The translations under genes were made by a program, and so were the position numbers. A DNA stretch of 41,017 nucleotides from a virus. Its lineage: Duplodnaviria > Caudoviricetes. This document shows, piece by piece, positions 1 to 41,017 of the stretch. The notes under the pieces are model-generated. The model saw nothing but the letters and a program-made list of their open reading frames with translations. It was not told the origin of the DNA and did no database searches. Each line of letters opens with the position of its first letter. Within the stretch, counting starts at the first letter, position 1. The stretch covers positions 1-41,017 of the IMG/VR virus record IMGVR_UViG_3300037524_000965; one strand, given 5' to 3'.

Positions 1-127
1 GGCACCAACTACAAGATCCTTAGCGACGAGCCGGTTAACCACCATCCGTTCGCTGTCTTCACCTCAGAGATCCAGCCGCATGTGTTCCACCCGATCTCGG
101 TGGCTGAGGACACCATGCAGGATCAGG
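1..127. repeat. Terminal direct repeat (circular assembly overlap), left copy
   Basis: Identical to 40891-41017. It lies inside the portal ORF, and 127 is a common assembler k-mer, so it marks circularity rather than a biological DTR. Confidence 0.95.
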
Positions 128-1314
128 ACGCACAGACCGCCCTGCTGCGTTCCATCATCAACAACACAGCTCTGGTCAACTCGCCGCGCACCGAGGTCAA
201 TGAGAACGTCGTCAACATGGACGACATCAAGAGCGGCGCAATCGGTGCCATCATTCGTGTGGCGCAGGTCGGGCAGATCAACGAGCTGACCACACCGTTC
301 GTCGCCGGCCAGACCCTGCCAGTGCTGCAGTACCTGAATGATGTGTTCGAGGCACGCACAGGCATCACCGCCCTGAGCCAAGGCACCAGTAGCGACGCGC
401 TGCAGTCCACCTCGTCTGTGGCTGCCAACGCTGCAGTAACAGCCGCCGACGCGCGCATTGAGATGATGGCGCGCAACCTTGCCGAGACAGGCCTGACTGA
501 CCTGTTCCTGTGCATCCTGCGCACCTCAATGCACTCGCTGCAAGGCGCTCAGTCCATCCGCGTTGAGAACGGGTTTCAGAGCGTGCGGCCTGATCTGTGG
601 CACGACATGCTGTCGGTCAAGGTCAATGTTGGCATGGGCTCTGGTCGCCTCAACGAGAAGCGCCAAGCCCTGATGGCCTTGGTGCCCATTCAGCAGCAGA
701 TTGTTCAGACCCTTGGGCTGAGCAACCCTCTGTGCTCGTGGAACAACATGCGCGAGACCATTGCCGACTTGCTGCGGCTCAATGGTGTTGTCACCACCAC
801 CAAGTACTTCCCGATGGTGGACGAGGCAATGCTGGCAGAGCTTGACAAGAAGCAGGCCGAAGCTGCCCAGCGCAAGGAAGGCATTGCTCTTCAGGCCGCC
901 AAGCAGCAGATGGACGCCATGCAGGCTATGGTCAGGGTCGAGCAGCAGAAGGCTCAGCTCAAGTTCCAGACCGACATGGCCAGCATGCAGCAGAAGTTCA
1001 CAACCGAGATCAACACCCTGAAGGCTCAGCTCGTTGAGGCCAAGGCCAAGCAGGACCTCGAGATGACCAAGGTGTATCTCGAGGACGACCGCGTGCGTGA
1101 CAAGAACGACCAGGACTTCTCTGTCAATGTGCAGAAGACCATGATGGATCAGGCGCGTGTCGCCGCCACCATGGAGCGCGTTGATGAGCCGAGGGTTGAT
1201 GGCGTCCCTGAGGACGTCATGCGTGAGGAAACCGCTGAACCAATGCAGGAGGATGCAAATGAGTCAGCAGCAGAGTACCAGCTCCAGCCTGAGTCCGAGC
1301 CGCCCGGACGATGA
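1..1314 (+). CDS. Portal protein, C-terminal part (gene starts at 39928 and crosses the junction; about 758 aa in total)
   Basis: Frame 1 is open from base 1 and in frame with 39928-40890. It sits between TerL and scaffold, has portal-like segments (RTGITALSQG, RIEMMARNLAETG, VKVNVGMG) and a C-terminal coiled coil. Confidence 0.9.
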   Translation, partial: GTNYKILSDEPVNHHPFAVFTSEIQPHVFHPISVAEDTMQDQDAQTALLRSIINNTALVNSPRTEVNENVVNMDDIKSGAIGAIIRVAQVGQINELTTPFVAGQTLPVLQYLNDVFEARTGITALSQGTSSDALQSTSSVAANAAVTAADARIEMMARNLAETGLTDLFLCILRTSMHSLQGAQSIRVENGFQSVRPDLWHDMLSVKVNVGMGSGRLNEKRQALMALVPIQQQIVQTLGLSNPLCSWNNMRETIADLLRLNGVVTTTKYFPMVDEAMLAELDKKQAEAAQRKEGIALQAAKQQMDAMQAMVRVEQQKAQLKFQTDMASMQQKFTTEINTLKAQLVEAKAKQDLEMTKVYLEDDRVRDKNDQDFSVNVQKTMMDQARVAATMERVDEPRVDGVPEDVMREETAEPMQEDANESAAEYQLQPESEPPGR

Positions 1315-1534
1315 GCTCACAGCGCGGCGCAAGGAGCTGATCAGGCAGGTTGTCGACAACCCATTGTTCAAGGAGATGATCGCCAGCATCCGTGGCGGCA
1401 TCGCAATGGAAATGCTGAACGAGACAGATGAAGCTCGCCGAGCTGCGCTGTTTTATGAGAACCAGGCGCTGACACGCATCGTGCAGCTGCTGACCAAGAC
1501 CGCCAATGAGGTGAAAGCCAATGTCCGTAACTGA
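1259..1534 (+). CDS. Small helical head-morphogenesis-region protein (91 aa)
   Basis: AGGAGG at 1247-1252 precedes ATG 1259. It overlaps the portal end and the scaffold start. Confidence 0.65.
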   Translation: MSQQQSTSSSLSPSRPDDELTARRKELIRQVVDNPLFKEMIASIRGGIAMEMLNETDEARRAALFYENQALTRIVQLLTKTANEVKANVRN

Positions 1535-2627
1535 TACCGCCGCCCCGACCGCCCCGACCACTGCTCCGGCTGCAGCGGCAACGCCTGCGCCCAGCTCCAG
1601 CGGAGAAGTCTCAATCGAAGACGTTGCTGCGACCCTCCTGCAGCGTCCGGAGCCGCCCAAGGGCAAGGCCCAGCCCAAGGCTGAACCTGCTCCAGCGACC
1701 ACCGCAGCCACAGAGAACGACGATTCTGACGAGGAGGCCACCTCGCAGCCCGAAACTGCCCTGCAGGACGGCGAGCCCAGCCCTGACGACCTCATTGACG
1801 AGGACGTAGAGGCTGCCGCCAGCGACGAGGACGACGACAACGTCGACATCGACGATGCAGAAGTTGATGTTGTGGTCGATGGCGCCGCCAAGAAGGTCAC
1901 GCTGCGCGAGCTGAAGGCCAATTACTCGGCTGAGGGAGCCATCGAGCGCCGCATTCAGGAGGCCACGCAGGCGCGTGACGTTGTGTTCCAGCAGGGCCAC
2001 GCACTGCACAACGCTCTGACGGCTGTGGCTGAACGGCTGCAGCGGCTGGATGCCATTGTCGCTGAGGACGCACCGCCCAACATCGACTGGGAAAAGCTGC
2101 GTGCCACTGATCCGGCCAAGTATCTGCTTGAGCGCGAGCGGTTCCGCGAGGTCAGCGAGAAGCGTGCCATCATCGCCGCCGAGAAGCAGAAGCTCGAGCA
2201 GCAGCAGAGCTGGCTGCAGCAGCAGCAGACCGAGCACATTCGCCGCACCGAGACCGCCCAGCTGCTGAGCAAGATGCCTGAGCTGGCTGATCCGGCCAAG
2301 GGCAAGGCGATTGTTGACAATATGATGCGTTCTGCAACAGACTACTACGGCTTCAAGCCCGAGGAAGTCTCTGGGGTACTTGATCACCGCCAGCTCATGG
2401 TGCTACGCGACGCTATCAAGTACCGGGAATTGCTGGCACGCAAGTCTGCCGGCCAGCAGAAGACTGCGCCAGAGGCTGTGAAGCCGCTGCTGCGGCCAGC
2501 CGCCTCAAACGCAACAAAGAAGGCATCCGACGTCCAGTCAAAAGCCCGTGAAAAGCTGTTGATCAAGGCACGCAAATCAGGCAAGGTTGAGGACGTAGCT
2601 GCACTTCTCATTGCACAGAAGCGCTAG
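1521..2627 (+). CDS. Capsid scaffolding protein
   Basis: Acidic disordered N-terminus, VVVDG..KVTLRELKANY motif, coiled coil and basic C-terminus; directly upstream of the capsid gene. Confidence 0.85.
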   Translation: MSVTDTAAPTAPTTAPAAAATPAPSSSGEVSIEDVAATLLQRPEPPKGKAQPKAEPAPATTAATENDDSDEEATSQPETALQDGEPSPDDLIDEDVEAAASDEDDDNVDIDDAEVDVVVDGAAKKVTLRELKANYSAEGAIERRIQEATQARDVVFQQGHALHNALTAVAERLQRLDAIVAEDAPPNIDWEKLRATDPAKYLLERERFREVSEKRAIIAAEKQKLEQQQSWLQQQQTEHIRRTETAQLLSKMPELADPAKGKAIVDNMMRSATDYYGFKPEEVSGVLDHRQLMVLRDAIKYRELLARKSAGQQKTAPEAVKPLLRPAASNATKKASDVQSKAREKLLIKARKSGKVEDVAALLIAQKR

Positions 2628-2725
2628 CTGCCCCGCCGCGACAGCCTCTGAGCTAGGGATCTGGGTAGATTTGAATCTTGGTGCTCACGACAGCCACGAG
2701 CTAGGAGCAAAGGCCGAGAAACGAG
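2628..2725 (+). promoter_or_regulatory. Structured intergenic leader of the capsid gene with a duplicated CGACAGCC-N2/3-GAGCTAGG motif
   Basis: Copies at 2639-2657 and 2688-2705, each enclosed by a potential outer stem. Confidence 0.5.
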
Positions 2726-2753
2726 CGAAACCTGAACCCATGAGGACATCACA

Positions 2754-3722
2754 ATGGCCGTCGCTGCCAACGCACTCGAAACCTATGACTCTGTAACGAT
2801 CCGCGAGGATCTGTCGGACGCGGAGAACATGATCTCTCCGACCGAAACCCCGTTCATCTCGATGATCGCGGGCACCAACAGCGCCACCAACAAGTACCAT
2901 GAGTGGCCGCTGCTTGAGCTCTCGGCTGTTGACACCGCCAACCGTGTGGCGGAAGGCGAAGACGCTCCGGCAGTTGATGCGCCGGACGTTGCCCACAGGC
3001 GCGGTAACTACACCCAGATCTCCGACAAGGTGGTCAAGGTGTCGGATACCTCGCAGCAGGTTGACGGTGCGGCCAACATCGAGAAACTCTCCAAGCAGGT
3101 CGCGTACAAGCTCAAGGAGCTGAAGCGCGACAAGGAAGCCATGCTGACTGGCTCGTTCGCGGCCATCGGTGGCTCCACTGGCGTGGCTCGTCAGGCTGCG
3201 AGCTTTGTCGCTCACATCATCACCAACCGCACCATGGGTGCGACTGGTACAGCTCCGACGCTCAGCGATGCGCCGAACGGCTACATCGACAGCGCAGGCA
3301 CTGCAGGCACCCCTGCGGCGCTGACGGAAGACATGCTGAACATTGCCATGCAGGCTGCATGGACGCAGGGTGGCAATCCGAAGTATGCCTTGGTGTCGCC
3401 GACCAACAAGCGGCTCATCACCAAGACCTTCACCGGCTACGCCACCAAGTACAAGGACTCGGAGAACAAGCAGATCGTCGCTGCTGTTGACATCTACGAG
3501 TCGGACTTCGGGCGGCTCTCGATCGTTCCGAGCCGCTTCAGCCGCACCACCGACGTGCTGTTGATCGATCCTGACTACGTCAAGGTCTCCAACCTGCAGC
3601 CGACCCGGCAGCTCGAGCTGGCTCGTACCGGCCACACCGAGAACCGCCTGATCCAGTCGGAGTACACGCTTGAGGTTGGCAACGAGAAGGCCCACGCGGC
3701 CATCGTTGACACCACCGGCTAA
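2754..3722 (+). CDS. Major capsid protein (SU10/DUF5309-like)
   Basis: Motifs REDLSD..ISPTETPF, NYTQI, ELKRDKE, YESDFG and EYTLEV.NEKAH; 322 aa; GAGGA RBS. Confidence 0.9.
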   Translation: MAVAANALETYDSVTIREDLSDAENMISPTETPFISMIAGTNSATNKYHEWPLLELSAVDTANRVAEGEDAPAVDAPDVAHRRGNYTQISDKVVKVSDTSQQVDGAANIEKLSKQVAYKLKELKRDKEAMLTGSFAAIGGSTGVARQAASFVAHIITNRTMGATGTAPTLSDAPNGYIDSAGTAGTPAALTEDMLNIAMQAAWTQGGNPKYALVSPTNKRLITKTFTGYATKYKDSENKQIVAAVDIYESDFGRLSIVPSRFSRTTDVLLIDPDYVKVSNLQPTRQLELARTGHTENRLIQSEYTLEVGNEKAHAAIVDTTG

Positions 3723-3730
3723 TGCCAATG

Positions 3731-3762
3731 GCCCCAGCCCAATCAAGGGCTGGGGCTTTCTC
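3731..3762 (+). terminator. Stem-loop after the capsid gene (probably a leaky terminator)
   Basis: GCCCCAGCCC-aatcaa-GGGCTGGGGC (10 bp stem) followed by TTTCTC. Confidence 0.7.
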
Positions 3763-3776
3763 CTGAGGAGGACCGA

Positions 3777-4049
3777 ATGCCTAAGCCGTTTCGCAAGAAG
3801 GAAACGAAGGTCTCTTGGTGCAAGTGCGTGCCAATCAAGACCAAGCTGATGGACCCTTACAGCCCGCGCATGATTGATGTGGGCGAGGAGTACATCCTCT
3901 CTGACAGCCACGCCGATTACCTTGTGGCCACTGGAATGGTCAAGGTGATTGAGGACGATGTCCCTTCGCCTTGGGAGCCCAAGCCTGCTCCTGCTCCGGT
4001 GGTTGAAGTTGCTAAGCCCAAGCCCACCTACAGCAAGGCGGTGGACTGA
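3777..4049 (+). CDS. Hypothetical head-region protein
   Basis: GAGGAGG RBS; coupled to the next gene via TGATG. Confidence 0.7.
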   Translation: MPKPFRKKETKVSWCKCVPIKTKLMDPYSPRMIDVGEEYILSDSHADYLVATGMVKVIEDDVPSPWEPKPAPAPVVEVAKPKPTYSKAVD

Positions 4050-4336
4050 TGGCCAAGGAGGAGTTCTTCTTCGAGAATGGCGGGCGGACGATGATCATCC
4101 GCCGCACCGAGGACGTTGAGCCCATCATTGAGGCTGTCAAGCAGGACAGGAACAACCTCGACAATGGATTCAGCCTCTCGCGCAACTATCGTAAGATCGG
4201 ATCCCTCCCCAACATCATCATTGAAAAGTGGCTGCGCGAGAAAGGCATCAACCTGCTCGCACCAGAGAATGAGAAGCATCTCAGGGCTGCTCTCAACGAG
4301 ATGAATGCCTTCAGAACGGTGGATAAGCCACTATGA
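4049..4336 (+). CDS. Hypothetical virion-module protein
   Basis: Overlapping start/stop codons at both ends; located between capsid and adaptor. Confidence 0.7.
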   Translation: MAKEEFFFENGGRTMIIRRTEDVEPIIEAVKQDRNNLDNGFSLSRNYRKIGSLPNIIIEKWLREKGINLLAPENEKHLRAALNEMNAFRTVDKPL

Positions 4337-4968
4337 CACAGCTCTGGCCTACGTATGCGGCTTGGGTGAGTGGGGTCCGTGACTTCCTGAACGTCGCGGA
4401 CTTCACTGACACCCAGATCCAGGTGTTCCTGGCACTGGCTCAGGTGCGTCTCAATCGCGAGCTGCGAGGCTTCCACATCGAGAAGGTAGCCACAATCACC
4501 GCGACCAGCAGCCAGACAGACCTCAGCGCTGCGATTCCTGACTTTGCTAAGATCAGGCTGGTGAACGAGCCTGGTGGTGTGGCGCTGCGCACAATGGCCA
4601 TCAACGAGATCATTGATGCCTACTCAGCCAGTGCCAACATCACTGGCAATCCGCGCTACTACTGCATCGCTGAAGGCCAGCTTTACCTCTACCCACCGCC
4701 TGCCAGCACTGGGGTGCAGCTTGAGGTGCGCTACTACAAGGCTGTCACTCCGATCTCGCCGACAGTTGACACCAACGAATACACCGAGTTCTACTCAGAC
4801 GCGCTGCTGTATGCTGCTTGCCTTGAGTCGGCTACTTACCTCGAAGATGACGAGCGCGTGCCGATGTGGGAGAACAAGTACATGCAAGCAGCCAAGGGTG
4901 CTTACCTTGAAGGCAACGCCATCAAGATGGGCTCAACACCACTGGTGCGAGAAGTGAGGACAAGCTAA
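4333..4968 (+). CDS. Head-tail adaptor (podovirus tail tubular A/adaptor-like)
   Basis: AQVRLNRELR, G.PRYY, LYLYPPP, YY and DALLYAAC pattern typical of podoviral adaptors. Confidence 0.75.
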   Translation: MTQLWPTYAAWVSGVRDFLNVADFTDTQIQVFLALAQVRLNRELRGFHIEKVATITATSSQTDLSAAIPDFAKIRLVNEPGGVALRTMAINEIIDAYSASANITGNPRYYCIAEGQLYLYPPPASTGVQLEVRYYKAVTPISPTVDTNEYTEFYSDALLYAACLESATYLEDDERVPMWENKYMQAAKGAYLEGNAIKMGSTPLVREVRTS

Positions 4969-5204
4969 TGGCTAATCTCAATGACCAAATTCCGGCACAT
5001 GCCGCTGCAGTGACACCATCAGACACTGTCAGCAATCAGGGTGTGGCGCTGTACATCGGCGGTGATGGCAATGTCGTGCTGATGCCTGAGAGTGGCACAG
5101 TGGCTGTCACCTTCACTGCCATGAAGGCTGGCACAATCTTGCCATTTCGCTTCAAGAGGGTGATGGCAGCGACCACCGCCACACTGCTTGTGAGGATGTG
5201 GTAA
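4968..5204 (+). CDS. Head spike base protein (RcGTA Rcc01079-like)
   Basis: 78 aa with AAAVTPSD..ALYIGGDGNV..VTF..AGTILP.R.KRV.A.T.AT, matching the RcGTA spike-base family pattern. Confidence 0.8.
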   Translation: MANLNDQIPAHAAAVTPSDTVSNQGVALYIGGDGNVVLMPESGTVAVTFTAMKAGTILPFRFKRVMAATTATLLVRMW

Positions 5205-5320
5205 TGAAGGTCGCAATCGCAATCGCTGCCGGCGGCATCATCACACTGCCAAGGATTGTGCATGAGGTGGTGCAGCCGCCTCCGCTGGTTCGTACAGCAC
5301 CCAAGGGCAAAGGCAAATGA
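5204..5320 (+). CDS. 38-aa peptide, possible minimal head-spike fibre (not in the ORF track)
   Basis: MKVAIAIAAGGIITLPRIVHEVVQPPPLVRTAPKGKGK; TAATG overlap upstream and ATGA overlap downstream. Confidence 0.65.
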   Translation: MKVAIAIAAGGIITLPRIVHEVVQPPPLVRTAPKGKGK

Positions 5321-6072
5321 GCACATTCACCCCAGTCCTCAATCTCGAGAAGCCTACGGTCTTTGGCGACATTGATGCCTGGGGACCGATGCTAAATGGC
5401 AACTCGGACAAGCTTGATGCCTTGTTCTCAGCTGGCCCTGTGCTGAAGCTGACGAATGGTGGCACTGGCGCAGTTGATGCTGCTGGCGCTCGCACCAACC
5501 TTGGGCTTGGAACCCTATCAACCAAGGACGATACAGCCTCTGGCAGTGACAACATTGCCTACACACGCTACAACTGGGGCTGGAAAGCTCTTGATTGGAA
5601 TGACATTGCCAATCGCCCTGCGAGCTTCCCGCCGAGCGCTCACACCCATGATTGGTCAACTGGCATCACAGGCAAGCCCACAACCATCTCGGGCTATGGC
5701 ATCACAGACGCCTACACCAAGACCGAGGTGTACACCAAGACTGAGGTCGATAACAGCCTCGCTGGCAAGCAGAACATCGGTGTCTACTCTGGCACACTTG
5801 ATGCTGCTGCGTCTCGTGAGATTGCCAACTCAGACCTCGGCAAGCTGCTGGTGTCTTCAGTTGCAGTGACACTGACCTTGAACGCTGAGACCATGGCAGT
5901 GGGGTCGCGCGTCGACCTGATTGCCTCAGGCGGTGCAATCACGCTCGCAGCCACTGGCGGCAAGACCATCCTGTCTCTCGGCAATAAGCTGAAAGTTACA
6001 ACTGCTGGCGGTGCAGCGACTCTTACCAAGATCAGCGCGACTGTGTGGCATCTCGGGGGATCGCTCGAATGA
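5317..6072 (+). CDS. Tail fibre protein
   Basis: N-terminal LNLEKP..WGPMLN.N.DKLD anchor, GGTGA..AAGARTNLGLG, FPPSAHTH and KPTTISGYGITDAYTKTEV fibre repeats. Confidence 0.85.
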   Translation: MSTFTPVLNLEKPTVFGDIDAWGPMLNGNSDKLDALFSAGPVLKLTNGGTGAVDAAGARTNLGLGTLSTKDDTASGSDNIAYTRYNWGWKALDWNDIANRPASFPPSAHTHDWSTGITGKPTTISGYGITDAYTKTEVYTKTEVDNSLAGKQNIGVYSGTLDAAASREIANSDLGKLLVSSVAVTLTLNAETMAVGSRVDLIASGGAITLAATGGKTILSLGNKLKVTTAGGAATLTKISATVWHLGGSLE

Positions 6073-7433
6073 TCATGCGGCCATTCTGGTCCTCTGCTTC
6101 TGCTTCTAATAAGCGCCTGATCATGACTGGCGCTTCAGTGGACTATGGCAGCGCCACGAACTCCATGGTGCTACCTGCAGACAGGGTCTTTCCGGGTGGC
6201 ATTGCTCTTGCGTTCTGGACCAACCGTGACAACGCCAGCTTGCCAGCCACACCATCAGGCTGGACTCTGCTGCAGAGCGGCGTACTTGGCACCAACCATT
6301 CTGGCATAGTTTTTGGCAAGAAGACACCTGTCTCGCAAGTTGAGACCTTAACTCTGAGTGTGACGGGCAAGAACGGTTCGATCTGGGGAATGAAGTACGA
6401 GGATGGCAGCCCAATTGCAGGCTTGCGCCTTGGCTCCAACAGCCCCGCACCTGTGGTCAGCAACATCAGCGGCACTGTCTCCAACATCGCAGCCACCAAG
6501 CTCGATCAGGAGTTGCTGTTTGCGCTTGGCCTGCTGTGGCAGCGCGGTGATCTTACGATCGCAGAAGCCATCACTGGCCTTGAGGGTAGTGCTTCTACGC
6601 TAGCTTTGTTCAGCTTTGAAAGCGCCAGTGATGCTTTCAGAGGGGTGTTCGCCCCAGACGAGTCCGCCATCCGTGCAGCCACAGGTGCCATCAACTTTGG
6701 AGCATCAGGCTTGACCAGCGGCAACTCGATGGTTCACATGCCTGTGATCCTTGATCTGTCCGAGCCTCCGCCCGCACTCACCGCAACGTATCGTGGCGCA
6801 GGGCAGTCGGCTGTTGACGCTGCTGCAGGTAGCACTTACACCTTCAACCAAGCATTGACCATCCCGGGATCGGCAGACCGCTATGTGGTTGTGGCTGTCG
6901 GGTTGATTGCAATTGCAGGAGCCAACGTTGCCCCACTGCCGAGCAGCGTCACAGTGGATGGCGTTCCGCTGACGCTAATCAAGCAACTTGGATCAACTCC
7001 AGGGTCTGGCATCTCGACAGCCCTGTTCGGTGGCATTGTCGATACTCCTGCAACGACAGTGAGTGTCTTGGTGACGAACAGCGTAGCGACTGCCAGCGGC
7101 TGCTGCATCGCGACAGCCACGATCACCGGCTCTCCGAACGTCAGTCCTGTGTGGTCAGATGCGCAGGCCTATGCCAACGGTGATGCCAACCTCGGCACGC
7201 ACTCTCTTGAGCCGGGTGAGTGCATGATCTTCTTTGGCAACCACTTCGGAGACACAGCAACCTTCACATGGGTGGGCGCAACAGAGTCGAACGAACTCAA
7301 CTATGACACCCGTGCGCGCACCTCGATGGCGCTCCGCAACAACACTGGGTCTTCTGCTTCATCGCAGACAACTAGCTTCACATCATCTGGCGGTGATGGC
7401 GTGTTCGCCTATGGCAAGTTCTCGATAGTGTGA
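6069..7433 (+). CDS. Putative receptor-binding or fibre-tip protein with two beta-rich domains
   Basis: ATGA-coupled to the fibre gene; Ser/Thr/Gly/Ala-rich beta-strand pattern (TPSGWT; RYVVVAV..VTVDGVPLT). Confidence 0.6.
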   Translation: MIMRPFWSSASASNKRLIMTGASVDYGSATNSMVLPADRVFPGGIALAFWTNRDNASLPATPSGWTLLQSGVLGTNHSGIVFGKKTPVSQVETLTLSVTGKNGSIWGMKYEDGSPIAGLRLGSNSPAPVVSNISGTVSNIAATKLDQELLFALGLLWQRGDLTIAEAITGLEGSASTLALFSFESASDAFRGVFAPDESAIRAATGAINFGASGLTSGNSMVHMPVILDLSEPPPALTATYRGAGQSAVDAAAGSTYTFNQALTIPGSADRYVVVAVGLIAIAGANVAPLPSSVTVDGVPLTLIKQLGSTPGSGISTALFGGIVDTPATTVSVLVTNSVATASGCCIATATITGSPNVSPVWSDAQAYANGDANLGTHSLEPGECMIFFGNHFGDTATFTWVGATESNELNYDTRARTSMALRNNTGSSASSQTTSFTSSGGDGVFAYGKFSIV

Positions 7434-8020
7434 TGATGGACAAGGACAAGTTCTTCGAGCTCATTCGCCCGATCTTCGGCAAGCTCAACTCCTCGCAGGT
7501 GGATGAGCTCAGCTGGGCTTTTGAAGGCATCGAGCAGCAGCTCTATCCGCTGCCATATGTGGCTTATGCACTGGCCACTGTGTTCCATGAGACCGCACGC
7601 ACAATGAAGCCGATCATCGAGTATGGCAGCCGCAGCTACTTCGACAAGTATGAGCCAGGCACCAAGATCGGTGCTAACCTTGGCAATACCAAGAAGGGCG
7701 ATGGCTACCTCTACAGAGGCAGAGGCTACGTTCAGCTGACAGGGAGGCGCAACTATGCCTTTGCAGGTGATAAGCTCAAGGTTCCGCTGCTGGCTGAGCC
7801 AGATCTTGCCTGCGATCGGGAGGTGGCACGAGCCATCTTGCGAGACGGAATGGTCGAAGGCTGGTTCACAGGCAAGAAGTCAAGTGACTATCTCGACAAG
7901 CGACCCGCTGATTATCGCTCAGCTCGCCGCATTATCAATGGCCTCGACAAAGCAGATCTCATTGCAGACTACGCAAAACAATTCGAGCGTGCACTCAAGG
8001 GATCAGGTTACGCGAAATGA
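7433..8020 (+). CDS. Endolysin, glycoside hydrolase family 19-like
   Basis: AYALATVFHET, LGNT..GDGYLYRGRGYVQLTGRRNY and ARRIING motifs. Confidence 0.9.
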   Translation: MMDKDKFFELIRPIFGKLNSSQVDELSWAFEGIEQQLYPLPYVAYALATVFHETARTMKPIIEYGSRSYFDKYEPGTKIGANLGNTKKGDGYLYRGRGYVQLTGRRNYAFAGDKLKVPLLAEPDLACDREVARAILRDGMVEGWFTGKKSSDYLDKRPADYRSARRIINGLDKADLIADYAKQFERALKGSGYAK

Positions 8021-8265
8021 GCGATGAGCAGAAGAAAACTGCCTTTGATATCGTCCGCGCTGGGTTCTATCTCATCGCGGCGATTCTGGCGTTTCACATG
8101 CTCATTGTCTTTTTGCTGACCCTGTCTTGCACCTACGCAACTTTGTGGGATCTGCCGGCCAGCGAAAAGTGCCAGGACCTCAAAGCTCTGCTGTCTGACA
8201 TTCTCACTGGTGGTTTGGCGTCAGCGTTGGCATTTGTCGGCGGACGAAGTGTGCCTAAGGAGTGA
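8017..8265 (+). CDS. Putative holin
   Basis: 82 aa with two hydrophobic segments; overlaps the endolysin stop. Confidence 0.55.
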   Translation: MSDEQKKTAFDIVRAGFYLIAAILAFHMLIVFLLTLSCTYATLWDLPASEKCQDLKALLSDILTGGLASALAFVGGRSVPKE

Positions 8266-8268
8266 ATC

Positions 8269-9813
8269 GTGACAAGCGGACAGAACGTCTCGATCACCAA
8301 GCTGCCTCCTGGGATCTCTCGGCTGGCATCACAGTACTCTTCCAAGGGTGTGTGGTGGGACTGCAACATGATCCGTTGGCGCTCTGGCGTTCCTTCGCCA
8401 GTTGGCGGCTGGGTCACTGCATTTGACTCTCCGGATCCTGTGACTGAGCCTGTGCGCTGCATGCTCACATGGCGCGACAATCAGTTCCAGCCTTGGCTTG
8501 TGTATGGACACTCATCCAAGCTGTACGCAGTTAACATGCTTGCTACGCCATACACACCAATCGACATCACTCCGACAGACCTGCTTACATCTCCTTCGAC
8601 CACAGAAGGCTTTGGTGCAGGTGCATTCGGCAAGGGTGCATTCGGCAAGAATGAAGAGCAGACTGCAGTCCCGACAGAGAACTACTGGCAGCTGGCAACT
8701 TGGGGCGAAGACCTCTTGGCCGTGCATTCGTATGATGGGCGGCTCTTCAGGTGGTCGCCTTCAACGCCAAGCACGCCTGCTGCTGCTGTTGTCAATGCTC
8801 CTACCGACAATGCTACTGTCGGTGTCACCGATGAGCGATTCTGCTTCTTGCTGGGTGGCAAGGGCAATGGCCGCAAGGTGCGTTGGTGCTCGCAAGAAGA
8901 TCTTGATGTTTGGACACCCACTGCAACGAACTCAGCAGGTGGCTTCGATCTTCAAACCACTGGTATTGTCTCCACTGTGGCCAAGGTACCACAAGGATTG
9001 CTGGTGCTGACTGATACGGATATCCACCTGATTGAGTATGTCGGCATCACCGCTGGTGTGTATGGCCGCCGCCTGATCAGCAAGGAGACAGGCATTGTCG
9101 GACCCTATGCGCACTGCGAAACGCCCAACGGCGTGATGTTCGCTGGCACCGACAACTTCTGGATCTTTAACAACGGCCTCAGCGTGGTGCCTTGCGCGCT
9201 GGTGTTTGATGTGTTCCGTTCAAACAACCGCCTCTCAAAGTTCTGCCACATGGGCAAGAATGAAGAGGCACAGGAGGTCTGGTTCTTCTACAACCGTGGC
9301 TCTTCGACAAGCATCAACTCGTATGTCAACTTCTCCTATGGACAGACCACATGGTGGTCTCGCGGCACGCTAAGGCGCACTGCATGGACCAATCCGATTT
9401 GGCAGGCGCGGCCTTATGCCTTCATGGACCACAAGTGCTACGAGCACGAGGTCGGTTGGCTTGATGATGGCTTGCCGCGCGCAGGGGTCTTCCTTGAGAC
9501 TGGCGCCATCGAGATCGGTGCTGGCGACAATCGCTTGTCGGTTGATAGGGTGTATCCTGATACCATCTACCCGGCAGACAACACGCCATATGCAGCCAAC
9601 ACTCCGGTGCCATATACGCTTACACTCAAGATGACCACAGCACCTCAGTCGAAGATCACATCCTATGGCCCCATCACAATGGATGCTGCTCTTGGCTACA
9701 CAACCCTGCGAGCTTCGGGCAGGGCAATGGCTGTGCGCTTTGATCAGTCGATTGATCAGGGCTGGGCACTGGGTGATGTGCGTGTTCGCATCAAGCAGAA
9801 GGGCAAGCGCTGA
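8269..9813 (+). CDS. Tail nozzle / head-stabilization protein (beta-propeller; P22 gp10 or T7 gp12 role)
   Basis: 514 aa; KLPPGI start, WGEDLLA and VRWCSQED...WTPTATNSAG motifs; position in the tail module. Confidence 0.75.
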   Translation: MTSGQNVSITKLPPGISRLASQYSSKGVWWDCNMIRWRSGVPSPVGGWVTAFDSPDPVTEPVRCMLTWRDNQFQPWLVYGHSSKLYAVNMLATPYTPIDITPTDLLTSPSTTEGFGAGAFGKGAFGKNEEQTAVPTENYWQLATWGEDLLAVHSYDGRLFRWSPSTPSTPAAAVVNAPTDNATVGVTDERFCFLLGGKGNGRKVRWCSQEDLDVWTPTATNSAGGFDLQTTGIVSTVAKVPQGLLVLTDTDIHLIEYVGITAGVYGRRLISKETGIVGPYAHCETPNGVMFAGTDNFWIFNNGLSVVPCALVFDVFRSNNRLSKFCHMGKNEEAQEVWFFYNRGSSTSINSYVNFSYGQTTWWSRGTLRRTAWTNPIWQARPYAFMDHKCYEHEVGWLDDGLPRAGVFLETGAIEIGAGDNRLSVDRVYPDTIYPADNTPYAANTPVPYTLTLKMTTAPQSKITSYGPITMDAALGYTTLRASGRAMAVRFDQSIDQGWALGDVRVRIKQKGKR

Positions 9814-10391
9814 TGTCGCGTAAGCTGATTCTGTCGCCACCACCGCCTGCGTATTCTCCCATTTATGAGGAGATTCGCAATCGCGAGATCATGCGCATTG
9901 TGAATGAGAAGGTGTCAGCCGAGGACACAACGATCTTCGGTGGCATTCCATTCACAGACGTCAGAGGATCAAACGCCAACTTTGAGATCCCTGCTGGATC
10001 CACTCCAATTAAGTTGCCATTCGACACAGTTGTTAAAGACACTGATCCTGCGATGTTGTTCAATGGTGCGACCAACTCGATGACATCGCAGATTGCGATG
10101 GACGCGCTGTTTATCATCAACCTCAGGCACGCTGCAGCCCCTGGTGGCTCCTACGACTTTACAACTCAAGCCTTCTTGGATGGTGTTGGCCAGCAGCCCT
10201 ATACCCAGACCATCTCCAACAACCAGACCCAGGACATCCGTGTTGCACGCTTTGTGGTCAATTACCCAGCCAATGTAATGATTGACTTGAGAGCATTCCA
10301 CAGCCGCACAGGCTCGGTGTTCCTCAACATGAACATCAGCGCATGGGGTGTGCTGAGGATGTCTCCAATTGACAGGGTGCCGATCACATGA
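9813..10391 (+). CDS. Tail-associated structural protein
   Basis: Coupled to the nozzle gene; PPPPAY helical N-terminus followed by a beta-rich domain. Confidence 0.6.
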   Translation: MSRKLILSPPPPAYSPIYEEIRNREIMRIVNEKVSAEDTTIFGGIPFTDVRGSNANFEIPAGSTPIKLPFDTVVKDTDPAMLFNGATNSMTSQIAMDALFIINLRHAAAPGGSYDFTTQAFLDGVGQQPYTQTISNNQTQDIRVARFVVNYPANVMIDLRAFHSRTGSVFLNMNISAWGVLRMSPIDRVPIT

Positions 10392-10783
10392 CAGACATGG
10401 CCGATGTCAGGTTCGCTGTTCTCAATCAGCTGATGAGTCGCCGGCAGCAGGTTGAGTCGGCGCTGAACCACCAGGACGGTGAAGGCTTCACCTTCGCACA
10501 TGTGTTTGATCGTGTTGCAAGAGGTGAAGCATTGTTCTTCTGGAATGACAGCTCTTGTGCTGTGATGGAGGTTCGGAGCTTCCCTGGTGGCAACATGCTG
10601 CACATCTTTCTGGCTGCAGGCACCACAGACGGGCTGTTGGAGCTCTACACAGGTGTTGCCGAGTGGGGAAAAAGAGAGTTAAATTGCACCCGGATGACGA
10701 CCCTTTGCAGGAAGGGATTTCGTCGCAGGCTGGCAAAGCACGGGTGGCGTGAGAACCAAGTCTGGCTTGTGAAGGAGATCTGA
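10388..10783 (+). CDS. GNAT-like acetyltransferase preceding the ejection proteins (T7 gp13-like position)
   Basis: LHIFLAAG...WGKRELNCTRM...RKGFRRRL..HGW resembles a GNAT acyl-CoA-binding region. Confidence 0.6.
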   Translation: MTDMADVRFAVLNQLMSRRQQVESALNHQDGEGFTFAHVFDRVARGEALFFWNDSSCAVMEVRSFPGGNMLHIFLAAGTTDGLLELYTGVAEWGKRELNCTRMTTLCRKGFRRRLAKHGWRENQVWLVKEI

Positions 10784-10784
10784 G

Positions 10785-11363
10785 ATGGGTGGTGGTGGTA
10801 AGGGTGGCGGATCTCAGACCACAACGGTCAAGCCAGATCCCCAAACGATGAAGATGATACAGGAGCTGTTCGCCTACGGCAAGGAGGTCGGCAAGATCCC
10901 CTACCAGCCCTGGACCGGAATGGACGTAGCAGCCTTCAATCCGCAGCAGCAGGGTGCCATGCAGGGCTTCTCGGACATTGGGAATGCCTTCGGGTTAAAC
11001 CTGCCTGAGCAGAACCAGCAGCCACCGCCGCATGTTGATCCAACGACAGGTGTGACAGGCTACTCAAGCTACCCTGCCTACGCACAGGCAATGAAGAATC
11101 TGTACGCGACTCAGCCAGAGATCGCCAAGCGGTATGCCAAGTTCTACGAGATCGGACCTGGCACGCTGTACAACGCACCGTCAATCCCGAACGACCCTGC
11201 TGTGGTGCAGGGCATTGTGGACGCGCTGCCCAATGTCATCGAGAGGGATCCTGAGCAAACCAAGAAGAAGAAGAAGGGCGGTGGCGGAAGCAGCAGCGGC
11301 GGTGGCTGGACAAGCTCCCAGCTCTCGCCCGTTCAGCAGCGCAATCTTGAGAGGGGTCGGTGA
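10785..11363 (+). CDS. Internal virion / ejection protein
   Basis: AAGGAG RBS; MGGGGKGGGSQTTT N-terminus and PY.G..VAAFNPQQQ motif typical of podoviral DNA-transfer proteins. Confidence 0.7.
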   Translation: MGGGGKGGGSQTTTVKPDPQTMKMIQELFAYGKEVGKIPYQPWTGMDVAAFNPQQQGAMQGFSDIGNAFGLNLPEQNQQPPPHVDPTTGVTGYSSYPAYAQAMKNLYATQPEIAKRYAKFYEIGPGTLYNAPSIPNDPAVVQGIVDALPNVIERDPEQTKKKKKGGGGSSSGGGWTSSQLSPVQQRNLERGR

Positions 11364-12433
11364 TGGCTGGCGGTGGCAACTCATATAGCAATCAGCCCCT
11401 CACGAACCAGATCTCTGGGGCATACACTGGCGCGCTGAATGCTGCTGGCAATCAGCAGGCCTATGGCCAGCAGGCTCTGGGTGCTGGGGCTGGAGCCTTT
11501 GGCGCTGCCTCGGACGCCTACAAAGGTGCTCTTGGCTATACGCCACAGGACATCAATGCCGGTCAGCTGGGCAACACCAATCTGCAGCCCTACATGAATC
11601 CGTTCCAGCAGAACGTCATCGACTCAACGATGAGCGAGCTGAATCGGCAGGAGACGATGGGCCGCATGGCTGCCGCCGATGCTGCGACCAAGGCTAACAC
11701 CTTTGGTGGCATGCGTCATGGTATTGCTGAAGCTGAGAACGCACGCAACTTCCGTGATCAGCGTCAGAACATTTTGTCTCAGCTCAACTCCAACAACTTC
11801 CTCAATGCACAGACCCGCGCTGCCGAGGACATCAACCGTTCCATGCAGGCTGCTCAGGCCAATCAGGGCATGCGCCAGAACATGTATGGCTCTGGTGCCA
11901 GCGGGATGGCAGGTCTGGCGAATAATGCCATGGGCTTCGGCGCTCAGATGTACAACCCACAGAGCCTTGCCAACCTGTCTGAGCAGGGCTTTGGGATGTA
12001 CAACCAGATGATGCAGAATGCTCTGCAGGCAGGCACGCTGCAGCAGGAGCAGTCGCAGGCCATCATCGACTCAGCCAAGAACCAGTGGGAGCAGTTCGTC
12101 AATCAGCCTCTGCGTGGCCTGTCTGCCATCACTGGTGCGACAGTCATGCCGGGTGGCTCAACGACCACCACCAAGGGTGGCTCCAGCGGTGGCAAGGGTG
12201 GTGCTGGTGGCATCATGTCGGGCATCGGAGGCATGCTGGGCATGTTCTCTGATCGCAACGCAAAGACCGACATTGAGCCGCTGGGCAAGGATCCTAAGAC
12301 TGGCCAGAAGATGTACGCATATCGCTACAAGAGCGATCCCAAGACCTACCCGAAGGTGGTTGGCCCGATGGCGCAGGACATGCCGAAGGGTCGCACCCGC
12401 AAGGTTGGTGGCAAGCTGGTAATCACGTCCTAA
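11363..12433 (+). CDS. Internal virion / DNA-transfer protein with C-terminal S74-like domain
   Basis: Gln/Asn/Gly/Ala-rich with YMNPFQQNVI; C-terminal FSDRNAKTDI..G..MY.YRYK..GPMAQD. Confidence 0.75.
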   Translation: MAGGGNSYSNQPLTNQISGAYTGALNAAGNQQAYGQQALGAGAGAFGAASDAYKGALGYTPQDINAGQLGNTNLQPYMNPFQQNVIDSTMSELNRQETMGRMAAADAATKANTFGGMRHGIAEAENARNFRDQRQNILSQLNSNNFLNAQTRAAEDINRSMQAAQANQGMRQNMYGSGASGMAGLANNAMGFGAQMYNPQSLANLSEQGFGMYNQMMQNALQAGTLQQEQSQAIIDSAKNQWEQFVNQPLRGLSAITGATVMPGGSTTTTKGGSSGGKGGAGGIMSGIGGMLGMFSDRNAKTDIEPLGKDPKTGQKMYAYRYKSDPKTYPKVVGPMAQDMPKGRTRKVGGKLVITS

Positions 12434-12443
12434 AGGAGGATTT

Positions 12444-12779
12444 ATGGACAAGCTTCGCAAGTACCGTAAGGAAATCGCCTTGGTGGTGTTTCTGGTGTTG
12501 GCCTCGCTGATCATCATCTGGTATGCTGCGGGCTCAGCCAATGCACAGCCCGTCCCCAAGTGCATTCCTGCTTACACACTGGATGAACGCAATGATGTTG
12601 GAGGGCAGATCTTCTCTCTGACATTCTTGCCCATGTTCCTTGCAGTCGGTGGCCCTGTTGCCATCGATGAAAAGGACCGCTACGAGACAGACACCCAGAT
12701 CCGTGCGGCCTGCACTGTGCTTGCTGTGGCAAAGCACGCTGTTGGTCTCAAGGAATACATCCCACAGGACAAGCGCTGA
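12444..12779 (+). CDS. Hypothetical exported or membrane-anchored protein
   Basis: AAGGAGG RBS; basic N-terminus, hydrophobic helix, ANA-Q possible cleavage site, two Cys. Confidence 0.65.
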
Positions 12780-12913
12780 TGCCTCTCAAGAAGGGTTCTT
12801 CCAAGAAGACGATCTCCAGCAACATCAAGACCGAGATGGCTGCTGGTAAGCCTCAGAAGCAGGCAGTTGCCATTGCCTTGAGCAAGGCTGGCAAGTCGAA
12901 GAAGGGCAAGTGA
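12779..12913 (+). CDS. Small basic protein, 44 aa (DUF6496-like; not in the ORF track)
   Basis: [44 protein letters not shown]; TGATG coupling; QAVAIALS motif. Confidence 0.75.
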
Positions 12914-12914
12914 C

Positions 12915-13742
12915 ATGGACCTCCGGCAGCAGATCATCGATACAGCCAACCAGATGGGCATGGATCCGGTGCATCTGGCTACGATCATTTCGTACGAGAC
13001 CGGAGGCACCTTCAATCCCAACAAGGCTGGTCCCACTACCAAGTGGGGCCAGCATCGTGGCTTGCTCCAGTGGGGCGAGCCGCAGGCCAAGCAGTATGGC
13101 ATCGACTGGTCCAACCCACAGAGCCAGTTCGAGGCCATGCCGAAGTACTTCGCTCAGGCCGGGTGGAAGCCCGGCATGGGCCTGCTTGACGCTTACTCAG
13201 CTGTCAACGCTGGCAGCGTTGGGCGGTACAACGCTTCTGACACTGCTGCTGGTGGAGCTCCTGGCACGGTGCGTGACAAGGTGCAGAACCAGATGGGTCC
13301 GCACATGGCCAAGGCGCAAGGGCTGCTAGGTGGCACTTGGGGACCTTCTGGCCCCAGCATGCCTGCGCCTGTGAAGCCTGCATCGATCTCTGTGCCGACC
13401 AACCCTGGGATGCCAGGGATGATGACTCCTGGGATGGTGCAGCGCCCAGTGATCCAGCCTCCTGCAGCCATTGCGCCGCGTCCCATTACCCCGATGGTTG
13501 CCGGCGGTGGCGGTGGCAGCACTCCTATGGGTGGCGGTGGCAAGGGTGGCGCGATGGGCGGCATCGGCGCAGCCTTGCAGCAGATGGGTGGCGCAATGGG
13601 TGGTGGTGGCGGTGGCCAGCAACAGCAGCAGACTCCATCGCTGAACATGCAGCGTCCTCCGGGCATCCAGCTGAATGAAGCCACAATGACTGGCTACATG
13701 ACTGAAGCAGAACGTCGTCGCCGCATGCAAGGAGCAGCATAA
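12915..13742 (+). CDS. Virion-associated lysozyme/transglycosylase-like ejection protein with a low-complexity tail
   Basis: A..MGMDP..LATIISYETGGTFNP..GLLQW lysozyme-fold motif with a candidate catalytic Glu; Pro/Gly/Met-rich C-terminus. Confidence 0.75.
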   Translation: MDLRQQIIDTANQMGMDPVHLATIISYETGGTFNPNKAGPTTKWGQHRGLLQWGEPQAKQYGIDWSNPQSQFEAMPKYFAQAGWKPGMGLLDAYSAVNAGSVGRYNASDTAAGGAPGTVRDKVQNQMGPHMAKAQGLLGGTWGPSGPSMPAPVKPASISVPTNPGMPGMMTPGMVQRPVIQPPAAIAPRPITPMVAGGGGGSTPMGGGGKGGAMGGIGAALQQMGGAMGGGGGGQQQQQTPSLNMQRPPGIQLNEATMTGYMTEAERRRRMQGAA

Positions 13743-14320
13743 TGGTCGCGCCTCCTATCCGTCGCCCGCAGCCGCAGTCGCCTGATGAGTTGCTGCGCCA
13801 GCTGGACGCGCTGCAGTCCATGTTCGGGTTGGCCAACCCTGGCGTGCCAGGGATGATGACACCCGGATCGCGCGGTCCGCAGATGGCACAGAATCCTGGC
13901 CCTGTGATGCCACAGACCATGCAGACCAACCCTGGGATGCCAGGCATGATGACTCCTGGCGCTGTCACTCAGTTCCCGCTGGGACAGGGTGCCAGCCCGT
14001 ATGGCACGCGCACCAACGTGGGCATGCCGACCTCCATCCCGTCGCGTGAAGGCATTCAGCCCGCTGGCCCTGCCGCAGCTCCGGGCACCGCAGCCACTCC
14101 TGGCCTGCCGACGATGGAGCCTGAAACACAGCAGAGCGATATGTCTGGTCTGCTCTCAAGCCTCGGCAAAGGCATGGGTGGCGGCGCAGGCGGAGGCCAC
14201 GCTCCGGCAGGCTCGATCTCTATGCGCAATGCTCCGGGTGTTGAGGCTTCGCCGGCAGATTTCCCAGCTGCGATTCAGTCGTGGGTGGCGCTGCTCAATC
14301 AGCTCGGACTGGGGAGGTGA
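13742..14320 (+). CDS. Pro/Gly/Met-rich putative internal virion protein
   Basis: TAATG coupling; two NPGxPGMMTPG repeats. Confidence 0.6.
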   Translation: MVAPPIRRPQPQSPDELLRQLDALQSMFGLANPGVPGMMTPGSRGPQMAQNPGPVMPQTMQTNPGMPGMMTPGAVTQFPLGQGASPYGTRTNVGMPTSIPSREGIQPAGPAAAPGTAATPGLPTMEPETQQSDMSGLLSSLGKGMGGGAGGGHAPAGSISMRNAPGVEASPADFPAAIQSWVALLNQLGLGR

Positions 14321-14323
14321 GAT

Positions 14324-15856
14324 ATGGCCGGACTGTTTGATGCTCTCCAGCAGCCGGGTGGCGACACCTCTGGGGGTGGCTTTGGTGGTCAAGGCTTCAA
14401 CCCGATCCTCGGCATCCTCGGGATGATCCTGCAGGGTGCTGGCTCAGCCATGAGTGGTGGCACGCCCAACTTCTCTGGCATTGGTCAGGCCATGGCAGCC
14501 AATCGCGAGCAGCAGCTTCAGAACGAGAGGCTCCGCAAGCGGCAGCAGCTGGTGATGGCCTATGCCGACAAGATTGAAACTAGCAACCCTGACGCTGCTG
14601 AGCTGATGCGCGCTGGCCTGCTTCAGCCTGAGGACTTCATCAAGACCGAAGAAGAAAGCAAGAAGTTCCGCATGGAGAAGGACTATGCGGCCAAAGCTGA
14701 AGAAGCCAAGTGGGAGCGCGAACGTCAGGCCAAGCGCGAAGACGCTCTCTGGCAGCAGCAGAACAGCCCTGAGTCTCAGTTCTACCGCACGCTGTTCCCT
14801 GACAGCAGTGGTGGAGCGGTTGCGCAGCCTCAGATCGCTGGAGCTGGCTCCTCCCCGGCATCCGGCGCTGGGGCTGTGCAGCCTGCTGTTTATCAGCCGG
14901 GTTCACTGGGTGCGATCGAACAAGGCGTGCAGTACGGTGGTGGCAACCAGCCCCAGCCCCAGCAAGTCGCAGCTCAGCAGGCCGCGCCGCAGGCTGATAT
15001 GAAGACCCGGTTGGAGCAGGCAACTGGGCTGACAGACCTGACGCCGACCGAGATCACATGGCTGCAGCTGGGTGCCTCTGGTGGCAGGGATGGCTTCATG
15101 TCTGCGGTGCAGCAGCTCCGCACGCAGCGCGAGAAGGCCAAGCCTGGGTTCCGCGAGCCGACTGCTGAAGAGCGCCAGAGGTTCCCTGGTGTGATGTACA
15201 TGACTGATGAAGGTCCTAAGTTTGGACCCTCGAACACCACCACATCCATCGACCCAGAGACAGGCAAGGTCACCATCACCCAAGGCTCTGGTGGTGCCAG
15301 CGGTGCAGCCCTGCCTGCTGAAGTCGGTGGCCGCATCGGGCTTGGGCAGAAGTGGCTCGAGAATGACTATGCTGAGCTTGAGCGAGCAATTGCTGCCGGC
15401 GAAGCCACTGGCCCGATCGATCAGGCAGCTGCCAACCTTGGCTACGGTAAGCCAGCACAGATCCGCCGCCGCATCCAGACCGGCCTCGACGCGCTGCGGC
15501 GCTCGCTGACAGGCGCTGGCATGAGCGAGGGTGAAGCTGCACAGTATGCCTCGCGCTACGAGCCGCAGCTGGCTGACACCGCCGAAACAGCTCTTCAGAA
15601 GCTGAGAGGCTTGCGTCAGGACCTTGAAGCCTCAATGTCCGGTTCCATTGATGCAAAAACAGGCGCTCTGACCAAGCAGCCGTCCGCTGACACAGCTCAG
15701 CCACCTCCAGCTGGGCCAGGATCGTCGTTTCAGACCCCTGAACAGCCCATTAATGAGCCAGTTCCGGCCGGTGCGCAGGAAGGCGATGTGTTTGAGGACT
15801 CGGATACCAAGCGCAAATTCGTGGTGCGCGGTGGCAAGCTGTATGAGGTGAAGTGA
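14324..15856 (+). CDS. Internal virion / ejection protein
   Basis: GGAGGT RBS; MAGLFD start, amphipathic Gly-rich helix and coiled coils; position in the ejection cluster. Confidence 0.65.
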   Translation: MAGLFDALQQPGGDTSGGGFGGQGFNPILGILGMILQGAGSAMSGGTPNFSGIGQAMAANREQQLQNERLRKRQQLVMAYADKIETSNPDAAELMRAGLLQPEDFIKTEEESKKFRMEKDYAAKAEEAKWERERQAKREDALWQQQNSPESQFYRTLFPDSSGGAVAQPQIAGAGSSPASGAGAVQPAVYQPGSLGAIEQGVQYGGGNQPQPQQVAAQQAAPQADMKTRLEQATGLTDLTPTEITWLQLGASGGRDGFMSAVQQLRTQREKAKPGFREPTAEERQRFPGVMYMTDEGPKFGPSNTTTSIDPETGKVTITQGSGGASGAALPAEVGGRIGLGQKWLENDYAELERAIAAGEATGPIDQAAANLGYGKPAQIRRRIQTGLDALRRSLTGAGMSEGEAAQYASRYEPQLADTAETALQKLRGLRQDLEASMSGSIDAKTGALTKQPSADTAQPPPAGPGSSFQTPEQPINEPVPAGAQEGDVFEDSDTKRKFVVRGGKLYEVK

Positions 15857-17451
15857 TGGCCATGAATCTCGTCAAGGTCGGCTCTGCCCCAGCTCAGAAG
15901 AAGCCCGAAGAGCTCAGCTGGTGGGAAGCTCTGTCACAGGGTGCTGCCAACATCCCCAGCTCTACTGCCAAGTACGCAGGAGACATCTACACCGCAGTCA
16001 CCAACCCTGTTGACACTGCCAAGGCTCTTGGGCTCAGCGCCGCTGGCGGTGCACAGCGAGCCTTTGAGGCTGTTGGTGGCGAGCGCCTGACTGGTGACAT
16101 TCCCGATTGGGAGGGCACAGCTGCCGCTGACGCCATTGGCGAGTTCTACAAGAAGCGGTATGGCTCTGTCGAAGGTTTCAAGAAGGCTATCGCTGAAGAC
16201 CCCGTTGGTGTGCTCGGAGATGCCTCCTCGGTGCTGGGTGGAGCTGGCCTCGCTGCCAAGGCACCAGGCCTTGCAGGCAAAGTCGCAAGTGTCGCTGGCA
16301 AGGCAGCCAACGCGATTGATCCGCTGATGTTGGCTGGCAAGGCAGCTAGCAAGGCTGGCGGAATGGCCGGCAGTGCAGCAGCCAACGTGCTCGGTCTCAC
16401 CACAGGTGTTGGAGACGTGCCGATCCGTGAAGCCTATCGCGCAGGCAAGGCTGGTGGCCCTGCAGCTGAAGCCTTCCGCCGCAACATCGCTGGGCAGGTG
16501 CCATACGCTGATGTGGTTGACGAGGCTGGTGCTGCTCTGGGTAAGGTCAAGCAGGCTCGTCAGAATGCCTATCAGCAGGGCATTGCCACGACACGTCAGG
16601 CTGCAGGTCAGCTGGACTTCCAGCCTGTGCAGAACGCACTGGGCGATGTTATCGACTCGATGTACGAGCGCGGGTTCGCAAAGTCTGCTTCTTCGGAGCC
16701 GACCCTCAACCAGATGCTCGACATCTTCCAGGAGTTCGACCAGACACCTGGCCTGAAGGACGCCATGGGCTTTGATGCACTCAAGCAGCGCATCGGCGAT
16801 CTGTGGTCAGCCAGCCCTGAAGCCAAGCAGCCAAACAGGGCAGTGACAGCGGTGCAGGACGCGATTCGGCAGCAGATTGTCAAGCAGGATCCCAACTACG
16901 CCAACACCATGAAGGACTACGAGACCGCCTCGAGTCTGATTGATGAGCTGCAGCGCGAGCTGTCACTCAGCCGCAATGCTGCTGAGTCCACCACACTGCG
17001 CAAGCTGCAGTCTGCGGTGCGTGGCGGAGCAAGTCAGGGCTGGAAAGGTCGCGAAGAGCTGATGCGCACCCTGATGCAGGAGAGCGGCAACCAGACACTG
17101 ATGCCAGCCATGGCTGGTCAGGCCATGCAGAGCTATGTGCCGCGTGGCATCATGGGTCCGCTGGCAGGTGCTGGCGGTATCGGAGCAGTGATGGCAGGGC
17201 TGACGCCTGCAGCTATCCCTGCGCTGGCCATGGCATCGCCACGCGCTGTGGCCAATGCTGCCTACTACTCAGGCAAGGCAGCAGCTCCGGTGCAGGCGGC
17301 TGGCAGGGCTGTGGCTCCGGCTGCGAGTGCTGCGTACCAGGCCACTCGTCCAGCTCAGTCGCCTGCACGCGCAGCGGTGGAAACGGGCAGCATTGATGAG
17401 CGCCGTCGCCGCGCTGCCAACAAGCTGAAGCGGATCACTCCAGGCTCCTAA
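15856..17451 (+). CDS. Large internal virion / DNA-transfer protein
   Basis: Ala/Gly-rich helical protein with RYGS.EGFKKAIAEDPVG; last gene of the virion operon. Confidence 0.65.
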   Translation: MAMNLVKVGSAPAQKKPEELSWWEALSQGAANIPSSTAKYAGDIYTAVTNPVDTAKALGLSAAGGAQRAFEAVGGERLTGDIPDWEGTAAADAIGEFYKKRYGSVEGFKKAIAEDPVGVLGDASSVLGGAGLAAKAPGLAGKVASVAGKAANAIDPLMLAGKAASKAGGMAGSAAANVLGLTTGVGDVPIREAYRAGKAGGPAAEAFRRNIAGQVPYADVVDEAGAALGKVKQARQNAYQQGIATTRQAAGQLDFQPVQNALGDVIDSMYERGFAKSASSEPTLNQMLDIFQEFDQTPGLKDAMGFDALKQRIGDLWSASPEAKQPNRAVTAVQDAIRQQIVKQDPNYANTMKDYETASSLIDELQRELSLSRNAAESTTLRKLQSAVRGGASQGWKGREELMRTLMQESGNQTLMPAMAGQAMQSYVPRGIMGPLAGAGGIGAVMAGLTPAAIPALAMASPRAVANAAYYSGKAAAPVQAAGRAVAPAASAAYQATRPAQSPARAAVETGSIDERRRRAANKLKRITPGS

Positions 17452-17516
17452 ATTTGCTGTTGCCTTTTGGTTGGGGCTCAGGCATAAAGGTGTCCATGGG
17501 CAGCGCGGTGCTGCTC
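17451..17516 (+). promoter_or_regulatory. sigma70-like promoter plus conserved 5' hairpin (module 1)
   Basis: TTGCCT(17460)-N17-CATAAA(17483); hairpin GCAGC-GCGGT-GCTGC at 17500-17514. Confidence 0.7.
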
Positions 17517-17540
17517 CGAGCCAAGAAAGGGATAATGCTG

Positions 17541-17714
17541 ATGGCAACATACACAGGCCTTGAGTCCAGCTCAGATCACGAACTCATCACTGAGGCTCGG
17601 CTCTCTGAGAGCAAGTTGGCACAGGAGCTGGCCAAGCGGCTGCTCAAGTGCAAGGCTGATCTCTACAATGCGAATGCCGAGATCGACGATCTCGAGAGTG
17701 AATTGGAAAGGTAG
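17541..17714 (+). CDS. Small coiled-coil hypothetical protein
   Basis: AAAGGGA RBS before ATG 17541; heptad pattern. Confidence 0.6.
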   Translation: MATYTGLESSSDHELITEARLSESKLAQELAKRLLKCKADLYNANAEIDDLESELER

Positions 17715-17719
17715 GACGC

Positions 17720-18082
17720 ATGACTGCCAACAACGAACGCAGGCTGCGGCGCCAGTTTGCCAATGCCTTCCCAGGGCAGGTGTTCTGGGTGGAGAACGGC
17801 GGAGGTGGAACCTTCGGGTTCCCTGACGCGCTGCTGGCGATGGATGGGCACCTTGTGCCGATCGAGCTCAAGGCCAGCTATGGCATGCTGCGGCCTGTCC
17901 AGAAGATCGTGCACCTGCGGCTGGCTGAGCACGGTGTGCCCAGCTTTGTGCTGATCTCCGAAGGTAACAAGTACCGCCTGATCCACAGCGGAACAGCGGA
18001 CAGTGTCTGGTTTGTTAACATGGCTGATCTGCCGAGGCACATCCGTGACCTGAGCTGGCAGCCCAAGGAGGAAGTTGCGTAA
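17720..18082 (+). CDS. VRR-NUC / PD-(D/E)xK nuclease (probable Holliday junction resolvase)
   Basis: NE...GFPD.L......IELK...LRPVQ..H motif. Confidence 0.8.
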   Translation: MTANNERRLRRQFANAFPGQVFWVENGGGGTFGFPDALLAMDGHLVPIELKASYGMLRPVQKIVHLRLAEHGVPSFVLISEGNKYRLIHSGTADSVWFVNMADLPRHIRDLSWQPKEEVA

Positions 18083-18261
18083 TGGAGCAGTTTGTCCTAG
18101 CACTGATGGTTGCTCTGTCTTCTCCGAACGAGAAGCTGGAGCGCTGCAAGTGGGAGCCTGACAAGCCTCGCTGGGAGTACAACGGGTGCGCTGATCGCGA
18201 AGGCAAGGCCGACAAGCCTGGCAAGGGTGACAGCGATGGAAAGTCGAAAGGAACCGACTGA
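18082..18261 (+). CDS. 59-aa hypothetical protein with hydrophobic N-terminus (not in the ORF track)
   Basis: MEQFVLALMVALSSPNEKLERCKWEPDKPRWEYNGCADREGK...; AAGGAGG RBS; coupled at both ends. Confidence 0.6.
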   Translation: MEQFVLALMVALSSPNEKLERCKWEPDKPRWEYNGCADREGKADKPGKGDSDGKSKGTD

Positions 18262-18920
18262 TGAAGAGCATCGCACTAGCAGCCCTGCTGCTCGCCGGCA
18301 CCGCACTAGGTGCTCAGGGAGCAACATTCAGCTTCACCACTGACAATGCCAGCTTCAGCGGCACGGTCGGTGGCACCAATAGGTCCTCGACGAGCTCAGG
18401 CGACAATGCCAGCTTGCGCTGGGGGCAGAACGTTGGCTACGGCCAGTCTTCATTCACATGGGATGGTTATGATGGAACCGTTGAAGCTATCGAAGGGCTT
18501 GCCACGAACTTCACGTTTGGTGAGATCAAGCACCGCAATGAACCTATTGGTTCTGGCACTGGTATTCGCAGCACTGTACTTAACTTTGAGCTGGGTCTTC
18601 TCGGGGTTGTTGTCCCTGTTCAGCTGAACATCCGTCACACCGAGACACCCAACAACGACTCGCTGAGCTGCTGCGCTGACATCGTCTCGATGAGTTCGGT
18701 GCTGAACAAGGTGATCGAGAAGGATGGCTTCCTGGCCACGCTGTCGATCACTCCGGTGTTCTTCTCAACACCTGAGAAGAGCTCAAGGTCGAAGCTGTTC
18801 GTTGGCTCATTGACCTACAACCGCATCCCGGAGATTCCGGTGCCCGCAGCCCTGCCGCTGTTCGTTTCTGGACTGGCAGGGATCGGGTGGCTGGCAAAGA
18901 GCCGTCGTCGCAGAGTCTAA
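18261..18920 (+). CDS. Secreted protein with VPLPA-CTERM (PEP-CTERM-type) sorting signal; THxN/choice-of-anchor K-like domain
   Basis: Signal peptide MKSIALAALLLAGTALGAQG-A; KHRNEPI and HTETPN motifs; C-terminal IPVPAALPLFVSGLAGIGWLAKSRRRRV. Confidence 0.85.
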   Translation: MKSIALAALLLAGTALGAQGATFSFTTDNASFSGTVGGTNRSSTSSGDNASLRWGQNVGYGQSSFTWDGYDGTVEAIEGLATNFTFGEIKHRNEPIGSGTGIRSTVLNFELGLLGVVVPVQLNIRHTETPNNDSLSCCADIVSMSSVLNKVIEKDGFLATLSITPVFFSTPEKSSRSKLFVGSLTYNRIPEIPVPAALPLFVSGLAGIGWLAKSRRRRV

Positions 18921-18940
18921 TCCCTGCTCTGCGATACTTG

Positions 18941-18972
18941 GCCGGTAGCCTAATCAGCTACCGGCTCTTTTT
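18941..18972 (+). terminator. Rho-independent terminator at the convergence of the two gene blocks
   Basis: GCCGGTAGC-ctaatca-GCTACCGGC followed by TCTTTTT. Confidence 0.8.
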
Positions 18973-19142
18973 ATGAGTGGGACTGGAGAGCGGCTGAGCC
19001 CGTTGCCGCCGCACTTCTCACAGACACGCCACCAAGTGTCCGGCTGCGTTGAGCTCATGTACCAGCCAGCCACATTGGCTGCTGGGTCCCGGATAACGCG
19101 CTCCTCCTTGCCGCTGCCATGGCACGCTGAGCACAGGTCCAT
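18954..19142 (-). CDS. Small zinc-finger protein (DnaJ-type CxxCxGxG repeats)
   Basis: CSACHGSG and CEKCGGNG; ATG overlaps the gcrA stop; GGAGGAG RBS. Confidence 0.7.
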   Translation of the reverse strand: MDLCSACHGSGKEERVIRDPAANVAGWYMSSTQPDTWWRVCEKCGGNGLSRSPVPLIKRAGS

Positions 19143-19633
19143 CAGGCTCTCCTCCGACCGGGCAGCGGCCTGAACACAATGGCCTTGTGGCCAGGGCACC
19201 AGGCGTCGTTGCCTTGCGTCGCCAGCCCGCAGAACAGCCACCTGTGCCGGGCGATCTCCTTGACTGGGTAGCGACACTGGTTATGGCGGAGCTGCAGCAG
19301 CGGGATCCCCTTGGAGCCGACCAGCAGGACTGGCTCCATCTCGGTGACAATGGGCTGGTCGGCTAAAATGGTCGCTGGAGAGCGTTCTGCCGGGGGAGTA
19401 GGCTCCCTAGGGGTGTCCTCGGGAGGCCAGTGGAGGACCACGGCAGGCCTGTCGGCGGCCCTCTTCCGAGGGTAGGCAGCGCGGCGCTCAATGTCAACAC
19501 CCTTCTGGCGTGCCCGAGAGATGATTCCGGCCACCACATTCCGGGTCACCCCGAGCGCCACCGCTATCTGCCGAGCAGTCTCGCCGGCATTGAAACGGGC
19601 CACTACCTGATTGATCAGCTCTTCACGCGGCAT
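19142..19633 (-). CDS. gcrA: GcrA cell-cycle regulator homolog
   Basis: N-terminal HTH G.TARQIA.ALGVTRNVVAGIISR; C-terminal LLQLRHNQCRYPV...FCG......WCPGH..I.F signature. Confidence 0.9.
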   Translation of the reverse strand: MPREELINQVVARFNAGETARQIAVALGVTRNVVAGIISRARQKGVDIERRAAYPRKRAADRPAVVLHWPPEDTPREPTPPAERSPATILADQPIVTEMEPVLLVGSKGIPLLQLRHNQCRYPVKEIARHRWLFCGLATQGNDAWCPGHKAIVFRPLPGRRRA

Positions 19634-19812
19634 CACTTTTCCTCCTTGGGCTGCCACTGACCACACCACCAATGCTCCTGCGTTCCGGGGAACGGCGGAG
19701 GGTTCATGCGGCACACGGTGTAATCGCGACCGCCAATTGTTGCGCTGTAGCAGAACCTGCAGGTCCTGCACAGGCGCTCCTGCTTGAAGTGCAGCGTGTC
19801 AAGGTTGTTCAT
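19633..19812 (-). CDS. Small Cys-rich metal-binding protein
   Basis: CRTCRFC...C..NPP......WWCGQW; coupled at both ends. Confidence 0.65.
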   Translation of the reverse strand: MNNLDTLHFKQERLCRTCRFCYSATIGGRDYTVCRMNPPPFPGTQEHWWCGQWQPKEEK

Positions 19813-20081
19813 CAAACGAACCTCTTGGTGATTGAGAACAGCTTGTCCTTGTGCCATGTGGTGCGGAACACCTCAATGTCATATGGCAGTTCCTTGGCGA
19901 TGATGGTGTTCTCCAGCCACGCCAGCAGCGCGTTGAAGTTCTTCTTGGTAATGCGCTTGTCGCTCTTGTAGAACTCTTCCTTGGTAGCACGGTCACCAGA
20001 TGGCATAGCCTTGATGAATGCTGCCTTGATTGAGTGCGGGTTGATCTTGAGCTGGTTGATCAGATCTTCATTCAAACTCAT
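19812..20081 (-). CDS. Hypothetical protein
   Basis: GAGGAGG RBS; fills the operon gap. Confidence 0.65.
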   Translation of the reverse strand: MSLNEDLINQLKINPHSIKAAFIKAMPSGDRATKEEFYKSDKRITKKNFNALLAWLENTIIAKELPYDIEVFRTTWHKDKLFSITKRFV

Positions 20082-20083
20082 AC

Positions 20084-21751
20084 TCAGTCCTCCTCTTCGG
20101 TTAACATAAGCCGGATCTTGTCCAGCGCCAGCGAAGCGATGTCTTGCTTGTCGATCAGGTTCTTAATGATGTGGTGGTCGATGGACTTGTCAGCCATAAT
20201 GTCGTAGTAAGTGACTGAGCCCAGTGTGCCAAGACGGTGCACCCGGTCCTCGCTCTGCTGCCGGTCCAGTGACGAGAACGAGTTGGAGTAGTACACCACA
20301 TCCCTGCACCGCCCCTGCAGGTTCAACCCAACGCCACCAGCCGCAGGGTTAGACACGAAGAACCGTGCCTCTCCCGACATGAATCGCTTCACAGCCTCTG
20401 CGCGTTCGCCATGTGCTGTGCCGCCGTAGTAGGTGACGACTGAATCATCGCCGTACTCCTTGCGAAGCCTGTGGGCGATACGCTCAATGTCGTTGCGGAA
20501 GCGTGCCCACACAATGACCGGGCCATTGATCTGGTCGATGATGTTGGACAACACACTCAGCCGTTCTTCAGAGAACTCTGTGAGCTCGCCGTCCTCGCCA
20601 GTGGGCAGGTAGCCCGACAGGATCTGCTGCAGCCGCACAAGGCTGGCGGCAACTGTGGCTGAGGTCACTGCCTGCCCATCCACAAAGGTCATCAGCTCGC
20701 GCTTCATCTCCTTGTACTTCTTGGCGGTGCTCTCGGACATGGCGTAAGGCACCTTGATAAACTGCTTCTCTGGCAGTGTGAGCACCTCGTCCTTGGTGAG
20801 CCGAGAAGCGTGATCTGCGATCTTCAGGTACAGGTCATCAATGTTCCTGCTGCCAACCACCTGCCGCATCTCGAAGCCACCCATGATGCAGTAGCGTGAG
20901 CGGAATGACCACAGGTTGGCACAGGCCAAGATAGACTTGTCAAGGAACAGGAACTGTGAGAACATGTCCTCCACATTGCGTGCAATCGGGGTGCCAGTCA
21001 GGATGCGCCTGAACTTGCACTTGGCACCGAGTGTGATGGCTGAGCGCGTTCTGCTGGCGGACTGGCTCTTGATGTAGTGCGACTCGTCAACCACAAGCAG
21101 CACCTGCCCATCATTGGCCTCGATGAACTCGGTGACTGCTTCTGAGCCTCTGCCAATCAGCGACTCAATGTTGATGCACAGCACATTCAGCGCATCAGGC
21201 TCGTTCATCTTGGCACGCTTGGGCATGCCACCCTTCCAGAGCAGGATGTTGATGTTGTGGGCTGAGTCCCAATGCTGGGGGATCTGCTCGTTGGCCCATG
21301 CCCTGTGCACACCATTGGGTGCTAGCACGACCATGGCCTTGATCATGTTTGATGCGTACAGCTTGCCCGCCTCAGCGATCAGCAGCGCGGTCTTGCCCAG
21401 ACCCATCTCCCAGAGCACAGCATAGGCTTTCTTGCCCAGCATCTTGTCAAGGGTCTCGAGCTGGTAGTCGCGCAGCTCAACCTTGGGGTTGTAGGGGATC
21501 TGGCTGGCCGGCAGCAGAGGGTAGCGATCAATCAGCGCCTCAAACACATCATCTGTGCCCTCAATCACCTTCCACTCAATGTTTGGCACACTCTTGAGCA
21601 GCGCGATGTTGTCCTTGGTGGCTCTGAACTTGACAGACCTGTCAGCGTTCCACTCCTTCTTGCCACGCAGTGTGGTGACCTGCGAGATGAAGCTGATGGA
21701 GAACGGTCCATAAGCCACACCGTGGTCGCCAGTGATCTCAACCCTAATCAT
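20084..21751 (-). CDS. SNF2-family (SF2) helicase/ATPase
   Basis: LRDYQ, EMGLGKT, VVDESH, LTGTP, GGVGLNLQ and QSEDRVHRLG motifs. Confidence 0.92.
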   Translation of the reverse strand: MIRVEITGDHGVAYGPFSISFISQVTTLRGKKEWNADRSVKFRATKDNIALLKSVPNIEWKVIEGTDDVFEALIDRYPLLPASQIPYNPKVELRDYQLETLDKMLGKKAYAVLWEMGLGKTALLIAEAGKLYASNMIKAMVVLAPNGVHRAWANEQIPQHWDSAHNINILLWKGGMPKRAKMNEPDALNVLCINIESLIGRGSEAVTEFIEANDGQVLLVVDESHYIKSQSASRTRSAITLGAKCKFRRILTGTPIARNVEDMFSQFLFLDKSILACANLWSFRSRYCIMGGFEMRQVVGSRNIDDLYLKIADHASRLTKDEVLTLPEKQFIKVPYAMSESTAKKYKEMKRELMTFVDGQAVTSATVAASLVRLQQILSGYLPTGEDGELTEFSEERLSVLSNIIDQINGPVIVWARFRNDIERIAHRLRKEYGDDSVVTYYGGTAHGERAEAVKRFMSGEARFFVSNPAAGGVGLNLQGRCRDVVYYSNSFSSLDRQQSEDRVHRLGTLGSVTYYDIMADKSIDHHIIKNLIDKQDIASLALDKIRLMLTEEED

Positions 21752-24576
21752 GTCAAGTCTCCAAGGTACTTGATTGCATCAACGCGCAGCATTCGGAAGT
21801 CAGAAGGGCACTTGCCCCTCACGAGGTATAATGCCCTGCCAGCCTTGCCTCGGTCAACAACTTCCTGTCCGAGCTTGGGGAAGCGCCAGCGATCGATCTT
21901 GGCGAAGATCTCGCCAGTGTCGTCCTGCATGAACATATTGAGTGTGGCAGTTGGGCCATCAACCTTGTAGCCTCGGCGAGCGATGTTGACTTCCTCGTTC
22001 TCATCACGCGGTGCAATCTTGGTGACCAAGGCTAGCACCCGGAACTCGCCTGAGTCGCCCTGCTTGATGTCGCCCACATTGGTGATCTTGCCATTCAGCA
22101 CAACCTTCGATTCAGCCAGCAGCTGGCTGCCACGCTCGCTGATTGGGTACAATGTGTCAATCGGGGTGACAGCGTTGGCCAGTCGCTTCTCAAGAACAGC
22201 ACGTAGGGTCTTGCCGGTATCGCGAGACGTCATGATCTCCTTGATGTAGGCCGGACCGATTCCCTTGACGTTTGAGAGCGGGCCAACCAGCACCTTCTTG
22301 CCATTGACCAGATTTGTCGACCAGCGAGCAGCTGACAGCTCACGGTCGAATGGGATGTACTCAATGCCTTCGCGTGACAGCTCGCGCAAGATGGCGATCT
22401 GCTTCAGTTGGTCGTCGGTGTAGTCCAGCGTGGCTGCTGCGAACTCAACTGGGTGGTGAGCCTTGAACCACATGCAGTAGTAGGACACATACGCATAGGC
22501 CACAGCGTGCGCCTTGTTGAAGCACCACGCACCGTAGGCGCACAGGTCGTCCCACATCTTGTCGAGAACGTGATCGGAGATCCCCTTGGCGCGTGCACCT
22601 GCCTTCCAGCGGTCACCGTACTGGTCAAAGAACTCCTTGCCCAGTGACTTGCTCATTGCCTTGCGCAGCGCAGTGACGTCTTCCCAGCTGAGCCCACCAA
22701 TGTTGCGCCCGATGTTCATCACCTGCTCCTGATAGCAGATGACGCCCAGCGTGTCGTTGGTCTCTGGCTCGAAGGCTGGATCTGGGTAGCTGACTGGCTC
22801 CTTGCCAGACATGCGCAGCACCCAGCTCATGGTGCCACCTGAAGCCATTGGACCTGGTCGTGCCAGAGCTGTGATGGACACAATGTCGTTGAACTGAGAC
22901 ACCCTCACCTGCCTGCAGATGGACTGTAGCGAGGTGCCTTCAAACTGGAAGATGCCAGAGAAGTGCTGCTTGTTGATCACATCATAGGCTGCAGCGTCGT
23001 CCAGCGGAATGGTCTCAAGAAACCGCCTGTTCCTGATGCCCAGCAGCTCCAGCGTGCGCTCGAAGATGGAAAGCTGAGTCAGTCCCAGCGCGTCGATCTT
23101 TAGCAGGTTGAGCTTCTCAGCGTCGTACTTGTCGCACTGCGCAACACCACTGGCATCAACAGCCACATGATCAAGGATCTGTCCGCGCGAGATCAGCAGC
23201 CCTGCTGAGTGCTGGCTGTGGCCATAGGGGTGGCCTTCCATCTCAGAGACGCGGGTGATGAATGGATACTTCTCAACCAGCTTCTTGCCCTGCGCAGTCT
23301 CGTTGAATGTGTCGCTCATCTTCTGGAGCGCGCGGCTGTCGCCTGAGGACCGCTTGATGATTGAATCGGTGACTGAGCGGATCTCGTAGTCAGGGATCTG
23401 AAGCTCCTTGGCAGCCATGTTGAGCAGGGAGCGTGGCTGCAGCATTGTGATGGTGCCGAGGCGCGCAACGTGATCCTCGCCATACATCTGGCGCGCATAC
23501 TTGAACACCTCGTCGCGGTGATCAGCTGAGAAGTCGATGTCGATGTCGGGAAGGTCCTTGCGGTTGATGTCGATGAACCGTTCAAAGATCAGCCCGTGCT
23601 CCAGCGGATCCACTGTGGTAATGTCGAGCAGGTAGCACACCAGCGAGCCGCATGACGAGCCGCGTGCTGGCCCAACGATCATGCGCTCCTTGGCCCAGCG
23701 GATCATGCCTGACACAATGTAGAAGTAGTCCTCGAACTTCTTCTTTGCGATCAGGTCCAGCTCATAGCTCATTCGCTGCATGTACTCAGGTCGCGACAGG
23801 TCACAACCCTTCTGCTGCGCACCTTCAAGGCACAGCGCCAACAGCGTCTTGGACTTGGTGGGTGTGAACATCTCACCAGGGCTGAGCTCAACGCCAGAAG
23901 CCACCTCAAGCAGTGTGTCCCTGTGCACCAGAGCCTTGTCCAGCTCTGTGGCCTGCAGTGGCAGCTGAGCCAGGGATGCGCGCCATTCAGCTTCAGTGAG
24001 GATGTGCCGAGGGTAGGTCACCGAGTCAGCCCGTGCTCCTGCCAGCAGCTGGTACGGCACATCGTCAGAAGCCCTAGGGAAGCGATTCGCAGAGGTGGCT
24101 AGGAGGGGCCAGCCCGACCCCATGGCCTTGTCCAGCACCATTGCAGTGGTGGCCGGCGACAGACTCTGATACAGACCTGGAGTCGCAGGGCAGAGGAACA
24201 GGTTGGCCGGTCCAGCAATGGCATTCACCCTGCCCAGTGCCACAGCCTCGTAGGCCTGATCGTAGGTGAGCTGCCAGCCCTGCCCGGAGGCCACCTGCAC
24301 GAGATTGTTGATGTCCCTTAGGGAGTGCCTAGGGAAGAACGACCATTCGTCCAGCGGCCTGCGCCTGCCCTTCAGCTCGTTGCCTACCGCGAGGGTAACG
24401 CCGAACGCTGGCTTGAATCCCAGCTTGCGGCAGGTGGCTTCCCACTGGACGAATGAGAATGTTGAGTTGAGGTCAGCGATCGGCAGCTGCCGGTAGCCAC
24501 ACTCAATCAGCCTATCCGCCACAGCACGCAGCGAGCCATAGGCAGTGCGGAAGCTATAACCGGACCTTACTACCAT
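21748..24576 (-). CDS. dnaE: DNA polymerase III alpha subunit-like (family C)
   Basis: GPARGSSCGSLVCYLLDIT, FERF, LPDIDIDF, HSAG, LLKIDALGL, GIFQFE, YQEQVM and FNKAHAVAY motifs; degenerate PHP N-terminus. Confidence 0.95.
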   Translation of the reverse strand: MVVRSGYSFRTAYGSLRAVADRLIECGYRQLPIADLNSTFSFVQWEATCRKLGFKPAFGVTLAVGNELKGRRRPLDEWSFFPRHSLRDINNLVQVASGQGWQLTYDQAYEAVALGRVNAIAGPANLFLCPATPGLYQSLSPATTAMVLDKAMGSGWPLLATSANRFPRASDDVPYQLLAGARADSVTYPRHILTEAEWRASLAQLPLQATELDKALVHRDTLLEVASGVELSPGEMFTPTKSKTLLALCLEGAQQKGCDLSRPEYMQRMSYELDLIAKKKFEDYFYIVSGMIRWAKERMIVGPARGSSCGSLVCYLLDITTVDPLEHGLIFERFIDINRKDLPDIDIDFSADHRDEVFKYARQMYGEDHVARLGTITMLQPRSLLNMAAKELQIPDYEIRSVTDSIIKRSSGDSRALQKMSDTFNETAQGKKLVEKYPFITRVSEMEGHPYGHSQHSAGLLISRGQILDHVAVDASGVAQCDKYDAEKLNLLKIDALGLTQLSIFERTLELLGIRNRRFLETIPLDDAAAYDVINKQHFSGIFQFEGTSLQSICRQVRVSQFNDIVSITALARPGPMASGGTMSWVLRMSGKEPVSYPDPAFEPETNDTLGVICYQEQVMNIGRNIGGLSWEDVTALRKAMSKSLGKEFFDQYGDRWKAGARAKGISDHVLDKMWDDLCAYGAWCFNKAHAVAYAYVSYYCMWFKAHHPVEFAAATLDYTDDQLKQIAILRELSREGIEYIPFDRELSAARWSTNLVNGKKVLVGPLSNVKGIGPAYIKEIMTSRDTGKTLRAVLEKRLANAVTPIDTLYPISERGSQLLAESKVVLNGKITNVGDIKQGDSGEFRVLALVTKIAPRDENEEVNIARRGYKVDGPTATLNMFMQDDTGEIFAKIDRWRFPKLGQEVVDRGKAGRALYLVRGKCPSDFRMLRVDAIKYLGDLT

Positions 24577-25057
24577 CTTCCTTGACCTTCTTCCACTGCG
24601 CTAGAGCTCTTGCTCTTGCGGCGTCGCGCTGCTCCTGAGAACTCCAACGAGCCACCAAGCAATTCTTCGACGGCTTGGTTCCTGCTTTTGCCTTGGCCAT
24701 ATTTGCACGAGCCTCTGGAGAGTGCTTATAGCCAGTCAGCGTTTTGCGAATCTTCTCTCTGAATGTTGGGTGCCGAGCAAGCCTGTCCTGCATGTTGTCT
24801 TTCTGTGTTCCGAAATACAAATGCTTAGGGTTCACACACCATCCATTATCACAGGTATGGCAAATCAAGCCTCTTAGTTTTGTTCCACTCCACCTTGGAA
24901 TCTTCTTGACATTCAGATGAAACGAAAGCCTATGTGCAGTCCATTTCTTGCCTCTGTGCCGAACAAGCATGGGGCGCTTTGTGTTCAGTTTCCCTTTCGA
25001 ATTAATGCAGGCAATGCATCCTGTCTCTAAGAGAACCGTTTCGATTGGGAAGATCAT
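24554..25057 (-). CDS. HNH homing endonuclease with NUMOD3-like DNA-binding tail
   Basis: AHRLSF...ICHTCDNGWCVNPKHL..GTQKDNMQD; G.KHSPEARANMAKAK.G. Confidence 0.9.
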   Translation of the reverse strand: MIFPIETVLLETGCIACINSKGKLNTKRPMLVRHRGKKWTAHRLSFHLNVKKIPRWSGTKLRGLICHTCDNGWCVNPKHLYFGTQKDNMQDRLARHPTFREKIRKTLTGYKHSPEARANMAKAKAGTKPSKNCLVARWSSQEQRDAARARALAQWKKVKEDGSKVRL

Positions 25058-25590
25058 GGCAGCACCCCATCAGCCTTCAGCCGCACAATGCACCGCACCA
25101 GCGCCTGCACGTCGTAGCGTGCGCGGTGAGCTGAGTCGAATTTCTCCCCAAACAGGTGCTCGTGCAGCTCAACCAGCTTGAGGCGGTATCCCTTGATGGC
25201 CATTGTCTGCTCAACCGTGCAGACCAGCTGAGGCCACTTGACAGGCTCGCGCTCAGCACGCTTCATTGCGATGTCAATGATGTCGCGGTCAAAGCTGGCG
25301 TTGTGTGCGTAGACCGTTGGGACGCTCTCGAGGAACTCTGCGATAGCGGGGACCACCTCAGAGACATCGGGAGCGTCCTTCAGGTCTTCATCTGTCAAGC
25401 CGGTGATCTTGGTGATCACCGCTGGCAGGGGAAGAGCGCGTGGCTTGATCAGGAGCTCAAGCTCCTTGAGGATCTCGCCTTCAGGTGTGAAGACACAGCC
25501 ATAGAACTCTATCATCTCAGGCTGGCGGTCGAGTGGCAGCAGAGTGGACTTGACCAGACCTGTGGTCTCGGTGTCGAATGCGATTAGCAC
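25054..25590 (-). CDS. dnaQ: DEDDh 3'-5' exonuclease (Pol III epsilon-like)
   Basis: FDTETTG, AHNASFD and AHRARYDV motifs; GTG start after AAGGAGG. Confidence 0.9.
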   Translation of the reverse strand: MLIAFDTETTGLVKSTLLPLDRQPEMIEFYGCVFTPEGEILKELELLIKPRALPLPAVITKITGLTDEDLKDAPDVSEVVPAIAEFLESVPTVYAHNASFDRDIIDIAMKRAEREPVKWPQLVCTVEQTMAIKGYRLKLVELHEHLFGEKFDSAHRARYDVQALVRCIVRLKADGVLP

Positions 25591-25796
25591 TTGGGTGCCT
25601 CCTTCAGAGCATTGGCTGCTGCCATAGCATAGCATCCGCTGCAGTCCTCATACATGTACATGTCGTGGACACAGGTGTCGTGCTTTGATGGCTGATTGTC
25701 CTTACGGTAGCGCTCCCCGATTGGTCGGGGAACGTCACCACTCACGATTGCCAGCAGAGCCTTCTCCAAGAAGGCGATGCGAGCCTCTGCACTCAC
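25584..25796 (-). CDS. Hypothetical Cys/His-containing protein
   Basis: ATGA-coupled; HDTCVH...DCSGC. Confidence 0.6.
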   Translation of the reverse strand: MSAEARIAFLEKALLAIVSGDVPRPIGERYRKDNQPSKHDTCVHDMYMYEDCSGCYAMAAANALKEAPKC

Positions 25797-26122
25797 TTAC
25801 GCTTCTCCTGTGGCATGGCATTGACGCGATCAGCGATCAGCCCGTCAATCTCGCGCAGCATCTGCGAATACACTGTGTTGTCGTCCAACGAGTCGTAATG
25901 GCCACCGCGCGTGAACATGTTGGCATAGCGGCTCAGCTTGGAAACCATCTGCACAAAGATGCCGTAGCGATTGAAGTCGTCGACAGTCTGCAGGGTGATG
26001 CCATTGGGGAACAGTCCCTGCATCACATAGCCGTGCATCAGATAGTTGTCGCCATACAGAGCAGCGCGCTGCTGGTAGATCTCAGCAGCCTCGCGCAGCG
26101 TATCCGGAACGGTCTTAGTCAT
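25793..26122 (-). CDS. All-alpha nucleotide-modification-associated protein (DUF6378/Nmad1-like; possible NTP pyrophosphatase)
   Basis: EAAEI..QR..LYGD...KLSR......DSLDD..VY pattern. Confidence 0.6.
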   Translation of the reverse strand: MTKTVPDTLREAAEIYQQRAALYGDNYLMHGYVMQGLFPNGITLQTVDDFNRYGIFVQMVSKLSRYANMFTRGGHYDSLDDNTVYSQMLREIDGLIADRVNAMPQEKRK

Positions 26123-26130
26123 TACACACC

Positions 26131-26646
26131 TCACACTTGGGGGAAGATCTTGAGGCCAGGAACTCCAGCCTGAGCGAAAGAAGTAAGCACATCATCCCGA
26201 TCGTCAACAACAAAAGCGATCCTGCTCAAATCACCCTTGAACAAGTAGCGCATCAACTTCACCTTCAGCTCGCAGGAGGGTGTGACGTCATCATCGCCGG
26301 GTCGCATCACGATGCAATCGTACGGCACCCTGTGCTCGCGCAACCACTCCTGAGTCTGGTGCACCCACTTGTGTGGGCGTGCTGTGCAGATCACGATTGG
26401 TGAGCCACCATTGCGGATGGACCAAACCAGCTGCTTGACATGAGGAACAACAGGGTCGTCGCCCTGGTGCTGATGATAAGCGTCCCAGCCCTGCCAGTGC
26501 GGTGCACCCGGAAGCAGATGGTCGCGCCAAGCTGAGTCGCAGATGGTGTGGTCAAGGTCGAACACCACCGCCTTAGCGTTGGGCATGAAGGTCTGATCAG
26601 GTGGCCATTGCATGTCTGTCTCGTGCTCGTTGTCGTACTGAAGCAT
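26131..26646 (-). CDS. HAD-family phosphatase (polynucleotide kinase/phosphatase C-terminal-like)
   Basis: VFDLDHTI (DxDxT), CTARP, T.EWL, MRP..D..P...K and VDDR motifs. Confidence 0.85.
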   Translation of the reverse strand: MLQYDNEHETDMQWPPDQTFMPNAKAVVFDLDHTICDSAWRDHLLPGAPHWQGWDAYHQHQGDDPVVPHVKQLVWSIRNGGSPIVICTARPHKWVHQTQEWLREHRVPYDCIVMRPGDDDVTPSCELKVKLMRYLFKGDLSRIAFVVDDRDDVLTSFAQAGVPGLKIFPQV

Positions 26647-26647
26647 G

Positions 26648-27367
26648 TCACACTCCCTTGAGCAGATCAGCCGCCTTGGCGAGCTTGATCTTATCATCAT
26701 GCTGCAGCTTGGCTGCCACCTCCTCAATCAGCTCGATGGCAGACTTGGCCTTGGGCTGCAGGAAGAAGTCCACCCACGGCATCACCTCGAGCACAGCAGC
26801 CTTCATGCCTGCCACCACAGCACCGTACTCGCTCTGGACCCGCAGGGAGTCGCGCTTCTGTGCCAGGTCAACCCATGCGCGCATGTTGTACTTGGCGATC
26901 AGGTTGCAGCAGATATTCATGGGCAGCAGACCGCGTGCGTCCTCAAGGCTCTCGCCGGCACCGACAGCAGCATTGTACTGCTCAAGCTCAGCGGACAGAA
27001 CCTTCTTGTAGGCTTCCTTGTTCTTGACGCTGTCAGGGATGTGGCAGGTGGCTGAGCCCATGTCAGTGACGCGCTGGCTCTGCATCGCGAACGAGGCCTG
27101 CCGGGTGCGCGTGATCTGCTGGGCACAGGCACGGCTGACATCATTGATGGCGAAGGTGAAGTCCACGAACTCCCACGAGCTAGGGATTGAGGTGGCCATG
27201 TAGGCCAGCTCCTTCTCGAGCTGGGCATGCGTCATCTGCATGAAGCGATCAAGACCCTCTGGCGTCATGTTCAGCCGGGTGTTCTTGGTGTAGGCCAAGA
27301 TCTTGGCTGCGTACAGCGGGTCTGTTGAACCCTTGCCAGTGTAGTCGATGAGTGCAACCTTAACCAT
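26648..27367 (-). CDS. thyX: Divergent flavin-dependent thymidylate synthase (ThyX-like)
   Basis: WEFVDFTF.I..VSRA..QQITRTR.ASF..QSQR, EDARGLLP, N.R and R....VQSE; RTR replaces the canonical RHR. Confidence 0.8.
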   Translation of the reverse strand: MVKVALIDYTGKGSTDPLYAAKILAYTKNTRLNMTPEGLDRFMQMTHAQLEKELAYMATSIPSSWEFVDFTFAINDVSRACAQQITRTRQASFAMQSQRVTDMGSATCHIPDSVKNKEAYKKVLSAELEQYNAAVGAGESLEDARGLLPMNICCNLIAKYNMRAWVDLAQKRDSLRVQSEYGAVVAGMKAAVLEVMPWVDFFLQPKAKSAIELIEEVAAKLQHDDKIKLAKAADLLKGV

Positions 27368-28322
27368 TCTTGGGCATCCTTCTGTCGTAGTCGTTGGACT
27401 TCATGAGACGTTCAATCTGCCGGATGTCGTTGATGAGATCATCAAGCAGCAGGCCTGGACGCCAGCAGGCATACCTGCCCAGCGAGTAGATGTTGAAGGT
27501 GTCAGTGAGCCAAGAGATCACACCCTTGCGCCAGTGGTCATCAATGGGCACAATCTTGGCGTACTGCTGCCGCTTGATGTCAATGGACTTGAGCATCACC
27601 CTGCCATCATCAACACCAATCAGGTCACAGATCGCTCTGATGGTGTCCATTGTGTTGCCAGGCTCAGGCGCGTAGTCAATGTACTCAGCCACCACCTCAT
27701 CGCCAGTGATCGTGATGCGTGTGGCATCAATGTTGCTGGGCGCATACAGCGAGGCATATGCGTCGCAGTTTTCAACCTTGAAGCGCAGGTTGTAGCCTGT
27801 GCTGTACTTGAAGGTCTGCTGCAGGAATGGCACAGTGTTGCTGCGCATTGCTGCCTTGATGATGCTGGTCATCGGAATGGTCGAGATGATCGGAGGATGA
27901 ACACCCTTGAACTTGGTGCGACGCTCGATCTCCTCTGCGATGTCCTGCTCATACTCAATGTTCAACCCATTGGCCAGCATTGGTATCAAGTTGGGCGGAG
28001 CGATGTAGCGTGTCACCAGCTCAGGGTTGATGGGCAGCGACCTGTCGGTGCGGTGCTCACCAGTTGCCCTGCGTGAGTATGTCATCATCGCTGCCAGCGG
28101 ATTGGGATAGTTGCTGTCGCTGGTCTTGAGCACCTGCACCTTGCGGAACTCGATGCCCAAGGCATTGCTCATTGCTTCGTTGCGGAAGCGCAGCACAGCT
28201 GAGTGGTTGTTGGGCAGAGAGCCTTGCAGCTCGCGCACCACAACCTTGCGCCTGTGCGACAACAGCGTGCCAGCAATCAGACCGCTGAGCCCTGCACCAT
28301 ACACTGCGATCTCGTCAGTCAT
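27360..28322 (-). CDS. FAD-dependent oxidoreductase (UDP-galactopyranose mutase / protoporphyrinogen oxidase-like fold)
   Basis: Rossmann IAVYGAGLSGL..G; IISTIP; C-terminal IYSLGRYACW..LLLDDLI, similar to the Glf GRLAEY..DM region. Confidence 0.75.
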   Translation of the reverse strand: MTDEIAVYGAGLSGLIAGTLLSHRRKVVVRELQGSLPNNHSAVLRFRNEAMSNALGIEFRKVQVLKTSDSNYPNPLAAMMTYSRRATGEHRTDRSLPINPELVTRYIAPPNLIPMLANGLNIEYEQDIAEEIERRTKFKGVHPPIISTIPMTSIIKAAMRSNTVPFLQQTFKYSTGYNLRFKVENCDAYASLYAPSNIDATRITITGDEVVAEYIDYAPEPGNTMDTIRAICDLIGVDDGRVMLKSIDIKRQQYAKIVPIDDHWRKGVISWLTDTFNIYSLGRYACWRPGLLLDDLINDIRQIERLMKSNDYDRRMPKNG

Positions 28323-28848
28323 CCTTGCCCTCCTTGATCTCGGCGACATTGCGTGCGTAAACACCCAGCAGCTCGAATGGCACCTCTTCGCCGGCCAGCA
28401 CCTTAGACTTCACAAAGGCCTGCAGGGTCTTGGCGTGCACACCTTCACGCTTGGCGTACATCTGGCCGTTCTCCTGCAGCATGTGCTCGACATTGACAGC
28501 CTCGTTGTGCTGGCTCTTGCCAAACGACAGCTCCAGCTGAGTCTTGATGATGTCCTCACCGTCGTTGTCAGCCAGCCACTTCAGAGCCTGCTCCCGAGCA
28601 GCCGGGTCAGATGGCAAACAGCCATCAACCTTAAACCGAAGCGCCAGCTTGCGGCCGGAAGAAGTCTCGAGAGACTTCAGCCCGAGCTCAGCCATGGTGT
28701 CAGGGATGGTGCGGGTGAGCAGCCCTAGCAATTCACCCTTGAGCTGGTACGACAGCTCCTCAAGGCTCTTGATGCGATCGCTGAGCTCAACGCACTGCTC
28801 TGCCATGCGCTGGAGAGATGCAAGCCTGTTGTCAGTCATGGCTGCCAT
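28315..28848 (-). CDS. Conserved-type phage replication-region protein
   Basis: IPD.M.E.GL...AL.WL.....EDIIK...VHAKTL.AFVK pattern of phage replication modules. Confidence 0.65.
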   Translation of the reverse strand: MAAMTDNRLASLQRMAEQCVELSDRIKSLEELSYQLKGELLGLLTRTIPDTMAELGLKSLETSSGRKLALRFKVDGCLPSDPAAREQALKWLADNDGEDIIKTQLELSFGKSQHNEAVNVEHMLQENGQMYAKREGVHAKTLQAFVKSKVLAGEEVPFELLGVYARNVAEIKEGKDD

Positions 28849-29209
28849 CCGGGAGTGCGTGGTAGCGCGGCTCGCTATCAGTTTCTTCCTGAAGAGCCTT
28901 CTTGGTCATCTCAGCCAGCGCGATGTGCCTTGCCGAGCGGCGCTCAAGACTCTCTTCAGACTCAGCCTTGAGCCTGCTGCGCATGATGCGTGCAGCATCT
29001 TCCCTGTGGCGCTCGCTCATCAGCTTGTTGCGCGCATCAAGGATGATGCTAAGCGTAGTGGCAGCTTGCCGAGAGATGGTTTCGTATCCCGAGACTGAGC
29101 GGATCATCCGGCCCAGCATCATGATGTCACGCTCGCTGAGCGGAACCATGACAAAGTCATCTCCATCGTTCTCAGCAAGGTGCACAGTGGCAGGTGGCAA
29201 CGTTCTCAT
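28832..29209 (-). CDS. Hypothetical protein
   Basis: GAGGTG RBS; overlaps with neighbouring genes. Confidence 0.6.
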   Translation of the reverse strand: MRTLPPATVHLAENDGDDFVMVPLSERDIMMLGRMIRSVSGYETISRQAATTLSIILDARNKLMSERHREDAARIMRSRLKAESEESLERRSARHIALAEMTKKALQEETDSEPRYHALPDGSHD

Positions 29210-29388
29210 TCGATCACCTCAAAGGTTTGGCGTGTTCCGTCATCCTTGTGGGGGTGAATCTCCTTCACCTCCCATCCTGGGTAAGTTGAGGACACCCACT
29301 GGGGGATGTCCTCCTGCTTCATTGCGCTGATCATCAACCACCGCCTGGATTGGTTGTTGGTGATGACCACATCGAAGAACTGCCGCAT
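29206..29388 (-). CDS. Hypothetical protein
   Basis: GAGGAGG RBS; coupled at both ends. Confidence 0.55.
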   Translation of the reverse strand: MRQFFDVVITNNQSRRWLMISAMKQEDIPQWVSSTYPGWEVKEIHPHKDDGTRQTFEVIE

Positions 29389-29768
29389 CATACCTCCTCT
29401 GGTTCGCTGGCCGGCAGCGAGATCTCGTCCTCAACCGAAGGCAGATCAAAGTCGCTCAGCTCGATCTCACTCCCGTGATCAAGGTTGAGCTGGAACTGAT
29501 CGCGCCACTCAGTGAACGCATATCCACGCTCGCTCTCCTGCCACTCCTCAGAGCGATTGTCGATGTACTCATCGATGGCAGTGTAGATGTTGTTGGCCCA
29601 CTCGTGCGCCTCGTCGATGATCTCGTTGATCTCGCTGAGCGCAGCGTTGTACTCAGCCACCTCGTCAGCGATCTTCTGGTGCTGGCGCTCCAGCTTGTCA
29701 TAAGCTTCCTGGTAGCGCTTGATGATGTCGTCGCGATCCTTGTGATCGCTGGCAGAGAGCTTCTTCAT
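29388..29768 (-). CDS. Acidic helical hypothetical protein
   Basis: AAAGGA RBS; first gene after promoter module 2; Y.DNRSEEWQESERG motif. Confidence 0.75.
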   Translation of the reverse strand: MKKLSASDHKDRDDIIKRYQEAYDKLERQHQKIADEVAEYNAALSEINEIIDEAHEWANNIYTAIDEYIDNRSEEWQESERGYAFTEWRDQFQLNLDHGSEIELSDFDLPSVEDEISLPASEPEEV

Positions 29769-29785
29769 GGTTCGTTCCTTTCATT

Positions 29786-29840
29786 GGAGCACCGCGCTCC
29801 GATAGCCACTATGGCTGAGTTGATGGAAGAAGTCAACAAT
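29786..29840 (-). promoter_or_regulatory. sigma70-like promoter plus conserved 5' hairpin (module 2)
   Basis: Minus strand TTGACT(29836-29831)-N17-CATAGT(29813-29808); hairpin GGAGC-GCGGT-GCTCC at 29800-29786. Confidence 0.8.
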
Positions 29841-29843
29841 CAA

Positions 29844-29969
29844 TTAGGCAAGCAGATACGCGACTGTCATCAGCACCAACCCCAAGAACCACAGGAAGAA
29901 CAGCACCGACAGCATGAACCCAAACAACAGGGCTGCAGCCTTGATGGTGTCAATCATGAACTTTTGCAT
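29844..29969 (-). CDS. 41-aa membrane peptide (not in the ORF track)
   Basis: MQKFMIDTIKAAALLFGFMLSVLFFLWFLGLVLMTVAYLLA; GGAGG RBS; TGATG coupling. Confidence 0.6.
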   Translation of the reverse strand: MQKFMIDTIKAAALLFGFMLSVLFFLWFLGLVLMTVAYLLA

Positions 29970-30199
29970 CACAGACCCTCCACCTGCTGGCGCATCGGCA
30001 GCTTGAGTGTGTTGTAGCGCACCATTGTGTTGTAGAGGCTGTTGGCATACTGGTAACCACTCAGCTTGTAGGCATTGCGCCTGCGCTTGACAAAGCCTTG
30101 CGCTTCAAGCAGTGCGTATGCTGTGCAGGCTCTGTCCTTAGTGCGGTAGAGCTTGACACACCACCGCATTGCATCGGTCTGATAGTGAAACGGCTTCAT
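29969..30199 (-). CDS. Basic hypothetical protein
   Basis: GAGGAGG RBS; coupled to neighbours. Confidence 0.6.
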   Translation of the reverse strand: MKPFHYQTDAMRWCVKLYRTKDRACTAYALLEAQGFVKRRRNAYKLSGYQYANSLYNTMVRYNTLKLPMRQQVEGL

Positions 30200-30408
30200 C
30201 ACTTAGTTCCTCCTCTTACCATTCGCTTGATCAGCGATTCAAAGTTGCGCATGCCACTGACTGATCTCGATGAGCACGACAGCACAACATTGCGTTGCGT
30301 GCCATCGGGCAGTTGAAGTGTCAACACACGGTGCTTGCGTTGACGCTCATTGATGATCCTGATGCCATAGCTCTTGATCACCTCGTCGTACTCGCTCTTG
30401 CGGATCAT
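30199..30408 (-). CDS. Small basic protein, possibly HicA-like / dsRBD-like fold
   Basis: helix-G-strand-KH-strand-PDG-strand-S.S.S..G..N-helix pattern; ATGA coupling. Confidence 0.45.
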   Translation of the reverse strand: MIRKSEYDEVIKSYGIRIINERQRKHRVLTLQLPDGTQRNVVLSCSSRSVSGMRNFESLIKRMVRGGTK

Positions 30409-30770
30409 TGGCACTTACCCATCGCCACACTTGTGTCGTAACCAGAGCCAAGTATCAGCGCACCAGATCCCTTGCCCCAAACGATCACGACATCCATTTT
30501 CCCAACGCCTGGAGCAGTGACAGAATAATCAACACGCTTCTGTCCTTTGTCATTGCGAAGCATCTGCACGCCTGTAGCGACGATGTTGTTGTTGTCTCCT
30601 CGCACTGTGCCATCTGAATGGTAAGAGGTCTTGATTGGGCGCAGGAGCTTCTGCTCACCATTTGAGTCCTTGCTGATGTACGTGCTAAACTGGCAAGTCA
30701 CAATTGGCTCAGCTGCTGCCGGCGATGTGAGCGCAGCCACTGCTGCGAGCAAGAGGATTGGGTTACGCAT
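30405..30770 (-). CDS. Secreted hypothetical protein
   Basis: Signal peptide MRNPILLLAAVAALTSPAAA-E; beta-rich mature part with Cys near both ends. Confidence 0.7.
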   Translation of the reverse strand: MRNPILLLAAVAALTSPAAAEPIVTCQFSTYISKDSNGEQKLLRPIKTSYHSDGTVRGDNNNIVATGVQMLRNDKGQKRVDYSVTAPGVGKMDVVIVWGKGSGALILGSGYDTSVAMGKCQ

Positions 30771-30987
30771 TGGGGTTGTTCCTGTTGCGGATGTGCCAGA
30801 TGACCTTGATCACGTTGAAGTGGATGGACGCAGCGACAAGGCCAGCAATGAAGATGAAGATGCCGAGCAGGCCACTCACAAAGATGCCAACAAACCAGCC
30901 CACAACGATGCCAACAAACATCCAGCCATCGCTAGCTGCCTTGGCACGCTCGTAGGCATCAACCCCAGACTCAATCTCGTCAACCAT
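30763..30987 (-). CDS. Small membrane protein (two TM segments)
   Basis: AAAGGGA RBS; long hydrophobic stretch; first gene after promoter module 3. Confidence 0.7.
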   Translation of the reverse strand: MVDEIESGVDAYERAKAASDGWMFVGIVVGWFVGIFVSGLLGIFIFIAGLVAASIHFNVIKVIWHIRNRNNPNA

Positions 30988-31005
30988 CTCAGTTCCCTTT
31001 CTTCA

Positions 31006-31066
31006 GGAGCACCATGCTCCGGGTCTATTAAGCGCCACATGGCGCAGTAAAGCAACAACTCTTTCA
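31006..31066 (-). promoter_or_regulatory. sigma70-like promoter plus conserved 5' hairpin (module 3)
   Basis: Minus strand AAAGAGTTG-TTGCTT(31055-31050)-N17-CTTAAT(31032-31027); hairpin GGAGC-ATGGT-GCTCC at 31020-31006. Confidence 0.8.
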
Positions 31067-31069
31067 AGG

Positions 31070-31104
31070 TGCCCCACGCCCAGCTGTTCAGGCTGTCGTG
31101 GGGC
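31070..31104. terminator. GC-rich stem-loop downstream of the SSB-like gene
   Basis: GCCCCACG...CGTGGGGC with inner CAGC/GCTG pairing; no clear U-tract. Confidence 0.45.
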
Positions 31105-31209
31105 TGCAGTCGCGTGAGTGGAGCTTAGCTGGGACTCACCACTGCCTGTCGGTGTTATTCGGGCTACCCCATGCTGCCCAGGACACCGCCGACTGGTCCC
31201 TTTAGCTCG

Positions 31210-31980
31210 TCAGAATGCCTCCTCGTCCTCGGCCACATGCGCCATCTGCGACTGCTTGCGTGCCAAGCCACCCTCGCACTGCTCGTAGAAGTCGCGTGCC
31301 TCCTGCAGCAGCTTGCCGGTCGGATCAGCTTCAAGCACCGTCTGACCAGGTGTGGTCTTCCATGCAGACCAGTCACCTGAGCTGTTGCTCACAGACACAG
31401 TGCTCAGCGTCCACACCTTGTAGAAGATCGGCGGGCGGAACTGCTTGCCCGACGAGGCCACAGCTGTCATGTTGGTGAGGCGCGTCATCAGCTGACGCGA
31501 GGACTTGAGTGCAGTGGAGGCCATCGGGATCATGGACCGCCGGCCACCAGCCGTCAGGTTCAGCACAGCCCACTGTGCCGACTCACTGATGATGTTGCCG
31601 TTGGGCAGGATGGGCCGACGCTTCTCATCGGGCACGGTCTGCTCAAGGACCGCGACATTGTCACCATGGTTCATCACCAGACCCTTGCCGCTGGCGCGCG
31701 GAGCCCACTCAAGGAACACTCGTGAGTAGTGGCACAGCACCACCTGGATCTCGTCCCAGACATCGCCATTTGCCACATCGCAAATCTGTCCTACGCTGGC
31801 TCCAGCGATGTACTCAGGGCGACCCTTGTTCAGCTGAGGCGACAAGCCCTGCAGAATCGTCAGGCGCGGCAGCAGGACGTCACGCGACGTGACATTCTCG
31901 AAGCCTGCACCTCCCATCTCTGCCAGCTGGTCAGCCAGCACCACTGCGTTGTTTTCAACCTTGGCTACGTTCTTGCTCAT
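31210..31980 (-). CDS. Putative single-stranded DNA-binding protein
   Basis: GFENV...D..LPRL.ILQ.LSPQ N-terminal motif; acidic-aromatic tail AEDEEAF; AAAGGA RBS. Confidence 0.65.
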   Translation of the reverse strand: MSKNVAKVENNAVVLADQLAEMGGAGFENVTSRDVLLPRLTILQGLSPQLNKGRPEYIAGASVGQICDVANGDVWDEIQVVLCHYSRVFLEWAPRASGKGLVMNHGDNVAVLEQTVPDEKRRPILPNGNIISESAQWAVLNLTAGGRRSMIPMASTALKSSRQLMTRLTNMTAVASSGKQFRPPIFYKVWTLSTVSVSNSSGDWSAWKTTPGQTVLEADPTGKLLQEARDFYEQCEGGLARKQSQMAHVAEDEEAF

Positions 31981-31997
31981 GTGCTTGGTTTCCTTTC

Positions 31998-32885
31998 TCA
32001 AGCTGCTTCTTCTTCAACATAGGCACCACCGTACTTCCTGATCATGTCCTCGATGAACTTGACAGGGTTGTCCCACACATCCTCCTTGTCGCTAAGGAAC
32101 AGCGCAGGAACATAAAGGACCTCGTCGTTGCCAGACATCTTCTTGATGATGTCGGAGGCATGCTTGGTCCAAGTCTGGTAGTTGTCGAGCGGCCAAGATC
32201 CAGCATGGCCACCTTCTGTGCTGTACAGCTGCTGGTTGATCAGCGAGTACATGATGCCGCGCGACACCGCAGCGTGTGTGAGCATGAAGTCGGCGCGAGC
32301 AAGATCAAGCGGCGCAGTGTCCAGCGTCACCCACGACATCAGTGCCATGTCGCTGCGGTGGTTGCCAAGCGCACAGCCAACGCGCAACGTCACAGGCCGC
32401 AGCGTGCTCAGCACGCGGGTGAGTGCCAGCAGCGCGATGCCACGCTTGCGGAGGACGTACTCAGCGACACCACCAGAGCTGGTCAGGTCGGCGTAGATGG
32501 TGAGCGGAGCCACCTGCGACAGATGGCGCTGCCGGCGACGCATGTTGAGCGGATTGCCCGCGAGGAAGGCACCAACGTTGGGCGCACCGCCACAGACGTC
32601 GTTGATGGTGCGGAAGGCAGTGGTCTTCTCGTGCTGGCGCTCCTCAAGCTTCGCGAGCAGCTTGTCGGTCTCAGCGACCGTGCGCACCAGGCCGCGACGC
32701 ACAGCGTTGCGCGCAGCTTCAACGTCGCCCAGACCATTGGCGTGCCAAGCTCCCCAGGTCTGAGGAGCCCAGTGGTTGATGGTGTCAGTGAAGTCTGACA
32801 TGTCGTGCCACAGCACCTGCCGGACCTCAATGGCGTTGCGGGTGACATCACCAGCGTCGAATTTGACCACAGACTTGATAGGCAT
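31998..32885 (-). CDS. vWA/MIDAS-like partner of the AAA+ ATPase
   Basis: DV.GG.PNV.AFLAG.P..MRR followed by TIYADLTSSGGV (MIDAS-like); AGGAG RBS before ATG 32885; adjacent to the AAA+ gene. Confidence 0.6.
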   Translation of the reverse strand: MPIKSVVKFDAGDVTRNAIEVRQVLWHDMSDFTDTINHWAPQTWGAWHANGLGDVEAARNAVRRGLVRTVAETDKLLAKLEERQHEKTTAFRTINDVCGGAPNVGAFLAGNPLNMRRRQRHLSQVAPLTIYADLTSSGGVAEYVLRKRGIALLALTRVLSTLRPVTLRVGCALGNHRSDMALMSWVTLDTAPLDLARADFMLTHAAVSRGIMYSLINQQLYSTEGGHAGSWPLDNYQTWTKHASDIIKKMSGNDEVLYVPALFLSDKEDVWDNPVKFIEDMIRKYGGAYVEEEAA

Positions 32886-32898
32886 CGGTATCTCCTGT

Positions 32899-32962
32899 GC
32901 CAGCACCACGCTGGCCATGCTAGTAAAGCTGATTCTGGCAACCAAGGCAACAAGAATTTTTG
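32899..32962 (-). promoter_or_regulatory. sigma70-like promoter plus conserved 5' hairpin (module 4)
   Basis: Minus strand CCAAAAATTCTTG-TTGCCT(32950-32945)-N17-TTTACT(32927-32922); hairpin GCCAGC-GTGGT-GCTGGC at 32915-32899. Confidence 0.8.
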
Positions 32963-32987
32963 GGGGATCCGGTTGTCCGAATCCCCC
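32962..32987. terminator. Stem-loop just downstream of the AAA+ gene
   Basis: Minus strand GGGGGATTCGG-acaa-CCGGATCCCCC; followed by the promoter A-tract rather than a U-tract. Confidence 0.5.
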
Positions 32988-32995
32988 GGATTTCC

Positions 32996-34501
32996 TCAGT
33001 TTTTGATGAGGTTGATCTGCTCCGGCGTCAGGCCAGAGAGGTAAGTGAGCTCAGCCGCGCGCTCGGCAGAGAAGCCAGCCGCCACCAGCGCAGCCCCAGC
33101 CACTGTGGCGCGGGGAGAGATGATGATCTTGAGCCCAGCCTTGCGTGCGGAGGCGCGTGCACGCTGCACCTGCTTGGCCCAGTCAGCGTTGCCGCACATG
33201 GCCGCCTCAAGAGCCTCGTCGTAGGCCCATGCCAGCTTGACAAAGCGGTCCAGGAAGGCGCCATCCAGCTTGGTGCGGCCGATGTAGTCGGCAGTGGCAC
33301 CCAGACCGTAGGTGTTGGCCGCGCCGAGGATGATGCAGTCCTTGTGGCGCTCAATCTGGTCGCCATTCGGCAGGCTCATGCCACCGTTGGCCAGCGCAGC
33401 ATTGAGCACCAGCAGGGCGGAGGCATCGCCCGAGTCGAGCTCGTCCAGCAGCACCACACCACCGTCGCGATAAGCCTTCACGAACGGGGTGTCGTGGTAG
33501 CGGCCATTGGCATCCACAAAGCCCACCAGCTCGTGCGGCATGCTCATCGCACCCTGAAGGTAGAAGCTGAGCCCCAGAGCCTTGGCAGCAGCGTGAGCAG
33601 CGTGGGTCTTGCCAGAGCCTGCCGGACCGGCCAGCCACACGTTGAGCGGATTGCCCGAGGCGGTGCGCGCAGCCATGATGGCCAGCAGCTCAGGGAACTG
33701 CTTGTGGTTGAGGCCAGCGAGCTCGGTGCGCTCCTCGGTGGCAGCGTTGAAGATGATCGTGCGACCCTGCTCCTTGGCCTGCTCGGCAGCGGCCCACGCA
33801 GTGGCGGTGGCGGCGGTCTGCTCAGCCAGCAGCTGCTCAAGTTGCTCGATGCGAGCGTTGTCGGTGGTGACGAACACCTCCACTTCCTTCTTCACTCCTT
33901 CGGTCTTGAGAGGCACGATGCGGTACACAGCCAGCGCAGTCATGCGCTTCTCGTCGGCCCAGTCGCGCAGCTGGCCGCGCACCACCGCAGCGATGTGCGC
34001 GTGGAAGACCATCAGGTACTTGTTGCCGTCCGACCATGCGCGGCGGAAGCGGCGCGGGTGCGTGGAGGTGATGGTGTTGAGCGACTTGTGCTCGCCCGGA
34101 TAGCGGCGGATCATCTCGCCGAACGGCACCTGCTCAGCGTCAAGACCCTCCTTGTGAAGCGCACGGATGATGCTCTGCAGCAGCGTGCCTTCGCCCTGTT
34201 GACGGCCAGTGACGTTGAGCAGACCCTGGCAGTAGGCGTAGTCCTTGGCGAGCACGTGGGCCAGAGCCTTGACGGCGCAGTCGTTGTCCTCGCCATGAGC
34301 TTCGCTCTGCTGGTCGATGGAGCGCTCTTCCTCGGTGGCAGCCTTGCGCGGCGCACGGACAAGGTTGTCGATCAGGCGCGACACCTCAGCGCGATCAACG
34401 TGCGCAGGAGTGTAGTTGTGCTCGCGCTTCGCCAGCAGGTCGAGCAGGTAGGTCTGCTGCTTCGGGGTGACGTCGGCGGCGAAGGTCCAGGTGGTGGTCA
34501 T
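32996..34501 (-). CDS. MoxR/CbbQ-like AAA+ ATPase with N-terminal putative papain-like peptidase domain (501 aa)
   Basis: Walker A GPAGSGKT, Walker B VLLDELD, AANT.G.G, LDGAFLDRF and SPRA; N-terminal NDCAVKALA...HIAAV..GQLRD; GGAG RBS before ATG 34501. Confidence 0.85.
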   Translation of the reverse strand: MTTTWTFAADVTPKQQTYLLDLLAKREHNYTPAHVDRAEVSRLIDNLVRAPRKAATEEERSIDQQSEAHGEDNDCAVKALAHVLAKDYAYCQGLLNVTGRQQGEGTLLQSIIRALHKEGLDAEQVPFGEMIRRYPGEHKSLNTITSTHPRRFRRAWSDGNKYLMVFHAHIAAVVRGQLRDWADEKRMTALAVYRIVPLKTEGVKKEVEVFVTTDNARIEQLEQLLAEQTAATATAWAAAEQAKEQGRTIIFNAATEERTELAGLNHKQFPELLAIMAARTASGNPLNVWLAGPAGSGKTHAAHAAAKALGLSFYLQGAMSMPHELVGFVDANGRYHDTPFVKAYRDGGVVLLDELDSGDASALLVLNAALANGGMSLPNGDQIERHKDCIILGAANTYGLGATADYIGRTKLDGAFLDRFVKLAWAYDEALEAAMCGNADWAKQVQRARASARKAGLKIIISPRATVAGAALVAAGFSAERAAELTYLSGLTPEQINLIKN

Positions 34502-34523
34502 TTGAGTCAGCTCCGGTTTGGGC

Positions 34524-34590
34524 GGTAGCACCGTGCTACCTGAGAGAGAGTAAACGCCAAATCGTGACAGGAGGCAACAACTATTTTTGG
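34524..34590 (-). promoter_or_regulatory. sigma70-like promoter plus conserved 5' hairpin (module 5)
   Basis: Minus strand CCAAAAATAGTTG-TTGCCT(34577-34572)-N17-TTTACT(34554-34549); hairpin GGTAGC-ACGGT-GCTACC at 34540-34524. Confidence 0.85.
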
Positions 34591-34602
34591 GTGGCTGGGG
34601 GA

Positions 34603-34941
34603 TCAATCCCCCAGCCCGATCCCCCACAGCTTGAGGTTGGCCAGCTGCGCGAAGTTGCGCGGCTCGTACGAGATCATGTTAGCCTTGTTGAAGCGGCCAG
34701 AGCGATCGTCGCGGCCGAAGTTGACGCTGATGTGGCCATCGCTCTGGAGGCGCACATGCGCCAGCCAGGGCTTGTTGGAGGTGACGTAGCGGCCCACAAA
34801 GCCAGCGAGGTACATGCCGTAGTCGGTGCGGTAGCAGCGCACCTGAGTGGGCTGACCCTTGATGATGACGGTGATCTCGCCGATCTCGTCGCCACGCTCG
34901 TTGCGGCCCAGCGGGAGGTAAGTGTCGAGGAGAGCCTTCAT
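34603..34941 (-). CDS. Hypothetical early protein (first gene of the leftward block)
   Basis: AAGGA RBS; flanked by promoter modules 5 and 6; a stem-loop overlaps its stop codon (34593-34616). Confidence 0.7.
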   Translation of the reverse strand: MKALLDTYLPLGRNERGDEIGEITVIIKGQPTQVRCYRTDYGMYLAGFVGRYVTSNKPWLAHVRLQSDGHISVNFGRDDRSGRFNKANMISYEPRNFAQLANLKLWGIGLGD

Positions 34942-34960
34942 TTTCCATTTCCTTCTGTCA

Positions 34961-35030
34961 GGACAGCACCGCGCTGTCCATGAGAAGGATTAAACGCCAT
35001 TTCGTGACAAAAGAAAACAACTATTTTTGG
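34961..35030 (-). promoter_or_regulatory. sigma70-like promoter plus conserved 5' hairpin (module 6)
   Basis: Minus strand CCAAAAATAGTTG-TTTTCT(35017-35012)-N17-TTTAAT(34994-34989); hairpin GGACAGC-GCGGT-GCTGTCC at 34979-34961. Confidence 0.85.
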
Positions 35031-35119
35031 GTCCTTAAACTGTTGAAATAGCTAGGATTTAGATTTCTCTTCCGAAGGGTTGAGCCTCGCACCAAGGTTT
35101 GGCGCATCCTTGGTCGAAG

Positions 35120-35160
35120 AATTTGCTTTTCGGTCTGGGCGAATCAGGGCATAAGGGGAG
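35120..35160 (+). promoter_or_regulatory. Putative rightward promoter for primase/helicase, with a GANTC site in the spacer
   Basis: TTTTCG(35127)-N17-CATAAG(35150); CGAATCA at 35140-35146. Confidence 0.5.
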
Positions 35161-35310
35161 TCCTGTGCCCAAACACGGAACCGGGGAACAACGGGCGGCG
35201 GTAGCTCCGCCGCCTGCCCCAACTCCGAGAGGCGCAGGCAGTGTTGGGCATGGGGTCTCCGCTACACCCCGAATCGACCCGAGCAGACCCGTTGCGACAC
35301 GGTTCTGTGA
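35161..35310 (+). ncRNA. Putative structured RNA leader (or ssDNA structure) upstream of the primase gene
   Basis: Nested stems 35174-83/35300-09 and 35189-95/35288-94 enclose three hairpins. Confidence 0.5.
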
Positions 35311-35354
35311 TTGAGAAGTCATGTGTGGAGGACAGAAATGGAGCATGGTGAGTC

Positions 35355-36365
35355 ATGAGCTCAGACGCACTTGAGTTCCTGCGGTGGCACACGCCCAATG
35401 GGCCTTGGCAGGTGTGCTGCTTTGACCCACAGGGTGGGCCCAGCGTGACCAAGGTGTTTCGTTATGAACAGCAGCCAGATCTGGCTGCTTTTTTGCGTAG
35501 GGTGAATGGCAGGCTGAATGTGTACTACTCCATCAACTGCCCTAGTGCTCCCAAGGACCGCAAGCCCACCAAGGCAGAGATTGACTCAGTGCGCTGGCTG
35601 CAGGCGGATCTTGATTGCCGCAAGGATCATGATCGGGTGGCGGAGCGTCGGCGCATCTTGCGCATGGTGATGAACGAGCTGCCAGCGAAGGTGCTGAAGC
35701 CTTCGGCCATCGTTGACAGTGGCAATGGGTACCAGCTGCTGTGGCGGATCAAGCCCACCACTGATGTGGCATTGGCAGAGATGATGTCCGAGTGGCTGGG
35801 AGACCAGCTGGGCGGCGACAAGGTGAGCAATGTGGACCGGGTGTTCCGCTTGCCAGGAACTGTGAACATTCCTACAGCGTCTAAGAAGGCTGCTGGCTAC
35901 AATGTTGTGCCAGCCAAGGCGGTGGCCCTGAATGGGCTGTGCTACGATCTTGCTGAGCTCTGCGCGCCGCGCGCTGATGATGCGTTCCTGAGCACGGCTG
36001 ATGTGGGGCTGAAGAAGGTTGAGCGCAGGGACATCGCGCTGTATGATGAGTGGGACATTGGCCGCCTCATGGATGAGGTTGGTGGGTTGCCTGCACAGTG
36101 GCTTGATGAGTATGAGCTGTGGCTGAAGCTGGGCATGATCATCCACCATGTGACGCAAGGCGGTGAGGACGGACTGCAGCTGTGGGACCTGCTGTCGGGC
36201 TATGGCCGTTCCTACCAGCTTGGGGCTTGTGCTCGGCGCTGGCCGAGCTTTGATAGGTACGGTGGACCCCGAGTTGGGGTTGGCACGCTGGTGATGGCCA
36301 TCAAGGACGCTGAGCGTGGGGTTGAGCTGATTAAGGATCGCGTGGCAAAGGACCAAGCAGCATGA
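35355..36365 (+). CDS. AEP primase (RepB'-like) with PriCT-2-like C-terminal domain
   Basis: VYYSIN, ADLD, PSAIVDSGNGYQLLW and DRVFRLPGTVN motifs; C-terminal Y.LWLKLGM..H...GLQLWD..S...RWPSF...GVGTL. Confidence 0.85.
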   Translation: MSSDALEFLRWHTPNGPWQVCCFDPQGGPSVTKVFRYEQQPDLAAFLRRVNGRLNVYYSINCPSAPKDRKPTKAEIDSVRWLQADLDCRKDHDRVAERRRILRMVMNELPAKVLKPSAIVDSGNGYQLLWRIKPTTDVALAEMMSEWLGDQLGGDKVSNVDRVFRLPGTVNIPTASKKAAGYNVVPAKAVALNGLCYDLAELCAPRADDAFLSTADVGLKKVERRDIALYDEWDIGRLMDEVGGLPAQWLDEYELWLKLGMIIHHVTQGGEDGLQLWDLLSGYGRSYQLGACARRWPSFDRYGGPRVGVGTLVMAIKDAERGVELIKDRVAKDQAA

Positions 36366-37798
36366 TTGACGATGATCAGCCGGAAGGCGAAGGCGACAAT
36401 GTGGTGTCAATGGAGAAGATGCGCGAGCGCATTGCTGCCAACAAGAAGCCCAAGGGTGGCGCCAAGAAGGGTCCCATGGAGCTGGCTGAGGCATTCTTAG
36501 AAGGCAGGTCCAAGTTGAAGCTGTATGCTGGTAGCTGGTGGGAGTATGATGCGGGTCGCTATGTGCAGCGCGACAAGGACTGGATCAACTCTGAGTTGTG
36601 GCTGGCGTTTCCTTCGGTGGGTGGCAGCAGGGACATCTCTAACATTGCCAGCGCGGCGCGTGCACAGGCGTATGTGCTTGACTATGGACTGTCCCCACCG
36701 TTCTGGCTGAAGCCAGCAGGCGATGGCCGCGAGCAGGCCGAGGCAGGTGATGGCCTGGTGCTCAGGAATGGGCTGCTTGATCCCAAAACGCGCGAGCTGA
36801 AGCCCATCTCAGACAAGTTCTTTGCCACCTCTTCGCTGACGTATGATTGGCGGCCTGATATGCCAACTCCGGTGTTTGATGAGTGGCTTGATACGGTGCT
36901 GCAGGGTGATAAGGAGTGCATTGAGCTTGCGCTTCAGATGCTCGGCACGCTGGTGTTGGGGGACACTTCCTCGCAGTCGCTGTTCGTGGTGGTTGGCAAG
37001 TCGAATTCAGGCAAGTCAACGCTGTCGAAGTTGGTTGAGGATCTGGTTGGCAAGGAGGCCATCACAGCCAGCACAGTGCAGGATCTTGGATCGCCGAGCG
37101 GGCTTGAGAACTTGGTTGGCAAGAAGCTGTGCATCCTGTCGGACATCCGCACAGGCTCTCAGAGGTACTCCAAGACAGACAGCACGCTAGCTGTGCAGCG
37201 CATCCTGACGATAACGGGCGGTGACATCATTCATGTGCCAATGAGGTATTCAACGACAGGTGGCTGGAGTGGCACGCTTAAGACCAACATGTTGCTGATT
37301 GCCAATGAGATCCCTAAGTTCAGCGACACTGCAGGCGCGATGCTGCGCAGGCTCAGGGTGCTTGAATTCAAGCATCAGATCGCCAAGGCTGATGAGAAGG
37401 TTGATATGCCTGATATGCTGCGGGCTGAGTTGCCAGGGATTTTGGTGAAGGTGCTGGATGCATATGATAGGCTGAAGAAGCGTGGCAACAAGTTCGTGGT
37501 GCCGGCCAGCACGGAAGCAGTGATGGCTGAGGCGGCTGGTGTGTTTGATTATGTGCGTGCGTTTGTGCAGGAGTGCTGTGAGATTGATGGTGACCTTGAG
37601 TCATTTGTTGGTTCAGCTGATCTGCACAACAGGTTTGTGCAGTGGGCGAAGGAAAATGGCATCCATGAGATTGGGTCGGCCACGCTGAAGAAGCGCGTGC
37701 TGAAGCTGGATGGCAGGTTGATTGATGATCGGTTGCAGAAGCACAGCACATCGATCAGGGGCATCAAGGGAATGAAATTGTTGCCAGATGAGTTCTGA
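36362..37798 (+). CDS. SF3 helicase (D5 / P4-alpha-like)
   Basis: LRNGLLD D5_N motif, Walker A GKSNSGKST, L.GKKL..LSD, IANEIP.F.D..GAMLRRL..L.F. Confidence 0.9.
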   Translation: MIDDDQPEGEGDNVVSMEKMRERIAANKKPKGGAKKGPMELAEAFLEGRSKLKLYAGSWWEYDAGRYVQRDKDWINSELWLAFPSVGGSRDISNIASAARAQAYVLDYGLSPPFWLKPAGDGREQAEAGDGLVLRNGLLDPKTRELKPISDKFFATSSLTYDWRPDMPTPVFDEWLDTVLQGDKECIELALQMLGTLVLGDTSSQSLFVVVGKSNSGKSTLSKLVEDLVGKEAITASTVQDLGSPSGLENLVGKKLCILSDIRTGSQRYSKTDSTLAVQRILTITGGDIIHVPMRYSTTGGWSGTLKTNMLLIANEIPKFSDTAGAMLRRLRVLEFKHQIAKADEKVDMPDMLRAELPGILVKVLDAYDRLKKRGNKFVVPASTEAVMAEAAGVFDYVRAFVQECCEIDGDLESFVGSADLHNRFVQWAKENGIHEIGSATLKKRVLKLDGRLIDDRLQKHSTSIRGIKGMKLLPDEF

Positions 37799-37803
37799 TG
37801 TTA

Positions 37804-38051
37804 CAGTCGCCAGTCGAAATTGCAGTCGGATTTCGACGTCGATTTTCGGCGGAAAAGCTGGGCCTCAAGTCGAACAGTCGGATTTTTGCCTTTCCAGCTT
37901 CCCCGGAGATATAGAAGCTCTTAAAAGTGTGTCTCTTTATTAGTTTTGAAGAGGATGATTCCGACTGATCCGACTGCTGCTCAGGTATTGCCTGCTAATT
38001 TGGCAGTCGAAACTGCGAAATTGATCCGACTGCTTCCGACTGATCCGACTG
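37804..38051. repeat. Iteron-like CAGTCG(GA) array around an AT-rich core; putative replication origin
   Basis: CAGTCG at 37804, 37811, 37823, 37875 and 38004; CGACTG at 37962, 37971, 38027, 38037 and 38046; AT-rich at about 37908-37950. Confidence 0.7.
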
Positions 38052-38060
38052 GCCTGCTAA

Positions 38061-38102
38061 GTGTGCTTTCCAACAGCAGCAAAATGAGGCATAAAGAACG
38101 AC
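38061..38102 (+). promoter_or_regulatory. Putative promoter of the packaging/virion operon
   Basis: TTTCCA(38067)-N17-CATAAA(38090); shares GGCATAA with the promoters at 17481 and 35148. Confidence 0.45.
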
Positions 38103-38507
38103 ATGGTCAAAGCGCCGAACGACGGCTACAATCCCAAGCGCTGCTCAGAGCTGCTCGACTCTGCAGCTGAAGGCTTCACGCCACATGCCACTGCTGGGCT
38201 CATGGGTGTGAGTTGGTCAACCATGAAGAAGTGGCGCGAGACCTACCCAGAGTTCGCAGAGGCATTCGAGACAGCTGAGGCGCTGTTGGTCGCGCATCAC
38301 GAGGCCAAGCTCGACAACCCAAGCATTGAGACACACACCGCTGCCAAGTGCAAGAGACTGCTTGAGAACCTTGCGCCTGACTATCACGCGCCCAAGGCCA
38401 CACCATCAAACGCCAACATCACCATCAGCCTTGTCAGTGTGCTGCGCGAGATTGAGAGCCAGACAAAGGTGCTCGACAACGTCAGCTACATTGAGGCCGC
38501 AGAATGA
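38103..38507 (+). CDS. terS: Terminase small subunit
   Basis: YNP..C.......EG......A..MGVS..T...W...YPEF.EA HTH pattern; ATGA-coupled to TerL. Confidence 0.8.
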   Translation: MVKAPNDGYNPKRCSELLDSAAEGFTPHATAGLMGVSWSTMKKWRETYPEFAEAFETAEALLVAHHEAKLDNPSIETHTAAKCKRLLENLAPDYHAPKATPSNANITISLVSVLREIESQTKVLDNVSYIEAAE

Positions 38508-39931
38508 ATGCGCCCATGCACAGCCCTGGTGCTAGCGAGAGCGATCGCCTCAAGGCATTGCTGCTCAACTGGCGCTACGACCCTGTGCTGTTCGTTAGGC
38601 AAGCTCTCAAGGCTCAGCCAGAGGCTTGGCAGCTTGAGGCGCTGCAGGCTCTCGTTACAGAGGACCGCCTGAGCATCAAGGCAGGCCATGGTGTTGGCAA
38701 GAGCACATTCCTCAGCTGGGCCATACTCTGGTTCCTGCTGACGCGCTATCCTGCCAAAGTGCCTTGCACATCGCCCAGCGCCCACCAGCTGTTTGATGTG
38801 CTGTGGGCTGAGGTCACGCTGTGGGCACGCAAGCTGCCAGAAGCCTTGGCCAATCAGATCTCAATCACCAGCACACGCATTGAGCTGGCAGGTGCGCCGC
38901 TTGAGTGCTTCGCCTCGGCACGCACAGCCCGCAAGGAAGCGCCAGACGCGCTGCAAGGCTTCCATAGCGAGAACCTGCTGTTCGTGGTTGACGAGGCGAG
39001 TGGCGTTGAGGACGTGATCTTTGAGGTCGCATCAGGCTCCATGTCCACCAAGGGAGCAAAGCTGATCCTGACAGGCAACCCGCTGCGTGCTCAGGGCTAC
39101 TTCTGGCGCAGCCACCAGCTCAACTCAGGCTTCAAGTGTATGACGGTGTCGTCGGAGTCCGTACCACGGGCTGCCAGCCTCGTCAGCGAGATCGAGCGCA
39201 ACTACGGCAAGGACTCGTCAGTCTACCGCGTGCGCGTGCTCGGTGAGTTCCCGCTGGCCGGCGACGACCAGATGATCCCCTTTGAGCTGGTCACAGCTGC
39301 AGCTGAGCGCCAGATCGAGGTGCCACGCGCTGGCTGTGTCTGGGGTGTGGACGTTGCGCGCTTCGGCGACGACAGCTCGGTGCTGGTCAAGCGGTTCCCG
39401 CGTGGCGTCATTGAGGAGCCCAAGGTCTGGTCAGGCCTGACGACAATGGAGCTGGCCGGCAGGATCAAGCACGAGTATGACTCTGCCAAGTCCAGCGAGC
39501 GCCCAGAGAAGATCTACGTTGATGCGATCGGCATTGGCGCTGGCGTGGCTGATCGGCTCAGCGAGATGCAGCTGCCTGTGATGGCTGTCAATGTCTCTGA
39601 AAACCCAGCGCTGATGACTGACACCGCCTACCGCATGCGCGACGAGCTCTGGGTGCTGGCGCTGCGCTGGTTTGAGAGCCGCGAGTGCACCATTGTCAAC
39701 GACCAGCGCCTGATCAACGAGCTCACAGCCCTGCGCAAGAGCTTTGCTTCTAATGGCAAGATCAGGGTTGAGTCCAAGGACGACCTGCGCAAGCGTGGCC
39801 TGCGCTCGCCTGACGTTGCGGACGCATTCTGCTTGACGTTCGCGTTCCAGCATTTCGCACCTGGCAAGGGCATCACCAGCTCGCGCACAGATCCTCGGAA
39901 GCCCATCTCAAGAGAGGCGACCTACGCATGA
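38504..39931 (+). CDS. terL: Terminase large subunit
   Basis: AGHGVGKS (Walker A), LQGFH, VVDEASG, TGNP, GVDVARFGDD and SPDVADA motifs. Confidence 0.95.
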   Translation: MNAPMHSPGASESDRLKALLLNWRYDPVLFVRQALKAQPEAWQLEALQALVTEDRLSIKAGHGVGKSTFLSWAILWFLLTRYPAKVPCTSPSAHQLFDVLWAEVTLWARKLPEALANQISITSTRIELAGAPLECFASARTARKEAPDALQGFHSENLLFVVDEASGVEDVIFEVASGSMSTKGAKLILTGNPLRAQGYFWRSHQLNSGFKCMTVSSESVPRAASLVSEIERNYGKDSSVYRVRVLGEFPLAGDDQMIPFELVTAAAERQIEVPRAGCVWGVDVARFGDDSSVLVKRFPRGVIEEPKVWSGLTTMELAGRIKHEYDSAKSSERPEKIYVDAIGIGAGVADRLSEMQLPVMAVNVSENPALMTDTAYRMRDELWVLALRWFESRECTIVNDQRLINELTALRKSFASNGKIRVESKDDLRKRGLRSPDVADAFCLTFAFQHFAPGKGITSSRTDPRKPISREATYA

Positions 39932-41017
39932 CCATCTTCAGCAGCGCTGCCCCTGCAGACACCGCCACACCTCTCAAGCCTATGAAGCCTGATCAGGTCC
40001 AGTCCATCGTCAGCCGTGTGCTGGACGACGCTGTGAGCTTCTGCTCAGGCGACCTCAGCAATCGCCGGCAGGCAGCTGACAAGTACTATCAGGGCGAGAC
40101 CTCGCTGAAGAACGTCCCTGGGCAATCAAGGGTCACCGTCACCAAGGTGCGTGACGCTGTGCGCTCAATTGTTCCGAGCCTGGCACGCATCTTCACCCAG
40201 TCCGACAAGATCGCTGAGTTCTACAGCGACGACGAAGAGGACGAGAAGATCTGCGAGGACGCAACCAACTTCTGCAACGCAGTGTTCGCCAAGAACAACG
40301 GCTACCGCGCACTCATCAGCGCCTGCACCGACGCACTCAAGGCTCGTGTCGGCGTCGTCAAGGCCACGCTCGAGGTCGTCAAGGTGCCGATCCATCGTCG
40401 GCAGCGTACATTGATGCCTATGGCCACAGCGGAGCTCACTGACGAGCTCTCTGGGCGCATCACAGAGCTTGATGCTGAGGCGGACCCGAACAACCCTGAC
40501 GTGTTCCAGGCTGGCGCGGTGGCGGTCGCCACGACTTACCGCGAACGCAAGAAGTGGTCTATCCTCTGCGTGCCGCCCGAAGAGTTCATCATCGACGAGA
40601 ACGCCACCTGCCTGGACGATGCAAGGGTGATCGCTCACCGCCGCAACGAGCGCATCGGCACGCTGATGGAGATGGGCTTCAGCTACGAGCAGCTCTCCAA
40701 GCTCGACGCTGCTGAGGACTCGCTGAACGACGAAGCAGGCGAGCGCTCAGACATTGAAGCCTACGAGGACAGCGACGAGAGCACCAGCTCTGACGACCCG
40801 CTGAGCAAGGAGGTGCTGTTCACCGAAGCCTACATCAAGCTCGACGAGGACGGCGACGGTGTGCTTGAGTTCAGGCGCATTGCGTGCGGCGGCACCAACT
40901 ACAAGATCCTTAGCGACGAGCCGGTTAACCACCATCCGTTCGCTGTCTTCACCTCAGAGATCCAGCCGCATGTGTTCCACCCGATCTCGGTGGCTGAGGA
41001 CACCATGCAGGATCAGG
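39928..41017 (+). CDS. Portal protein, N-terminal part (continues through the junction into 1-1314)
   Basis: ATGA overlap with the TerL stop; R..ADKYYQGE, VRDAV..IVPSL.RIF, DAL....GVVK and VPPEEF.ID motifs; open to the window end. Confidence 0.9.
   Translation, partial: MTIFSSAAPADTATPLKPMKPDQVQSIVSRVLDDAVSFCSGDLSNRRQAADKYYQGETSLKNVPGQSRVTVTKVRDAVRSIVPSLARIFTQSDKIAEFYSDDEEDEKICEDATNFCNAVFAKNNGYRALISACTDALKARVGVVKATLEVVKVPIHRRQRTLMPMATAELTDELSGRITELDAEADPNNPDVFQAGAVAVATTYRERKKWSILCVPPEEFIIDENATCLDDARVIAHRRNERIGTLMEMGFSYEQLSKLDAAEDSLNDEAGERSDIEAYEDSDESTSSDDPLSKEVLFTEAYIKLDEDGDGVLEFRRIACGGTNYKILSDEPVNHHPFAVFTSEIQPHVFHPISVAEDTMQDQ
40891..41017. repeat. Terminal direct repeat (circular assembly overlap), right copy
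   Basis: Identical to 1-127. Confidence 0.95.

Follow-up and report, generated by a model that had tools for sequence, protein, structure and literature searches.

Background

According to the available text of PMC3997798, RppH and RNase E require single-stranded 5′ ends. The known 5′-terminal stem-loops that stabilise messages are not defined by the sequence of their loops. In phages, the Aca1 RNA motif is an inverted repeat of ~20 nt that lies right behind the transcription start and ends ~20 nt upstream of the start codon, and one regulator serves several operons (PMC13551039). Both this motif and that of Aca2 (PMC6765145) are covarying 5′-UTR hairpins of acr-aca operons. They follow the start of a strong phage promoter that also contains a DNA operator, and the operon includes an aca gene. 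In the Aca1 motif, a bulge separates two stems of 3 bp each; the Aca2 repeat has a TTCG core. Canonical Csr proteins accept no substitution in A(N)GGA, and AGGGA pentaloops are among their high-affinity sites (available text of PMC4005645). TwoAYGGAY (RF01731) carries two loops on a basal stem. Finally, the PeSLs of the T4-type phages RB49 and phi1 (PMC2839356) are repeated promoter-and-hairpin cassettes before small genes of unknown function; their polyG/polyC stem-loop terminates transcription arriving from upstream.

The element described here resembles each of these in part. Like the 5′ stabilisers, it has a stem only a few nucleotides from the predicted 5′ end and a free Shine-Dalgarno sequence, but it keeps a GC-RNGGK-GC core across lineages. 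It shares with the Aca1 and Aca2 motifs, as far as their available descriptions go, a covarying hairpin of ~20 nt behind a predicted start and ~20 nt before the start codon; however, it has neither the TTCG core nor the bulge-split stems, its downstream genes are unrelated, and neither GGTGC nor GGUGC occurs in the available supplement text. PHROG and Pfam scans of these downstream genes, most of which are unknown, revealed no acr or aca families, and the PHROG hits of the window include none either. With the A(N)GGAX sites of CsrA/RsmE, again as described in the available text, it has in common a short, C-G-closed loop of variable length containing a purine, a free base and GG, but U or G follows the GG, G is often first, and the Shine-Dalgarno sequence stays outside the stem. 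It is a single hairpin, unlike TwoAYGGAY, and it differs from the PeSLs in its position downstream of the promoter, its variable stem and its conserved loop.

A six-copy element in an uncultured phage

The window, i.e., the whole stretch of DNA analysed, comprises 41,017 nt of IMGVR_UViG_3300037524_000965, an uncultured Caudoviricetes phage for which no close cultured relatives were found (best DnaE match, 38%). It contains six exact matches to AGCRYGGTGCT (Table 1), relative to an expectation of 0.19 ± 0.42 in shuffled windows, and six were reached in 0/100 shuffles. All six cores are intergenic and have the same sense as the next gene, and each lies 8-13 nt (measured to the core) downstream of a σ70-type promoter-like site, TTKNYT-17-YWTANW, with an ATG 16-25 nt further on. 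The common layout reported by the earlier note has thus been confirmed, and the genome scan that it proposed places all six exact matches behind predicted promoters. Its paired outer stems were also found as given (in the order of Table 1, GCAGC-GCGGT-GCTGC, GGAGC-GCGGT-GCTCC, GGAGC-ATGGT-GCTCC, GCCAGC-GTGGT-GCTGGC, GGTAGC-ACGGT-GCTACC and GGACAGC-GCGGT-GCTGTCC); two extra Watson-Crick pairs are present at 6/6 sites, for which the chance is ~8e-8.

The TTKNYT/YWTANW expression occurs at nine distinct sites in the window, six of them with the hairpin, two antisense inside genes and one without the hairpin. The last, an internal contrast, lies 5′ of the small terminase gene and is a probable late promoter. 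Strong hairpins, which may be terminators, are found just upstream of three of the window's promoters, as are AT-rich tracts.

Table 1. Features of the window (coordinates in nt; transcription starts are predicted positions)
Feature	Position	Strand	Remarks
Promoter-like site 1	17460..17488	+	-35 TTGCCT, 17 nt, -10 CATAAA
Hairpin 1	17500..17514	+	Core at 17502; loop GCGGU; stem extendable to 17498-17516 with one G·U
Start codon after hairpin 1	ATG 17535	+	59-aa unknown gene
Promoter-like site 2	29808..29836	-	TTGACT-17-CATAGT
Hairpin 2	29786..29800	-	Core at 29798; loop GCGGU; identical in ~95% relative
Start codon after hairpin 2	ATG 29768	-	Acidic phrog_4068 protein
HicA-like 69-aa protein (α-β-β-β-α)	30199..30408	-	Reader candidate of the earlier note; motif distribution differs
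Promoter-like site 3	31027..31055	-	TTGCTT-17-CTTAAT
Hairpin 3	31006..31020	-	Core at 31018; loop AUGGU; ATG 30987; weakest copy in predicted ensemble (~0.4)
Promoter-like site 4	32922..32950	-	TTGCCT-17-TTTACT
Hairpin 4	32899..32915	-	Core at 32912; loop GUGGU; ATG 32885 (DUF7192 protein)
Promoter-like site 5	34549..34577	-	TTGCCT-17-TTTACT
Hairpin 5	34524..34540	-	Core at 34537; loop ACGGU; ATG 34501 (AAA_5 ATPase); identical in ~95% relative
Promoter-like site 6	34989..35017	-	TTTTCT-17-TTTAAT
Hairpin 6	34961..34979	-	Core at 34975; loop GCGGU; ATG 34941 (112-aa protein, unnamed family)
Probable late promoter-like site	37886..37915	+	TTGCCT-18-TATAGA; hairpin absent; internal contrast

Distribution and novelty

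Promoter plus core was found in ~520 IMG/VR stretches, relative to ~160 with promoter plus reversed core, and the number of such promoters in unrelated phages is estimated at several hundred; sites were dereplicated by flank sequence rather than lineage, and the records are for the most part fragmentary. Taken more widely, the consensus reads GC-RNGGK-GC, and the genes downstream fall into 74 unrelated clusters. Carrier genomes reach 355 kb, many with a single promoter copy, and one (G106) has five. In bacterial genomes, by contrast, strict matches are rare (64 in 596 Gb), with stems in 21/64.

Narrower searches yielded little. A first IMG/VR pattern built on the window phage's own -35 returned 45 loci, of which a single one (L109) showed a clear promoter hairpin, and a promoter-plus-pentaloop pattern matched 2/12 records of cultured phages, equal to the control count. 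Leader blastn gave only chance-level matches, and tblastn with a downstream protein of a jumbo phage gave none. In an exact-core search of 31 records (28 capsid relatives and three pattern hits), both matches in capsid relatives were intragenic, and among seven records read whole or in part, a promoter copy was seen in G074 only.

In Rfam 15, the window has no family match at the gathering score, and twenty other motif loci gave one weak, unrelated match. No published description of the motif was found in the literature searched. The earlier note's proposal of an undescribed element stands as far as Rfam and that literature go, but the element is not restricted to one phage.

Fold, covariation and loop

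The outer five pairs are paired at 81, 69, 73, 68 and 59 of 99 sites, where permutation means are 51, 36, 39, 41 and 43, and the observed level was reached in 0/3000 permutations. At the first pair, G·U outnumbers A·C 27 to 1, indicating that the sense strand, and thus the RNA, is the strand that would fold. Stems number 55/101 vs 16/96 in the strand-bias comparison. Taken together with the orientation bias across IMG/VR, these results uphold the earlier note's preference for an RNA-type structure over a double-stranded DNA operator.

The loop sequence itself is under selection. In a scan with the loop left free, RNGG was present in 8/19 sites with promoter, stem and Shine-Dalgarno sequence relative to 2/72 stemless rows, the other 11/19 having different loops, and the first loop base is a purine in 38/39 stems. 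The possible YGG triloop closed by an R-U pair, as the earlier note had drawn it, needs correction: the R-U pair has an ensemble probability of only 0.27-0.65, and G replaces U in 10/69 sites of the wider family. A pentaloop, RNGGK, describes the loop better, and R…GGK is kept in both pentaloop and hexaloop forms; Microcystis phage MJing1 carries a hexaloop variant. The letters of the motif may resemble those of ANTAR, ops, Chi, T-box and 5S rRNA, and the loop partly resembles a Shine-Dalgarno hexamer.

Position relative to promoter and ribosome site

In 58/69 sites, pairing begins 6-11 nt past the -10, the search patterns having limited the offset to 6-17 nt, and by predicted starts the stem would begin at about +1 to +4. 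The distance of the core from the promoter varies less (SD, 1.9 nt) than its distance from the start codon (SD, 7 nt). The Shine-Dalgarno sequence is outside the stem in 66/69 sites, and the linker is A/C-rich, with no second conserved box seen in it. This promoter-tied position and free Shine-Dalgarno sequence are easier to reconcile with an element acting positively at the 5′ end than with occlusion of the ribosome site. In RNA run X8, two short near-identical contigs (29234-29472 and 32559-32728) were found, a small share, and they are uninformative on starts.

The search for a reader

No phage reader shared among motif-bearing records, and no small gene common to complete motif-bearing genomes, was found at the sensitivity used. 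Together with the 74 downstream clusters, the lack of a common small gene points to the host. The small basic protein that the earlier note had suggested as a reader is HicA-like (weak match to HicA3; E-value 0.25, TM 0.57), and its distribution does not follow the motif: its profile matches in 1/65 other motif-bearing records and in 2/11 capsid relatives that have no promoter hairpin. This candidate is thus not supported. The 112-aa first-gene protein was rejected, being neither CsrA-like nor matched to any fold (best Z 4.4); the core is present at 0/11 of its homologues' loci, which have different hairpins (RNGG in 0/11).

The earlier note's remark that the loop resembles, but differs from, the CsrA ANGGA loop holds, RNGGK being one base away. 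All six window loops are RYGGU and so do not have the A(N)GGA sequence that the available text of PMC4005645 describes, and the CsrA family occurs in 2/76 records and not in the window; canonical CsrA, of host or phage, was accordingly rejected as the reader of these loops. The only loci with A(N)GGA are four AGGGA-loop loci from a relaxed scan, which form a separate subgroup. The CsrA-like phage gene of G089 is located directly behind a motif copy (L218), favouring a phage reader there, and another CsrA-like gene is present in G088.

Competing explanations

We tentatively favour the hairpin as a 5′-terminal stabiliser with a loop that a conserved factor of the host would read. In this proposal, early messages would carry the folded hairpin at their 5′ end, the stem would shield the message end from 5′-dependent decay, and the host factor, by reading the loop, would raise early gene output. 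A 5′ stem stabilises regardless of its loop, so the conservation of the loop would be explained only by the postulated reader. That the motif is a tag of 5′ ends, used across lineages and recognised by some conserved component of bacteria, is possible but rather doubtful. A CsrA-fold paralogue, the 30S subunit and RNA polymerase come into question as that component; the first two are the leading candidates, since the loop is one base from ANGGA and partly Shine-Dalgarno-like. The scarcity of the motif in host chromosomes is odd for a host-read signal, although stems are present in 21 of the 64 strict matches; the occurrence of other loops also counts against a host reader, and divergent phage readers could escape detection. 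It is somewhat unlikely that a divergent phage RNA-binding regulator, Aca1/Aca2-like or of CsrA fold, binds the hairpin and co-ordinately lowers early genes. The layout is that of the Aca1 RNA motif in the available text of PMC13551039, the window's six copies are at early-type promoters with none at the probable late one, G106 has its five copies, and G089 and G088 carry CsrA-like genes. However, neither the CsrA family nor the HicA-like protein follows the motif, no small gene is common to its carriers, the Shine-Dalgarno sequence is nearly always free, and many large genomes have only one promoter copy; for a CsrA form, there is also the intolerance of canonical Csr proteins to any A(N)GGA change (PMC4005645, in the text available).

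Dispensing with a reader altogether is unlikely to suffice. An RNGGK loop closed by GC/GC could be intrinsically stable or fast-folding and have arisen convergently for 5′-end protection, as the 5′-terminal stem, the other-loop 5′ hairpins common at the same position and the failure to find a reader gene would suggest. Yet one loop family dominates in unrelated phages (the 8/19 above) while being scarce at bacterial promoters, R…GGK persists through both loop lengths, as expected of a loop that is read out, and we know of no extra-stable loop of RNGGK sequence. A signal for RNA polymerase or Nus, acting either in promoter escape or in nut/put-like antitermination, has a still lower probability. 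The tight distance of the core from the -10 and the possible terminator hairpins before three window promoters would suit it, and an escape aid could be a hairpin of nascent RNA or of non-template DNA, where G·T pairing is possible. Against this, the units downstream are short and individually equipped with promoters, no second conserved box was seen in the linker, no N- or Q-like family is among the window's PHROG hits, and a hairpin of 15-25 nt is larger than the open bubble. Finally, it is highly improbable that an Arc/Mnt-type repressor binds the element as a palindromic double-stranded DNA operator across +1. Repeated palindromic copies of the core do surround Arc genes in L145, L149 and L172, two of which have them in both orientations, but these copies have fixed A/T flanks and lie over the promoter, and Arc is confined to those three records (0/66 hairpin records, the window included), whereas the hairpin class is strand-specific, with a G·U excess and free flank covariation that an operator would not predict. 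An Arc operator was thus rejected for the hairpin class.

Significance

Nine letters conserved across hundreds of contigs of unrelated phages, and scarce in bacterial chromosomes, imply that the opening 25 bases of early phage transcripts are under a shared pressure. The element is short and modular, and hence directly testable in reporters, and in uncultured phages it points to early promoters and to genes that are candidates for host takeover. Identifying the reader would reveal either an unrecognised RNA-recognition activity of the host, put to use by phages, or regulators of a new RNA-binding family encoded by the phages themselves. If the host-read tag is real, then phages ranging from 35-kb podoviruses to 355-kb jumbo phages would use it to prioritise their early messages over those of the host, and it would constitute a portable expression enhancer.

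Hairpins at the Promoters of the Phage

The exact core, AGCRYGGTGCT, occurs six times in the window against 0.19 occurrences expected. All six copies lie between genes in the sense orientation, 8-13 nt after TTKNYT-17-YWTANW boxes, and are followed by a purine-rich, Shine-Dalgarno-like stretch and an ATG, bearing out the earlier note's description of a shared hairpin at six promoters, oriented with transcription. If transcription starts 7-8 nt past the -10 box, as was guessed for the window, the first base of each stem falls at +1 to +3. Five sites have a predicted folding probability of 0.93-1.0, and the sixth (31018) has one of about 0.4. The hairpin is present at six of the seven gene-facing promoter-like sites, the sole exception lying ahead of the small terminase gene. 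In a ~95% relative (sequencing run X5), two of the hairpins are identical and adjacent bases have changed (two copies compared). Three of the six promoters also have a strong hairpin and an AT-rich tract immediately upstream, a PeSL-like terminator-plus-promoter layout.

The 41,017-bp virus record has direct terminal repeats at its ends, and its PHROG matches include portal, capsid, ejection proteins, terminase and a DnaE-type polymerase (closest cultured match 38% identical), with no integrase among them. The phage is present in metagenomes of wetland and sediment, and its GcrA-family gene suggests that the host may be an alphaproteobacterium. The genome has fewer GANTC sites than its base composition predicts (94 versus about 152). 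In the X5 relative, the region past window position 30408 is replaced.

Features of the window and of related loci
Feature	Location	Strand	Remark
Hairpins identical in X5	window 29786-29800; 34524-34540
Strong upstream hairpins	window 34593-34616; 32962-32987; 31071-31104 (approximate)	-	AT-rich tract after each
GcrA-family gene	window 19142-19771	-
77-aa gene	window 29969-30202	-	deleted in X5
HicA-like proteins (69 aa in the window)	window 30199-30408; L853:1716-1934	- (window)	no annotated antitoxin adjoining that of the window
AAA_5 (CobS/MoxR-like) ATPase and DUF7192 partner	window 31998-34501	-	separate hairpin promoter for each
Phage CsrA-like genes	L218/L734:1227-1412; L735:1480-1776; L495 near 14270	- (L495)

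Covariation, Loop and Leader

For the pairing test, sites were selected on promoter and core alone, and were dereplicated by sequence rather than lineage; one jumbo-phage clade is over-represented in the covariation and stem counts. Of the 101 unique sense sites, 55 pair in four or more of the five positions that follow, versus 16 of 96 control sites carrying the same promoter pattern and a reversed core. Counted over 99 unique flank pairs, the outer pairs one to five were formed in 81, 69, 73, 68 and 59, against permutation means of 51, 36, 39, 41 and 43, with the observed value reached in 0 of 3000 permutations each; the sixth pair was at chance level. In the control, only the first and second pairs were slightly in excess (17/3000 and 58/3000). 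All six pair types are represented, and over the first four pairs G·U outnumbers A·C by 56 to 19 (34 to 48 in the control). Because the outer pairs covary and G·U exceeds A·C, the structure folds on the sense strand, as RNA or, less likely, as non-template DNA. The earlier note's choice of an RNA structure over a double-stranded operator is thus supported, and recognition as a DNA operator is very improbable.

The closing GC/GC pairs were preset by the search patterns and are invariant by design. With loop positions 1, 2 and 5 freed, stems were found at 39 of 98 unique sites, the first base being a purine in 38, with loops such as GCGGU, AUGGU, ACGGU, GUGGU, AAGGG, AAGGU, GAGGG and AGGGA. When the GG was freed, it was still found in 12 of 19 sites with stem and Shine-Dalgarno site. 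In a scan with the whole loop free, from which 112 of 120 loci were analysed, RNGG occurred in 8 of 19 such sites, compared with 2 of the 72 rows that lacked a stem. Hexaloop variants occur in one genome record (G090) and in the cultured phage MJing1. AGGGA pentaloops in the promoter-proximal hairpins of loci L526, L532, L581 and L594 fit high-affinity CsrA sites.

Across 69 sites, the median position of the core is 13 nt past the -10 box (standard deviation 1.9; the pattern allowed 6-17) and 24 nt ahead of the start codon (standard deviation 7). The first paired base falls 6-11 nt past the -10 box in 58. At 66 sites the stem does not include the Shine-Dalgarno site, and the linker is rich in A and C.

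Distribution

A generic promoter-plus-core pattern retrieved 46 IMG/VR loci, most of them a canonical TTGACA-17-TATAAT-like promoter with the same hairpin on new stems. A looser pattern matched an estimated 520 stretches (at least 124 listed), compared with an estimated 160 (at least 120 listed) for the reversed-core control. Carrier records span 35 kb to 355 kb, with five copies in one (G106) and two in another (G100). The ORFs downstream of 82 sites form 74 protein clusters, and 14 of 70 downstream proteins have a PHROG match, the six named being Erf, helicase, Clp-like protease, SSB, Hsp20 and a CsrA-like protein; a further one is histone-like Hc1. Judging by these names, the products may be ones made early or in large amounts. 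A stricter pattern, run on 596 Gb of GTDB genomes, had 64 matches, 21 with the stem, some of which look real. Of the 124 viral loci, 23 satisfy this pattern too, a number that scales to about 96, and the viral collection is probably much smaller. Well-formed copies also occur in MAG contigs of diverse phyla, where the genes may be those of prophages or of the host (L437, L439, L441, L449, L470, L481).

Candidate Readers and Mechanism

A 5′-terminal stem that keeps the Shine-Dalgarno site accessible would fit protection of the transcript from RppH and RNase E, which require single-stranded ends according to the cited portions of PMC3997798. Since such protection leaves the conservation of the loop unaccounted for, we infer a reader, and a stable loop acting without one is rather unlikely. 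A host factor is tentatively favoured, given that the motif is spread over phage lineages that share no gene with one another as a candidate reader; its rarity in host genomes argues against such a factor. A divergent phage regulator is conceivable but doubtful: ten to twelve largely complete genomes with the motif, compared by BLAST and phmmer, had no small gene in common, the searches for a reader covering mostly fragmentary records and being limited by divergence. With its stem close behind the promoter, the hairpin could also be a polymerase or antitermination signal, to which we give a low probability.

Among candidate families, CsrA is represented in 2 of 76 motif records (1 of 8 near-complete ones) and was not found in the window; in one record (G089), a CsrA-like gene lies immediately downstream of the hairpin. 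In another (G088), two promoter hairpins stand side by side, one with the loop AUGGU and the other with AGGAU, a canonical Csr-type loop. Arc is limited to three records with the core as a repeated palindrome (0 of 66 others). In these three (L145, L149 and L172), the Arc genes come in pairs and the repeated palindromic operators have the hairpin's core letters.

The 69-aa basic protein, proposed as reader in the earlier note, is present in the ~95% relative and is modelled as α-β-β-β-α (pLDDT 82; top full-length match HicA3, TM 0.57, E 0.25). Outside the window, its profile matches just 1 of 65 motif records and, among capsid relatives with no promoter hairpin, 2 of 11; this distribution speaks against that role. 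In MJing1, a HicA-like gene adjoins the acidic phrog_4068 gene that the window has as well, and leaders have related GAUGG loops. The first early gene (34603-34941, minus strand) encodes a 112-aa, all-β protein in which the stretch FGRDDRSGRF is invariant. It has 37 homologues and a confident model (pLDDT 87) for which no fold match was found. Its homologues are likewise first genes behind strong promoters; the core occurs in 0 of 11 homologue loci, several of which have other 5′ hairpins.

Relation to Known Elements

No Rfam family matches the motif, in keeping with the earlier suggestion of an undescribed element, and literature searches found no description of it. In the cited parts of their descriptions, the Aca1 RNA motif shares the layout and differs in sequence and, going by the PHROG and Pfam scans of downstream genes, apparently in gene context (PMC13551039; PMC6765145), TwoAYGGAY is a two-loop RNA (bioRxiv 10.64898/2026.09.22.753630), and PeSL hairpins are terminators located upstream (PMC2839356). 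The Csr pentaloop is one base apart, and that base is described, in the portion cited, as not replaceable (PMC4005645). By the features compared, the hairpin appears to lie outside the 5′ stabiliser, Aca and Csr families, Aca being set apart by its description. In its predicted function, it would resemble either a stabiliser of 5′ ends or a docking hairpin of the Aca/Csr type. As an RNA motif of 5′ leaders, it is real, occurs widely in phages and is apparently undescribed so far.
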